Part shown: positions 1 through 64,000 of the stretch, one piece after another | How positions within the stretch are numbered: the first letter of the stretch is position 1 | How the letters are laid out: the number at the start of each line of letters is the position of its first letter | Source: Macrostomum lignano | Taxonomy: Eukaryota | Length of the DNA: 64,000 nt | Assembly (NCBI GenBank): GCA_002269645.1 | Contig: NIVC01000890.1 | Coordinates: forward strand, 124,001-188,000 | Direction: 5' to 3' | Program-made: the position numbers and the translations under genes | The notes under the pieces: model-generated | The model's input: only the letters and a program-made list of their open reading frames with translations | Databases searched by the model: none | What the model was told of the DNA's origin: nothing

Positions 1-504
1 ACAGGACTGACTGCGCGCAGACAGAAGACAGCCAACAATGGGCTCTGTCGAGATTTGCTGATCTACAGCGGAAGTGAGACGAATGAAGAAAAAGCAGAAA
101 GGTGCACACGAAGCACACTTGGTAGAGAGGCGATCGGGTTGGAATTGCGACCTGAGTGTGAGCGAACTAAGCTGAGACAATGGGGATCGGACTTTCACTT
201 GGGGGAAGTAGATCCTGTGTCCGACGGCTTTCTCAGCGTCACACATCAACTAAAGCAGAGTGTACTAAAGCTAAAAAAAATTGAACACGCTCAACATACG
301 ATCCTATGGTTGATTGGTCATCTGATTTGTTTACTTTTTCATGCTAACAATAAATTTTCAGGGAATCGGTGAATGAAATTTCGTCTTGAATTTAAACGAG
401 ATGGGATGAAAAAATGCAAAGAGCGAAGGCTGAAGTTTGCATTGTGTCTAGTGACTTCTTGAGAATTCTGTGCAGCATTGGTAGTGCAGATTGAAAAGTA
501 GTAC

Positions 505-798
505 AGTCAGGCATGGTAACCCTTAGGGAAAAATCCGCAGTGAGGAATGCCCAGTGTGCCTCTCCGGTGTCGAGAATGCAGAGCACTTCATCTGTGAATG
601 CCCCGCCTTTACTCAGGACAGGCTCACCTATCTTGGCCCAAACCCGAACCTCTCCGACGTTCACAGGCTCGAGAACCTCTGCCCAGATAGTCTGCTATCT
701 AAGGGCTACCAACGGCCGGGAGCGACCATCCACTTCCTGGACTCTTCAGAGGAGGACCGCGCTGCATCCGCTGCATCCCTGCAGCTGTGTCAAGTTAA
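505..798 (+). mobile_element. 5'-truncated, decayed 3' remnant of a LOA-like non-LTR retrotransposon
   Basis: Frame from 542 reads EECPVCLSGVENAEHFICECPAFTQDRLTYLGP, homologous to CSFCNSGDETAEHFVSICPAFTRARLTYLGP at the end of ORF2 of the element at 1518-7419. Ends in ccctgcagct..gtcaagt like that element's 3' end. In-frame TAG at 524. Confidence 0.8.
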
Positions 799-1323
799 GA
801 GCTGTCTAAATTGCAGGTATTGGTTTTGTTAAAACAGACAGCATGGGAAATGGCCCGTAGTCAATGTTTAAATTCTATGATACTGTCATATTGGAAGTTC
901 AAAAGTACGTAAAAAAGACCAGGAAAATTGCAATTTCTACTACACCATATTGCATCTTATTCTTAGCATCGAGCAAATCTGAAGTCTTAAATCAGAAATG
1001 GTGATTGCTTTGCCACCCAGAAAGAGCGAGGTTAAAGCCACGCTTGATCAGTTTTGGCCTGGGCCGAGTCCCAGCGGACTGCATTAAACCCATACGATTG
1101 GCACAGTGCACCTATTGCCATAGCAGAAATATGAAAATTTCATTTACGCAATTCTCTCGACTTCTATGCGGCATGGAACTGCAATTTGAATTTTTTTACG
1201 CCCAGTCACAAATCAGGCTGTAAGAGTAGCTGTTGAGTCCTTTTGAGTCCCCTGTTTGAAACCAGCGACCAGTGTTTTCTCTCTCGATTTTTCCGAATTT
1301 ACAAAACCATATTTACAAAACCA

Positions 1324-1517
1324 GTCAGAAGAGTCGCTAAACTTTATGTCAGGTTGTCAGAAGAGTCGCTAAACTTTATGTCAGGTTGTCAGAAGAGTCG
1401 CTAAACTTTATGTCAGGTTGTCAGAAGAGTCGCTAAACTTTACGTCAGGTTGTCAGAAGAGTCGCTAAACTTTACGTCAGGTTGTCAGAAGAGTCGCTAA
1501 ACTTTACGTCAGGTTGT
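1324..1517. repeat. 32-bp minisatellite, left part (GTCAGAAGAGTCGCTAAACTTTAYGTCAGGTT)n
   Basis: About 6 near-perfect units with period 32; the array resumes at 7420 after the LINE. Confidence 0.97.
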
Positions 1518-1806
1518 GCACGCGAAGGCGTATTCAGCATGCCAGTGAAGTATGAGACAGACTAGGCCCATGGGCTAAGGTCTGCGATGCTTCACGCCTG
1601 CCCCTATCTTCAGCAGGTCAAGGCTGGTGGGAGGTCTGCACCCTCTATTTGCCTCTGGCAGCCGCAGACCCCCCCCCCCCACGCTGTCTCGCAAGTCGAC
1701 CCAGGGTACTCGTCCCCGCGTGTGTTCAAGGCAGTCCCTAGGGCTGCTGGACAGACTGGGCTCCGGCGCTGGCGACCCTATCCAGTGGCTTCGGCCGAAT
1801 TTGGGT
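1518..1806 (+). ncRNA. HDV-like self-cleaving ribozyme at the LINE 5' end (predicted)
   Basis: P1 GCACGCG 1518-24 / CGCGUGU 1717-23 (G1-U wobble); P2 ACCCA 1699-1703 / UGGGU 1802-06; P3 GGG 1704-06 / CCC 1714-16; L3 UACUCGU; P1.1 A1708-U1725 and C1709-G1724; J4/2 C1796-G-A-A-U. G1 is the first base after the TSD. Confidence 0.85.
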
Positions 1807-2038
1807 ATGCGGGTCTGGCTCGCCAACCTGCAGGCCGTGGTACTGCTCAACGTACTCTCTAATGCCTAAGGTGTTGACCGTGCCGATGGGCTGGAAGGCC
1901 GGGGAGTAGTCCGGTCGCAAGCGGTCCCCCTCCTGGTGTCGGGCCAGCCTTGAGGGTGCTATTGGCCTACTGCCCGGTCAGGTGGAGCGGCCGGGTGGGT
2001 ACCGCGCCCCTTTGAGGGTAGCCCACCAACCTTTTATC

Positions 2039-3559
2039 ATGGCCTTCGAGCCGACTATGGATAAACAAGCTATTTCTAGGGACGGGGACCCTTCTAAACC
2101 CCAACCTCAGTCCGAAGGACCGGCCGGCCCTGCTGGCAGATCCCAACCGACTGATTCAACTGTGGCAAAGGAAGGACCGGCTGGCTCTGCTGGCAGATCC
2201 GACCAGAGCTACCAAACTCAAAATACCCTAAGACCTGCCAGCTCCGCTGGTGGATCTAAGGGAACCGCGAGCTCTGAGCCTAAAGGACCGGCCAAATCTG
2301 GCAGATCCGATGAAGCTCAGCGGGCTCGGCTTGAGCGCAAACGCGCTAAACAACGCGCCAAAAGGCAGGCCAAGAAGGGAGCTGCGGGGGCCAAAGCGGC
2401 GGCGTCCACCATGGATGCTGAAGCGACTGGAGTCCCAAGGCAACCAGGCGGGCCGGCCGGTGGAAGCTCCAGTAGTTCAGCGGCGGCGCTCCCTGGAGCT
2501 GCTGCCGCGGCTGCTGAGGCCGAAACCACGGCGCAACAAATGGCCACTGCCAACAAGGAGGTTCCTTCGGGAGCTACCTTTGCGGCGAAGGCCAAGGCCA
2601 AAATCCCGGGAGTGATCATCCAAGGTCGCGACCAGGACTGGACCACTGATCAGCTTCAAAAAGTGTGGAGTGCTGTTGACTCCTATCTGATTGAGCTGAC
2701 TGTCGAGGAGGGAATCTCCATCGGCGTTGAGCGGATGGTGCTGCGAAGCACATTCGTTCTTATTGCTCCTAGCAGCGAGGAGGACGCTCGGCGGCTGCTC
2801 CAGCGGCTACCGACGGTCTCCTTGGATGCTGACCTTGGTGGAGCTCTTTTTCTTCGCGAGGGCCAGCGTCCAAAGACGATACCCTATGTGGTTTTCGTCC
2901 CTGCTAAGAGCACCGCAGCTGGACCAGACGTTATTCGCCGGGTCCTACTGCGTCTGAACCCCGACCTCCCTGCTAGTGGACTGGTGTATCACCGCAAAGT
3001 CCGCAGGGGGGAGACGGGCAACTCAATTGTCCTCGGCCTTTCCAGCACTTGGGCGAGTCGGTACCCTAATGGATCCTCTTTCCAGCTGGGTGCCCTCAAG
3101 CTCAAGTTGCGCCGAGGAAAGTCTGCCAAAGGGAAGGCTACTGCCAACCCCGGCATCTCCGGCAAGAGCGGGGCGCAGTCTAAGGCCCAAGGAAAGGCGC
3201 AAGCCGATCCCAAAGCCAAAGCTGCATCTCGCCCCTCTGCTAGCAGCAGTTCGGCGACCGCGGTAACGGCTCCGGCCGAGCCCCGGGAACCAAACCTGCC
3301 AGTCGGAGAAGGAGTTGAGGACGAGGCCGGGTCTTCGGAATCCGAGCTCTCCTCGGCCACCTTGGTGGGGTCTGAAGGTAAAGATGCAGGTGAGGAAGCT
3401 TCCTCCATCCTGTCATCGGAGCCTGAGGACTCTGCTGGGGGGCCGGTGGGGGTGAGGAGGCCATGGACGTCGACCAACTCCCATCTCCCAGTCAAGCCCC
3501 AGCGGCCTGGGACGAGGACGATCTGTTGTCCAAGTCTCCTTGATGGCCCTGGGCTCTAG
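2039..3559 (+). CDS. LINE ORF1 protein (low-complexity basic/acidic termini, central DUF4780-like domain, no CCHC knuckle)
   Basis: Open frame 1982-3559 with first ATG at 2039 (MAFEP). The central segment VLLRLNPDLP...GNSIVLGL...FQLGALKLKLR resembles LOA ORF1 domains (recalled similarity, not searched). A possible -1 slip in the G5 run at 3448-52 would give an acidic C-terminus ending at 3543. Confidence 0.8.
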   Translation: MAFEPTMDKQAISRDGDPSKPQPQSEGPAGPAGRSQPTDSTVAKEGPAGSAGRSDQSYQTQNTLRPASSAGGSKGTASSEPKGPAKSGRSDEAQRARLERKRAKQRAKRQAKKGAAGAKAAASTMDAEATGVPRQPGGPAGGSSSSSAAALPGAAAAAAEAETTAQQMATANKEVPSGATFAAKAKAKIPGVIIQGRDQDWTTDQLQKVWSAVDSYLIELTVEEGISIGVERMVLRSTFVLIAPSSEEDARRLLQRLPTVSLDADLGGALFLREGQRPKTIPYVVFVPAKSTAAGPDVIRRVLLRLNPDLPASGLVYHRKVRRGETGNSIVLGLSSTWASRYPNGSSFQLGALKLKLRRGKSAKGKATANPGISGKSGAQSKAQGKAQADPKAKAASRPSASSSSATAVTAPAEPREPNLPVGEGVEDEAGSSESELSSATLVGSEGKDAGEEASSILSSEPEDSAGGPVGVRRPWTSTNSHLPVKPQRPGTRTICCPSLLDGPGL

Positions 3560-3582
3560 CCAGATATTGCATTTAATACAGT

Positions 3583-6500
3583 ATGACTAAGCTCCACGCT
3601 GCCAAAGGAGCGACATTCTGTCTGCAAATAAATTTACAGCATTGCGTATCTGCGTCAGTAAATCTGATGAAGATTGCTGAGCTGTACAGGCCAGGCCTCA
3701 TCCTGATCCAGGAACCCTGGATGCGCAACGGTAAGTTGCCCAACATTCCCTCTGGCTACTCTGATTTTTATGTGTGTGGCCCGGGGAACAGCCGCCCTAG
3801 AGCGGCTATCCTCGCTGCTAGCCATCTCCAGGCTTGGCTGAGGACTGATCTCTCTGATGGAGACCTTTGCGTCATCCAATCTAATCATTTCTCTCCGCGT
3901 ACGTGTCTTGTTGCCTCGGTTTATATCCCAGGCGACAGAGACCCTGCTCCGAGAGTTTACTGCGCCTTGCGCAGTACTGCGAGTCCCAGAACGCTGAGCT
4001 GTGCTTAGGGGGCGACCTCAACGCGCACCACAAGCACTGGGGCAGCAAAGATACCAACACTAGAGGAGAGGAGCTTCTGGCCCTCATCTCTAACACAAAC
4101 CTCATGCTCTGCAACCGCGGCAGCACTCCTACCTTTAATAATGGCAGATGGACCGAGGTCCTCGACGCCACACTCGTTACCCCAAGACTCTTTGACAGAG
4201 TCAAGGAGTGGAGAGTCTGGTCTGAGGAGCCCTCCCTGTCTGACCACTGCTTTATCGCCTTTAATATCGCGGACACTAAAACCCAGTCTCCGATCACTTG
4301 GAGACGCAATATCCGCAACACTGATTGGGCGGCCTACAAGGCTGCCCTTGATCTGCACCTGCAGGAACTCACGGACTTACGTCCGATTGAGACCTGCGAG
4401 GATGTGGATCATATGGCTGAGACGCTGACAGGTTGCATTATTGCAGCCTACGAAGCGGCTTGTCCTGCTCGCGCCTACAGAGGCAAGACCTCGGCGCCGT
4501 GGTGGAACCCGGAGCTGGGGAAACTCAGGCGGAAGGCCAAAAGCCTTCATCGCCGTGCCATGAAGACCGGAAACCCGGAGGACATGGAGCTTTTCCGGCA
4601 AGCCTCCCGCAATTTCAAATCTGAAGTGCGCAAGGCCAAGGAATGTAAGTGGCGCCAATTCTGCAATGAATTGGATCAAGACAGACCTACTTCTAGGCTT
4701 GTCAAGGCCCTTACAATGGACAAAATGTCCAAATTAGCCATGATAAAAAAGATGATGGCTCTCTTACTAAAGACCCTGAAGAAGTGCTTCAGCATATGCT
4801 TAGCACATTCTTCCCGAGGGTACCTACTGCTAGACCGGAGCCCAACCATTCGATGGATGGAGCCACCCTAGCGGCGGGCATTGTCACTGAAGACCTAATC
4901 GCTCGTGCGGTCAGAACCTTCAAACCCTTCAAATCTCCTGGACCTGATGGTATCTACCCTGTTCTCCTTCGTGAAGCAGCCAAGATACCCTCGTTCCTGA
5001 GACTCACCCGCAATCTTATGCGGGCCTCTATCCAGCTGGGATACGTTCCCAAAAGCTGGACTGAAGCTCGAGTAGTCTTTATTCCCAAACCTGGGAAGGG
5101 TGACTACCAAAGCGTCAAGGCCTTCCGGCCAATTAGCTTAACGTCAGCAATGCTTAAGCTCACTGAGAGGCTTATTCTCTGGCGGCTGCTCTCCTGCGAG
5201 CTGACAGCGATGCCCCTCAGCAATAATCAGCACGCCTTCCGTACCGGGAGGTCGACTGACAGCGCCCTGCATGCGATTGTCGAAAAGATTGAACGGGCGG
5301 TACTGGGTGACGGTTACGCCCTGGCTCTCTTTCTTGACATTGTTGGCGCCTTCGACAACGTTATCTTTGAAGCGTTTCAGAGGGCCCTTCAAAATCGCAA
5401 AGCTCATGCTACCCTCATACGGTGGATCATGTACATGATCTCCAACCGTACGGTCACTGCCCAACTTCTTGGGCAAACTGCCTCCACCAGAGTCTGTAAG
5501 GGTGGACCCCAAGGCGGAGTCCTCACCCCGACGCTCTGGAACCTGGTCATGGACGCTCTTCTGAGTGACTCCCGACCTGACCCCGTCTTCAAAGTCGGGT
5601 ATGCTGATGACGTCACGGCCATTGTGGCAGGACCGTCTCCCAGCACGCTCAGGGATCTGATGCAGAGCTTTATCCGCAAAGCAGAATCCTGGGCCAATGA
5701 CAATGGTTTGGAACTCTCTGAGCCCAAAACCGTTGCCATTATGTTTACCAGCAGACTACGCTGGAACATACGTCCTCTGCAGCTCTACGGCAGAGATATT
5801 GCCTTCGCGCACCAGACCAGATGTCTCGGGGTCACACTTGACCACCGGCTCAACTGGTCCTTCCACGTGAAAGCAAAAGCTAAGCGTGCCTCAGCCATCC
5901 TGGCCCAGCTCCGACGAGCACTTGGCACTTCTTGGGGTCTATCCCCAAAGCGGCTTTGGTGGATCTATACTTCCGTAGTTAGACCTGCCATTACGTACGC
6001 CTCTGTTGTCTGGGTTAGCGCTACCCAGGTCAAAAGCCATGCAGACCTGCTCAACACGATCCAAGGCAGAGCGTGTAGGCTCATCTGCAACGCCACCAGG
6101 TCCACGCCCTTTGCTGGCATGGGGGCCTTTCTTAATCTTCCGCCTCTTGACCTCTTCATCAGGGGTGAGGCGGCTAGAACGACGCGGCGTCTAATTGATG
6201 CCGGCGTCAAATTCATTTACATGAGAGCACCTGCTAAGCGGAACCTTGTCCCGCATAGCGATCTGTGCCTCAACTTTCTCAACGAGTGTCAGGCCAATCG
6301 CGTCTTCACCGATGGCATTGCCTCAACGCTCAACCTGAGACAGCGCTACTCCGTAGCTATCGACTCGCGCGATAACATCAATGACCATTGGAACCCTGGT
6401 GAGCTTCATTGCTACACCGACGGTTCTAAGCAGTCAGCCAACACCGGCTTTGGTGTTGGAATCTTTCTGAACGGGAGGGTCATCGCTACCCACGCTCAAT

Positions 6501-7321
6501 ACACTGGGGTCAACTCCAGTGTTTTCCAAAATGAAGTTCTGGCCATCAGCTCCTGCACTGCAGAGCTTCTCGCCACTGGCGTTACTGGTAAGAACATCAT
6601 TTTCCATTCGGACAGCCAAGCTGCCTTGCACGCCATCAGTGGCTGCAGCACCAACTCTGCTACAGTCCTTGACTGTATCAAACTCCTCAATGTGTTGGGT
6701 TCCGCCAACAAAATTACCCTTAAGTGGGTTCCGGGGCATGTGGGGATCCGAGGAAATGAGTTGGCTGACACCCTTGCAAAAGTTGGTGCCTCCGGCTCCT
6801 CTCTCGGCCCCGAACCTCTTGTCCCGATTCCTGGCTGTGTCATCGACTCGCGCATCAAAGCGTGGATCAGGACTCAGCACCGCTCGACTTGGGCGAACCG
6901 CACGAACTGCAGGCAATCCAGAGGCGCTGTCCCTCAGCCCTCTCACCAGCTCCGGAAGCTCCTCTTGCGCCTCTCGCGCAGAGACATCCGGGCTGCCACC
7001 ATGACCCTCTCTGGTCACGGCTGCTTCTCCAGGCACCAGTACCTGCAGGGCAACGCCACCAACGCCACCTGTAGTTTCTGCAACTCAGGTGACGAAACCG
7101 CTGAGCATTTCGTCAGCATCTGTCCCGCCTTCACGCGGGCCAGACTCACTTACCTCGGGCCACACACATCTATTACTGAAGCGTGCAAACCCGAAAACTT
7201 TAATCAGCTCATGCGCTACCTTCGGGCCACCCGCAGGGCTGAACTCTCCTTTCCAGAGAGCACCATAGCTGCTGGCGACACTGGGGGACCTCCCTGGGCG
7301 GCGCCAACCCTCCGTCCATAG
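3583..7321 (+). CDS. LINE ORF2 polyprotein: AP endonuclease - reverse transcriptase - RNase H - CCHC, with two 1-nt frameshifts
   Basis: APE motifs QINLQH, IQEPW, GGDLNAHH, LDATL and SDH; RT; RNase H YTDGSK, SDSQAAL and WVPGHVGIRGNELADTLAK. Frames join by adding one base at about 3950 (ctcc|gag) and one in the A6 run at 4745-50. Confidence 0.93.
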
Positions 7322-7419
7322 CGACGCGTCGGCCGTTCAGGGACTAGCGGAATGGGCGCCCGCGCCTTCCCGCTGTGTCCCCTCCGGGACAGCCCTGCAG
7401 CTAAGTCAAGTAAGTCAAG

Positions 7420-7850
7420 TACGTCAGGTTGTCAGAAGAGTCGCTAAACTTTATGTCAGGTTGTCAGAAGAGTCGCTAAACTTTACGTCAGGTTGTCAGA
7501 AGAGTCGCTAAACTTTACGTCAGGTTGTCAGAAGAGTCGCTAAACTTTATGTCAGGTTGTCAGAAGAGTCGCTAAACTTTATGTCAGGTTGTCAGAAGAG
7601 TCGCTAAACTTTATGTCAGGTTGTCAGAAGAGTCGCTAAACTTTACGTCAGGTTGTCAGAAGAGTCGCTAAACTTTATGCCAGGTTGTCAGAAGAGTCGC
7701 TAAACTTTATGTCAGGTTGTCAGAAGAGTCGCTAAACTTTATGTCAGGTTGTCAGGAGAAAAGCTAAAATTTATGTCAGGTTGTCAGAAGAGTCGCTAAA
7801 CTTATGTCAGGTTGTCAGAAGAGTCGCTAAAATTTATGTCAGATGTCAGG
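7420..7850. repeat. 32-bp minisatellite, right part
   Basis: About 13 units of the same monomer as 1324-1517, decaying at the right end. Confidence 0.97.
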
Positions 7851-7963
7851 AGAGAAAACAAACCTAAAATCAGGAGATGCGCAAACTAATTTTAGTAAAT
7901 GGATATTCGTGCTCAGGTGACAACCGTACATTCATGCCCAACAAAGAAGCGCAGCTGTCTCAC

Positions 7964-8522
7964 CTGCGATAAGTCCGAACTGCCGAGCCAGCAGCAGGTA
8001 GACAATCACTCCAGTTCGCTCCTTCTTGGTGGTCACTCTGACCACGTCGGCGTACAGCGGCGGCTCGGCGCCGGCCCCGACGCCAGCCACGAACCTGCCC
8101 AGGAAGATCAGCCAGGGCTGAGGCGCCACAAAGTACAGCAGGTTGCCGGCAATCTCCAGCTGGTTGGCCGCGATCAGCAGAAACTTCACCCTGACGTAGT
8201 TGCGCTGCGACAGCCAGCCGAACAGCGGGGTGCACACCAGAGCCGAGATGTTGAACGCCGCCAGGGTGGCGCCGTAGAAGCGCACAGCGGCTGACATGTC
8301 GAATTTGTTGTAAAAGTACAGCCACAGAGTGGGCAAGATGATGGCGCGTTCAACTCCGGTGAGCAGGCCCCAGGTGGAGCCGATCAGCACTACGCGAAGT
8401 TTAGCTGTGAGGCATCGGCAGCAGCAGCAGTCGGCCATTGAGTCGCAGCATCGGTTCACCGGCTGGTCGCTGACCAGGCCTCGGTTCTCGTCAGTTTGAA
8501 GGCTCTGCTGCTTCGACACCAT
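7964..8522 (-). CDS. MFS transporter (MFSD8/CLN7-like), first coding exon; gene continues left of the window
   Basis: ATG at 8522. TM helices GLLTGVERAIILPTLWLY, FYGATLAAFNISALVCTPLFGWLSQR (motif A region) and LIFLGRFVAGVGAG (motif B). Donor CAG|GTGAGA after 7964 (phase 1). No further exon was recognised in the window. Confidence 0.85.
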
Positions 8523-9290
8523 GATTGCTAAACGGACTTTGTTTTCAAATTCTGTTTCCAGATTCTGAGCAGTCAATTTATTTCGTCAATCTTCCCTAAC
8601 AAGGCTGCAGCGGTGCTTTTTCTCCCCAGGGAGATTATCGACAGAGATTGGCAGGACTGGATTGAGTTCTGCTGCTGCCATCCGTTTTCAAAGGAACGAA
8701 TGCAAACACAGCCGCGAGCGACCAATCAGCTGAGAGTTCAATTCCGGACCGGGGCTAAAAACTCTTTGAAGCATGCCGAGACTCCCTGCTGGCTGGATAA
8801 TTGCCTCTATTGCAAGCCAATCTTGACATTCTCCGCGAGAAAAAATCAGATAAGCGAGAGACAAATTTAATTGAAGCCATTCTGAGCTTGTTTTACCAAC
8901 TTTTATGGCCTACCATTTGTACATTCCGATTGTGTGAATTAATGTACACTGGACTACCGCTAGCGGTTTCAAATGCGCACAGAGTATATTATGTACCTAT
9001 AAAGTTGAAATAGCGACCCCCCAGATGTAAAGCCATGAGCCCTACATATGTACATGTATGTTCGGTTAATAGATAGATAGACGCACAAAAACTAGCGAGC
9101 TCGGAGAACATGCAGGCAGCAATGGGGCAGGCGGCTGTGGTCTATGAGGCTGCAGCTCCTGCAAAGTCAGCCACCAAACAGTGCCCGCCAGCGTCACAGT
9201 TCGCCCTTGGCGTTTGCGCTCCCCGTGACTCCGGAGGCAGTGGCCCAGCAGCATCTGGGGGCGCCGGAGCAGGGTCACGCTCAGGAACAA

Positions 9291-9932
9291 GCTCATAAAC
9301 TCACAAGCTCATAAACTCACAAGATCACAAAGTGACAAGCTCATTAAGTCACAAGCTCATGAAGTCACAAGATCACAAAGTGACAAGCTCATAAAGTCAC
9401 AAGATCACAAAGTGACAAGCTCATTAAGTCACAAGATCACAAAGTGACAAGCTCATAAAGACACAAGATCACAAAGTGACAAGCTCATAAAGTCACAAGA
9501 TCACAAAGTGACAAGCTCATTAAGTCACAAGCTCATGAAGTCACAAGATCACAAAGTGACAAGCTCATTAAGTCACAAGATCACAAAGTGACAAGCTCAT
9601 AAAGTCACAATATCACAAAGTGACAAGCTCATTAAGTCACAAGCTCATGAAGTCACAAGATCACAAATTGACAAGCTCATTAAGTCACAAGATCACAAAG
9701 TGACAAGCTCATAAATTCACAAGATCATGAAGTCACAAGATCACAAAGTGACAAGCTCATTAAGTCACAAGATCACAAAGTGACAAGCTCATAAATTCAC
9801 AAGATCACAAAGTGACAAGCTCATAAATTCACAAGATCACAAAGTGACAAGCTCATTAAGTCACATGATCACAAAGTGACAAGCTCATTAAGTCACAAGA
9901 TCACAAAGTGACAAGCTCATAAAGTCACAAGA
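9291..9932. repeat. Compound minisatellite of 10-bp-related subunits (CACAAGCTCATAAAGT / CACAAGAT / CACAAAGTGA), about 30-bp period
   Basis: Direct tandem repetition. Confidence 0.92.
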
Positions 9933-10415
9933 CGTAGAGGGGGCAACGCTCCGCTCTGTAGTCTGTAACTGGCGCCTCAAACCCTCTCAATTTTCATAAA
10001 ACCGTTATATGATTTGGTCCTATCTCTAAAGGCCCCTCATGGCAAGTGCAGTTGAGTGCCGTGATCCACGGCATGCATGCAAATATAGTTCGTAAGCGTG
10101 CAGTACAAAATTTCAAAATCGTGCAGAATAAACAGCATTTCAACTGCATTTTAGAACATCATGGGCATCAGGCCGGAACTTGAATTAAAAATTGGGCAAT
10201 TATAGTTTATCCATCTATTATACTCAATAGTCTCTTAGTCATACACTGTATCTCCTGTGCTCACTTCACTGTACTAACTGTAGAGCTCTACTTAATTGCG
10301 AGGACCAATAGATAAAACGTATCCTGTAAAATTGTTCATTGATGTATGTACATACAATATTACGCCATGATATGTGATTAAGGTATGTAATTAATTAGGT
10401 ATCTAGCCCAGTAAG

Positions 10416-10695
10416 AGACAGGGGCGCCCACCAAATGACAGGGGCGCCCACCAAATGACAGGGGCGCCCACCAAATGACAGGGGCGCCCACCAAATGACA
10501 GGGGCGCCCACCAAATGACAGGGGCGCCCACCAAATGACAGGGGCGCCCACCAATGACAGGGGCGCCCACCAAATGACAGAAGCGCCCACCAAATGACAG
10601 GGGCGCCCACCAAATGACAGAAGCGCCCACCAAATGACAGGGGCGCCCATCAAGAGACAGGGGCGCTCACTAAAAGACAGGGGCGCCCACCAAGA
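10416..10695. repeat. 20-bp minisatellite (GACAGGGGCGCCCACCAAAT)n
   Basis: About 14 units; explains the ORFs at 10378-10653. Confidence 0.95.
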
Positions 10696-10898
10696 CCCCA
10701 GAACATTGGAGCCACCACTGCATACATTTAGCCTCCCAGATCAACAACAGGTCTGAAATGCATGTCTCGAAAAACCCTGGCCTTAAATGTACAAACATTG
10801 AAATTTTGAATAACTCTATACCATGTTATAACTACAGCAGTTATGAAATATGCAAGATTTGCTTTTTAATACTACTAGTGTAGTGATCCGCTAGTTGA

Positions 10899-11799
10899 TG
10901 TTAGGCGTCCCACTTTGTCAGCAGTCTCCCTCGCCCTCGCCCTGGGTTGCTGTCTGCCGCTGGTCAGCTTCCCACCCCCCTTGGCCCGTCTGTTGCTGCC
11001 CTTGGCCTGTTCTGCCCTTCTGCGTCTCTGTTCCCAGCCCTCAGCTTCTCTGCTGTGGGCTGTCTCTGTTTCGTTCCCGTCCCGTTTTCCTCTGTCATGT
11101 GAGCAAGTCACATGACAGACTCTGCGTTCTTCGAGTCCTAAAGTGCAGTAAACATGTTTACTGCACTCGTTGGCCCTGTTTACCGGGAGAATCACGTGCT
11201 TTCGGAACCCTCCCTTCTCTAAGGAGAGGCGTGACTCATGTTGCTAAAAATAGCAACTGAGTCACAGCCGCGTGTACTCTGGCCGGAGACCTCAAGTGAC
11301 TAAAAGTTGTCAGTTCTAAAAATAGAAAAAGTCACGAGGTCTTGTGCGTGGGTGTTTCCCGGCTATAAATAGGACCCCTCTCCCCTTGTTTCCGTCAAGG
11401 AAAGGCTTCTTATCTGCGGAGAATTCACTAAGATCCCGTGTGCGTACTGAATCCGTTTGTACTGGTCTGACTGAGACCCCACTAAAGCCCAAGCCTAAGG
11501 GAGGCTAACACTGCCTTCCCAGCCACCCCTGAGCCCGGCGGGGATCTGCTGATCAGGACGCCTTGTTCATTAATCTGCAAATCTGCACGCTGTGCTGAGT
11601 TCGTTGACTTGTTTATTTCGTTCCGACGGGAAGCTCACCTCATCGAAGGCCGAGACCTGAAGGAACTGGTGGCAGCACTACCTACGCTACTGAGAGTTGA
11701 GAGAACTTCCCACTGAAGAGGCTCGAGTCTTAAGGTAATCTTAAGTGCCTAAACCGGGAAGAAAACACCATTCCATTTCACTGGTGGCAGCGGTGGGAT
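10899..11799 (+). mobile_element. LTR retrotransposon remnant: 5' LTR ending ...TTTCA (11780) plus tRNA-Leu primer-binding site; internal genes absent
   Basis: TGGTGGCAGCGGTGGGAT at 11782-99 is complementary to the 3' end of eukaryotic tRNA-Leu and lies one base after a CA terminus. TATAAATA at 11364-71. The LTR left edge is uncertain (TGTTAG 10899 or TGAAATG 10754). Confidence 0.65.
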
Positions 11800-11887
11800 T
11801 CAAAGACCTACCAGGCCACCTCGAGAAAACCCCAAGTACTTCACTAGCATGTCTATAAAGAATCAATTATTAATCACATTTTATCCT

Positions 11888-12083
11888 CAGTAGACACTAA
11901 GACAGACACTAAGACAGACAGGCATTAAGACAGACAGACAGAAAGACAGACAGACACACAGATATACAGACAGACAGACAGACAGACAGACACTAAGACA
12001 GACGGGCATTAAGACAGACAGACCGACAGACAGACAGACAGGCAGGCATGAGGACAGACAGACAGACAGACAGACAGGCATTA

Positions 12084-12144
<61 letters not shown>

Positions 12145-12195
12145 GGCATTAAGACAGACATTAAGACAGACAGACAGACAGACAGACAGGCATTA

Positions 12196-12232
<37 letters not shown>

Positions 12233-12275
12233 GGCATTAAGACAGACAGACAGACAGACAGACAGACAGGCATTA

Positions 12276-12308
<33 letters not shown>

Positions 12309-12309
12309 G
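11888..12309. repeat. (GACA)n microsatellite with GGCATTAA/CACTAA interruptions
   Basis: Direct reading. Confidence 0.95.
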
Positions 12310-13130
12310 TCAATTCCGCTGGTGCCAACTAACACACTTTGTGAACTAAAATAACAAAAGCAAATATTTGAAAATAGAAAATATAATGATTCAAATTGAG
12401 TAGTATATATCAACAGGATTAGTTTTTTGTATTTTGTTTGCAAATTCTCTCAATAAGAATAATTATGAACGAGTCTCAACACCACTATAAAATTCACCTG
12501 TGCAAAAGTGATTATTTAATAATTTTAATCAGTAATATGTATGTAAATATATATATATATATATATCAAGCTGCCACAGAAGGCAGCCTATAGACTTTCT
12601 CGTCCGAAACACACTACTAGCTAACAGTAGCGCGAAAAGCGGATAAAGCAAACGACAGTTGACAAGCAGATCATCTAGGGAAGTTATAAAATAGGGCACA
12701 ACAAACAATTATACTACTCACAAAGCAGCCTCTCATCAGTAGCAGCATAACTAGAACTAGTTATAGCATAAGTACAATAAATAAACGGTGAGACTATAAA
12801 TTAAGTGTATGAATAAGAAGGCATATCAAGTACACTAGAGGGATATAAGAAATGTAAGCTTTGTAAAATTATTGGTTTTCAAAAAACAAACAAAACAATC
12901 GGGCATGCGAGAGGCTATCAGTTCTAACAAAATAGTGTGATTTGTTGGGAAAAAAGCCTCTAATGTCTGTTTTGGCGCCCCTAACAACCGTTTAGCGCCA
13001 CTTCTGTCAATAAAGTGTAGCACACATCCTAATCAGAGCCTCCTAGGGAAGTCCAACAGTCCTCATTTATTGCGGGCAAATCTTTCCCTAATCAACTAAT
13101 ACAGTTACATCATAGCCTGGATAGAAAATA

Positions 13131-13993
13131 TAGCATTTTGCGTTGCACTCAAGCTTACGGGCAAATCACTTGATCCAAGATTACACTGGCGAGAGCAGCT
13201 GCCGATCAAGTCTATGGCCCAAACCATTGGCTAGCGGGCAAGTTACTTAAGCCTTGGGGCACTGACTCAATCCATTCATACTCTATCAAAGCAAACTAAA
13301 ATCTAAGGCTTGCAGCAACATGAGCTTGGAAGATGAGGCCAGCAAACGCTAGCTATGAAACTGCACCAGATGGAATTGGTGGCGGATAACAACGTAGACC
13401 ATAGTCAAGGATGAGCGATGAAAAGCACAGCCTCGTCACCGACGCCCCAGACAGGAGTGAGTGGCCGGTCGACGTTGCGCGATGGTTCCAGGTCAACTTT
13501 AAGACTATTTTGTCAATCCGAAGGCGATATGAAGTTACTGGACGCCGTCATCGATTCCCCCCAAGGCCAAGGCATTGGCCGAGTTCCAAAACTTGCAGTT
13601 GCCAATGTGCAGCACCTCGTTGACAAAATCAATGCTAACCTGCTTCTGTGTTGCAGCTGCTGTTGTTTATTTTCCCATTTTTTATGGCCAACCAACCACC
13701 TGCCTATGTTCCCTCATTTGCTCATACTTTGCTCATTTGCTCATATGTTGCTCATATTAACCGATTAAAATTATACCCTTGCCACAACACCACCTATTGG
13801 GCAGCCAATTGAAAGCTTTTCAAACTGCAATAGAGCATGAATGGATCAAGTCTGTGCCCCAAGACTAAAGTAAATTGCCCACTAGCCACCAGTTGAGACC
13901 ATAGAATTGATCGGCAGCTGCCCTCGCCAGTGTAATTCTGCCACTTAGGATCAAGTGATTTGCCCGTAAGCTCAAGTGCAACGCAAAATGCTA
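13131..13993 (+). mobile_element. Tc1/mariner-derived remnant: about 160-bp inverted repeats flanking a transposase N-terminal HTH fragment
   Basis: 13131-13287 is an imperfect reverse complement of 13829-13993. 13411-13600 reads DVARWFQVNFKTILSIRRRYEVTG, like a Tc1 paired-type HTH. Confidence 0.6.
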
Positions 13994-14628
13994 CACTCAG
14001 CAACATTGAAAAGTATCCACGTACTGCACAAAAGGCTACACTAGCTGAACGATTAGGGATTGAAAGGGTTTTAACTATGTTTGAGCCATAGACCATCAAA
14101 ATAAGGCAACAAAGAATGAGCAGCGAAACAAGTCCATGCCCATTTCCACGCTGTGTACATGTTTAAAGCACAGAACAGGTATTGCAACCACCAGCGTCCA
14201 ACAGACCGCTCACTCGTGGTGGCATTCCCGAGCAAGGCCTTGTGGAAGCTGTTGCCACGCGACTTAAAGCGCATTGCGCAGCTGGACCATGTTCTGAGGG
14301 GATAGAAATTGTTGCACCGAATCGTGCGCTTTAGGAAATCCCACACGTGCTCAATCGGGTTCATATCCGGTGATCTGGACGGCCAACGCAGAGTGCGCCA
14401 ATCAGTCATTTAGCGGGCTATCGCTGTCACCTGCGTCCAGATGCCTCCAGTAAACCCCTGTACACTCGTTACTGTAACGCTTTTCCCTGTGACACCAGAT
14501 ATCGGTCTTTACTTTCCTGCCCTTTTTTGCTCATTTGTCTATGGCCCAAAACCAATTGGCGAAACCATCGATCGTGCTGCCCATGTACCCTTGGCGCAAG
14601 GGTGGACACATTTAAATGTTGCTGAGTG
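13994..14628 (-). mobile_element. Internally deleted Tc1/mariner DNA transposon
   Basis: 27-bp TIRs CACTCAGCAACATT.AAA.GT.TCCAC (3 mismatches), TA on both flanks (13992-93, 14629-30). The minus strand encodes WPSRSPDMNPIEHVWDFLKR (Tc1 C-terminal motif). Confidence 0.88.
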
Positions 14629-15709
14629 TAGATTACTTGAATATGATTTACTATTTATGAGTACATAGGTTATATGTGCTATATATGGTCATATATAAGC
14701 AGGCTGGGGCGGTAACTAAAAAGTAATGTACACACATAAGAAAATAAATATCGTAGGTGAGCTTCCAGAAAATTCATAGATAGGGGAGCAGTCATACAGA
14801 GACTTACGTAACCGGGTAGTGATTCCATATTTGTATTGAAATTGAAAGTGACCAAGCAGTATTAAACGTTGAAAAACCTTGCTGTGGTTATTAATATAGT
14901 TGAAAAATGAAAACTAACGTTTGCTAATTGATTTTTTTTACCCTAAATTACTACTAAAACGAAACTATATAAAAATATACGAGTACTAAACGACGCTCTC
15001 AAACCGCAATTTAAGAAAGGGCGAAGCGACCTTAATTTTAAACAAAATCGAAAAAAACACGCGCTTAACAATCGACTGAAACAAAAACTTGTAATAAATC
15101 TCGGACTTGATATGCGATTGGGAATAATAAGCTGGTCTAAAAAAGCTTGAATAAGCAGCAGGTCTGCAACTCGAGATGGAGGTGTAGAAAGTGGGAATTT
15201 TTATGCAATTTGGGATTTGAATGGGGATTTTTGGGAATTAAAAATGAGGCTTTTTCGGATTATAAATGGGGATTTTTTAACTTTAAATGAGGATTTTCGC
15301 AATTTAAAATGGGGATTTTTGGGATTACTAGTATGAATTTTTTGGATTTCAAATAGGGATTTTGGGATTATAAATGGGGATTTTGAGAATTTTAAATAGG
15401 GATTTTTAGGATTACAAATGTTGGATTATTGAGGATTGATAAATGGGAATATCTGGAATTTCAAAAAGGGATTAGCCATCCAGACATCTGGACTATAAAA
15501 TTCTCCATAAGCGAAACATTAAGTGCAATTAGGCAAGTGTTAGATAGAGGCAGTTCCAATTCAATAAATATTTTAATGGTCTAAAGTTCATATATTATTA
15601 ATGTCAATTATTAGTACTGAATCTAGACAACATAGAGGTGATTGCGTCTCGAGCTAGAGCCGATGGAGCAGCCCAGACTCAACGCGGCCTCTATACTGTG
15701 AATTCTGAA

Positions 15710-16081
15710 TTAATTGTTAGCCAGAGAGCCCAGATGAGGCTCAGTGAACTCGCTGATGGTGCCCCAAACCAGCTGGCGCCACTCCGACACGCCGAGATCC
15801 TGACTCTCCCATTCGTCTGAGTAGGGGACAGCGTCCGGCTCGTCATCCGGGTCGTGATAGGCGGCTAGGTAGGGGTGCTCAAGGGCCTCGGCTGCCGATA
15901 CTCGCTTAGTGGGATCCAGAGTGAGCATCCGCTCCAGCAGGTCCAGCGCTGTCGGACTGGCGCCCGGGCAGACCCTGGCCAAGGGACACTGGGTGATGTT
16001 GCCCCGCTGGTTGTTCAGGAAGGTGATGGCGTCGCTGGACTCGATCTTCTTAAGGAAGTCGTCCTCTGGGAAGCCGGTCAC
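15710..16081 (-). CDS. MAPK14: p38 MAPK exon 4
   Basis: CAG|VTGFPED...[14 protein letters not shown]...LANN*. Confidence 0.93.
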   Translation of the reverse strand: MTGFPEDDFLKKIESSDAITFLNNQRGNITQCPLARVCPGASPTALDLLERMLTLDPTKRVSAAEALEHPYLAAYHDPDDEPDAVPYSDEWESQDLGVSEWRQLVWGTISEFTEPHLGSLANN

Positions 16082-16161
16082 CTGCGGTTTCGGTTTGGGG
16101 TTTCGTCCGTTTGTCTGTCTAGCAATCAATCAACCATTTAATAAATATTAATTATTAATGC

Positions 16162-16217
<56 letters not shown>

Positions 16218-18413
16218 GTCTGTCTATCTATGTATCTATCTATCTATCTATCTATGTATGTTTGTATCTATCTATCTATCAATCTATCTGTCCATTCATT
16301 TGTCCATCTACCCAGCACTCCGCAAGCCACTCACAGACAGGATCTTCATCAGCTGGTCAATGTGGTCCATGCCGGGGAACAGCGGCTGCCTGTTGATGAG
16401 CTCCACCATGATGCAGCCCACGGACCAGATGTCCACCACCCTGTCATATTTCATCCACTGCAGCATGATCTCGGGAGCTCTGTACCACCTGGTGGCAACG
16501 TAGCCGGTCATTTCGTCGTCCCGTTGACGGGCGAGGCCCAGGTCGAGTATGCGCAGCTCGCAGTCCTCGTTCACGGCGATGTTGGACGGCTTGAGATCCC
16601 TGCGATTGAGATGGGGAGAGAAATGTAGGTATGACAGATTGACTGTGAGTGAAATAAGTCTGGGGATTTGGGATAAGATTTTCTATGACCTGGGATTATA
16701 GCTATTTTGGGATCTGGGATTATAGCTATGGGTTCTGGCTTCTGGGATTATAGCTGTGGGATCTGGGATTATAGCTAGTGTGGGATCTGGGATTATAGCT
16801 AGTGTGGGATCTGGGATTATAGCTAGTGTGGGATCTGGGATTATAGCTAGTGTGGGATCTGGGATTATAGCTAGTGTGGGATCTGGGATTATAGCTAGTG
16901 TGGGATCTGGGATTATAGCTAGTGTAGGATCTGGGATTATAGCTAGTGTGGGATCTGGGATTATAGCTAGTGTGGGATCTGGGATTATAGCTAGTGTGGG
17001 ATCTGGGATTATAGCTAGTGTGGGATCTGGGAATATAGCTTAGCTAAAGTGGGATCTTGGTGTTCGCTTTTGTGGGATCTGAGCTTTTCTAAGAATAACA
17101 AATTTGTAAATTATAAACATTAGCAACCATAGACCAGCAGTGGTCACCTGTGAATAATATTAGCACTGTGCAGATATTTGAGTCCGCGCAGAATCTGATA
17201 GATTAGAAACTGAACGTGCTCATCAGACAGGGTCTGGGTGCGCACGATGGCGTTGAGGTCGGCGCCCATCAGCGGGGTGACCATGTACACGTCTTCGAAT
17301 GTCTCCAGGCTGTTGTTTGGCGAGAACAGGTCGATCAAGATGATGATCTGATATAGTGGGAGACGGATATAGTTGGTGTAAACTTTGGTAATGCAAGCGA
17401 ACAAGGTAATAATCGGAGGGGAAGAGAAGGGGTGACAGTGAGTGACAGAGGAGAAGATAGGGTGACAGAGGGGAAGATAGGGTGACAGGGAAGAGGGGTG
17501 GCAGAGGGGAAGAGGGTGACAAGAGAAGAGGGGTGGCAGAGGGGAAGAGGGGTGGCAGAGGGGAAGAGGGGTGGCAGAGGGGAAGAGGGGTGGCAGAGGG
17601 GAAGAGGGGTGGCAGAGGGGAAGAGGGGTGGCAGAGGGGAAGAGGGGTGGCAGAGGGGAAGAGGGGTGGCAGAGGGGAAGAGGGGTGACAGGGGGGAAGA
17701 GGGGTGACAAGAGAAGAGGGGTGGCAGAGGGGAAGAGGGGTGGCAGAGGGGAAGAGGGGTGGCAGAGGGGAAGAGGGGTGGCAGAGGGGAAGAGGGGTGG
17801 CAGAGGGGAAGAGGGGTGACAGGGGGGAAGAGGGGTGACAAGAGAAGAGGGTGACAAGAGAAGAGGGGTGGCAGAGGGGAAGAGGGGTGGCAGAGGGGAA
17901 GAGGGGTGGCAGAGGGGAAGAGGGTGACAAGAGAAGAGGGGTGGCAGAGGGGAAGAGGGGTGGCAGAGGGGAAGAGGGTGACAAGAGAAGAGGGGTGGCA
18001 GAGGGGAAGAGGGGTGGCAGAGGGGAAGAGGGTGACAAGAGAAGAGGGGTGACATAGCTGAAGCCATTGGAAGTAAAGCTGCACTAGACTAACAGACATA
18101 ATTGAGATAAATGAGATTAGGAACTAAAATATACTATTTACCTAGCAAAGCAGTCAATAATTAAACTCACATTGTCATGATCCATATGCCTGAGCATTTT
18201 AATTTCGCGATAAGTCCGTTTCGCATGAATTTCAGTCTGGAATGGTCTGGCCAACTTTTTAATGGCCACCTTGTGATTGAGCTGATTGTCCCAGGCTGAG
18301 CAGACGCTGCCATAGGCTCCGTGACCAACAGGCTGCAGGTCCCTATACCTGGTTGGCACATTCCATGAGGTACCGCCAAACTCTACTACATAAAATTCAG
18401 TTTGCTTTTGCAT
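15710..18413 (-). CDS. MAPK14: p38 MAP kinase, complete gene, 359 aa: join(complement 18413-18171, 17347-17148, 16599-16335, 16081-15710)
   Basis: [25 protein letters not shown] activation motif, APE, C-terminal CD motif [12 protein letters not shown] introns in phases 0, 2, 0; 1080 nt in frame. The symbol denotes the p38 family (MAPK11-14 co-ortholog). Confidence 0.95.
16162..16290. repeat. (TATC)n microsatellite, p38 intron 3
   Basis: Direct reading. Confidence 0.95.
16335..16599 (-). CDS. MAPK14: p38 MAPK exon 3
   Basis: CAG|DLKPSN...DLGLAR...TGY...KILS|GTGAGT. Confidence 0.95.
16690..17050. repeat. 24-bp minisatellite (GTGGGATCTGGGATTATAGCTAGT)n, p38 intron 2
   Basis: About 12 near-perfect units plus a decayed left edge. 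Confidence 0.95.
17148..17347 (-). CDS. MAPK14: p38 MAPK exon 2
   Basis: CAG|IIILIDLF...ANIIHR|GTGACC. Confidence 0.93.
17425..18053. repeat. 19-bp purine-rich minisatellite (GGCAGAGGGGAAGAGGGGT)n, p38 intron 1
   Basis: About 30 units; source of the long minus-strand SPLPPLF ORFs. Confidence 0.95.
18171..18413 (-). CDS. MAPK14: p38 MAPK exon 1
   Basis: MQKQTEFY...RHMDHDN|GTGAGT. Confidence 0.92.
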
Positions 18414-18991
18414 GGCTCTGTCTCAATGTGGCTGCATAAAATAGAACATAAGAATGTGTTCAATGTTGATACTATGTACTTGTGATGTTGATATAGCCCC
18501 GTTCCTCTGAAAATGTTTTATATACTACTGAAAAATGTGAAGGCTTGTGTGCATATTGTACAGTGTAGACTAGGGGCACTAACCTCTTTCCAATGCAGCC
18601 CACTGAGTCATTTTTAGTCTTTTTAGCACACATAAATACAAAAAACTCATTTTTAGTATATAGGATAACTGTATATGGCATTCAAGCCTATGAAAGACTC
18701 TTCTATGAGTAATAGAAGGCAGAGTCTGCTTATTATGCACTTTTTGTTGCCTATGTATCTCAGCTTATGTCTAATGCAACCTGCTGCTAACAATGGGTTG
18801 GGACCCCTAGTAGAGACAATGGGGTCTAAATTTGATTACTAATGTTCCATTGTAATAGGGTCTTTTTTACTATATGCAGTCATGTATGCAAATGCAAAAC
18901 TAAATAGCTTTTAATTTTGCATAATAAACATAGTTTTTTTAATTTAATACTATTATCAAAAAGTTGCATTTATTTTGATTTTTGTATTGGT

Positions 18992-19590
18992 TAGTGTTCC
19001 ACTGTAGCCGTAGCTACGGCTATGGGATCCTATGGCAAATATGGTAAAATAGGTGCCTATGGTAGCTAGCTGCTCTTATAGCTACAACTATGGAAAGATG
19101 GTAATTGCTGTCACATTCCATAGATTCCTGCAGCTGTAGTTATTAATTTAAAAAAATAGAAAAAAAATAGAAACAGGTAGAGTAAACTGTATTATCAACT
19201 TAGAACTTATAGAATATACCAAATAAAGTACAATAAAGCACTAGCAACTCTAATTTTTATTAATGTAAAAATTTTTTAGCATTAGTACTTTCAGTAGCAA
19301 TTAAGTATTGTTGTTCTATAAAAAGACAAAATATAATCTTACAGATGCAATTAAGTGTTTTTTTATTTTCTAACTTAATTTGCAGTTGTTTAAGCACCAG
19401 GTTATCTTCTTGGTTTAAAATATTTTGTTTTCTAGACTTTTTGTTAAAACTATGGCTAAGGCTATGAGAACTACAAGAATATGATAATATTGGGGTCTCT
19501 ACGGCTATGGAATATGGAGAATCGGAATAACCCATAGTTTTGCTTATGGCTATAGCTATGGTACATGGACCTTTTTATAGCAGAACACTA
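18992..19590. mobile_element. hAT-type MITE
   Basis: TIR TAGTGTTC.../...GAACACTA, exact 8-bp TSD GTATTGGT (18984-91, 19591-98), many subterminal CTATGG motifs. Confidence 0.85.
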
Positions 19591-21254
19591 GTATTGGTCT
19601 ACACCACAGATACTAAAATAACTAGATGGGCTACCTAAGAATATATATTTAGTAAAATAGCTTTCTAGTTTTAACTCAATAGTAAAGAAAAATATGTAAG
19701 CTGAAAAGAAACAAACAAACAAACTTAGCAAAGTATTTACTAATACAACAATATAAAAATAATTGATAACCTTAATATTGTTTTTATATTATAATAAATA
19801 GCAACTAAAAAAATATAAAATTAAGCAATAACTGATTAGGTAATTAGACTGTTTAGCAATAAAAATAAAAGTAATTAAAGTTGATATTTATTAAAACTAA
19901 TTGTCTAATGTCTTTGGATTTGAATTTTTTTCTGCAAAAGAAATAAAACTTAAAATAAAAAATATATTAAAAAAACATTCCATGTCATATTGTTCATTTT
20001 TTGCAAATCACAGTTTTGAAAGGAAGTTATATAAAGTAAAGTTACTAAACTTTAAGACCTCTGAGGCATTGAACATTTTTGGCAATCATTGTTTAAGTGT
20101 AATCATTAGTTGGTTTTTTTTAAAATGCAAATGCATGGCCCTATGGACTTGACTATGGTAAAGTATTCTCAAGAGCATTCTCAAGAATACAAATGTAACA
20201 TCATTTAGTATTAGTAATTAGAATTAACTAGATTAGTTATATAAGAATTATGTTTAATTCAACATTAATTACTTTCTACTAAGTTTTAAGTTTTGCAATT
20301 TCGCTTGAATTTTGCTTAAAGAGTAGACTAGTTACTTACTTAGATCAATAATTAGATGCCAAAGCATTTTTGTCATTTAAAAGTGTCATAGTTACTCCTA
20401 TAGTCTGGATCATGCTGGGTGCATGCCTAAACAATGTTAATATATTTTAATTAAAAAGGTTGTCAATATACTAGCAAACAAAAAGTGCTAATAAAAAGAA
20501 ATTATAAGCTAATTTTCTGTCTGTGAAAATATTGTCTCTTTATCTTGCAACAAATTATGCCATTTTTTATTTTGCAGCACACATTGCATTGTGATAGATT
20601 TTTTGGAATTCTTGAACTTTAAGTACATAAAATACTTCTAATTTTCTGATTTTTCTGAACCTTTTGCCAGAGTATTAGAGGCTGTCCAAAATGATATTAA
20701 AGTAAAAAAAAACTGCAAAAATTTACTTTTAGAGTTAACAAGAGCTAGATTAGTTAATCCCCATGTAATTAATTATAATTTGATGCAAGCAGTTTTGGAG
20801 AATTGTATGTTTGAAAATTAAACTTTTTTAGAATCATAACTTTGGAATGCAAATATTTTCTACAATTTAATAAATTTATTATAAAAGAACATTTACACAG
20901 TTAGAATTTTAACTTCAAAAAAGAGTGTCTATCCCAATTTTATTCATTCAGTTTGTTATAATGAGTGCAGCAAGAGTGCTATGTCTGATTAGTGTTGTTA
21001 AAAAATGCTTATCCATAGTTTGCCACCGCCCCTCACTTCCCGCTTTTGATTTGCTATTGTTCTTTCATGAGTCTGACTAGCTGTACATTTTTATAGTTTA
21101 CCTATACTCATTTCTACCAATTTACATTGTCTTTTCCATGCTAAAGGTAATTACAGCTGCTGAAATCGATTAGTTTATTAGGATTATAATTTTTCTCCAT
21201 GGAGATGTTCAATAACTAGCTGAATTTTTAATTTAAGCTTTATTACAATTCTTT

Positions 21255-21765
21255 TCTAGACCCCCTTAGTCTCTAAATTTATCTAATTAATCTATAATAT
21301 ACCTCCATGCCTTTATTAAAGTTTAGGTACAGTAAATAAAATCAATTCTTATGAAGAATCTCCCCACCCTAAAACCCCTCATTCCCCATGCCTTGGTGGT
21401 TAGTAGTAGTCTGCCAGCCTCCCTGTTAGACCCCTCCTTGGGTTTGGAATTTATCTACCTAATCTTCAATAGACCCCCTGCCTTTATTGCAGTTTAGGTA
21501 CATAAAATCTATCCTCATAAAGATTCTTCCCACCTTAAAACCCCTATTCCTCATATCCTGGTTGTTGGTGGTTGTTAGCCGTCCCTTTGCCCCTACCCCT
21601 GTCTTCTAAGACTAACCCTTTCCCTTTGGCTTAGCTTTCAAATTTATCCAACTAATCTTTAATAGACCTCCATGCCTTTATTGAAGTTTAGGTATGTAAA
21701 ATAATTCCCCATGAAGATTCTTTCCACCCTAAAACCCCTCATTCTCCATGCCCTGGTGGTTGGCT
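21255..21765. repeat. Three diverged tandem copies of a 170-195-bp unit
   Basis: Recurrent AATTTATC..ACC(T)CCATGCCTTTATT..AGTTTAGGTA..CCACCCTAAAACCCC block near 21275, 21447 and 21640. Confidence 0.8.
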
Positions 21766-22004
21766 TTAAGCTACAAAAAATGAAGCTCAAATTTGAAATC
21801 AGCACCATTAAAAACCCCTATAGAGACAAAATTATAATCCTATTAAAACTGCAACTATTTTACTTGCCTAAAGTTCAAGAAGTCTAATTTTCCTCCTTGC
21901 TTGCTTGCTAGGCCTATTGCATTGGAAGAATGCACTGATATAGTACATGTCTAACCTTCTTCTTTTTTGTACTAGAATTTTTTGTGAAAAAGGCTATTTT
22001 CCTG

Positions 22005-22250
22005 CCCTATTGCAGCCAAGGTCTGAACCGCGCTGGACGCCCCCCTTTCCCGCGCCAGACATCTACCCGTACCGCGCCAGGGCCAGTCCCCAGGATCAGT
22101 GATTTGGTTCAATTTTCCCATGCCCCGCGCCACGCCGCCACACGACACGCCACTGCGCGCCGCCGCCACGCGCCGCGCCGCTGCCGCGCCGCCGCCAGGC
22201 CAATCCGCGCCGGACGCCGTCCACGAAAATGGCCATTGGCTGCAATAGGG
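22005..22250. mobile_element. GC-rich MITE with CCCTAT termini and 8-bp TSD (superfamily unassigned)
   Basis: Perfect 15-bp TIR CCCTATTGCAGCCAA; exact TSD TTTTCCTG at 21997-22004 and 22251-58. Confidence 0.88.
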
Positions 22251-23513
22251 TTTTCCTGACTATGGCCTATAATTAGTCAATTAGATAATCAATAGAAGTT
22301 TATAGGCTAGCATGCATAGATTTAGTTTGAAGATAATAATATAGGAGCCTAAATAAACAGGAAGCAATATTCTAGTTTCCCACTTTAAATTATTTTTAGA
22401 ATATAAAAACTTAAAATATATCATAGTTATAGTCATAATTAACTTAGTGCAATAAAAGTGTTGTAGGGGTTTGCTTCCCTCTTTTAGCTATTCTACTAAT
22501 GCCACCAAGTTGTAATGGGCTAAAGCTTCATCTATTAAAAATCCTACTGAGGTCACTGAATTTGTAACAGGGCTTAAATTTTGTATTTATAAATGATTTT
22601 ACAATGCCACCAAGTTGTACTAAGGGTTATTCCTGTCTTTATAAATGAATTGTCCTAAAGCTGTTACTGAGTTGTACTAGGGCTATACTTGTTTCTATAT
22701 TAAATGTCTTAATGTTGGTAGCTGCTATACATGCGCAACTGCTGGCCGACCTGGCCGATCTGGCTACCATAAATTATGGTAGACCAGAGATAAGTTGCAA
22801 AAATGCCACCCCAAAGAATATAGATATAGTACTAATTAGATTCTGAGGCATTTAGGTGTGACAAGACTGTCATAGTTACTCCTGCCGTTTATCCAAGTTA
22901 ATTTTGCTTTAGTGTTTTTTGCCACAGGTAAGTCATATTTTTGGTCAAAAAGTAAGTTGCATGGCCAATATAAATCAAGGGGGTTGCGCATGTATGGTAG
23001 CTGCCACTAAGACTATTTTATTAATAAATTAAGAGTTTATTAATCTTAGAATAAGTCTGAGAAATGTTTCTTAGAATTAATCTTGAGTATATATATACAT
23101 ATATATATATATCTGAGTAGTTGTCTGAGTATTATTGTTAGTATACGAGTTGCATTCTATTGTAATTATAATAGCGTTCTACTATTATTCTGGCCTGAGT
23201 GGTGTATTGGCTTATTGGTACACATATTGCATATACTTCCAATCCTAGGTATTACCGAGATCAGAGGGTTATAGCCTTCGGTTATTCTTTTATGTATTGA
23301 TTTAGGATTTATTTTTGTAGTCTCTTACTACTTCCACTTCTCAATAATATATACTATGTGTTCTCTGCCACTTCACTTCTCTTTTGAAAATGAATAACTT
23401 AGAAAACAATCTTCAATAATATTTATTCAAAACTCTTACTATTTGATACTGGCTTTCTTTTTTAAAGAACCGTGATGCATGAGATTGGTCTCTCTTCTGG
23501 CAAAAATGCTTCT

Positions 23514-23927
23514 ATTTATTGCTAGTTTAAACAAAAATTAGTTCACATAAAATATTATGAAAAATATGTGTATTATAACAAATATGTTTCCTTAAATTTG
23601 GCATGCATTAAAAATGAATTTTGAGTTCATTATAAATGAATTAAAAATGAATTGGGAAAGGCCCTGCCCAGCACAAAATTAAAAGGACCAACTTATGAGT
23701 TTTATATAGAATTCTATTTATACTAAAATTTATTGCTAGTTTAGACAAAAATTAGTTCACATAAAATATTATGAAAAATATATGTATTATAACAAATATG
23801 TTTCCTTAAATTTGGCATGCATTAAAAATGAGTTATGAGTTCATTATAAATGAATTAAAAATGAATTGGGAGGGGCCCTGCCCTGCACAAAATTAAAAGG
23901 ACCAACTTATGAGTTTTAATATAGAAT
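23514..23927. repeat. Tandem duplication of about 200 bp (2 copies, period about 214)
   Basis: 23514-23712 is nearly identical to 23728-23927. Confidence 0.85.
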
Positions 23928-24973
23928 AATAATGGGAAACTATGAAGGTCATTTGTAAATTGCATCTTTCCTGCTGTCATACTCTTAAATCTATTATATG
24001 ATATACTAGAAAAATGATCCCCTATGCTATAAACTCAAATTTATAATGGTCTATATGCTAGAATCATCAAAAAGTATTGTAATTAAAACAATAAACTAAA
24101 GGAATTTTTAGCATTGTGACAACTGTAGAAGTTGCAGAGAAGTTGTTAGGCCCTACACTTCAATTCTATATAATTGTAAATAGAAAAGAAAAAAACAAAA
24201 TTTTATTATTACTTTACTTTTAATCATAAGAGTATAAAACAAACATAACATTTAACAATTTGATTTTCATCATCTAAATGAGTTATCTAGGCCTAGCCCT
24301 AGTGCTAGTTGCACTTACATTTTTATTAGGCTAATAAATATTGGCAGTTGTTATAGTGTTACAGTGACCATATAAATAGCAAGATGGTTACTTTTATAGT
24401 TAACACTTAAAGCAAATTAGCAAATAGGGCCTATCATCTAAATTAAGTGACAAACTTGCTCTGCAAATACTAAGATGGTTGAATTAAAAAAAATAGAGAA
24501 ACGTGTTATAAATAAATACAATGCCGGTACCTTCTATTGGTTCTTGACTCTTGTCATGGTAGCTTACTTTAGGCAATTGTTAACTATTACATTGTAATTT
24601 AACTAAAATTTCTTCCACAAGACTGTTAAAGTAGCCCCCCCCCCCTAAAAGAAGCCATTTTGCTTTTTACCTACAGTGATGATAAAAATAACAGTTTTGG
24701 TATTTATACAGTTACATTAAGTGAAGACCATAGGCCCAGATAGTGTCTTACGAATTAGCTTAGCATTTTCTGTTTCGTTATTTATACGGTCACCATACAG
24801 TACAGTGTATATGGTCAACTGTCATAAATATTTGTCTGTTTGCTGTCTACTGTGTCTAGATCGCATGAAAATTCAGAATTCCTAGGCTGCAAAAGTTGAA
24901 TTGCCTTTGGAAGGCTGATCGCTAAGCACGATGATTATAGATTGATTAGGCCCCTATATGTAAGGGGAGCCTG

Positions 24974-25165
24974 CAGTAGCGCAACCAGAAATTTTTCAAG
25001 GGGGGGGGCGGATTCTGAGGGTAAAGTCCCGGGAGGGGGGGGCGGCGGAGGGGTGGCTCTGTTTTTGGCGAAAATTCGCTTGGTCCCCCCTTTGATTTTT
25101 TTTCGGTCCCCCGCCTAAGGGGGGGGGCGACCGCCCCCCCGCCCCCCCCCCTGGTTGCGCCACTG
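24974..25165. mobile_element. hAT-type MITE with poly-G/poly-C arms
   Basis: 15-bp TIR CAGT(A/G)GCGCAACCAG, exact TSD GGAGCCTG at 24966-73 and 25166-73. Confidence 0.9.
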
Positions 25166-27640
25166 GGAGCCTGGTCAGGACTCAGGTCTGACTCTGAGTA
25201 AGTGAGTGTTTGTTATTGCGAAGTTTATTCGGTGGTTTTGCGTAGTTCAAAATCCCGCAATTTATTTGTAATGTACTAAACAAAGTCTTTACCTATTGTA
25301 TTGATTTTAATGAAAATTAACTATTAAGAAGTTAATAATACTTTCGTTTTGTTTTTCTGCTTGCTAATTTACTTATAAATACTCAAGCAAGCTACATTAC
25401 CTATATTGCTGTACTTCAACTGCCGATTTCCGTCTGCAAAGAGTCTTATCTAAATGATAGAAGATAGAAGATAAATATAAATCGTAGTTGAGTGGACTAT
25501 AATCGTCCCTACCCTCATCGTTAAAATGGGTACCGGACTATTCGTCAAGGACGAACAGACTCACGTTTCACTAGCGAATTACACTGAGCCTCTTCATATC
25601 GATGGTTCGAAAAACAGAATCAGTTCCGGAACATGGTTCTGGTTCTAGAATATGATTCGAGAAATTTTCTCGAACCGTTGTCATGTTTACACTTTAACAG
25701 TAGTAAAATATATTTGAAATCGTCAATTTTTTATTATTGTTATATAATTATTCCTTTTTTGTCATATCCAAGAGGAAACAAAGTCAAAGAACGACAAAAT
25801 TAAATTGTAAAGACTGTCAAACATAAAATGGGCTCGAAGCTCCTCATTTCACACTGGTTCTGGTTCTAGAACTCGAATTTATTCTGGTTCTAGAACCGAT
25901 TGCCGTGAAAATTAGCTCACTCACTATCACACCGAGTCTCAGGATCGATATTAGCCTAAAATTGTGGTAAAATAGTTCGTATTCGTACTGCTCCTACATT
26001 GAATTTCATTTTCCAGGACATTTCGTCAACCGGAATTTCGTCAACTGGATGTATTATAATGTAAACCATGTAGAAATTATGGCAAACCGGACATTGTTCA
26101 AGCCAAAATTTTTCGTCCGTCACGTTATAGCCTGTTAGCCGTTTATCTCTGCAACTGAATGACGAATTAAATCTTCATGAAACACATACTTATACCAGAA
26201 GTCCCGAAACTAATCTATCTAAAAAACCATACCACTGCATGCAGTAACGGCCGGGTTCATTACAGAAGGGTGTTTGGAAGACGTACCGCCGAGTTCTTTA
26301 GACCAGAAGTGCTCTCATATTTAAAACTATATTTTGCGTACTAAAACAAAAACCCATTTTTTTTAACGAACGAGAAAAATTCTTTTGCAAGCTAGGCCTA
26401 AATTGCAACATCACCATTCTGACTTTAAGTTTCGTATGACTTTAAAGCAACATAGGTGAGAATATTTTACAAAAGGAAGATCTGATCTAGTAGTCCAGTC
26501 GAGCTAGAGTTTGGCCTCAGGTCAGATTAGGTGGTATGTGGTGTGGTTGTCGTTCGTTCTTAAGTAGCTGGGCCTAAGCGAACTATTTGAACTTCACAAG
26601 GTTCGGTATCAGTCACTGGTGGAATAAACATTTACTGAATAATAAATAGGGGGGCCTAGAGTATACGGCCTAACTAAGACAAATTTTGGCTACAAAAAAA
26701 CTAACTATGCAGTATGCATCAGCTTTCTGCCACCTATTAGGCCCTAGCTATTGCTAGTGCTACAGTACAGCTATAGGCAGAGGCAGTAGGCCTAGGCATA
26801 GGCCTATTAGTCCTATTTTTATTTTTTGGTCAATCTAAATTTATCGATATATATAATATAGTGGCATATACAAATTAGCTAAATCAAATAAGTTTGAACT
26901 TTGAAGACAGTTGTATATACCTATTTTAAACCATATTTTATCAAAATTAGAGGCCTAAGACACTAAAAAAGCTTTTAATATAGGCCTAGACCTATAAGGT
27001 CTATATAAGGCTAGGCTATTGGCCTAGCCCTAGGCTAGATTCTGGTAAAATGAGAAAATGTTTTTCTAAGAACTTTTATTTTAAAAGATCAATAAAGAAA
27101 TAATTGGAAAAGCATATATACTAAATATCTAAAATTGCTGACACTAGGCCCTAGGCCAAATTACAATAAGTAAAATACATAAAGATAAGTAAATATTTAA
27201 ATAAATAAATATATAAACAATGAAAAAATAAATAAAATATAGGTCCTATAATTAAGCCTTTAATTATAAAGTCTAGGCCTATTTGCTATATAAAATTGAA
27301 ATTTAATGATGACTAAGCCTATCTAGGTCTATATTATATAAAGTACAAACTGTTGAAACCCATAGATTTTGAACCTGGGGAATTACAATTCCCAGAAATA
27401 TTTGTGCATGTGCTTTTAAATCTGAGGCTATACTCAAACAAAAACTTGTTAATAGTTAGTAGGATAGGGTAGGCCTAAATATAAAATGGAGTACATTTGT
27501 ATAAAATTAAGATTTGAGGCAAACATTTGATAGGCCCCTATTGTTAGCTTGGGTGCTACATAGAATGTTAGGCAATGTCTGTCTGACTCTAAAACATGTA
27601 TTGGCAAACTCTGGCCTTTGCCTCTAACTTTCCCTATGTA

Positions 27641-28217
27641 CCAGGTTGCGGATGGTATGCATGTACGCCGGAACTTTTCCGGCGTACAAAACGGCCACCC
27701 TCAGTCCTTGGCGTACACAATCGGCGTACACAACCCCTGGCGCACTTTGTTGGCGTACACTATTGGTGTACACAAGTAACACAGCCACGCATACTTTTTT
27801 GGCGTACAAATTTTGGTGAATCAATTCACGCCGTGCATGAAAATTGTAATGTAAATTAATGTTTTTACGTAAAGTAAAGGAAAATATATATCGTCAGTGA
27901 TAAACTTTTTGCTTATTTTAAGTTAAAAAAAATAAAATTAGTGTAAAATTTTGCTGAAAGTATTAACTTTGCATGATATTTTTTGTAGGTGTTGTTTAAG
28001 TTTGTTTAAACTGACAATATTCGTAATATTTTAAAGACACTTTTCATACGAAAGCCTTTCCTAGAAAACTCTACTCGTGAAAACCGAATGACCCTTTTTT
28101 TAGGAATTTTTGGTGTACATTTTAGTGCAACTTTTTGTTTTTGGCGTACACTGGCGTACAAAGTCCTTGACGCCCGAATTTTTTCCGGCGTACACGGGTA
28201 CATGGTCCGCACACTGG
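27641..28217. mobile_element. MITE with CCAG termini, 8-bp TSD and GGCGTACAC subterminal repeats (hAT-like)
   Basis: Imperfect TIR CCAG..TGCGGA...TGTACGCCGGAA; exact TSD CCTATGTA at 27633-40 and 28218-25. Confidence 0.8.
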
Positions 28218-28249
28218 CCTATGTAACCTTGGGTCCATTGCAACTTGTA

Positions 28250-28630
28250 TCTTCTCTTCTGTTTCCTCTCTTCTCTCATCCTTTGTCTCTCCTTTCTTCT
28301 CTTTCTCCAACTCATCTCTTCTCTTCTCTCTTTTCCTCTTTTTTCTTTCCTTTCTCCCCTATTCTTTCATATCTTCCCTCATCTCTTATCTTTCTTATCT
28401 TATCTCTTATCTCTTCTTTTCTCTCTCCTCTTCTCTCCTCTCTCCCCCTTTCTCTCATCTCTTCCTTCTCCTCTCTACTCTTTCTTCTCTCTCTTTCCTC
28501 TCATATCTTTTCTTGTTTTATCTCTCCTCTCTCTCCTTGTCTCTCATCTCTTCCCTTACCTCTTCCCTTTCATCTTTGCTCTCTCATCTCTCCTTTCTCT
28601 TCTTATTTCTCTCTGCTCTACTCTACTCTA

Positions 28631-28701
<71 letters not shown>

Positions 28702-28850
28702 TTTATTCTCTACTCTCTTCATTCTCCTCTTTCCTCTTCTCTCTTCTCACTCACTTCTTTCCTTGTCTCTCCTCTTTCCTCTAGTCTATAATCTCTTCTC
28801 TCTTATCTCTCCTCTGTTCTCTCTACTCTCCTATCTCTCATATAAAGTGT
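28250..28850. repeat. Polypyrimidine low-complexity tract with (CT)n core
   Basis: Pure (CT)n at about 28635-28698. Confidence 0.92.
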
Positions 28851-29053
28851 TGGGTAAACTCTATGTTTTTTGGTATCTATGGTATCCAGCATTTTGGTAC
28901 CTGGCATTTTGGTGCCTAGCATTTTGGTGCCCTAGGCCTAATTTGCTTTTTGAGGCCTAAATTATAAATGGAATTAGAAACAAAAGAATTAAATAAGCCC
29001 TAGATCTAGCATCTAATTTAACAATAATTGCTTTGCAAGTTTGCAATCTAGAC

Positions 29054-29511
29054 CCCTATAGGAAAAAGTTGTAAAACCGCGGACGGTGTCCGGCGCACTT
29101 TTGAATTTTTTCTAAAGCGCAGCGCGCGCACAGGCGCAGCGCCTGCGCGCGCTGCCCTTTCTTACTGGCTGCTGCTCTAGCAAATACATATACATGGATA
29201 GAAGTGAAAATTTTGGTAGTGTCTAAAAAGTCGCTAAAAATAAACTACTTTCTACTACATATACATGTATTACTTTTTGCTTAAGCAGTAAATTGAAAGT
29301 AAAAAAGTGAGTGTTGATCATACTAAACTTTGTTTTTCTGAATTATGATTTTGGGAAATTTCAATTTTGATTTTGGAAAGTTAGCGAATTTTGATTTCGA
29401 CGAAACTGCAGATCTTTCGGAACATCTCTAATAATCCTAAAGCGCGGTAAAATAGTTTGACTTTTTTCTAAAGCGCGCGTCTGCGGGTTTTTAACATTTA
29501 TTCCAATAGGG
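29054..29511. mobile_element. Second MITE with CCCTAT termini and 8-bp TSD
   Basis: About 30-bp imperfect TIR CCCTAT(A/T)GGAA(A/T)AA..TGT.AAAA.CCGC.GAC; exact TSD ATCTAGAC at 29046-53 and 29512-19. Confidence 0.85.
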
Positions 29512-30999
29512 ATCTAGACTAAAGTAAAAATATTTGCTTTTCATTTTGTTAAGCTAATCTACTATTTTTTGTTGAAAAAGTAGTTTTTTCTTCATTTAAT
29601 TTTTTGTCTTCATTTTTTAAGCAATCAAAACATACATGATTATATGTTATTTAAAAAATAAAATCAATATTTAAAAAGATTTGTCATATTTTATAATTTT
29701 GACCAAAATTATATATAGCATTGTTGTTGGTTATCATTGTTACCTAAGTCTTCTTAGCACACATTATAAGTCAAATGTAGCCTTATAGGCTTATATACAT
29801 AGATAACAAATGTAATTAAACTAAATAGAATTTTCAAAATTAAATAAACATGCTAATTTAACAAAATTGATATTGCTTTTACGAGAAAAATCAAAAGTTT
29901 TATATAAAACTTATTATATTGTTGTAAAATTATTTCAGTACTTATATATTTTAAACTGAGACACTGAAAAAACAATCTAAGATACCAAAATGCCAAGTAC
30001 TAAAAAGCATAGAAATCTATTATAGCCCCCTAAGTCATGAAGTATAAATAAAAGCATTTACTATTAGGCCTATAAAATATTAAAAGAAAGAACTTGCTTC
30101 ATATGTTAATATAATATCTAGTCATATATAGATAATGAATTGCATATTTCAATATGAAAATGAAAATTAGTTATTGGCCTGTGTTTATATTGTACAATGG
30201 CTTATTAATAAGAAAGATGATCAAATACTTAGTCAAAATGAAGGCCATTGGCATTATATGCAAAAACTACAAATAGATAAGTTAGTAGCAAATAAAGTTT
30301 TTAAATGTTTGTTTTCTAGTAGTTTATTAAATAAAAATATATATTCTTTTTTTTATCTTTTTTTATAGAAATAATTGACTAGCTCTGGCTTTATTAAAAA
30401 CCAATTAGTAAAATTTCTCTTCACTTTTTTCTCTTCACTCTTCTCTTCACTCTTCACTTGTCAAAAGTGACAATTGTCACTTTTTTCTAGATATTTCTTT
30501 TTCCTTATACCATGTTTTTGAACAATTTTTTATCCAAATTATATTGATAGCTAGCAGTTTAGGTAAGCAAGAAATATGCTAAATAAAGTTTATCATAACT
30601 TATAATCTGTCTAAAATTAGGATTGTAAAATTGAAACTAAAAAACATCCAAATAGCCTTTTAGATAGAATTTACATTGTCTGTTGCAATAAGCTAAGCAA
30701 AGAATATAAGAAATATTTTCTTCATTTCTTTATTTTTAACAGTGATAATCATAATCATATGATATATTAGATATAAACTACAAAATATAAACAGTAAGGT
30801 ACAATAGAGGTTTAATATTGCTTAAGCCTCAATAGGGTATTATCAATTAGATAGTTAGGATTAGGACTTTTCTTTATATTTTATATCTTTAGTAAAAAAA
30901 TTGACTAAATTCCTGTTTTCTGTTTTCTATATGCAACAACTTATAGTAATCTAACACAAATTTACTATTTCTTAATTTTATGTAATTTGATCTTGCCCA

Positions 31000-31465
31000 T
31001 CTGCCACAGATTAGCTTAGTTGTCAGGCTAATCTGACATTGACATAGACTAGATTAGTTGTCAGGCTTATCTGACACAGACTGGATTAGCTGTCAGGCTT
31101 ATCTGACACAGACTGGATTAGTTGTCAGGCTGATCTGACACAGAATGGATTAGTTGTCAGGCTTATCTGACACAGACTGGATTAGCTGTCAGGCTTATCT
31201 GACACAGACTGGATTAGTTGTCAGGCTTATCTGACACAGACTGGATTAGTTGTCAGGCTTATCTGACACAGACTGGATTAGCTGTCAGGCTTATCTGACA
31301 CAGACTGGATTAGCTGTCAGGCTTATCTGACACAGACTGGATTAGTTGTCAGGCTGATCTGACACAGACTGGATTAGCTGTCAGGCTTATCTGATACAGA
31401 CTTGATTAGCTGTCAGGCTTATCTGACACAGACTGGATTAGCTGTCAGGTTAATCTGACACAGAC
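31000..31465. repeat. 32-bp minisatellite with internal hairpin (GATTAGYTGTCAGGCTTATCTGACACAGACTG)n
   Basis: About 13 units; TGTCAG-N6-CTGACA palindrome in each unit; no spacers. Confidence 0.95.
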
Positions 31466-32272
31466 AGTAACTAGAGTAGTTATAGTCTAGTCGTGCATTG
31501 TTTTGCGATGATGTTCTGTCGTGTTTGACAAATTGAAAGTAACATTATGTTTCAATGCTGGTGTTTTTGACCGAAATGTATACACTGGGTGACAGTCTCT
31601 GGGTACTATTCTGTAAAATTCAGTCTTTCACTTGTCGCTTACTATCTTTTCCTACCTTGAGTTGTCAGTAGTTTTTCATAATTTTTCTAAAATATGCTTA
31701 CGAGATAGCGATTTTATGATCTGATAACTTAACTGAAAGCTTAAAAGGGTACAATGAGACTTTGCCCTCGGGGGGGGGGGGTAAAGTTTCAATCGTTTAA
31801 GTCGAAAGGTCGTTTTCTTGTCTCTGCCCTCTGGCGCGGAGCAATCTTTTTGCATTGATAAAAATAGCTTGAAGGTTTGGTTATAAAAATACTGGCTTGG
31901 AGAATGTCCGCTTATCGTTGGGAGTGACAAATTTAGATAAGAAAATTCGTAAACATATTCACCTATAGGACGCGCTTAGATCCACCTTATGTTTAGGTGT
32001 TACTTTGTATTATAAAGCCTAAACTGGATTCAACTTCTGCAAGTTTTCTAGTTTGCCTGAAACCCAATCTTTAGAAGGTTTCATAGTACACAGAGGAAAT
32101 CTTTACTAAAATATAAAATAGTTGTGTTTGTGATAATAACCTTTGACCAGCCTTTGGGGTTAGAGACAGAGAGACCGAAGGGGTAAAGGTTGTATAAAAG
32201 AGTCTCGTTTGCTATTTAATAATCAAATAGATTTTGCTGTTTGCCTCAGCTGCAGCTAATCGAAACAAAGCC

Positions 32273-32550
32273 ATGGCCGAGGCCCATCAAGCTGTAGTGT
32301 TCGCATTTAATATCACCGACCAGGGCGTCGAATTTGAATTCGATCACGACGCCCTGCTACGCGTCTGGGCGTCCGGAGTTCGAGCCTATAAAAAGTGGTA
32401 CGCCAGGTTTAAAAACCGACTGCGCAATGGGATTTATCCTGCTAAGCCGAGCAGCCTGCTAACAATGATGTTAGTGATGATCTTTGCCACTATGTTTGGC
32501 AACGATTTATCATTTGGCTATGTGAAACAGCTCAACCCGTTGCTTGTGCG
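32273..32550 (+). CDS. CPT1: CPT1-A exon 1
   Basis: MAEAHQAV...NPLLVR|GTGAGT. Confidence 0.92.
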
Positions 32551-35500
32551 GTGAGTGGCAAACAGTTTACACATTATTTACTCTCTGTACTAAGAGTTCT
32601 CTACTGCGGATGCTCTGAGCCTATCATGAAGCCTCTTTGTAGTCTCGGTGTAACGTCTTTTCCCTGCCTCTCTAACCCTACTTCTCTGTTTCCCTCCCCC
32701 ACTCCACTTCTACCTCCCTCTGTCAGACTTTCTCACCCTACTCTGCCTCCCCCTTCCACTCTACTCTCTCTCCCTCTCCTAGCCTTTCCCAACCCTACTT
32801 CTCTGTCTCCTCCCACACTACTCTTACCTCCATCTCTCAGCCCTTCTCAAGCCTACTTCTCTGTCTCCCACCTTGGCACTCCATGCACCTTTCATCACTA
32901 ATCCTATTCATAGTTTTTTATTTAATCCTTTTGATACCCCTATGCAGCTACTTAGGCGTGGTGCCGCCTCATGACACCTACGCCTCCTGCGCGCTAATAG
33001 CCTGCATACTGTGGCTACTAGTAGTGCTGATCTATAAGCTGCTGATTGGCCAGATGCTAGCCTATCACGGTTGGATGTACGAAGGCCGAGGTCGGGTGTC
33101 GCGACCGACCAAAGTGTGGGCGGTTCTGGCCAAAACTCTGTTAAGAAATCGTCGGCCGGGTTTGTTTTCGTTTCAAAACTCGCTGCCCCGTCTGCCGCTG
33201 CCGTCCGTTGGCGACACGGTGCGCCGGTATCTGGTCTCCATGGAGCCGCTGCTTGGCGACGAGGAAATGCTTGAAATGCGACGGTTGGCTGCCGAATTTC
33301 AGGTGGGTTTTCTTAATCTTGGCCGAGTGAGTCAGGCTACAATAGCGGATAGTGCGGTGAGGTAGGTAGACAAAAATAGTCAGTGAGGTAGACAAAGGTA
33401 AAATGAGGTGAGACAAAATAGGCTGAGTTAGCTTCAAAAGTAGGTAGAGTATAGGTAGCTACTGCGAGGGTACACGAGTTTGGCTACTCGAGTAGATAGA
33501 GGTAGCTACACAGGTAGAGGTAGCTGCACAGGTAGATTGAGGTAGCTACACAGATAGATAGAGGTAGCTGCACAGGTAGATAGAGGTAGCTACACAGGTG
33601 GAAGGAGGTAGCTACACAGGTAGATAGAGGTAGCTACACAGGTAGATAGAGGTAGCTGCACAGGTAAATAGAGGTAGCTGCACAAGTAAATAGACGTAGC
33701 TACACAGGTAGATAGAGGTAGCTACATAGGTAGATTAAGGGAGCTACACAGGTAGATAAGAGGTAGCTACACAGGTAGATAGAGGTAGCTGCACAGGTAG
33801 CTAGAGGTAGCTACACAGGTAGATAGAGGTAGCTGCACAGGTAGCTAGAGGTAGCTACACAGGTAGCTAGAGGTAGCTACACAGGTAGATAGAGGTAGCT
33901 GCACAGGTAAATAGACGTAGCTACACAGGTAGATAGAGGTAGCTACATAGGTAGATTAAGGGAGCTACACAGGTAGATAAGAGGTAGCTACACAGGTAGA
34001 TAAGAGGTAGCTGCACAGGTAGCTAGAGGTAGCTACACAGGTAGATAGAGGTAGCTGCACAGGTAGCTAGAGGTAGCTACACAGGTAGCTAGAGGTAGCT
34101 ACACAGGTAGCTAGAGGTAGCTACACAGGTAGCTAGAGGTAGCTACACAGGTAGATAGAGGTAGCTACACAGGTAGCTAAAGGTAGCTACAGAAGTAGAT
34201 AGATATAGGTGTTTATACCAACACCCGCAGAGCACGGGCATTGCCAGGAAGTTGCAATTCTATTTGCGCCTGAAATCCTGGTGGGCTCCGAACTACGTCA
34301 GCGATTGGTGGGAAGAATTTGTCTACTTGTACAGCCGCGACCCAATCATGGTGAACTCCAACTATTACGCAGTGGACGCGATATTCGTCAGGCCAACCCG
34401 GATTCAAGCTGCCAGGGCGGCAAACGTGTCCTGGGCGATGCTGCAGTTCTGGCGCCGCATCTGCCGGGAGGAGATGCCGCCGATTCTACTGAATGACACT
34501 GTGCCGCTGTGTAGCTGGCAGTATGAGAGACAGTTTGCCACTACTAGGATACCAGGTGAGCCAGTTCTTTTTCAAGATTAAAACCGCCATTTTTCAAGAT
34601 TAAAAGTGCCATTTTTTAAGATTAAAAGCACCATTTTCAAGGTTAAAAGTGCCACTTTTCAAGATTGAAAGTGCCATTTTCAAGGTTAAAAGTGCCATTT
34701 TTCAAGATTGAAAGTGCCATTTTCAAGGTTAAAAGTGCCATTTTTCAAGATTAAAAGCACCATTTTCAAGGTTAAAAGTGTCATTTTTCAAGATTGAAAG
34801 TGCCATTTTAAATAAAGATTAAAAGTGCCCTTTTTCAAGATTCAAAGTGCCATTTTTTAAGATTAAAAATGCCATTTTTCAAGATTAAAAGTGCCATTTT
34901 TAAATAAAGATTGAAAGTGCCATTTTTCAAGATTAAAAGTGCCATTTTTTAATAAAAATTGAAAGTGTCATTCTTCAGGATTAGAAGTGGCGCTTTTTAA
35001 AAAAAGTTTGGTTTTGATAAGTTTCATTATCTGGATTTAAAGTGCCAGTCAATTTGAAAAATAAACCCGTCTATTAATTGAACAGGCGAGGAGCGCGACT
35101 ACCTGATGCACCTGAACGACACGCGGCACATTGCCGTGTTCCACTCTGGCCGATTCTACAAGGTGTACTTCCACTATGGCAACCGCTGGCTGGAGCCGTG
35201 CGAGCTGGAGGCTCAGTTCCAGCGCATCGTTGACGACAAGTCGCCGCCTGCGCCAGGCGAGGCGGAGCTGGCGGCCCTGACGGCAGGCGAGCGGAAGGTC
35301 TGGGCTCGAGCCCGCAAAGACTTCTTTAGGCGAGGCGTCAACAAGACCAGTCTGGACGCTGTGGAGCGGGCGGCGTTCGTCCTTGTGCTGGACGATGAAG
35401 AGGCCGACTACGATCCCAAGGACGATTCGAAGCTGGACCACTTCGCCAAGAGCTTGCTGCATGGCAACGGGCGGAACCGCTGGTTCGACAAGTCCTTCTC

Positions 35501-38500
35501 GTTGATCGTGTTCGCCAATGGACGGGTGAGCTAAGCTAAGCTAAGTGTCATTAGTTATTATTCTCCTGACCGGAAATGATTTCGTAGGAAATAGCAGTTC
35601 AGACTGTAGGTGGCTTATGATAATCCCTATGGATAACAGTTCAGACTGGAAGTGCCCCCTGATAATCTATTTGGATAACAGTTAAGACTGGAAGTGGCCC
35701 CTGATAATCTATTTGGATAACAGTTTAGACCGGAAGTGGCCCCTGATAATCTATTTGGATAACAGTTTAGACCGGAAGTGGCCCCTGATAATCTATTTAG
35801 ATAACAGTTTAGACCGAAAGTGGCCCCTGATAATCTATTTGGATAACAGTTTAGACCGTAAGTGGCCCCTGATAATCTATTTGGATAACAGTTTAGACCG
35901 GAAGTGGCCCCTGATAATCTATTTGGATAACAGTTTAGACCGGAAGTGGCCCCTGATAATCTATTTGGATGACAGTTCAGACCGGAAGTGGCTCCTGATA
36001 ATCACTATGGATAAAAGTTCAGACCGGAAGTGGTCTTGATAATCCCTATGAATAGCAGTTCAGACCAGAAGTGGCCCCTGATGATACATACGAATAGTAG
36101 TTCTGACCGGAAGTGGCCTATGCTAGCTAGCTACTATGGATTATAGTTCGTGCTGTAACTGGTTTGACAAGACACAATTAACAGTATTGTGAAAATGTCT
36201 ATTTATAATTTTTTAAATTTTTATTTATAATCTCAAGTGAATCTCACTGTCATCTATCTAACTGGTTACAGATTGGCGTCAACGCAGAACACAGTTGGTA
36301 AGTTTTATATAAAAGTTGTATTTTATTGCTATTTATTTTACGGAAATTTTAGTGATAATAAAAAAAGCTTACCTTACTACTTTAGGGCCGATGCTCCAGT
36401 AATGTCGCAATTGTGGGAAGAGGCTGTCATCACCTATGACATTGTGCCAGACACTGGGTAATTCCATAATTTCATTTACCCGCTTAGGACTAAATTTCTA
36501 CGAAAATCCTCACATTTGTACTTAAAGTAGCTCGTTAATTTTTCAGCAAATATTTTAGTTGACATGTCTACTTGAATATTTTTATGCTTTTAGATACACT
36601 GCGACGGGTCATTGCAAGGGCACACCGAAAGGCCCCGTGCCCAACCCCATCCGCCTCCAGTGGGACCTCAACGACGCCTGTCGCTCCGTCATCGCCAGCC
36701 AGCTTCGCGTTGCCACCGACCTGCTGAACGACGTCGACCTTCACCTGGTCGTCCACCGGCAGTTCGGCAAAGGCGCCATGAAGCGCTGCTCGATGAGCCC
36801 CGACGCGTTCATCCAGCTGGCCCTGCAGCTGGCGTACTTCAGGGACAGCGGCGGCGAGTTCTGCCTGACCTACGAGGCCTCCATGACCCGGCTGTTCAAG
36901 GAGGGCCGCACGGAGACCGTCCGGTCCTGCACCAACGAGTCGTGCGCGTTTGTTCGCGCTATGGAAAGCGGCGCAAGCGTGAGTTTCACCTGCGGCGCTG
37001 TGCAACTGGTTCTCGATAGGCTACTGACAGTAGAAAGTACAGTAAAATGTAGCCTAGACTTAATTAGTTAGTAATCGAATTACATTACTGACAGTAATAA
37101 GTAAAGTAAAATGTAGCCTTAATTTAAATTATTTAAATTAGTGAGAAAAAACTAATTACACTACTGACAGTAGAAAGTAAAATAAAATGTAGCCTTGAAT
37201 TTAAATTATTTCAATTAGTGAGAAAAAAAACTAATTACACTACTGACAGTAGAAAGTTAAGTTCAAATTTAATTATTAATAAAATCTAACTACAATTACA
37301 CTACTGACAGAAAAAAGTACAGTCAAAATGTAGCTTTATTTTGATTAGCAAGAAATTTGAAATTCCAGTAGAAACTAGATTCAATTGAAACAAATAGTGA
37401 TTATACTTATATGAATAGTAGTTAAGTTATTTGAAAGTATTATAATTTAAATGTGTACTTTATTAGTCAAGTAGAACACTAAGAGTTAAAAGAAAAAATA
37501 ACCGACCTAAACTATATATTACTAGTCATTTTATATTTATTCTACTCATAGTAGACGTGAAAGGTAATATGTATAGGTACGATAATATGTAAACTATGTT
37601 TCCATTTTGTAAGTAAGATTTTTGTTTTCTTAGTACTCTTAAATTAGGGGACATCCATCCAATATCGGTATTTAGCAATGTCTGTTAGTTGTCACTTTGG
37701 TAATTTCGATAAGTGCCGGCGTGTAAGATGACTTTTATCTGTTTGATTGTGTTTAATCTTTAATCCTCTTAGTTAATAATTACTAATCATAATTCAGGTG
37801 CTTTGGAATTTAAGATTTCCATTAGTTGGATAATCGTAGACTCGTAGACTGCCCTTAGATTGATGTTTTTAGTCAGCAGGCAAAAATCTGTGGGATTTGT
37901 GAATTCATAAATCTGTAGGATTGGTGAATTGGTGAATCTGTAGGATTAATGAATTGGTGAATCTGTAAGATTAATGAATTGGTGAACCTGTAAGATTGGT
38001 GAATTGGTGAATCTGTAGGATTAATGAATTGGTGAATCTGTAAGATTAATGAATTGGTGAACCTGTAAGATTGATGAATTGGTGAATCTGTAAGATTAAT
38101 GAATTGGTGAATCTGTAAGATTGATGAATTGGTGAATCTGTAAGATTAATGAATTGGTGAATCTGTAAGATTAATGAATTGGTGAACCTGTAAGATTGGT
38201 GAATTGGTGAATCTGTAGGATTAATGAATTGGTGAATCTGTAAGATTAATGAATTGGTGAATCTGTAGGATTAATGAATTGGTGAATCTGTAAGATTAAT
38301 GAATTGGTGAATCTGTAAGATTAATGAATTGGTGAATCTGTAAGATTGATGAATTGGTGAATCTGTAGGATTAATGAATTGGTGAATCTGTAAGATTAAT
38401 GAATTGGTGAACCTGTAAGATTGGTGAATTGGTGAATCTGTAGGATTAATGAATTGGTGAACCTGTAAGATTGATGAATTGGTGAATCTGTAAGATTAAT

Positions 38501-41475
38501 GAATTGGTGAACCTGTAAGATTGATGAATTGGTGAATCTGTAAGATTAATGAATTGGTGAATCTGTAAGATTAATGAATTGGTGAATCTGTAAGATTAAT
38601 GAATTGGTGAACCTGTAAGATTGATGAATTGGTGAATCTGTAAGATTAATGAATTGGTGAACCTGTAAGATTGATGAATTGGTGAATCTGTAAGATTAAT
38701 GAATTGGTGAATCTGTAAGATTAATGAATTGGTGAATCTGTAAGATTAATGAATTGGTGAACCTGTAAGATTGATGAATTGGTGAATCTGTAAGATTAAT
38801 GAATTGGTGAACCTGTAAGATTGATGAATTGGTGAATCTGTAAGATTAATGAATTGGTGAATCTGTAAGATTAATGAATTGGTGAATCTGTAAGATTAAT
38901 GAATTGGTGAATCTGTAAGATTAATGAATTGGTGAATCTGTAAGATTAATGAATTGGTGAATTTGTAAGATTGATGAATTGGTGAATTTGTAAGATTAAT
39001 GAATTGGTGAACCTGTAAGATTGATGAATTGGTGAATCTGTAAGATTAATGAATTGGTGAATCTGTAAGATTAATGAATTGGTGAATCTGTAAGATTAAT
39101 GAATTGGTGAATCTGTAAGATTAATGAATTGGTGAATCTGTAAGATTAATGAATTGGTGAATCTGTAAGATTAATGAATTGGTGAATCTGTAAGATTAAT
39201 GAATTGGTGAATCTGTAAGATTAATGAATTGGTGAATCTGTAAGATTGATGAATTGGTGAATCTGTAAGATTAATGAATTGGTGAGTCTGTAAGATTAAT
39301 GAATTGGTGAATCTGTAAGATTAATGAATTGGTGAATCTGTAAGATTGATGAATTGGTGAACCTGTAAGATTGATGAATTGGTGAATCTGTAAGATTGAT
39401 GAATTGGTGAATCTGTAAGATTGATGAATTGGTGAATCTGTAAGATTGATGAATTGGTGAATTTGTAAGATTGATTAATTGGTGAATCTGTAAGATTGAT
39501 GAATTGGTGAATCTGTAAGATTGATGAATTGGTGAATCTGTAAGCTATACAAGATTATAATGCACCCTATTGATGCAGCAGATCATAGCGAGGTGAAGAA
39601 AAGTAGGAAAAGATTAATAGCTGCTGGGGAAGATTTTACACCGCCTTTTGCCAACTAAAAGTAAGTAAACGGGAGTCACAATAAATACCTATTGCAATCC
39701 TACAGTTCAGCAATTAGCTAAATAATAGGGCAAGTAAAACAGCCCACAAAAGACTAGAAGAAAATGCTATTGTTGCCAGAGAAATATCAAAGCTTTGTAT
39801 CGGAATTTATTTTGTTATTATAACGAACTGTAGCTATAACTACACTCCAATCTCTCCTTACGAGACTAAGCTAGTGCAAGTGGCGGCCTATCGGTTAATT
39901 TAAATTGGCTCTTTACTTACTCAAACTGTCTCTTTTTTTTCCAGAATGAGGAAGTTGTCCGCCTGCTCCGGCAAGCCTCGGAGAAGCACCAGACAATGTA
40001 CCGGGACGCCATGACTGGCAAAGGCGTGGACCGGCACCTGTTCACTCTGTACGTGGTGTCCAAGTACTGCAAGACCCAGTCGCCTTTCCTGGAGAAGGCG
40101 CTGCACTGCCAGTGGAAGCTGTCCACCTCGCAGACTCCGCACGGACAGACTAGCAAAATGGATTTGCACAAGAATCCGGATTTCTTGAGCGCCGGTGGCG
40201 GCTTCGGGCCCGTGTCTCACGACGGTTACGGTGTGTCCTACATCATTGCTGGGGAGGACACCGTCTTCTTCCATGTTAGCAGCCGCGTCAGCTCGGATAA
40301 AACGGTTCGTGTAGCTTTTGCTGTGCCTTAAATCCTCAGATGTTAGATCCTCAGATCCCAGATCCTCAGATGTCAGATCCTCAGATCCGAGATCCTCAGA
40401 TCCCAGATCCTCAGATCCCAGATCCCAGATCCTCAGATCCCAGATCCTCAGATCCCAGATCCTCAGATCCCAGATCCTCAGATCCCAGATCCTCAGATCC
40501 CAGATCCTCAGATCCCAGATCCTCAGATCCCAGATCCTCAGATCCCAGATCCTCAGATCCCAGATCCTCAGATCCCAGATCCTCAGCCTCCCAGATCCTC
40601 AGATCCCAGATCCTCAGATCCCAGATCCTCAGATCCCAGATCCTCAGATCCCAGATCCTCAGATCCCAGATCCTCAGATCCCAGATCCTCAGATCCCAGA
40701 TCCTCAGATCCCAGATCCTCAGATCCCAGATCCTCAGATCCCAGATCCTCAGATCCCAGATCCTCAGATCCCAGATCCTCAGATCCCAGATCCTCAGATC
40801 CCAGATCCTCAGATCCCAGATCCTCAGATCCCAGATCCTCAGATCCCAGATCCTCAGATCCCAGATCCTCAGATCCCAGATCCTCAGATCCCAGATCCTC
40901 AGATCCCAGATCCTCAGATCCCAGATCCTCAGATCCCAGATCCTCAGATCCCAGATCCTCAGATCTCAGATCCTTAGTTCCCTAGTCCTTAGGTCATGGG
41001 TCCTCAGACTCCAGATCCTAGTTCTTGAGATCCCAGCTCCCAGATGTCAGATCCCAGCTCCCAGATGTCAGATCCCAGCTCCCAGATGTCAGATCCCAGC
41101 TCCCAGATGTCAGATCCCAGCTCCCAGATGTCAGATCCCAGCTCCCAGATGTCAGATCCCAGCTCCCAGATGTCAGATCCCAGCACCCAGATGTCAGATC
41201 CCAGCTCCCAGATGTCAGATGTCAGATCCCAGATTCCAGATTCTCAGTTCCTAAAATCTTACGCGCTCGTATGCTAAATTTCAAGATTGTGCGATCCCTA
41301 AATTGCATTCCTAGTTCCTAAATCCCGAAATCTCCCGAATCTCAGTCAAGCGATCCTGATGTTGCAGTGCACACACTGTTCCTAGCTAATGCACTAATCA
41401 ATCATTTTGCAGGACTCCCGTCGATTCGGCGAGCAGATCTGCCGGGCTCTGCTGGATGTGAAAAATCTGTTTTGA
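32273..41475 (+). CDS. CPT1: Carnitine O-palmitoyltransferase 1, paralog A, 767 aa: join(32273-32550, 32948-33302, 34231-34555, 35086-35525, 36272-36297, 36386-36457, 36594-36978, 39945-40304, 41413-41475)
   Basis: MAEAHQAV N-terminus, two TM segments, [16 protein letters not shown], catalytic [34 protein letters not shown]. All introns are GT-AG and phase-compatible; 2304 nt. Confidence 0.95.
32948..33302 (+). CDS. CPT1: CPT1-A exon 2
   Basis: CAG|YLGVV...YHGWMYE...LAAEFQ|GTGGGT. Confidence 0.9.
33495..34200. repeat. 22-bp minisatellite (AGAGGTAGCTACACAGGTAGAT)n, CPT1-A intron 2
   Basis: Direct reading. Confidence 0.95.
34231..34555 (+). CDS. CPT1: CPT1-A exon 3
   Basis: CAG|STGIARKLQ...TTRIPG|GTGAG. 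Confidence 0.92.
34570..34990. repeat. 22-23-bp minisatellite (TTCAAGATTAAAAGTGCCATTT)n, CPT1-A intron 3
   Basis: Direct reading. Confidence 0.9.
35086..35525 (+). CDS. CPT1: CPT1-A exon 4
   Basis: CAG|EERDYL...RWFDKS...ANGR|GTGAG. Confidence 0.94.
35595..36120. repeat. 42-bp minisatellite (GATAACAGTTTAGACCGGAAGTGGCCCCTGATAATCTATTTG)n, CPT1-A intron 4
   Basis: Direct reading. Confidence 0.93.
36272..36297 (+). CDS. CPT1: CPT1-A exon 5 (26-nt micro-exon, catalytic His)
   Basis: CAG|IGVNAEHSW|GTAAG. Confidence 0.92.
36386..36457 (+). CDS. CPT1: CPT1-A exon 6
   Basis: TAG|[11 protein letters not shown]...PDTG|GTAAT. Confidence 0.9.
36594..36978 (+). CDS. CPT1: CPT1-A exon 7
   Basis: TAG|YTATGHC...SPDAFIQ...TYEASMTR...SGAS|GTGAGT. 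Confidence 0.94.
37910..39545. repeat. 25-bp minisatellite (TGTAAGATTAATGAATTGGTGAATC)n, CPT1-A intron 7
   Basis: About 65 units. Confidence 0.97.
39945..40304 (+). CDS. CPT1: CPT1-A exon 8
   Basis: CAG|NEEVV...DRHLF...GGFGPV...SSDKT|GTTCGT. Confidence 0.92.
40332..40975. repeat. 15-bp minisatellite (CAGATCCTCAGATCC)n, CPT1-A intron 8
   Basis: Direct reading. Confidence 0.97.
41030..41240. repeat. 21-bp minisatellite (CAGATGTCAGATCCCAGCTCC)n, CPT1-A intron 8
   Basis: Direct reading; related to the adjacent 15-mer. Confidence 0.93.
41413..41475 (+). CDS. CPT1: CPT1-A exon 9
   Basis: CAG|[20 protein letters not shown], homologous to the CPT1 C-terminal helix. Confidence 0.88.
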   Translation, partial: DSRRFGEQICRALLDVKNLF

Positions 41476-41807
41476 CTGCTGTCTGAGGTCGATTTTGCTT
41501 TGCGAACCCTGCCTATTATGAGTTGAATATATAACTAATTATATGACTAGTTTATTACATTGGTGCAATATTCGGTCAATATCTGTGCAATATATTTTTT
41601 AATTTATTGCTACGTTATACTGTAACATTATCCCGTTAAGTTTGTACTTAAACTGGAAGCTGAATTCGAGAAATATAACACAATTATATCCATGCAGATA
41701 GTCTACTAATATTTTATGACCTGCTGTTCAGACTTGCGTTTCCAGTACCTTGCTTTGCTATTCCGTTTGAACATGTACTGATTTTTCAATGCATAACATG
41801 AATGAAA

Positions 41808-44745
41808 ATCCATATGGTTGGTTAGATTAGCAATCCATTCTATTCCATCATTCCTATGGTTGGTTAGATTAGCAATCCATTCTATTCCATCATTCATATG
41901 GTTGGTTAGATTAGCAATCCATTCTATTCCATCATTCATATGGTTGGTTAGATTAGCAATCCATTCTATTCCATCATTCATATGGTTGGTTAGATTAGCA
42001 ATCCATTCTATTTTATTATTCATATGGTTGGTTAGATTAGCAATCCATTCTATTCCATCATTCCTATGGTTGGTTAGATTAGCAATCCATTCTATTCCAT
42101 CATTCATATGGTTGGTTAGATTAGCAATCCATTCTATTCCATCATTCATATGGTTGGTTAGATTAGCAATCCATTCTATTTTATTATTCATATGGTTGGT
42201 TAGATTAGCAATCCATTCTATTCCATCATTCCTATGGTTGGTTAGATTAGCAATCCATTCTATTCCATCATTCATATGGTTGGTTAGATTAGCAATCCAT
42301 TCTATTCCATCATTCATATGGTTGGTTAGATTAGCAATCCATTCTATTTTATTATTCATATGGTTGGTTAGATTAGCAATCCATTCTATTCCATCATTCC
42401 TATGGTTGGTTAGATTAGCAATCCATTCTATTCCATCATTCATATGGTTGGTTAGATTAGCAATCCATTCTATTCCATCATTCATATGGTTGGTTAGATT
42501 AGCAATCCATTCTATTCCATCATTCCTATGGTTGGTTAGATTAGCAATCCATTCTATTCCATCATTCCTATGGTTGGTTAGATTAGCAATCCATTCTATT
42601 CCATCATTCATATGGTTGGTTAGATTAGCAATCCATTCTATTCCATCATTCATATGGTTGGTTAGATTAGCAATCCATTCTATTCCATTATTAATATGGT
42701 TGGCTAGATTAGCAATCCATTCTATTCCATCATTTATATGGTTGGCTAGATTAGCAATCCATTCTATTTCATTATTAATATGGTTGGCTAGATTAGCAAT
42801 CCATTCTATTCCATCATTTATATGGTTGGTTAGATTAGCAGTCCATTCTATTCCATCATTTATATGGTTGGTTAGATTAGCAGTCCATTCTATTCCATTA
42901 TTTATATGGTTGGTTAGATTAGCAGTCCATTCTATTCCATCATTTATATGGTTGGTTAGATTAGCAATCCATTCTATTCCATCATTTATATGGTTGGTTA
43001 GATTAGCAATCCATTCTATTCCATGATTTATATGGTTGGTTAGATCAGCAATCCATTCTATTCCATCATTTAAATGGTTGGTTAGATTAGCAGTCCATTC
43101 TATTCCATAATTTATATGATTGGTTAGATTAGCAGTCCATTCTATTCCATCATTTATATGGTTGGTTAGATTAGCAGTCCATTCTATTCCATCATTTATA
43201 TGATTGGTTAGATTAGCAGTCCATTCTATTCCATCATTTATATGGTTGGTTAGATTAGCAATCCATTCTATTCCATCATTTATATGGTTGGTTGGGGGCC
43301 GTAGCCCAGCGGTAGCGCAGCTGCTCTGGTGTGCCGCAACCCAGGCTCGATTCCAAGTGCAGCCACATTAATTTGGGGCTGGATTGGAATCTTGGCTTGG
43401 TTCGCTTGTGCAATTAACGGCCTTGAGAGCCAACCCCCCAAGGCGCAGTGAAGTGTACATGCCTAACAATTGATAAAGTTAGGGCCGCTGTACACTCCTG
43501 TGTGAGTGTGTGCCTGCGTAACGTATCCGCGCGCTTGTATGCCTGCTCAGGGGAGTCGGCGGAATGGGCAGTAATGCCTCTCGCCGGTTGTGTGCCTATG
43601 TCGCTTAAAGTGCGCCGGGGTGCACACAACCCCCTTGCCTCTAATAAAAAAAAATAAAAAATTATATGCTTGGTTAGATTAGCAGTCCATTCTATTCCAT
43701 CATTTATATGGTTGGTTAGATTAGCAATCCATTCTATTCCATCATTTATATGATTGGCTAGATTAGCAATCCATTCTAATTCATTATTCATATGATTGCC
43801 TAGATTAGCAATCCATTCTGTTTCATCGTTTATATGGTTGGTTAGATTAGCAATCCATTCTATTTCATTATTAATATGGTTGGCTAGATTAGCAATCCAT
43901 TCTATTCCATCATTTATATGGTTGGCTAGATAAGCAATCCATTCTATTCCATCATTTATATGGTTAGTAAGATTAGCAATCCATTTAATTCCATCATTCA
44001 TATGATTGACTAGATTAGCGATCCATTCTATTCTATCGTTTATATGTTTGGCTAGGTTAGCAATCCATTCTGTTCCATCATTTATATGGTTAACTAGATT
44101 AGCAATCCATTATATTCCATCATTTATATGGTTGGTTAGATTAGCAGTCCATTCTATTCCATCATTTATATGGTTGGTTAGATTAGCAGTCCATTCTATT
44201 CCATCATTTATATGGTTGGTTAGATTAGCAGTCCATTCTATTCCATCATTTATATGGTTGGTTAGATTAGCAGTCCATTCTAATTCATTATTCATATGAT
44301 TGCCTAGATTAGCAATCCATTCTGTTCCATCGTTTATATGGTTAACTAGATTAGCAATCCATTATATTCCATCATTTATATGGTTGGTTAGATTAGCAGT
44401 CCATTCTATTCCATCATTTATATGGTTGGTTAGATTAGCAGTCCATTCTATTCCATCATTTATATGGTTGGTTAGATTAGCAGTCCATTCTATTCCATCA
44501 TTTATATGGTTGGTTAGATTAGCAGTCCATTCTAATTCATTATTCATATGATTGCCTAGATTAGCAATCCATTCTGTTCCATCGTTTATATGGTTGGCTA
44601 GATTAGCAATCCATTCTATTCCATTATTTACATGGTTGGCTAGATTAGCAATCCATTCAATTCCATCATTTATATGGTTGGTTAGATTAGCAGTCCATTC
44701 TATTCCATCATTTATATGGTTGGTTAGATTAGCAATCCATTCATC
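41808..44745. repeat. 42-bp satellite (TATGGTTGGTTAGATTAGCAATCCATTCTATTCCATCATTCA)n, interrupted by a SINE
   Basis: About 60 units between the two CPT1 genes. Confidence 0.97.
43294..43661 (+). mobile_element. tRNA-derived SINE, full-length copy
   Basis: tRNA-like head GGGGCCGTAGCCCAGCGG, A box 43302-12, B box GGCTCGATTCC 43344-54, A-rich tail, 14-bp TSD TTATATG(G/C)TTGGTT at 43280-93 and 43662-75; second copy at 55440. Confidence 0.92.
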
Positions 44746-45339
44746 TATTAGTTTCTGTGCAATAGCTGGGCATTAGTAAATACACTCCAGTCCATAATTT
44801 TATCTTTTATTGAAATTGTGAGATATAGCGTTTTATTGTCTTAATTGACACCATCGGTTTTACGAGCTAGTTGCATTTAAGGGCCTAAAACATTATAGTT
44901 CTAATGACTAAAGTTGCCTAAATTACCGCATCATATAAACTTTTTTCTATCTTGTTTTTTAAAATTTTATTGGCGTTTTATTGCGAACTACTTGTTTTTA
45001 TAAGCGATTTACAATAATTATTGGCAAACCCTTTGATTTTTAATTAATATTTAATTTATCCTGTTTTTGCCGTTGTCTTCTGCATTGGCTCTGTTTATAG
45101 GGTTCTGTTGTACAATTGTAGCATTTTACATTGATTCTTAGATTAAGAAAGAACACGAATCATACATGTTTTGCTTTTTTGCGGAGACAATTCTGTTGGA
45201 CATAAATAATGCTAATTGATTTCATTATTTTATTTTAAAGTCTGATTAAAATTAGGTGTATTAAGTATACTAGGTGTATTAGTGTATTAAGCATAAGGAA
45301 TGTATTTATGACTGAATCTGCTTATGACCCAATGAGTAG

Positions 45340-47150
45340 ATTTGTGTTTGTGACCTAAATTAGAGTATCAATTGTGTTTATCAAATCATAAGTAGTTTAT
45401 TGGTTGTGTTTATCACTTCATAATGACTTTATCAGTTGTGTTTATCACCTCATAATGTGTTTATCAGTTGTGTTTATCACATAATTTATTTATAGTTTAT
45501 CGGTTGTGCTTATCGACTTATAATGAGTGTATTGATTGTGTTTATGAGTTTGTAATCAGTAATCACTTTAATATTTAATGATAATCACAATAGCAGTTGT
45601 TTAATATTCAATGATAAACACGATAGCAGTTGTTTAATATTCCATGATAAACACAATAGCAATTGTTTAATATTCAGTGATAAACACAATAGCAATTGTT
45701 TAATATTCAATGATAAATACGATAGCAGTTGTTTGATATTTAATGTTAAATACAATAGAAATTGTTTAATATTCAATGATAAACACAATAAAAATAGTTT
45801 AATATCCAATGATAATCACAATAGCAGTTGTTTAATATTCAATGATAAACACGATAGCAGTTGTTTAATATTCAATGATGAACACAATAGCAATTGTTTA
45901 ATATTCAGTGACAAACACAATAGCAATTGTTTAATATTCAATGATAAACACGATAGCAGTTGTTTGATATTTAATATTAAACACAATAGAAATTGTTTAT
46001 TATTCAATGATAAACACAATAAAAATAGTTTAATATCCAATGATAATCACAATAGCAGTTGTTTAATATTCAATGATAAACACGATAGCAGTTGTTTAAT
46101 ATTCCATGATAAACACAATAGCAATTGTTTAATATTCAGTGATAAACACAATAGCAATTGTTTAATATTCAATGATAAATACGATAGCAGTTGTTTGATA
46201 TTTAATGTTAAATACAATAGAAATTGTTTAATATTCAATGATAAACACAATAAAAATAGTTTAATATCCAATGATAATCACAATAGCAGTTGTTTAATAT
46301 TCAATGATAAACACGATAGCAGTTGTTTAATATTCAATGATGAACACAATAGCAATTGTTTAATATTCAGTGACAAACACAATAGCAATTGTTTAATATT
46401 CAATGATAAATACGATAGCAGTTGTTTGATATTTAATATTAAACACAATAGAAATTGTTTATTATTCAATGATAAACACAATAAAAATAGTTTAATATCC
46501 AATGATAATCACAATAGCAGTTGTTTAATATTCAATGATAAACACGATAGCAGTTGTTTAATATTCAATGATGAACACAATAGCAATTGTTTAATATCCA
46601 ATGATAATCACAATAGCAGTTGTTTAATATTCAATGATAAACACGATAGCAGTTGTTTAATATTCAATGATGAACACAATAGCAATTGTTTAATATTCAA
46701 TGATGAACACAATAGCAATTGTTTAATATTCAATGATAAACACAATAGCAATTGTTTAATATTCAATGATAAACACAATAGCAATTGTTTAATATTCAAT
46801 GATAAACACGATAGCAGTTGTTTAATATTCAATAATAAACACAATAGCAATTGTTTAATATTCAATGATGAACACAATAGCAATTGTTTAATATTCAATG
46901 ATAAACACGATAGCAGTTGTTTAATATTCAATGATAAACACAATAGCAATTGTTTAATATTCAGTGATAAACACGATAGCAATTGTTTAATATTCAATGA
47001 TAAACACGATAGCAATTGTTTAATATTCAATGATAAATACGATAGCAGTTGTTTAATATTCAATGATAAACAAAATAGCAGTTGTTTAATATTCAATGAT
47101 AAACACAATAGCAATTGTTTAATTATCAATTATAAACACAGAAATTGTTT
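45340..47150. repeat. 33-bp AT-rich satellite with 231/462-bp higher-order structure
   Basis: Monomer TTGTTTAATATTCAATGATAAACACAATAGCAA; a diagnostic variant recurs at 45791, 46022, 46253 and 46484. Confidence 0.95.
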
Positions 47151-47166
47151 ATCTTCATGACGAATC

Positions 47167-47673
47167 ATGGCCGAAGCTCATCAAGCGGTGGTGTTTGCTT
47201 TCAACATCACGGACGAAGGCATCCAGCTGGACTTTGATCACACGGTGCTACGCGAAGTGTTCGCCTCAATAGTGCGCAGCTACAAGAAAGGCATCGGCAG
47301 GCTGAAGAACCGGGTATGGAACAGCACCTACCCGATGGGACCCAAGAGTTTCTGTCTGGCCCTGTTTGGCGGCACCAGCGCCGCACTGCTAGGCCGGGAT
47401 CCAACGTTTGGATGCGGAGCAAAAATTGAAAGCCTAATTAGTCGATTTGTCACCGTGCCGGCTCCGTATAATCGCTACCTGGCCGTGTCGATCTTCTCCG
47501 GCTTTTCCTGGCTAGCCGTTGCCAGAGTGTACAAGTCTGTGCAGAGTCAGCTGCTGGCCTATCACGGCTGGATGTACGAGGTGCGCGGCCCGACCTCCTG
47601 GCGGACCAAGCTGTGGTACGGCGCCTGCCGCGTCTTGCTCTGGTCGTCTGGGGCTAGTTTGTTTAGCTTCCAG
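47167..47673 (+). CDS. CPT1: CPT1-B exon 1
   Basis: MAEAHQAV...SLFSFQ|GTGAGT. Confidence 0.92.
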
Positions 47674-50600
47674 GTGAGTTGTTTGGTTGGTGCCGATATG
47701 TATCGAAATTATAGTTTTTATTTTGTCGTCTTAATAAATTTAAAGAATTACCGATATGTATCAAAATATTTTTTATCATTCGTCGCTTTAATAAATATGA
47801 ATAATAGCCTATATGTATCGAAATAACTGTTTACATTTGGTCTTCTTAAAAATTATGAACAATTGCCGATATGTATCGAAGTATTTTTTGATATTTTGTC
47901 GTCTTAAAAGTATAAATAATAGTCGATAAGTATCGAAATAATTGTTTCTACTTTGTCTTCTTTAAAGGTATGAAAATTGCCGATATGTATCGAAATTATT
48001 GTTTCTATTTTGTCGTCCTAATTAGTATGAATAGTAGCCGATATGTATCGAAATATTTTTTGAGATCAAAGATTTTACAGTAGGCTTGTACATTTGCTCA
48101 GCCGATATGTATTGAAATTATCATTTTATTTTACTTTATTGCCAGGGCTGCCTACCAACGCTGCCAGTTCCGCCAGTGAAGAAGACGGTGGATCGCTACC
48201 TGCTTAGCATGGAGCCGCTGCTTAGCGAATCTGAGATGGCCGAGACTCGAGCTCTGGCCCGAGATTTCTTAGCCAAAGAGTCTTGGAAATTGCAATTCTA
48301 TTTAAAACTGAAGTACTACTGGACTAATAACTACGTTAGCGACTGGTGGGAGGAGTTCGTCTACCTGTACAGTCGCGACCCCATCATGGTGAACTCCAAC
48401 TACTATGGGGTTGATGCCGTGCTCCTTAACCCGTCTAATGTTCAGGTGAGCCAAGGTTGTTTGTAATTGTTGATGATTTTTAGTAAAAATTGCTCATTGA
48501 GTAGTTAAGGGAATTCCAAGTTGAGCAGGTTAGCGAATTCCCAGTTGAGTAGGTTAGCGAATTCCCAGTTGAGTAGATTAGCGAATTCCCAGTTGAGTAG
48601 GTTAGCGAATTCCCAGTTGAGTAGATTAGCGAATTCCCAGTTGAGTAGGTTAGCGAATTCCCAGTTGAGTAGGTTAGCGAATTCCCAGTTGAGCAGGTTA
48701 ACTAGTTCCCCCTCCAACGCAGGTGGCCCGCGCGGCAAACATGGCCTGGGGCTTCTTGCGCTACTGGCGCAACATCAGCAGGCAGACAATGCAGCCACTC
48801 ATGGTGCAGAACCTTGTGCCTCTGTGCAGCTGGCAGTACGAGAGACAGTTCGCCACCACTAGGATTCCTGGTGAGTTATTTTGCTTTGAGTTGCCTCCTC
48901 TAATCTTGCCGCTTCATTTAATCTTACCGCCTCCTTTGATCTTACCGCTTCCTTTGATCTTACCGCTTCCTTTGATCTTCACCGCCTCCTTTGATTTTAC
49001 CGCTTCCTTTGATCTTCACCGCCTCCTTTGATCTTACCGCTTTCTTTGATCTTCACCGCCTCCTTTGATCTTACCGCTTTCTTTGATCTTCACCGCCTCC
49101 TTTGATCTTACCGCTTCCTTTGATCTTCACCGCCTCCTTTGATCTTACCGCTTCCTTTGATCTTCACCGCCTCCTTTGATCTTACCGCTTCCTTTGATCT
49201 TACCGCCTCCTTTGATATTACCGCCTCCTTTAATATTACCGCCTCCTTTGATCTTACCGCTTCCTTTGCTCTTACCGCCTCCTTTGATCTTACCGCCTCC
49301 TTTGATCTTACCGAAGCCAATTGTTTCTTTGGCGGGTGACTTGGGACCTAGGAATGGGTAGCCTCATCAGACGGTGGTTGCCGTATGGGTTGCTGCTGTC
49401 AGCTTGGCGAGAGAATTTGCGAGCTTATTGCCCAGGATATTGCTGTGACCGATTGTCCAGGTAATTCTAATCCTGTTAAGGACTGAGAGAGATTGCACAG
49501 AGCATTGAGACACAGTTGCAGTGGAAATTTTTTCCGCGATTAAGGCTTTGATAGCGACTTGGCTATCAGTTTAAACATAAATATTGAATTTCTTAATGTT
49601 CGCCGGGATCAGGTGCTGGGCGCACTGCTCAATAGCGCAGATTTCGGCTTGGAAAACCGAGGTGTTCTCACCCAGGTGCAGACTTTCCTGAAAGAGCATC
49701 TTATCCTCGTTAGTGGAAGATGGCAGGCAATACCCGCCCCAGAGCAGCCGTTAAAGATCAAGCCCTCAGTGAAGCAGTGGATGCGCCCTGGTTAACATGA
49801 TCATCCTACGGGGTTCTGTCTCGAACAGGGATAGGGTGGTGGGGTGGCTATTCACAACGCCCGGGTTGATGTGAACGTTACAAAGGTCGCTATGGACGAA
49901 ATCCGTATGCAGGATTAAAGTTTTCTTCAGCATAAAGCCAGAGGGTGTATTATTTTTTGTTTTAATCACCGACAAGTTTGGAGAAGAATTTCATAGCCTC
50001 TGCCCGAACTGATAAAATTTATTAAGCAGATTTAAGATAGTATATACAGCCTCTCAAAAGGGGGTTGGTGGGTAAGCAACAGCAATGGCGTGACAGATGC
50101 TGCTTCATTTCATCTTACCGCCGTCTTTGATCTTACCACCTTTAATATTACCGTTCTCTTTTATCTTACCGCCGTCTTTGATCTTACCACCTCCTTTAAT
50201 ATTACCGTTCTCTTTTATCTTACCGCCGTCTTTGATCTTACCACCTCCTTTAATATTACCGTTCTCTTTTATCTTACCGCCGTCTTTGATCTTACCACCT
50301 TTAATATTACCGTTCTCTTTTATCTTACCGCCGTCTTTGATCTTACCACCTTTAATATTACCGTTCTCTTTTATCTTACCGCCGTCTTTGATCTTACCAC
50401 CTCCTTTTATATTACCGTTCTCTTTTATCTTACCGCCGTCTTTGATCTTACCACCTCCTTTTATATTACCGTTCTCTTTTATCTTACCGCCGTCTTTGAT
50501 CATGCGGCCTCATTTGATATTACCGCTTAACTTGAACTTACCGGCTCTTTGATCTTGTCGCCAGTAACCCTCCACTAACCCACGCTAATTTCTCATCGAC

Positions 50601-53600
50601 CCAAAGGCGAGGAGCGCGACTACCTGATGCACCTGAACGACACGCGGCACATTGCCGTGTTCCACTCTGGCCGATTCTACAAGGTGTACTTCCACTACGG
50701 CAACCGCTGGCTGGAGCCGTGCGAGCTGGAGGCGCAGTTCCAGCGCATCGTTGACGACAAGTCGCCGCCTGCGCCAGGCGAGGCGGAGCTGGCGGCCCTA
50801 ACGGCAGGCGAGCGGAAGGTCTGGGCTCGAGCCCGCAAAGACTTCTTTAGGCGAGGCGTCAACAAGACCAGTCTGGACGCTGTGGAGCGGGCGGCGTTCG
50901 TCCTTGTGCTGGACGATGAAGAGGCCGACTACGATCCCAAGGACGACTCGAAGCTGGACCACTTCGCCAAGAGCCTGTTGCATGGCAACGGGCGGAACCG
51001 CTGGTTCGACAAGTCCTTCTCGCTGATCGTGTTCGCCAATGGACGGGTAAGCGCTTAGTTACCAAGTTGGGTTCATTACTGACCTATCCTTGACCCACAT
51101 CTGACCAGCTGTTACTGACCTATCCTTGACCCACAACTGACCAGCTGTTACTGACATATCCTTGACCCACATCTGACCAGCTGTTACTGACCTATCCTTG
51201 ACCCACATCTGACCAGCTGTTACTGACCTATCCTTGACCCACATCTGACCAGCTGTTACTGACCTATCCTTGACCCACATCTGACCAGCTGTTACTGACC
51301 TATCCTTGACCCACATCTGACCAGCTGTTACTGACCTATCCTTGACCCACATCTGACCTGTTACTGAACTATCCTTGACCCACATCTGACCAGCTGTTAC
51401 TGATCTATCCTTGACCCACATCTGACCAGCTGTTTCTGACCTATCATTGACCCACATCTGACCAGCTGTTACTGACCTATCCTTGACCCACATCTGACCA
51501 GCTGTTACTGACATATCCTTGACCCACATCTGACCAGCTGTTACTGACCTATCCTTGACCCACATCTGACCAGCTGTTACTGACCTATCCTTGACCCACA
51601 TCTGACCAGCTGTTACTGACCTATCCTTGACCCACATCTGACCAGCTGTTACTGACATATCCTTGACCCACATCTGACCAGCTGTTACTGACCTATCCTT
51701 GACCCACATCTGACCAGCTGTTACTGACCTATCCTTGACCCACATCTGACCAGCTGTTACTGACCTATCCTTGACCCACATCTGACCAGCTGTTACTGAC
51801 CTATCCTTGACCCACATCTGACCAGCTGTTACTGACCTATCCTTGACCCACATCTGACCAGCTGTTTCTGACCTATCATTGACCCACATCTGATCAGCTG
51901 TTTCTGACCTATCCTTGACCCACATCTGACAGCTGTTACTGACATATCCTTGACCCACATCTGACCTGTTACTGAACTATCCTTGACCCACATCTGACCA
52001 GCTGTTACTGACCTATCCTTGACCCACATCTGACCAGCTGTTACTGACCTATCCTTGACCCACATCTGACCAGCTGTTACTGACCTATCCTTGACCCACA
52101 TCTGACCAGCTGTTACTGACCTATCCTTGACCCACATCTGACCAGCTGTTTCTGACCTATCATTGACCCACGTCTGACCAGCTGTTACTTACCTATCCTT
52201 GACCCACGTCTGACCAGCTGTTAATGACCTATCCTTGACCCACAAATGACATGTCTCTTACCTATCCTTGCCAAACATCCAACCTGTTATGGTCTTCTCT
52301 TGCATTGAAAATGTAAGCCATCTAGCTAGTGCTATGGAGAATTTGCAGTAATAAACTAATAAAGCTTTGATACAATATATACTGCTCAAGCTAAATAAAT
52401 GAATAAAATAAAAAACTTCTCCCTTAAGAGAATTAAAACAAAAACCACCCATTAATCCCAATCTGTATTGAATTATTGAAATATTTACTTATATAGAATT
52501 TTTCACTTTTTATTTAGGAATTCAAAAATTCCTTCCAAGACAAAATTCAATGCTTAGCTTCAATGCTCCCCCATACACGATTTTGGCCATAGACAATCGT
52601 CAAAGCATGGGCTGAATATGGTTAGCCGTGTCTTAAATTCCATGCTCTCCCCATACACGATTTTGGCCATAGACAATCGCCAAAGCATGGGCTGAATATG
52701 GTTGGCCGTGTCTTAAATTCAATGCTCTCCTCATACACGATTTTGGCCATAGACAATCGTCAAAGCATGGGCTGAATATGGTTAGCCGTGTCTTAAATTC
52801 CATGCTCTCCCCATACACGATTTTGGCCATAGACAATCGCCAAAGCATGGGCTGAATATGGTTAGCCGTGTCTTAAATTCAATGCTCTCCCCATACACGA
52901 TTTTGGCCATAGACAATCGCCAAAGCATGGGCTGAATATGGTTGGCCGTGTCCTAATTCAATGCTCTCCCTATACACGATTTTGGCCATAGACAATCGCC
53001 AAAGCATGGGCTGAATATGGTTGGCCGTGTCTTAAATTCAATGCTCTCCTCATACACGATTTTGGCCATAGACAATCGCCAAAGCATGGGCTGAATATGG
53101 TTGGCCGTGTCCTAATTCAATGCTCTCCCTATACACGATTTTGGCCATAGACAATCGCCAAAGCATGCGCTGAATATGGTTAGCCGTGTCTTAAATTCAA
53201 TGCTCTCCCCATACACGATTTTGGCCATAGACAATCGCCAAAGCATGGGCTGAATATGGTTGGCCGTGTCTTAAATTCAATGCTCTCCCCATACACGGTT
53301 TTGGCCATAGACAATCGCCAAAGCATGCGCTGAATATGGTTAGCCGTGTCTTAAATTCAATGCTCTCCCTATACACGGTTTTGGCCATAGACAATCGTCA
53401 AAGCATGGGCTGAATATGGTTAGCCGTGTCTTAAATTCAATGCTCTCCCCATACACGGTTTTGGCCATAGACAATCGTCAAAGCATGGGCTGAATATGGT
53501 TAGCCGTGTCTTAAATTCAATGCTCTCCCCATACACGGTTTTGGCCATATACAATCGTCAAAGCATGCGCTGAATATGGTTAGCCGTGTCTTAAATTCAA

Positions 53601-56600
53601 TGCTCTCCCCATACACGATTTTGGCCATAGACAATCGCCAAAGCATGGGCTGAATATGGTTGGCCGTGTCCTAATTCAATGCTCTCCCTATACACGATTT
53701 TGGCCATAGACAATCGCCAAAGCATGGGCTGAATATGGTTGGCCGTGTCTTAAATTCAATGCTCTCCTCATACACGATTTTGGCCATAGACAATCGCCAA
53801 AGCATGGGCTGAATATGGTTGGCCGTGTCTTAAATTCAATGCTCTCCCCATACACGGTTTTGGCCATAGACAATCGCCAAAGCATGCGCTGAATATGGTT
53901 AGCCGTGTCTTAAATTCAATGCTCTCCCTATACACGGTTTTGGCCATAGACAATCGTCAAAGCATGGGCTGAATATGGTTAGCCGTGTCTTAAATTCAAT
54001 GCTCTCCCTATACACGGTTTTGGCCATAGACAATCGTCAAAGCATGGGCTGAATATGGTTAGCCGTGTCTTAAATTCAATGCTCTCCCCATACACGATTT
54101 TGGCCATAGACAATCGCCAAAGCATGCGCTGAATATGGTTGGCCGTGTCTTAAATTCAATGCTCTCCCCATACACGGTTTTGGCCATAGACAATCGTCAA
54201 AGCATGGGCTGAATATGGTTAGCCGTGTCTTAAATTCAATGCTCTCCCCATACACGGTTTTGGCCATAGACAATCGTCAAAGCATGCGCTGAATATGGTT
54301 AGCCGTGTCTTAAATTCAATGCTCTCCTCATACACGATTTTGGCCATAGACAATCGCCAAAGCATGGGCTGAATATGGTTGGCCGTGTCTTAAATTCAAT
54401 GCTCTCCCCATACACGGTTTTGGCCATAGACAATCGCCAAAGCATGCGCTGAATATGGTTAGCCGTGTCTTAAATTCAATGCTCTCCCTATACACGGTTT
54501 TGGCCATAGACAATCGTCAAAGCATGGGCTGAATATGGTTAGCCGTGTCTTAAATTCAATGCTCTCCCTATACACGGTTTTGGCCATAGACAATCGTCAA
54601 AGCATGGGCTGAATATGGTTAGCCGTGTCTTAAATTCAATGCTCTCCCCATACACGATTTTGGCCATAGACAATCGCCAAAGCATGCGCTGAATATGGTT
54701 GGCCGTGTCTTAAATTCAATGCTCTCCCTATACACGGTTTTGGCCATAGACAATCGTCAAAGCATGCGTTGAGTATGGTTTGCGCAGTCTGAAATTGAAT
54801 GTTCAAAATCGACCCAACAAATTGCTTTAAATGCATCACAAATACACAAAAACACATATCGAGATTAGGTTCGAGTGTTTAAAAGATTAATATTGTTCCA
54901 GGAACACATTCAGAAATCTCTTTCATTTCCAAAAGCGTTTTCTCTTCCTAATTTTCTACGAGCTCGTATTATAATTGTTTCTTTTCAAATAATTGCTTTT
55001 CTTAGAAGTGTCGTGTTTTTAAAATTGATTAAAAACTGATAAAATAATAGATTTGTTTTCTTATTATCTTTCCAGGTTGGCGTCAACTGCGAGCACAGCT
55101 GGTAAGTTGGCTGTTATTTAGTCCAATAATTTAAATTAATTTCATCATTTTATATCACTAGTATAGTGTCACGTGGTTTACCCTTCACTGTTCAGGGCCG
55201 ACGCTCCCGTGATGTCGCAGATGTGGGAAGCCGTTGTGTTCAACTACGATATTGTCGAAGATTGGTAAGGATTTTTTAATTTTTTTCCGGAGTTCTGTTT
55301 TTTTATTAGCTGACAATTCGACAAATCACAAGTGACAGATTTGACTTTGTTGTCTATGGCCGCGAGTGCAGTATCAATGGTCTCTTGGCCATAGACATTC
55401 TCAGCGAGCAGTCTGCGTTTCAAGGCAGCCAAGACTGTCGATGGTGGTCTGGCGCGGCGCTCTGATGTGCCAGCGGCCCAAGCTCGATTCCAAGTGCAGT
55501 CACATTAATTTGAGGCTTGGCTCTGATCGTGCATTAACAGTCTTGAGGGCCAAGCCCCAAGGCACAGTGAAGTGTACATGCCTAACGATAAATAAAGTCA
55601 GGGCCGCTGTACACTCCTGTGTGAGTGTGTGCCTGTGCGTCTGACTGCGCACGTATCCGCGCGCTTGTGTGCCTGCTCAGGGGAGTCGGCGGAATGGGCA
55701 GCAATGCCTCTCGCCGGTTGTGTGACAATGTCGCTTATTAAAGTGCGCCAGGGTGCACACAACCCCCTGTCCCTAATAAATATAAAAGCCAATCATATGG
55801 ATGGAATTGAATAGATTGCTAATCTAGCCAATTCTATAAATGATGGTATTAAAGATTTGCTAATCTAGCTAATTATATGAATCAGGCTACGGAGGACATG
55901 ATATGGGGTACATACCAGTGTTTCCCCCCCCCCACCTTGTGACCCGTTGTGGTGGTAATCAATAATTTTTCTTCAGAGCGCCAAAATGAGTGCCTGCGGT
56001 GCTAAAATAAGTGCCTGCGGTGCTAAAATGAGTGCCTGCGGCGCTAAAATGAGTGCCTGCGGTGCTAAAATGAGTGCCTGCGGTGCTAAAATGAGTGCCT
56101 GCGGTGCTAAAATGAGTGCCTGCGGTGCTAAAATGAGTGCCTGCGGTGCTAAAATGAGTGCCTGCGGTGCTAAAATGAGTGCCTGCGGTGCTAAAATGAG
56201 TGCCTGAGGCGCTAAAATGAGTGCCTGCGGTGCTAAAATGAGTGCCTGCGGTGCTAAAATGAGTGCCTGAGGCGCTAAAATGAGTGCCTGCGGTGCTAAA
56301 ATGAGTGCCTGCGGTGCTAAAATGAGTGCCTGCGGTGCTAAAATGAGTGCCTGCGGTGCTAAAATAAGTGCCTGCGGTGCTAAAATGAGTGCCTGCGGTG
56401 CTAAAATGAGTGCCTGAGGCGCTAAAATGAGTGCCTGCGGTGCTAAAATGAGTGCCTGCGGTGCTAAAATGAGTGCCTGCGGTGCTAAAATGAGTGCCTG
56501 CGGTGCTAAAATAAGTGCCTGCGGTGCTAAAATGAGTGCCTGCGGTGCTAAAATAAGTGCCTGCGGTGCTAAAATGAGTGCCTGCGGTGCTAAAATGAGT

Positions 56601-59442
56601 GCCTGCGGTGCTAAAATGAGTGCCTGCGGTGCTAAAATGAGTGCCCGCGGCGCTAAAATGAGTGCCTGCGGCGCTAAAATGAGTGCCTGCGGCGCTAAAA
56701 TGAGTGCCTGCGGCGCTAAAATGAGTGCCTGCGGTGCTAAAATGAGTGCCTGCGGTGCTAAAATGAGTGCCTGCGGTGCTAAAATAAGTGCCTGCGGTGC
56801 TAAAAGGAATCCCTGAGGCGCCAAAATGAGTGCCTGCGGCGCCAAAAGGAATCCCTGAGGCGCCAAAATGAGTGCCTGCGGCGCCAAAAGGAATCCCTGA
56901 GGCGCCAAAATGAGTGCCTGCGGCGCCAAAATGAGCGCTGACAACACCGATTCTTGAAATACTAGACATGTAGGAGTTTAGTCATGTACATGTACGAGTA
57001 TATGCTGAGTTCTTGGCTTTGTCCCCCCACATAAAAATCCTATGAATAACCATTGAACTGCGGTCGCTTTCACAAGCTCGATATTTTGTCAGCTTACCGA
57101 AAATGATTTGCAAAACTTTTTCAACATTCGAAACTTATCTAAAAGTAGCCCTCGTACTTTGAATCTTATCAATCAGCATCATCATTGAATTGCTGCGCTC
57201 CCACAGCTACCGGTCCAACGGTCACTGCCGCGGTCAGACGCGCAACAACGTGCCCAACCCCATCCGCCTGCAGTGGGACCTCAACGACGCCTGTCGCTCC
57301 GTCATCGCCAGCCAGCTTCGGGTTGCCACCGACCTGCTGAACGACGTCGACCTTCACCTGGTCGTCCACCGGCAGTTCGGCAAAGGCGCCATGAAGCGCT
57401 GCTCGATGAGCCCCGACGCGTTCATCCAGCTGGCCCTGCAGCTGGCGTACTTCAGGGACAGCGGCGGCGAGTTCTGCCTGACCTACGAGGCCTCCATGAC
57501 CCGGCTGTTCAAGGAGGGCCGCACGGAGACCGTCCGGTCCTGCACCAACGAGTCGTGCGCGTTTGTTCGCGCTATGGAAAGCGGCGCTAGCGTGAGTTTC
57601 ACCTGCGGCGCTGTGCAACTGGTTCTCGATAGGCTACTGACAGTAGAAAGTACAGTAAAATGTAGCCTAGACTTAATTAGTTAGTAATCGAATTACACTA
57701 CTGACTGTAGAGAGGGAATTAAAATGCAGCCTAAAGTCAATTAGTAAGAAAATCTAATTACACTGCTGACAGAAGAAAGTAAAGTAAAATGTAGCCTAAA
57801 CTTAATTAGTTAGTAATCGAATTACATTACTGACAGTAAAAAGTAAAGTAAAATGTAACCTTGAATTCAAATTATTTAAATTAGTGAGAAAAAACGAATT
57901 ACACTACTTACAGAAGAAAGTAAAGCAAAATGTTGTCTAAATTTAATTAGGGAGACAATCTAATTACACTACTTACAGAAGTAAGTAAAGGAAAATGTTT
58001 TCTAAATTTAATTAGTGCAAAAATCTAATTACACTACTGACACATTATTCACTGGCTCTGAAATACGAAAAGGGGTATCGAATAAAAAGGCAGCAATATA
58101 AAAAGTGTGCATTTTTTCTCCTCGATCAAGACAAGGTACTTTTGATCGTGCAAGCTTAATAGAGCTCCGCCTAAAATTTATAAATGAATTGATAGGGTGA
58201 GCCATAACAGTCCGGCCCAGCAGAGGTCACGTGACCGCGTCTTATTTATCCAATAGGGGTTCGTATCGTTCAACCAATCCGGCTCAGCAGAGGTCACGTG
58301 ACCCCGCCTTATTTATCCAATAGGGGTTCGTATTGTCTAAACAGTCCGGCCCAGCAGGGGTTACGTGACCGCGTCTTATTTATCCAATAGGGGTTCGTAT
58401 CGTCCAACCAATCCGGCCCAGCAGAGGTCACGTGACCCCGCCTAACCCAATCGCTGTTTTTTTCCAGAATGAGGAAGTTGTCCGCCTGCTCCGGCAAGCC
58501 TCGGAGAAGCACCAAACAATGTACCGGGACGCCATGACTGGCAAAGGCGTGGACCGGCACCTGTTTACCCTGTACGTGGTGTCCAAGTACTGCAAGATCC
58601 AGTCGCCTTTCCTGGAGAAGGCGCTGCACTGCCAGTGGAAGCTGTCCACCTCGCAGACTCCGCACGGACAGACTAACGTGCTGGACTTGGAGAAGCATCC
58701 CGACTTTTTGAGCGCTGGCGGCGGCTTCGGGCCCGTGTCTCAGGACGGCTATGGTGTGTCCTACATCATTGCTGGAGAGAACACCGTCTTCTTTCACGTC
58801 AGCAGTCGCGTCAGCTGCGACAAGACGGTTCGTGTAGCTTTTGCTGCTTAAATATCGAATGGAATGGATTGCTAGTCTAGCCAATCATATATAGATAACT
58901 TGGAATAAATGGATTGCTAATCTAGCCTATAATATATAGATAAATTGGAATAGAATGGATTGCTAATCTAGCCAATCATATATAGTTGAATTGGAATAGA
59001 ATGGATTGCTAATCTAGCCAATCATATATAGTTGAATTGGAATAGAATGGATTGCTAATCTAGCCAATCATATATACATGAATTGGAATAGAATGGATTG
59101 CTAATCTAGCCAATCATATATAGTTGAATTGGAATAGAATGGATTGCTAATCTAGCCAATCATATATACATGAATTGGAATAGAATGGATTGCTAATCTA
59201 GCCAATCATATATAGTTGAATTGGAATAGAATGGATTGCTAATCTAGCCAATCATATATAGTTGAATTGGAATAGAATGGATTGCTAATCTAGCCAATCA
59301 TATATAGTTGAGTTAGAATAAAATGGATTGCTAATCTATCTCGCAGGACTCAAAGCGTTTCGGCGGAACCATCGTGAAGGCTCTGGCCGATCTGAGAACT
59401 CTCCTAGAAGAAGATGTCGCTGCCAAGAAGAAAGCAAAATAA
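47167..59442 (+). CDS. CPT1: Carnitine O-palmitoyltransferase 1, paralog B, 776 aa: join(47167-47673, 48146-48445, 48723-48870, 50607-51046, 55076-55101, 55196-55264, 57207-57591, 58468-58827, 59347-59442)
   Basis: Same CPT1 motifs as paralog A; all introns GT-AG and phase-compatible; 2331 nt, no internal stop. Confidence 0.95.
47690..48115. repeat. Degenerate about 60-bp repeat with GCCGATATGTATCGAAAT core, CPT1-B intron 1
   Basis: Core motif recurs about 7 times. Confidence 0.75.
48146..48445 (+). CDS. CPT1: CPT1-B exon 2
   Basis: CAG|GCLPTLPVP...NYVSDWWEE...PSNVQ|GTGAG. Confidence 0.92.
48505..48700. repeat. 24-bp minisatellite (AGGTTAGCGAATTCCCAGTTGAGT)n, CPT1-B intron 2
   Basis: About 8 units. 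Confidence 0.95.
48723..48870 (+). CDS. CPT1: CPT1-B exon 3
   Basis: CAG|VARAAN...TTRIPG|GTGAGT. Confidence 0.92.
48895..50525. repeat. 18-bp minisatellite (TTGATCTTACCGCCTCCT)n in two blocks (48895-49312, 50105-50525) split by a LINE fragment, CPT1-B intron 3
   Basis: Direct reading. Confidence 0.9.
49316..50090 (-). mobile_element. Decayed LOA-like LINE fragment (RNase H domain)
   Basis: Minus strand, across frameshifts: [58 protein letters not shown]; collinear with the RNase H of ORF2 at about 6410-6790. Confidence 0.85.
50607..51046 (+). CDS. CPT1: CPT1-B exon 4
   Basis: AAG|EERDYL...ANGR|GTAAG; protein identical to A exon 4. Confidence 0.93.
51075..52245. repeat. 36-bp minisatellite (TGACCTATCCTTGACCCACATCTGACCAGCTGTTAC)n, CPT1-B intron 4
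   Basis: About 32 units. Confidence 0.97.
52556..54790. repeat. 80-bp satellite (AATGCTCTCCCCATACACGATTTTGGCCATAGACAATCGCCAAAGCATGGGCTGAATATGGTTGGCCGTGTCTTAAATTC)n, CPT1-B intron 4
   Basis: About 28 units, period 79-80. Confidence 0.97.
55076..55101 (+). CDS. CPT1: CPT1-B exon 5 (26-nt micro-exon, catalytic His)
   Basis: CAG|VGVNCEHSW|GTAAG. Confidence 0.92.
55196..55264 (+). CDS. CPT1: CPT1-B exon 6
   Basis: CAG|[11 protein letters not shown]...VEDC|GTAAG. Confidence 0.9.
55440..55787 (+). mobile_element. tRNA-derived SINE, second and more diverged copy
   Basis: Aligns along its length with 43310-43660 (B box AGCTCGATTCC, GGGCCGCTGTACACTCCTGTGTGAGTGTG, GCGGAATGGGC, 3' hairpin, AATAAATATAAAA tail); 5' A box degraded. 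Confidence 0.88.
55975..56935. repeat. 21-bp minisatellite (GCGGTGCTAAAATGAGTGCCT)n, CPT1-B intron 6
   Basis: About 45 units. Confidence 0.97.
57207..57591 (+). CDS. CPT1: CPT1-B exon 7
   Basis: CAG|YRSNGHC...SGAS|GTGAGT. Confidence 0.94.
58207..58445. repeat. 67-bp tandem repeat (about 3.6 units) carrying the GGTCACGTGACC palindrome and CCAAT, CPT1-B intron 7
   Basis: Palindrome at 58225, 58292, 58359 (variant) and 58426. Confidence 0.92.
58468..58827 (+). CDS. CPT1: CPT1-B exon 8
   Basis: CAG|NEEVV...SCDKT|GTTCGT. Confidence 0.92.
58857..59338. repeat. 42-bp satellite family, inverted copy, CPT1-B intron 8
   Basis: Reverse complement of the 41808-44745 monomer; a short inverted remnant also lies at 55788-55880. 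Confidence 0.92.
59347..59442 (+). CDS. CPT1: CPT1-B exon 9
   Basis: CAG|[31 protein letters not shown]. Confidence 0.88.
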   Translation, partial: DSKRFGGTIVKALADLRTLLEEDVAAKKKAK

Positions 59443-60164
59443 CTCTCCTGACCTGAGGGTGCAAAGCCGATCCGGCCTGTGTTGTTTTAATGGCGATTTT
59501 TTAGTGTTAAAGTTTCGAGTGCTACAAGCAGAATATCTGTAAAGTATAAATCCTGTTTAAGTCTGTAGCTTATAATATTTCAGACTTGTTTTAATCCATT
59601 ATAAGCTGCAGACTTATTTTCAGGCATTGAATTCCTGTAGCTTTTAAATCCTAGAAATCTGTTATTTACGTAATTTTATTGCTAATTACCTGTCCTAATT
59701 AATTAATATATCGATAAATATTTGTGTGTGGGTGTTCATGGGCATTAGTTGGTTAACTTATTGTATGATTAGCCTGTGATGAGGGCGGCATCTTGGCCTG
59801 ATATTTAGTTCCTGTTTTTATTCATTAAGTCTTCTTTTTCCATCTTTTTGCTTTTTTACTCTATTGCAATTTTATTGCTTATATAAAATAGTATGCACAT
59901 TGTCGCTGATTTGCTTTAATAGCTAAATCTCCTAGTTAGTTGCTAGGCAAGAACTGAAGATCAAACAGGGAACATTCGCGTATATGTTAAAGTGCATTAT
60001 GCACTTTTTTCAACTGCAAACGAGTTTTAATGAGAATCGTTAGCGTGCTTTATTGGTTTTTTTCTTTTGCTTCTGGAGGCATGAATGCCTAGCCTTGATT
60101 TTTTTGTACATGCTTCTTTGACTTCACATCTACCGAAGCATCTGTGCCTACAATCAACCATCTC

Positions 60165-60880
60165 TAATCCCCATTCTCCCTTCCTCCCAGAATCCCCGTA
60201 TCTAATCTCCCCATTCTCCCTTCCTCCCAGAATCCCCATATCTAATCTCCCCATTCTCCCTTCCTCCCAGAATCCCCATATCTAATCTCCCCATTCTCCC
60301 TTCTTCCCAGAATCCCCGTATCTAATCTCCCCATTCTCCCTTCCTCCCAGAATCCCCATATCTAATCTCCCCATTCTCCCTTCTTCCCAAAATTCCCATC
60401 TCTAATCTCCCCATTCTCCCTTCTTCCCAAAATCCCCATCTCTTATCCCCATTTCTCCCTTCTTCTTAGAATCCTTATCTTTTATCCCCATTCTCCCTTC
60501 CTCCCAGAATCCCCATATCTGATCTCCCCATTCTTCCTTCCCAAAATCCCCATCTTTTATCCCCATTCTCCCTTCCTCCCAGAATCCCCATCTCTTATCC
60601 CCATTCTCCCTTCTTCCCAGAATCCCCATCTCTAATCCCCATTCTCCCTTCCTCCCAGAATCCCCATCTCTAATCCCCATTCTCCCTTCCTCCCAGAATC
60701 CCCATCTCTAATCCCCATTCTCCCTTCCTCCCAGAATCCCCATCTCTAATCCCCATTCTCCCTTCTTCCCAGAATCCCCATCTCTAATCCCCATTCTCCC
60801 TTCTTCCCAGAATCCCCATCTCTTATCTCCATTCTCCCTCTTACCAGAATCCCCATCTCTAATCTTCTCCACAATCCCAT
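60165..60880. repeat. 38-40-bp C-rich minisatellite (TCTAAT(CT)CCCCATTCTCCCTTCCTCCCAGAATCCCCAT)n
   Basis: Direct reading. Confidence 0.95.
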
Positions 60881-61674
60881 AATTAATCTCCCCATTTTTG
60901 TCTCACCCCAGAAACCATATCCTTACATGTAATCTCCCTATTGTTTATTTACCCTGATCCACATCTCATTGGTTATTACAATTTGCTATCCGATTACAGG
61001 TGATATTTATTGGCACATTCATTATCTACTGTTTAATTACTTTAGTTGAACCTGTTTCAATTATTTTTTGTCTTTAGAAATTGATTTTGCCTCAGAGTTC
61101 CGGTAGCTGAAACTTTAGTGACACCAAAATGTACTTTATAAAACGTAGGGTAATTATTACTAGTTTATACACGTTAAAGAAAAGAAAACAGTTCGAGAAT
61201 CGTATTGTAATGTGTTATCCACTATAGCTGTCGATATTTCCTAATAATAATTAATTAATTTGTTTGAGTTGCCTTCGGTTTAATAAAAACGGCGGTGCTT
61301 GAAGTCAAAAAGGTTTTTTCTTTGTCTCAGTTTCGTTGCTAGGCTTCCTTGTCTCTTGCAAGGGGATTAGTAGGCTGGGATTTCGCTTTTTATGCGGAAA
61401 TTAAACTTTGAGACGGTTGGTCTAATTAGACTAATTAATTTATAAATTACCTAATAAGCTGCTATTTGATCCTAAAATCCGATTTCTAATTTCAATTTTC
61501 CATTCTTTCATCCCCTTAATCACCAAATTCAGACTGTCGCGTATAAAGTGGACGAGAGGACAGAATCAACATTGTTGTTGCCAGGAACACCTCTCTGTTT
61601 TTTACTGTCACAAAAAATACGACCTGCATGGCCGGAATTTCGCTTTCTAAAAGAGGACAGTAAAACCTGAAAAG

Positions 61675-62600
61675 ACACATAGAGACAGACAGACAATAAG
61701 ACACATAGAGACAGACAGACACAAAGCACATAGAGACGGACAGACACAAAGCACATAGAGACGGACAGACACTAAGACACATAGAGACAGACAGACACAA
61801 AGCACATAGAGACAGACAGACACTAAGACACATAGAGACAGACAGACACAAAGCACATAGAGACAGACAGACACTAAGACACATAGAGACAGACAGACAC
61901 TAAGACGCATAGAGACAGACAGACACTAAGACAGACAGACACTAAGACACATAGAGACAGACAGACAGACACTAAGACATAGAGACAGACAGACAATAAG
62001 ACACATAGAGACAGACAGACACTAAGACACATAGAGACAGACAGACAATAAGACACAGATACAGACAGACACTAAGACACATAGAGACAGACAGACACTA
62101 AGACACATAGAGACAGACAGACACAAAGCACATAGAGACGGACAGACACTAAGACACATAGAGACAGACAGACACAAAGCACATAGAGACAGACAGACAC
62201 TAAGACACATAGAGACAGACAGACAGACACAAACACATAGAGACAGACAGACACTAAGACACATAGAGACAGACAGACACTAAGACGCATAGAGACAGAC
62301 AGACACTAAGACAGACAGACACTAAGACACATAGAGACAGACAGACAGACACTAAGACATAGAGACAGACAGACAATAAGACACATAGAGACAGACAGAC
62401 ACTAAGACACATAGAGACAGACAGACAGACACTAAGACATAGAGACAGACAGACAATAAGACACATAGAGACAGACAGACACTAAGACACATAGAGACAG
62501 ACAGACAATAAGACACAGATACAGACAGACAATAAGACACATAGAGACAGACAGACACTAAGACACATAGAGACGGACAGACACTAAGCCAGACAGACAG
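61675..62600. repeat. GACA-derived compound repeat (AGACAGACACTAAGACACATAG)n
   Basis: Direct reading; shares the GACACTAAGACA variant with 11888-12309. Confidence 0.95.
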
Positions 62601-62949
62601 TCATACTTTCTAATTAAAAGAAACTGTTAGCTTTACTCAAATATAAGGCGTCTTTCAATTACATGTAGACAGCTGCACTTGCCTTCCCAGATATTCTATG
62701 ACCCAAGTTCCTATCCAGATAATTCCGCTCCCAATATAGTAAAGATAAACAAGCCGAATCTTTAATTCATGAGACCCATGCTGCCCCCTAAGCAATGCCG
62801 TGAGTGTCGCAACTCGCACTCTCTTATTGGTCCTTAGCTCGTGGACCAATAGCAGGCGCCTGCAGCTGCCATACATACAGAATGCGTCTTGGCAGCAGAT
62901 TCACGCAGGCCTGTAGCATCATTCCTGAATCACACAGAAGCGGTCAGTC

Positions 62950-63534
62950 ATGCGGAACTTCTCCCACGATTCAATCGTTACAAGCCTGGCTGTTGAGGCC
63001 TACAGCATCGCTATGGCATTGCTCTATAGTGTAGACACAGCCCTACTGTGCACCGGCTCTCTAGCCAATCTAATCAATTTCTGCGTGTTCTGCGCCGAAC
63101 CGGTGCGACGGCACTACCTGTCTGCGTTGCTCCGATGGCTGTCTCTGAATGATTTCACCCTGCTGGTGGTGTTCTGCCTTGTGGACTGGTTGAACCTGCA
63201 GCACCTGTCTGCGGCAGCCTGCTACGGTCTGTACTATGTGTACAGTTTGGCTACGTTTCTAAGCGCTTGGCTGCTGGTGGCCATCACCTTCGATCGATTT
63301 ATGATCCTGTGGAATCACGGCGGTGTCGAAGTTGGCCAGGAGGTGGACGCTGCGTTGAGCAACAATAGCGGTGGTGAAGCGGGCGGGAGCTCCAGCGGCA
63401 TGAAGGTCGCAGAATTCAGCGTCAGTCCCGACGGGGCCAGTGGTGGCGGCTACGGCACCGGGTGGTCGCGAGCTGTGAAGGCTAAAATTGTCACCTATGC
63501 GGTGGCGGCTGTTGGATTGACTTGGAATCTTCAG
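62950..63534 (+). CDS. Class A (rhodopsin-like) GPCR, probably a peptide/orphan receptor, first coding exon (TM1-TM4)
   Basis: TM1 GSLAN, TM2 LSLND, TM3 Cys plus SAWLLVAITFDRF, N-glycosylation site NFS, donor CAG|GTGAGC after 63534 (phase 0). Downstream exons were not resolved. Confidence 0.85.
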
Positions 63535-64000
63535 GTGAGCTCAACTACTGAAAGTAGCTATTGCCAAGTTCAGTATTACAGTAATACTTGGTCACTTAAA
63601 TCAACAAAAATTAGAGTAATAAACTATCATACGATGACCTCATATACTCATCATTTGATGGCGTCATAAATTAATTTCAAGCTGAGTTTGCACTGTTTGA
63701 GGACATCATAGAATCAAAGCGTCGATTCTAGCGTCGATAGAATAATGTAATAACCTTGAAAGGCAAAGGCTGGCTTGTACCGCAAAATAGTTTGCTCTGT
63801 TGAACTGAAAATTGCAGAGAGATACCGGAAAGGGATGCCTCTTTTCCCAAGCAGAGTGGGAGGCTCATATTCAGTATATTGGGTGGGTACGCCCCGAGCT
63901 TCGTAGAGGGAAGGCAATGGGACGCACATAGACAGTGCAGGGATACAGACAATGAGGTGAGTCACACACAGACAGACAGACAGACAGAGAGAGACGGAGA

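What the first reader, a model, noticed from the sequence alone, without database searches (positions are those of the whole stretch)
1518..1806. HDV-like ribozyme whose cleavage site is exactly the LINE 5' end, with a non-canonical A-U P1.1
Seen: every element of the nested double pseudoknot occurs in the right order. P1 is GCACGCG/CGCGUGU with the hallmark G1-U wobble; P2 is ACCCA/UGGGU; P3 is GGG/CCC; L3 UACUCGU keeps the U20 and G25 equivalents; a CAA segment follows P1.1; J4/2 CGAAU carries the catalytic C (1796). The 175-nt J1/2 folds into its own stems (AGGCGU 1526-31/ACGCCU 1594-99, GAAGUAU/AUGCUUC, CAGAC/GUCUG). G1 (1518) is the first base after the independently defined TSD. In place of the canonical C21C22/G38G39, P1.1 is A1708C1709/G1724U1725, a compensatory swap. 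Established: HDV-like ribozymes process the 5' ends of R2, RTE and L1Tc elements and, as I recall, some LOA-clade ones. Inference: this element frees its own 5' end from read-through transcripts and may use the fold for ORF1 translation; the A-U P1.1 variant would be missed by standard motif descriptors.
Basis: partly seen in the sequence, partly recalled or inferred. Interest (0 to 1): 0.9.

Follow-up and report, generated by a model that had tools for sequence, protein, structure and literature searches.

The report
HDV-like ribozyme at flatworm LINE start
A jumping gene (LINE) in this flatworm DNA begins exactly at the predicted cutting site of a hepatitis-delta-like self-cleaving RNA fold that a distant relative also keeps through matching base changes.

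Summary
The window is Macrostomum lignano DNA. A 5.9-kb LINE (1518 to about 7421; ORF1, then APE-RT-RNase H ORF2 with two frameshifts) sits in a 32-nt satellite. A 11-13 bp target-site duplication puts its first base at G1518. With G1 fixed at the first base, HDV descriptors match 9-19 of 40,000 dinucleotide shuffles, and 0-1 when the L3 U..CG signature is required.

The only related element with DNA is L001 (ORF2 59%, ORF1 32% identical). Its contig starts at the homologous base. It keeps the same double pseudoknot with two-sided changes in P1, P2, P4 and both P1.1 pairs (A-U/C-G becomes C-G/U-A).

L001 supports a compact 3' half: P4 1730-1748, J4/2 1749-1756 (catalytic C probably C1752), P2 3' strand 1757-1760 plus a distal helix to 1767. 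The 174-nt J1/2 is a closed three-hairpin domain with a nearly invariant 41-nt block.

Verdict: a real HDV-like 5'-processing ribozyme and a new member of a known kind. Cleavage is untested, and the covariation rests on two sequences.

The parts
1505..1517 (+). Left copy of the target-site duplication (TACGTCAGGTTGT; minimal version 1507-1517), the last bases of the upstream 32-nt satellite array (1324-1517).
1518..1524 (+). P1 5' strand GCACGCG. G1518 is the first base of the LINE and the predicted cleavage site (between U1517 and G1518).
   Evidence: The homologous base is the first base of contig L001.
1528..1692 (+). Structured J1/2 peripheral domain. Closing stems are 1528-30/1690-92 and 1535-38/1683-86, followed by three hairpins. 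Linkers are AAG 1525-27 and AA 1693-94.
   Evidence: Same architecture in L001, 7 compensatory pairs, z-scores -2.3 and -2.8.
1545..1595 (+). Long J1/2 hairpin. It contains the only block alignable by BLAST between the two 5' UTRs (1550-1590, 88% identical to L001 33-73).
1695..1703 (+). P2 5' strand: distal helix GUCG 1695-98, unpaired A1699, proximal helix CCCA 1700-03.
   Evidence: L001 has the same layout (GCCG, C, CUCAGA).
1704..1716 (+). P3 (GGG 1704-06 / CCC 1714-16) enclosing L3 UACUCGU 1707-13. U1707, C1711 and G1712 correspond to HDV U20, C24 and G25. A1708 and C1709 are the 5' side of P1.1.
   Evidence: L001 has GGG UCUCCGU CCC.
1717..1723 (+). P1 3' strand CGCGUGU.
1724..1729 (+). 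P1.1 3' side, G1724 U1725 (pairs C1709-G1724 and A1708-U1725), then J1.1/4 UCAA.
   Evidence: L001 has AG then GCAA, and both P1.1 pairs covary.
1730..1748 (+). P4 hairpin, 8 bp (GGCAGUCC / GGGCUGCU) with loop CUA.
   Evidence: L001 has an 11-bp P4 of unrelated sequence at the same place.
1749..1756 (+). J4/2 GGACAGAC in the compact model. C1752, in the context C-A-G-A, is the most likely catalytic cytosine.
   Evidence: Inferred by position from L001 (GCUGC) and from the published C-R-R-A descriptor (PMC6326823).
1757..1767 (+). P2 3' strand in the compact model: UGGG 1757-60, internal loop CUC 1761-63, distal CGGC 1764-67. This is the probable 3' end of the ribozyme.
   Evidence: L001 has UCUGAG, CAA, CGGC.
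1796..1806 (+). It is present in this copy but has no counterpart in L001. C1796 lies in a predicted GGC-UUCG-GCC hairpin.
2039..3559 (+). LINE ORF1 (506 aa from the ATG; no Pfam match).
3583..7321 (+). LINE ORF2 (APE endonuclease, reverse transcriptase, RNase H), read in three frames. Frameshifts lie near 3951-3957 and 4730-4811.
7402..7421 (+). 3' tail (TAAGTCAAG)x2 plus TA. It is preceded by a 3' UTR block that aligns with L001 at 70% identity (window 7338-7409).
7420..7432 (+). Right copy of the target-site duplication. The first two bases are ambiguous with the tail. It is followed by the rest of the satellite array, to 7854.

Best explanation
The first 243-250 nt of this Macrostomum lignano LINE (1518 to 1760-1767) encode a large HDV-like self-cleaving ribozyme. 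When the element is transcribed as part of a longer host or read-through transcript, the RNA folds into the nested double pseudoknot. The helices are P1 1518-24/1717-23, P2 1700-03/1757-60 with a distal extension 1695-98/1764-67, P3 1704-06/1714-16, P1.1 A1708-U1725 and C1709-G1724, and P4 1730-48. The closed 165-nt J1/2 domain holds P1 and P2 together. A J4/2 cytosine, most likely C1752, then catalyses scission 5' of G1518. The released RNA starts exactly at G1518, and target-primed reverse transcription copies it to its last base. New insertions therefore begin at G1 next to the TSD, as this copy does.

Shown here: the fold, its position at the element's first base, and its conservation with compensatory changes in one distant relative. 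Inferred: cleavage itself, which cytosine is catalytic, and any later role of the retained fold (translation or protein binding). This copy has two ORF2 frameshifts, so it is not autonomous, but all its ribozyme helices are intact.
For: 1. All helices form without a mismatch in the window and in L001.

2. Position. The TSD and the restored satellite phase fix the 5' end at G1518. With G1 fixed at base 1, descriptors match 19 of 40,000 shuffles (loose) and 1 of 40,000 (with L3 signature). The compact descriptor gives 9 and 0 of 40,000 for the window, and the same for L001. Only the 1704 core passes the strict scan of both strands of the window.

3. Conservation despite divergence. ORF1 is 32% and ORF2 58-59% identical between the two elements.
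- L001 keeps GGG-U..CGU-CCC and the CAA after P1.1.
- P1 changes on both sides at two pairs: A-U to C-G, and C-G to U-A.
- Both P1.1 pairs change on both sides.
- The proximal P2 changes from CCCA/UGGG to CUCAGA/UCUGAG.
- The whole of P4 is replaced.

4. The L001 contig starts at the homologous base. The conserved block lies at offset 33-73 from the 5' end in both elements.

5. J1/2 is a closed three-hairpin domain in both, with 7 compensatory pairs. Structured J1/2 domains are known to activate large HDV-like ribozymes (PMC4908430), and R2 ribozymes carry J1/2 loops of 216-498 nt (PMC3774820).

6. HDV-like ribozymes cleaving at the element 5' end are established for R2, R4, Dong, baggins, RTE and L1Tc (PMC3774820, PMC6765202).
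Against: - No cleavage assay has been done.
- Covariation rests on two sequences only. The structural alignment was made by hand, and MAFFT misaligned the core.
- No Rfam HDV-type model matches.
- In the compact model the window's proximal P2 is only 4 bp and J4/2 is 8 nt.
- L001's J4/2 (GCUGC) lacks the terminal A of the C-N-R-A consensus.
- The MFE fold of 1518-1810 does not contain P1. A local hairpin 1520-23/1528-31, and a downstream hairpin around 1759-1796, compete with P1 and with the P2 3' strand.
- Four more distant relatives (ORF2 31-37% identical) show no HDV motif upstream of ORF1.
- The L001 contig start could be an assembly break rather than an RNA end.
Confidence: 0.75

Rival explanations
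1. The ribozyme is real but has the reader's extended 3' half. P4 is then a larger two-hairpin domain (1730-1795), C1796 in CGAAUU is the catalytic base, and UGGGU 1802-06 is the P2 3' strand. Alternatively, this copy can use either 3' half.
For: ACCCA/UGGGU gives 5 uninterrupted pairs, against 4 in the compact model. CGAAU is identical to the J4/2 of the genomic HDV ribozyme (my recollection of that sequence) and fits C-R-R-A (PMC6326823). My rough estimate is that a C-N-R-A motif plus a 5-mer complement would arise by chance within about 100 nt only about 1-2% of the time. P4 and the L4-J4/2 region are highly variable in R2 ribozymes (PMC3774820).
Against: L001 has no P2 complement downstream of position 232-237. 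It places the P2 3' strand 5 nt after a simple P4 hairpin. The window has the same layout, including the 1x3 internal loop and the 4-bp distal helix. The region 1770-1810 does not align with L001. C1796 is predicted to pair in a GGC-UUCG-GCC hairpin. About 47 nt would lie between P4 and the catalytic C.
Confidence: 0.12
2. The conserved fold is a non-catalytic 5' UTR structure, for example a binding site for the element's proteins or an IRES-like module. In this view the precise 5' end comes from an internal promoter that starts transcription at G1518.
For: Many LINEs use internal promoters that start at their first base (stated in PMC3774820). The best-conserved part is the J1/2 hairpin, not the core. 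In R2 the protein binds a pseudoknot inside the ribozyme region, and the fold is proposed to act as an IRES (PMC6765202). L001's J4/2 lacks the consensus A. This copy is defective.
Against: The conserved features are those specific to HDV catalysis: G1 at the start of P1, L3 U..CG, a P1.1 that covaries, CAA after P1.1, and a C in J4/2 directly after P4. A protein-binding element would not be expected to reproduce this whole topology anchored on base 1. Both functions can coexist, as in L1Tc, where promoter and ribozyme share the same 77 nt (PMC3383444).
Confidence: 0.1
3. The resemblance is a chance match in a GC-rich, highly structured 5' UTR, picked out after the fact.
For: Loose descriptors hit about 7 loci and 22 cores in the window. 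No Rfam family matches.
Against: Matches anchored at base 1 occur in only 2-5 of 10,000 shuffles, and in about 0 with the L3 signature. The same fold recurs at the homologous base in an element with 32% ORF1 identity, with compensatory changes in four helices.
Confidence: 0.02

Closest known systems
[quoted passage not shown]
   Same: The ribozyme occupies the first bases of the element, and the cleavage site equals the element's 5' end next to the TSD. The presumed role is release from read-through or host co-transcripts. Like this element, L1Tc encodes APE, RT and RNase H and has a TSD of usually 12 bp (PMC6765202, PMC3185411, PMC3774820).
   Different: L1TcRz is a minimal 77-nt ribozyme with a 1-bp P1.1 that overlaps an internal promoter. 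This one is about 250 nt with a 174-nt structured J1/2 and a 2-bp P1.1 of non-CC/GG composition. The host phylum (Platyhelminthes, Macrostomorpha) and the LINE family are different, and the element's clade was not determined here.
R2 retrotransposon ribozymes (Drosophila, silkmoths, planarian and others)
   Same: They are large HDV-like ribozymes with long J1/2 loops (216-498 nt in silkmoths), a variable P4 and a P2 of at least 5 bp, often with mismatches. P1.1, P3 and L3 are the conserved core, and P1 shows compensatory changes between species. In Drosophila, cleavage is exactly at the 5' junction (PMC3774820).
   Different: R2 has a restriction-like endonuclease, inserts site-specifically in 28S rDNA and is co-transcribed by Pol I. 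Most R2 elements cleave upstream, within the 28S sequence. This element has an APE endonuclease, makes a TSD, and shows no evidence of site specificity: the window holds dozens of different arrays, and L001 has an unrelated 3' flank.
drz-Agam-2 large HDV-like ribozymes (Anopheles gambiae)
   Same: A stable base-paired J1/2 (P1.2) domain with short linkers and an extended P2 brings P1 and P2 together and speeds up cleavage (PMC4908430). Here a closed J1/2 domain has 2-3 nt linkers, and P2 is extended by a distal helix.
   Different: The sequences are unrelated. The J1/2 here is a three-hairpin multiloop with a nearly invariant 41-nt block, and activation by it has not been tested.
Twister-variant ribozymes at the 5' end of Perere-3 (RTE) in the flatworm Schistosoma mansoni
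   Same: This is also a flatworm LINE with a 5' self-cleaving ribozyme, a TSD directly beside the cleavage site and short tandem repeats at the 3' end (PMC8501958).
   Different: It belongs to a different ribozyme class (twister rather than HDV-like). In Perere-3 the TSD supplies part of P1, whereas here the whole ribozyme lies inside the element.

Membership tests
HDV-like self-cleaving ribozymes (structural class) | Nested double pseudoknot in the order P1(5') - J1/2 - P2(5') - P3(5') - L3 - P3(3') - P1(3') - P1.1 - P4 - J4/2 - P2(3') | tested here: met
   All strands are in this order with no mismatched pair, in the window and in L001.
HDV-like self-cleaving ribozymes (structural class) | Cleavage site immediately 5' of the first nucleotide of P1, with a G1-Y closing pair | tested here: met
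   G1518.U1723 in the window and G1-C194 in L001. G1518 is the TSD-defined first base. This row covers position only; the chemistry was not tested.
HDV-like self-cleaving ribozymes (structural class) | L3 signature U...C-G (HDV U20, C24, G25; fixed as U19, C23, G24 in published descriptors, PMC6326823) | tested here: met
   UACUCGU in the window and UCUCCGU in L001. Requiring this signature brings shuffle matches to 0-1 of 40,000.
HDV-like self-cleaving ribozymes (structural class) | P1.1: one or two base pairs between L3 residues 2-3 and the nucleotides directly 3' of P1 | tested here: met
   A1708-U1725 and C1709-G1724 in the window; C180-G196 and U181-A195 in L001. Both pairs change on both sides.
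HDV-like self-cleaving ribozymes (structural class) | Canonical identity of P1.1 (two C-G pairs, CC in L3 and GG after P1), as fixed in standard descriptors | tested here: not met
   The window has AC/GU and L001 has CU/AG. Natural exceptions are known: a 1-bp P1.1 in L1Tc (PMC3185411) and A at L3 residue 2 in one silkmoth R2 (PMC3774820).
HDV-like self-cleaving ribozymes (structural class) | Catalytic cytosine in J4/2, in a C-N-R-A context, between P4 and the P2 3' strand | tested here: inconclusive
   The window has C1752-A-G-A plus one extra C before P2, or alternatively C1796-G-A-A plus UU. L001 has C228-U-G-C, with no terminal A. Which C is catalytic cannot be decided from sequence.
HDV-like self-cleaving ribozymes (structural class) | Compensatory base changes across homologues | tested here: met
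   Two-sided changes occur in P1 (2 pairs), P1.1 (2), proximal P2 and P4, and no pair is broken. The test uses only two sequences and a hand-made structural alignment.
HDV-like self-cleaving ribozymes (structural class) | Divalent-ion-dependent self-scission giving 5'-OH and 2',3'-cyclic phosphate, abolished by mutating the catalytic C | not testable with these tools
Rfam HDV-type families (curated covariance models for HDV-type ribozymes) | Match to a curated covariance model | tested here: not met
   No hit at the gathering threshold over the window. No HDV-type hit at E<=10 over 1300-2100. This is expected with a 174-nt J1/2 and a non-CC/GG P1.1.
APE-type non-LTR retrotransposon (LINE) with RNase H | ORF1 plus an ORF2 with APE endonuclease, RT and RNase H domains, a target-site duplication, and a 3' tail of short tandem repeats | tested here: met
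   Pfam Exo_endo_phos(_2), RVT_1 and RNase_H. TSD of 11-13 bp. Tail (TAAGTCAAG)x2. The clade (I, LOA, Ingi, Nimb and so on) was not determined.
Site-specific LINE co-transcribed with its repeated target (R2-like logic) | All copies inserted at the same position of the same repeated host sequence | tested here: inconclusive
   This copy sits in a 32-nt satellite. The window also holds dozens of unrelated arrays, there is no second copy in it, and L001's 3' flank is not that satellite.

The most novel reading that the evidence does not exclude
These flatworm LINEs may define a distinct subclass of large HDV-like ribozymes. In this subclass P1.1 would be free to take any Watson-Crick composition. 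The nearly invariant J1/2 hairpin (1545-1595) is far better conserved than ORF1. It would be an essential second function built into the ribozyme, for example the recognition site of the element's own proteins or an obligatory activating 'pinch' domain. The competing 5' hairpin (1520-31) and the downstream hairpin (about 1759-1796) would time cleavage or switch the cleaved RNA to a translation or packaging conformation.
Probability: 0.2. Interest if true: 0.55.

Novelty: new member of a known kind. Interest (0 to 1): 0.36.

Why it matters
It adds a well-supported HDV-like 5'-processing ribozyme in a free-living flatworm (Macrostomum lignano, a laboratory model) and in an RNase H-containing APE LINE family. 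I found no published ribozyme for this organism; a search for 'Macrostomum' plus 'ribozyme' returned only an unrelated paper.

It shows natural covariation of both P1.1 pairs. Standard search descriptors fix these as CC/GG, so searches built that way under-count such ribozymes.

It gives a concrete, cheap test of which of two candidate cytosines is catalytic.

It points to a J1/2 hairpin that is much more conserved than the coding sequence and may be a protein-recognition or activating element.

For genome annotation, it explains why full-length copies of this family should share one exact 5' end.

Tried and rejected
- **Rfam.** Gathering threshold over the whole window, and E<=10 over 1300-2100: no HDV-type hit.
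- **Other copies in the window.** None by blastn. There are only short fragments of related LINEs at 509-679 (+) and 49403-49785 (-).
- **M. lignano genomic copies.**
  - ORF1 matches three UniRef chimeric gene models at 82-98% identity.
  - Neither two of these models (P0001, P0003) nor the window's own ORF1 has contig DNA on record.
  - A second search with the non-repetitive ORF1 core found nothing.
- **P0004.** This is the other ORF2 relative at 57% identity. Its contig DNA is not retrievable.
- **Collection scans.**
  - The metagenome scan with the conserved J1/2 block found two bacterial chance matches.
  - The genome-contig scan with a longer pattern found nothing.
  - ORF1-profile scans of genome contigs and viral contigs found nothing.
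- **More distant relatives.** L004, L006, L007 and L008 (ORF2 31-37% identical) show no HDV motif upstream of ORF1 with my descriptor. Their 5' ends are unknown, so this is inconclusive. L005 lacks the 5' end.
- **MAFFT alignment of the two 5' UTRs.** It misaligned the core, so I aligned by structure by hand.
- **Site-specificity for the 32-nt satellite.** Considered but not supported.
- **Ruminski et al. 2011 (JBC).** The paper could not be read. Its content is cited only through papers that cite it.

Full report
**What is in the window**

ORF1 of the element matches UniRef proteins of Macrostomum lignano at 82-98% identity, so the window is DNA of this free-living flatworm.

From 1518 to about 7421 on the + strand lies a LINE.
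- The 5' UTR runs from 1518 to 2038.
- ORF1 is 2039-3559 (506 aa, no Pfam domain).
- ORF2 carries APE endonuclease, reverse transcriptase and RNase H domains. It is read in three frames: 3583-4008, 3903-4871 and 4784-7321.
- Comparison with an intact relative places the frameshifts near 3951-3957 and 4730-4811.
- The 3' tail is (TAAGTCAAG)x2 at 7402-7419.

The element interrupts a 32-nt satellite (1324-1517 and 7423-7854). TACGTCAGGTTGT occurs at 1505-1517 and again at 7420-7432. Removing the element plus one copy puts the array back in exact 32-nt phase.

**Check of the observation**

- P1 is GCACGCG / CGCGUGU, 7 bp, closed by G1518.U1723.
- P3 is GGG / CCC.
- L3 is UACUCGU.
- P1.1 is A1708-U1725 and C1709-G1724.
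- UCAA follows P1.1.
- An 8-bp hairpin (1730-1748) follows the UCAA.
- CGAAUU lies at 1796-1801 and UGGGU at 1802-1806, complementary to ACCCA 1699-1703.

No Rfam family matches at the gathering threshold or at E<=10. That is unsurprising with a 174-nt J1/2.

*Chance.* Unanchored loose descriptors are not specific. They give about 7 loci in the window in one version and 22 cores in another. The real question is how often the fold starts at one predetermined base.
- With G1 fixed at base 1, 19 of 40,000 dinucleotide shuffles of the 5' UTR match a loose descriptor. One of 40,000 matches when L3 must carry U1, C3 and G6.
- A compact descriptor that also requires a P4 hairpin and a short J4/2 matches 9 of 40,000. 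It matches none when the L3 signature is required.
- In the real window, only the core at 1704 passes the strict scan on either strand.

**Comparative evidence**

Genomic copies from M. lignano could not be reached. An ORF2 search found many relatives.
- The closest one with DNA is L001, a 6,492-nt Logan contig from run ERR14788467.
- Its ORF2 is 58-59% identical to the window's, and its ORF1 only 32%.
- BLAST aligns only one block of the two 5' UTRs: window 1550-1590 with L001 33-73, at 88% identity.
- This block lies at the same offset, 33 to 73, from the 5' end in both. The L001 contig therefore begins at the base homologous to G1518.

Read by structure, L001 has the same double pseudoknot:
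- P1 is G1-C6 / G189-C194.
- P3 is GGG / CCC.
- L3 is UCUCCGU.
- P1.1 is C180-G196 and U181-A195.
- GCAA follows P1.1.
- P4 is an 11-bp hairpin of unrelated sequence (201-226).
- J4/2 is GCUGC.
- P2 is CUCAGA / UCUGAG. It continues past a 1x3 internal loop into a 4-bp distal helix, GCCG / CGGC.

Relative to the window, L001 differs as follows:
- Two P1 pairs change on both sides (A-U to C-G, and C-G to U-A).
- Both P1.1 pairs change on both sides (A-U/C-G to C-G/U-A).
- The proximal P2 is replaced on both strands.
- P4 is entirely different.
- No pair is broken in either sequence.

With G1 fixed at its first base, L001 gives the same shuffle statistics as the window: 9 of 40,000, and 0 with the L3 signature.

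In L001 the P2 3' strand lies 5 nt after a simple P4 hairpin. No other complement of its P2 occurs in the roughly 110 nt scanned downstream of it.

The window has the same compact layout:
- P4 is 1730-1748.
- J4/2 is GGACAGAC (1749-1756).
- UGGG 1757-1760 pairs with CCCA 1700-1703.
- A 1x3 internal loop follows (A1699 opposite CUC 1761-63).
- A 4-bp distal helix closes it (GUCG 1695-98 / CGGC 1764-67).

The flanking sequences GCAAG and CGGCGC are conserved in both elements. C1752 sits in C-A-G-A, which fits the published C-R-R-A descriptor (PMC6326823).

Its region does not align with L001. I therefore place the 3' end of the ribozyme at 1760-1767 and take C1752 as the likely catalytic base.

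- L001's J4/2 ends in C rather than the consensus A.

**J1/2**

In both elements J1/2 folds into a closed domain: a closing stem, then three hairpins, with 2-4 nt linkers to P1 and P2. The z-scores are -2.3 and -2.8. RNAalifold finds 34 shared pairs, 7 of them compensatory.

The stem AGGCGU/ACGCCU is not conserved.

This matches published findings. Long J1/2 loops (216-498 nt) occur in silkmoth R2 ribozymes, and part of the loop is needed for activity (PMC3774820). A stable J1/2 helix with short linkers and an extended P2 accelerates Agam-2 ribozymes by nearly three orders of magnitude (PMC4908430).

**Mechanism**

The best-supported reading is the established one for HDV-like ribozymes at LINE 5' ends. 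The element is transcribed within a longer RNA. The ribozyme cuts 5' of G1. The processed RNA is reverse-transcribed to its end, so new copies start at G1 next to the TSD.

This is documented for R2, R4, Dong, baggins, RTE and L1Tc (PMC3774820, PMC6765202, PMC3185411). The argument that a TSD beside the cleavage site indicates insertion of a cleaved RNA has been made for twister variants in Schistosoma Perere-3 (PMC8501958).

- Shown here: the fold, its anchoring on base 1, and its conservation.
- Inferred: cleavage, the catalytic base, and any role in translation.

**Rivals**

- A non-catalytic structured UTR with an internal promoter starting at G1: about 0.1. This is not exclusive of a ribozyme, as L1Tc shows (PMC3383444).
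- Chance: about 0.02.

**Limits**

- There are only two sequences.
- The core alignment was made by hand.
- The L001 contig start may reflect assembly rather than an RNA end.
- Four more distant relatives (ORF2 31-37% identical) showed no motif upstream of ORF1, but their 5' ends are unknown.
- Scans of metagenomes, prokaryotic genomes and viral contigs gave no further family members.
- Site-specificity for the satellite is not supported. The window is packed with unrelated arrays, and L001 has a different 3' flank.

**Novelty**

This is a new member of a known kind. Three points go beyond the routine.
- Both P1.1 pairs covary naturally. Standard descriptors fix them as CC/GG, although weak or altered P1.1 is already known in L1Tc and in one silkmoth R2.
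- The host is a free-living flatworm, and the LINE is an RNase H-containing family.
- The J1/2 hairpin is far more conserved than ORF1.

Noticed in passing
window 1520-1531; L001 2-15: The P1 5' strand can instead form a local hairpin with the bases just downstream. In the window this is A1520-C1523 / G1528-U1531 with loop GAAG. In L001 it is C2-C6 / G11-G15 with loop AAUG. The hairpin is kept with two-sided changes. It competes with P1 and with the J1/2 closing stem, so it could be a co-transcriptional folding intermediate or a post-cleavage conformation.
   Followed up: partly
window about 1757-1798; L001 about 235-266: In both elements a hairpin just downstream overlaps the P2 3' strand. 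In the window G1759-U1762 pairs with G1793-C1796. In L001 GAGCAACG can pair with CGUUGCUU (my reading of the sequence). It could attenuate the ribozyme, as a downstream region does in L1Tc, or act as a switch after cleavage.
   Followed up: no
window 1899-1914, about 1950-2000; L001 450-469, about 515-560: Further short blocks conserved between the two 5' UTRs lie downstream of the ribozyme. One is a hairpin CCGG-GGAGUAnU-CCGG. Others are UUGGCyUACUGCC and GCGGC..GGUGGGUAC, just upstream of ORF1. In both elements the reading frame is open upstream of the ATG, from a GTG.
   Followed up: no
window 7338-7409; L001 5882-5962; window about 760-810: The 3' UTR is conserved (70% identity over 81 nt). 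It includes a stem AGCGG...CCGCU and the terminal CCCTGCAGCTAAGTCAA. A similar 3' end (CCCTGCAGCTGTGTCAAGTTAAG) closes a 5'-truncated fragment of a related LINE at about 509-810. This is probably the site recognised by the reverse transcriptase.
   Followed up: partly
window 9287-62600: Most of the window consists of dozens of different minisatellite arrays (units of 12-214 nt, up to about 70 copies, for example 37885-39544, 41812-44742, 52559-54801) with little long ORF content. It looks like a satellite-rich, possibly heterochromatic, region.
   Followed up: no
window 49403-49785 (-): A short fragment of another related LINE ORF2, about 35% identical to L001 ORF2 residues 931-1057, lies between arrays.
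   Followed up: no
proteins P0001-P0003, P0007 (UniRef, M. lignano): Several UniRef gene models of M. lignano fuse pieces of this LINE's ORF1 or ORF2 to host-like domains (UBC9-like, GPCR, ABC transporter). These are probably annotation chimeras caused by LINE insertions in or near genes. One copy is only 82% identical, so the family has older members.
   Followed up: no
L001 5954-6492 (-): The 3' flank of L001 carries an antisense ORF (142 aa, no Pfam). The contig runs 520 nt past the element's 3' end but stops exactly at its 5' end. That would fit a transcript that starts at G1 and reads through the 3' end, but the library type is unknown.
   Followed up: no

Follow-up and report, generated by a model that had tools for sequence, protein, structure and literature searches.

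How do two neighbouring genes come to be nearly identical in some of their exons and so diverged in the rest that synonymous sites are saturated? The question is raised by two intact CPT1 genes, A and B, which lie head-to-tail in a window of 64,000 nucleotides of Macrostomum lignano contig NIVC01000890.1. Outside three tracts, A and B are 60-65% identical, their dS is saturated and their introns are unrelated, whereas the tracts themselves are 98-99% identical, with an A-B dS of 0.04-0.07. We hypothesize, with a probability of roughly 0.85, that A and B are ancient tandem duplicates and that DNA-templated, homology-dependent non-allelic gene conversion overwrote these three stretches. The genes and the spacer between them were modelled as follows.

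32273..41475, + strand: CPT1 paralog A, 9 exons, 767 aa
32273-32550, 32948-33302, 34231-34555, 35086-35525, 36272-36297, + strand: exons 1-5 of A, spliced model
36386-36457, 36594-36978, 39945-40304, 41413-41475, + strand: exons 6-9 of A, spliced model
47167..59442, + strand: CPT1 paralog B, 9 exons, 776 aa
47167-47673, 48146-48445, 48723-48870, 50607-51046, 55076-55101, + strand: exons 1-5 of B, spliced model
55196-55264, 57207-57591, 58468-58827, 59347-59442, + strand: exons 6-9 of B, spliced model
41812..47140, no strand: A-B intergenic spacer, almost wholly satellite (TRF)
41812-44742 and 45567-47140: spacer arrays, 42-nt x70 and 33-nt x48 respectively (TRF)

The nine-exon models implied by an earlier, sequence-only reading of this DNA are right; all junctions are GT-AG and both open reading frames are intact. 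Paralog A is 99.7% identical to M. lignano protein P0001, a model that takes an alternative donor 30 nt into intron 7, and paralog B is 99.7% identical to P0003 (BOX15_Mlig017169g2). Purifying selection acts on both of these intact genes, with pN/pS ratios of 0.03-0.10 (0.10 for B between its homeologous copies). The tandem order recurs in another gene set, in which the UniProt models P0124 and P0127 are A-B fusions, and the 42-nt spacer array exceeds 9 kb in a homeologous contig. The same window also holds a LINE-like element at 3903-7321 that encodes a reverse transcriptase.

By their domains and motifs, A and B are best regarded as CPT1 family members with a putative malonyl-CoA-sensitive activity. 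The Pfam domain CPT_N (PF16484, residues 1-47) scores 61.2 bits in A and 69.2 bits in B against a cut-off of 27, and Carn_acyltransf (PF00755) scores 599 and 610 bits over profile positions 1-573 of 574. The catalytic histidine motif EHSW lies at 472 in A and 471 in B, and LSTSQ at 686 and 684. Both proteins carry E3, H5 and TYEASM, as noted earlier, and R37 as well.

The divergence outside the tracts is old. A-B dS is 1.9-2.6, and thus saturated, in exons 1-3 and 5-6; protein identity is 54% over exons 1-3 and 56% over exons 5 and 6 with the beginning of exon 7, and at the nucleotide level A and B agree at 60% of exon 9, so that exons 1-3, 5, 6 and 9 are diverged as the sequence-only reading had it. 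That reading also held that the N-terminal regulatory half had diverged and the catalytic core had been homogenised, and both statements needed to be narrowed. The region comprising TM1, the loop and TM2 is indeed the most diverged part of the protein, but the regulatory peptide 1-47 is conserved (69 bits in B); parts of the catalytic domain are homogenised, but the mini-exon carrying the catalytic histidine (EHSW) is unconverted. Kyte-Doolittle profiles, from which TM helices are predicted here, show two peaks in A, in the M. lignano paralogs C and D, and in Capitella; B has no TM1 window of at least 1.2, and its TM2 reaches 1.31 versus 2.0-2.8 in the others. Judged from sequence, the two enzymes would share part of their catalytic domain and carry different membrane-anchor regions, and they may be regulated differently.

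The near-identical tracts, with the minisatellites and the less similar stretch that adjoin them, are these.

35086..35525, + strand: conversion tract 1, A copy, entire exon 4 (BLAST HSP 35084-35531 only)
50607..51046, + strand: conversion tract 1, B copy, entire exon 4
36636..37084, + strand: conversion tract 2, A copy, exon 7 nt 43-385 and on into intron 7 for ~106 nt
57249..57697, + strand: conversion tract 2, B copy (BLAST and border comparison across loci)
37021..37356, + strand: intron 7 minisatellite of A, 64-76-nt unit (TRF period 76)
57634..58042, + strand: intron 7 minisatellite of B, 64/65-nt unit (BLAST, TRF)
39934..40152, + strand: conversion tract 3, A copy, exon 8 nt 1-208 and the preceding 11 nt at the intron 7 acceptor
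58457..58675, + strand: conversion tract 3, B copy (BLAST and cross-locus comparison)
40153..40333, + strand: intermediate-divergence stretch, A, exon 8 nt 209-360 and on into intron 8 for ~29 nt
58676-58853: intermediate-divergence stretch, B counterpart

In exon 4, 7 of 440 nucleotides are mismatched between A and B and all 7 are synonymous (dS 0.072, dN 0), which agrees with the earlier count. The limits of the match coincide with the exon plus its AG and GTRAGC splice consensus. The flanking introns, said earlier to be unrelated, show nothing similar between A and B even at word size 7, although between homeologous copies of one gene the same introns align at 88-99%. Tract 2 behaves differently at its ends. 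The segment 36637-37084 versus 57250-57697 carries 3 mismatches in 448 nt, all of them synonymous and exonic (dS 0.038), and, as had been noted, it begins in mid-exon 7 at about nt 43 and passes the donor site at 36978 by 106 nt. In 3/3 loci the tract opens at exon 7 nt 42/43 and closes 107-119 nt into intron 7. The 3' end falls inside the intron 7 minisatellite of A; the intron 7 minisatellites of A and B are homologous, with BLAST matches at several offsets and 72-81% identity. Tract 3 contains 4 differences in exon 8 nt 1-208 (dS 0.064), of which one is fixed across loci, and differences become dense from nt 209, much where the drop in identity had been placed; fixed differences are likewise dense upstream of -12. 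The remainder of exon 8 (nt 209-360) is 82.4% identical with a dS of 0.80, against saturation elsewhere, and its HSP reaches into intron 8. Its tree is ambiguous, and it is probably an older, decayed conversion tract. A further candidate, the exon 3 similarity between 34247-34367 and 48285-48405 (82%), was rejected as an extra tract because A-C (84%) and B-C (82%) are equally similar there, as expected of protein conservation.

The tracts stand out statistically as well. The dS profile proposed as a check is not flat, at 0.04-0.07 in the tracts versus saturation outside them. A Sawyer-type permutation analysis gave P<1e-4, third codon positions alone likewise, and the longest concordant runs comprised 46 and 43 polymorphic sites versus a maximum of 17 in 10,000 permutations. 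The phylogenies (protein NJ trees from Kimura distances with bootstrap) are incongruent, the tracts giving one topology and the remainder of the gene another. Unconverted segments place A with C (98%) and A and C with D (98%), leaving B outside, whereas the tracts unite A with B (100%) and then with C (93%); exon 4 alone divides between A+B+C (48%) and A+B+D (51%). In other words, low dS in discrete tracts, saturation elsewhere and incongruent trees bear out the proposal of an old duplication followed by conversion.

The direction of transfer was probably from A to B, because the tract sequence takes the position and the rate of A in the trees. The distance of the tracts to outgroups is 0.64, as against 0.63 for C, and thus lacks the acceleration of B, whose unconverted parts lie at 0.96-1.04 versus 0.77-0.82; B is, however, a long branch in these protein trees, a caveat on the direction. 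A search of a protein database for orthologs from sister species with the N-terminal 319 aa of B returned best matches of 45-56% identity and none closer. Within the tracts A and B have a GC3 of 0.86, compared with 0.76 in C and 0.81 in D, whereas outside them A is at or below C and D. The excess of A over C is supported by a paired test (61:29, p=0.001), and that over D alone is not significant (p=0.10).

The mosaic is replicated at three homeologous loci, NIVC01000890.1, NIVC01000392.1 and NIVC01001332.1, all drawn from one PacBio assembly, and the tract borders are identical. These contigs were separately assembled and differ in private substitutions and satellite lengths; exon 4 of B in the window is 100% identical to exon 4 of B on NIVC01000392.1. 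Four A/B differences are fixed in 3/3 loci (exon 4 nt 194; exon 7 nt 64 and 115; exon 8 nt 99). The shared borders and fixed differences suggest that the last homogenisation is about as old as the split of the M. lignano subgenomes, and the persistence of those four differences implies that there has been no complete re-homogenisation since. The description of the conversion as recurrent is therefore only partly upheld. The three tracts, the intermediate exon 8 stretch (dS 0.8) and the GC3 excess are indirect signs that would fit repeated exchange between A and B, but ongoing exchange is not demonstrable. In exon 4, the window's copy of A has 6 private sites; comparison with paralog C split them 3:3 and so could not polarise them, C being saturated in dS.

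Could the near-identity have arisen without conversion? If the duplication were recent, the tracts would record its true age and the rest of B would have undergone explosive divergence through relaxed or positive selection. The protein-level acceleration of unconverted B (0.96-1.04 vs 0.77-0.82) is what this account predicts, but it would leave unexplained a saturated dS of 1.9-2.6 outside the tracts, A-B introns that are unalignable while those of the same gene have kept 88-99% identity across a similar span of time, introns 1 and 2 at different positions in A and B, and the grouping of A with C rather than B at 98%; we regard it as very unlikely. Nor does constraint on synonymous sites, by splicing enhancers or RNA structure, offer a way out. 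It is true that the differences in tracts 1 and 2 are all synonymous and that the tracts lie within conserved protein regions, yet in exactly these segments C and D differ from A and B with dS of 0.63-1.47. Because A-C and B-C both fall in that range, synonymous constraint is absent, and near-identity also runs into intron 7, which leaves this explanation with next to no probability. An artefact of assembly, collapse or polishing deserves consideration in a neopolyploid, repeat-rich genome whose three homeologous subgenomes make assembly difficult (PMC10733133), all the more since the window comes from one contig, taken from one PacBio assembly. However, the same borders and fixed diagnostic differences occur in three separately assembled contigs, the proteins of another gene set have an exon 4 peptide common to A-type and B-type in the same tandem order, and polishing would be unable to raise ~75% identity to 98% over 440 nt with the adjacent introns unaltered, so that an artefact is highly improbable.

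The nature of the template is a separate matter, as the exact coincidence of tract 1 with an exon had led the sequence-only reading to suggest conversion from RNA, that is, repair templated by reverse-transcribed A mRNA. Several observations lean that way: the exon 4 match spans only 35084-35531 with unrelated flanks at all loci, the exon 8 tract begins at most 11 nt from the acceptor, the LINE-like element with a reverse transcriptase (3903-7321) lies in the window, and several ancestral introns have been lost in the CPT1 gene family. Against it, tract 2 extends about 107-119 nt into intron 7 at the three loci, and its template was therefore genomic DNA. Exons 5 and 6 and the first 42 nt of exon 7 sit between converted exons, which they would adjoin in a cDNA, and have escaped conversion (dS 1.9), and introns 4-7 are all retained, with none lost between or beside converted exons. 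The exon-exact borders are expected of DNA conversion too, because introns without shared homology limit it, and A-B introns do not align whereas same-gene introns do so between loci. The suggestion of RNA templating thus finds no support at this locus, and we consider it unlikely.

We propose instead that DNA-templated conversion acted on an old duplicate pair. B would have branched off ahead of the A/C and (A,C)/D duplications, or would at least lie outside them, and A-type sequence would later have entered B at exon 4, from exon 7 nt 43 to the start of intron 7, and at exon 8 nt 1-208. The ends of the tracts would be the ends of uninterrupted homology; with introns made of private, fast-turning-over minisatellites, a tract filling a long exon would end at the splice sites. 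Neither the short exons, of 26, 72 and 63 nt, nor the 5' half, whose structure is rearranged, would have been converted, and the last homogenisation would fall at about the time when the three subgenomes separated. Prior to conversion, identity between the exons probably stood at only about 75-80%, a low figure for starting homologous exchange.

Seven intron positions in the 5' half are paralog-specific and missing from the tapeworm, annelid and oyster CPT1 genes that served as outgroups, the Sparganum gene being among those used. By residue they are as follows.

169, 270: B
251, 345: C
302: D
211: A and D
319: A and B

An all-against-all BLAST of the new introns for a shared 'introner-like' element gave no match. 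In the 5' half, A-B exon homology is split into pieces of about 126-278 nt; the long exons with shared borders measure 440, 385 and 360 nt. We would suggest only tentatively, and with some doubt, that post-duplication gain of minisatellite-filled introns broke up this homology and limits concerted evolution, such that the membrane-anchor half escaped while three long exons kept exchanging. If true, introns gained recently in a flatworm would here have directly shaped the divergence of paralogs. The intron positions, and introns composed of private minisatellites, bear on the origin of new introns and could prove more broadly interesting than the conversion.

The locus provides an invertebrate case of mosaic concerted evolution in which part of the catalytic domain is near-identical and the transmembrane and linker regions are ~45-55% identical, and its three homeologous copies, as natural replicates, place the exchange at approximately the polyploidisation. 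In practical terms, exons 4, 7 and 8 of M. lignano CPT1 mislead paralog trees, dS dating and short-read or RNA-seq mapping. Literature searches turned up no account of gene conversion at CPT1, nor of intron gain, in Macrostomum.

Vertebrates have CPT1 isoforms of their own, CPT1A, CPT1B and CPT1C, paralogs that differ mainly outside the catalytic fold. Like them, A and B combine CPT_N with Carn_acyltransf and carry E3, H5, R37, the TYEASM Met, EHSW and STS; the M589S change of CPT1C and the Glu3-Arg37 interaction have been described in vertebrate CPT1 (PMC6927751). Unlike them, Macrostomum A-D are lineage-specific duplicates (ABCD monophyly 100%) and not orthologs, and the TM region of B is unusually weakly hydrophobic; sequence exchange is not known among the vertebrate isoforms. 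With cDNA-mediated recombination, which has been invoked for intron loss, the locus has in common the exon-exact ends of tract 1 and the loss of introns in the history of the family; it departs from that process in the introns kept beside converted exons, the intron sequence in tract 2 and the unconverted mini-exons.

The closest parallels are with interlocus gene conversion. This is textbook mosaic concerted evolution of a type already known, to which the CPT1 pair adds an example. Conversion between linked paralogs occurs in deer-mouse globins (PMC4379404) and is reported for the voltage-gated sodium channel paralogs of toxic newts (PMC8476164); mammalian pairs are those of Carson and Scherer 2009, cited in PMC3199776, and the conversion tract of the Capitella Dlxa/Dlxb homeobox genes reaches into the adjoining intron (PMC3199776). 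As in such cases, the genes are linked duplicates, old and diverged, with sharp tracts of near-identity, a Sawyer/GENECONV-type signal, conserved domain exons, spill into an intron and a rise in GC3. What sets the M. lignano pair apart is that it has been triplicated by recent polyploidisation, which dates the last event, that its tracts correspond to the three longest exons with shared borders, and that its introns are private minisatellites whose positions differ in the unconverted half.

Spliced models of the two neighbouring CPT1 genes, A and B, were guided by their best protein matches, which are M. lignano CPT1 proteins.

32273-41475 (+): CPT1 gene A, 9 exons, 767 aa
47167-59442 (+): CPT1 gene B, 9 exons, 776 aa

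The genes are arranged head to tail with 5.7 kb of satellite DNA in between. In both, every junction is GT-AG, the ORF is intact, the CPT_N and Carn_acyltransf domains (Pfam) are complete, and the EHSW, TYEASM and STS motifs are all present. Among database models, those of NCBI for A are truncated (620-629 aa), P0001 reads 30 nt of intron 7 (36979-37008; 10 residues) and keeps part of intron 2, and the UniProt models P0124 and P0127 join A and B into one protein. The 42-nt intergenic satellite (41812-44742) has related inverted arrays in B intron 6 (55800-55882) and B intron 8 (58857-59338); its array spans 2.9 kb in the window versus more than 9 kb in a homeologous contig (L001 1-9020). Two further features lie outside the CPT1 genes.

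1982-7321 (+): LINE-type retrotransposon with long open frames, in order a 525-aa ORF without assigned domain, AP-endonuclease (Exo_endo_phos_2), reverse transcriptase (RVT_1) and RNase H
62929-63666 (+): 246-aa ORF with a sub-threshold Pfam match to the 7TM GPCR family Srsx (19.5 bits, cut-off 24.1)

Near-identity and saturation alternate along A and B. The counts of the sequence-only reading all hold: A and B differ at 7 of the 440 positions in exon 4 and, between 36637-37084 and 57250-57697, at 3 of 448, every difference being synonymous. By BLAST, A and B are homologous in exons; outside them, homology is limited to ~370 nt at the start of intron 7 and ~29 nt past exon 8.

A-B identity and dS (Nei-Gojobori) by segment
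Exons 1-3: 59.5%, dS 2.6 (saturated)
Exon 4 (tract 1): 98.4%, dS 0.072
Exons 5-6 and exon 7 nt 1-42: 64.5%, dS 1.9
Exon 7 nt 43-385 (tract 2, which continues into intron 7): 99.1%, dS 0.038
Exon 8 nt 1-208 (tract 3): 98.1%, dS 0.064
Exon 8 nt 209-360: 82.4%, dS 0.80
Exon 9: 60%, dS 0.81

Synonymous constraint is excluded as the cause of the tract identity, because within the tracts dS between either gene and a further M. lignano paralog, C, is 0.63-1.47. In a Sawyer-type test the longest concordant runs cover 46 and 43 polymorphic sites, a length that never exceeded 17 in 10,000 permutations; with third positions only, the runs are 28 and 27 against 19.

The exon 4 tract genuinely stops at the exon borders, since its 400-nt intron flanks are 88-99% identical between homeologs of one gene, whereas the flanks of A and B show no match at any locus. 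From this stop at splice sites it had been proposed that conversion was RNA-templated, and a cDNA template would indeed produce such exact borders. However, three observations speak against a cDNA template: tract 2 takes in ~107 nt of intron 7 and ends in a 64-76-nt minisatellite common to A and B; no intron has been lost; and the segment that cDNA would make contiguous with the converted exons on either side (exon 5, 26 nt; exon 6, 72 nt; exon 7 nt 1-42) is unconverted. Nor is an RNA template required for the exact borders, because almost all introns are private minisatellites, so that homology and heteroduplex formation stop at splice sites. Conversion may also need a minimum length of uninterrupted homology, in which case only long exons with shared borders would be converted. 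The pattern is the one expected, as the converted exons are only the three longest with shared borders (440, 385 and 360 nt). Across 32666-59338, most of the length of nearly all A and B introns is taken up by a minisatellite of their own (period 15-80 nt, as many as 66 copies); B intron 2 (48446-48722) is largely a 24-mer in 8.5 copies.

Trees (neighbour-joining, Kimura distances, bootstrap percentages) were built from A, B, C (P0002, locus L002), a fourth M. lignano paralog D (P0004/P0129, locus L006) and five outgroup CPT1s. Unconverted segments group A+C (98%) and A+C+D (98%) and leave B outside. The tracts group A+B (100%) and A+B+C (93%), and therefore the shared tract sequence takes the tree position of A. 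That sequence lies on average 0.64 from the outgroups, versus 0.63 for C, without the acceleration typical of B, which in unconverted parts lies at 0.96-1.04 versus 0.77-0.82 for A and C. We infer from these sequence comparisons that B received A-type sequence by copying, with the caveats that B is a long branch and that exon 4 alone is ambiguous (A+B+C 48%, A+B+D 51%).

The A-B locus is present three times in the assembly, as is C, consistent with the three homeologous subgenomes of M. lignano (PMC10733133).

NIVC01000890.1: the window (L004 matches 22252-49949 with 0 mismatches)
NIVC01000392.1: L003 (A) and L001 (B)
NIVC01001332.1: L005 (A)

These replicate loci, together with the A-B fused UniProt models, rule out a simple assembly artefact. 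Every copy has the same tract borders (exon 7 nt 42/43; intron 7 at 107-119 nt; ~11 nt 5' of exon 8; exon 8 nt 208/209). The last homogenisation took place at roughly the time of the subgenome split, with no complete re-homogenisation later. This follows because A and B keep four fixed differences within the tracts at every locus (exon 4 nt 194, exon 7 nt 64 and 115, exon 8 nt 99), and because pS is 0.035-0.039 among homeologous A copies and 0.011 between the two available B copies (pN/pS 0.03-0.10), while tract A-B pS, by our own tally from difference tables and Nei-Gojobori synonymous-site counts, is ~0.056 at the window locus and ~0.034 on NIVC01000392.1. Exon 4 carries 7 A-B differences in the window versus 3 in each of the other two loci, and window A exon 4 (35086-35525) has six private synonymous differences that set it apart from each of the five remaining A and B copies of this exon; these could reflect later patchy exchange or plain rate noise. 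Between the window and NIVC01000392.1, the B copies have pS 0.011 (6 synonymous differences) versus 0.035 (19) for the A copies, despite A and B lying just 6-15 kb apart. Homeologous exchange affecting B, or chance, may explain the lower value.

Four indirect signs in the sequence suggest more than one conversion event. Among them, the three tracts are separate, exon 8 nt 209-360 is intermediate in divergence with identity running on into intron 8, and the intron 7 minisatellite common to A and B is 72-81% identical. The fourth sign is GC3, which in the tracts is 0.86 in A and B, 0.76 in C and 0.81 in D, while outside the tracts A does not exceed C and D. The excess (paired test in tracts, A versus C 61:29, p=0.001; A versus D p=0.10) is consistent with GC-biased conversion, though not decisive.

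Intron positions were placed on a common alignment, numbered by A residues. Positions 92, 466, 474, ~498, 627 and 747 are common to Macrostomum and to Capitella (annelid), Saccostrea (oyster) and/or Sparganum (tapeworm), and ancestral introns 47, 151, 186 and 362 are missing in all four Macrostomum paralogs. The remaining positions are paralog-specific.

169, 270: B only
251, 345: C only
302: D only
211: A and D
319: A and B
Regions with differing 5'-half introns: window 32551-35085 and 47674-50606; L002 11461-13955; L006 6604-7790

None of these seven occurs in the CPT1 of the three outgroups, which suggests that 5'-half introns were gained after duplication, on top of loss. A common (introner-like) element was not found among the new introns; AG|GT...AG|GT junction repeats flank four of the nine new introns and none of six ancestral ones. 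Intron gain may have broken up homology in the 5' half, helping it escape conversion.

The proposal of a shared catalytic core and a diverged regulatory half stands in part. EHSW, with the catalytic His, is encoded by the mini-exon 5/6 region, which is unconverted, and B conserves regulatory peptide 1-47 (CPT_N 69 bits), with E3, H5 and R37 kept. In mammalian CPT1A, E3/H5 and Met593 set malonyl-CoA sensitivity. The part that diverges most is TM1-loop-TM2 (pN 0.45-0.55), which in B (47300-47560, residues ~48-125) is much less hydrophobic than in A, C, D and Capitella: in 19-residue windows TM1 has none at or above 1.2, and TM2 peaks at 1.31 versus 2.0-2.8 in A, C and Capitella. Because of this divergence and weak hydrophobicity, it is plausible that A and B differ in membrane anchoring. 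They may also differ in regulation. In CPT1C, R37 and E3 interact (PMC6927751).

No report of gene conversion in Macrostomum CPT1 was found in the literature searched. Mosaic conversion of linked paralogs is well documented, as are converted tracts reaching into introns (PMC3199776), and the A/B mosaic is a further case of this type of interlocus gene conversion.
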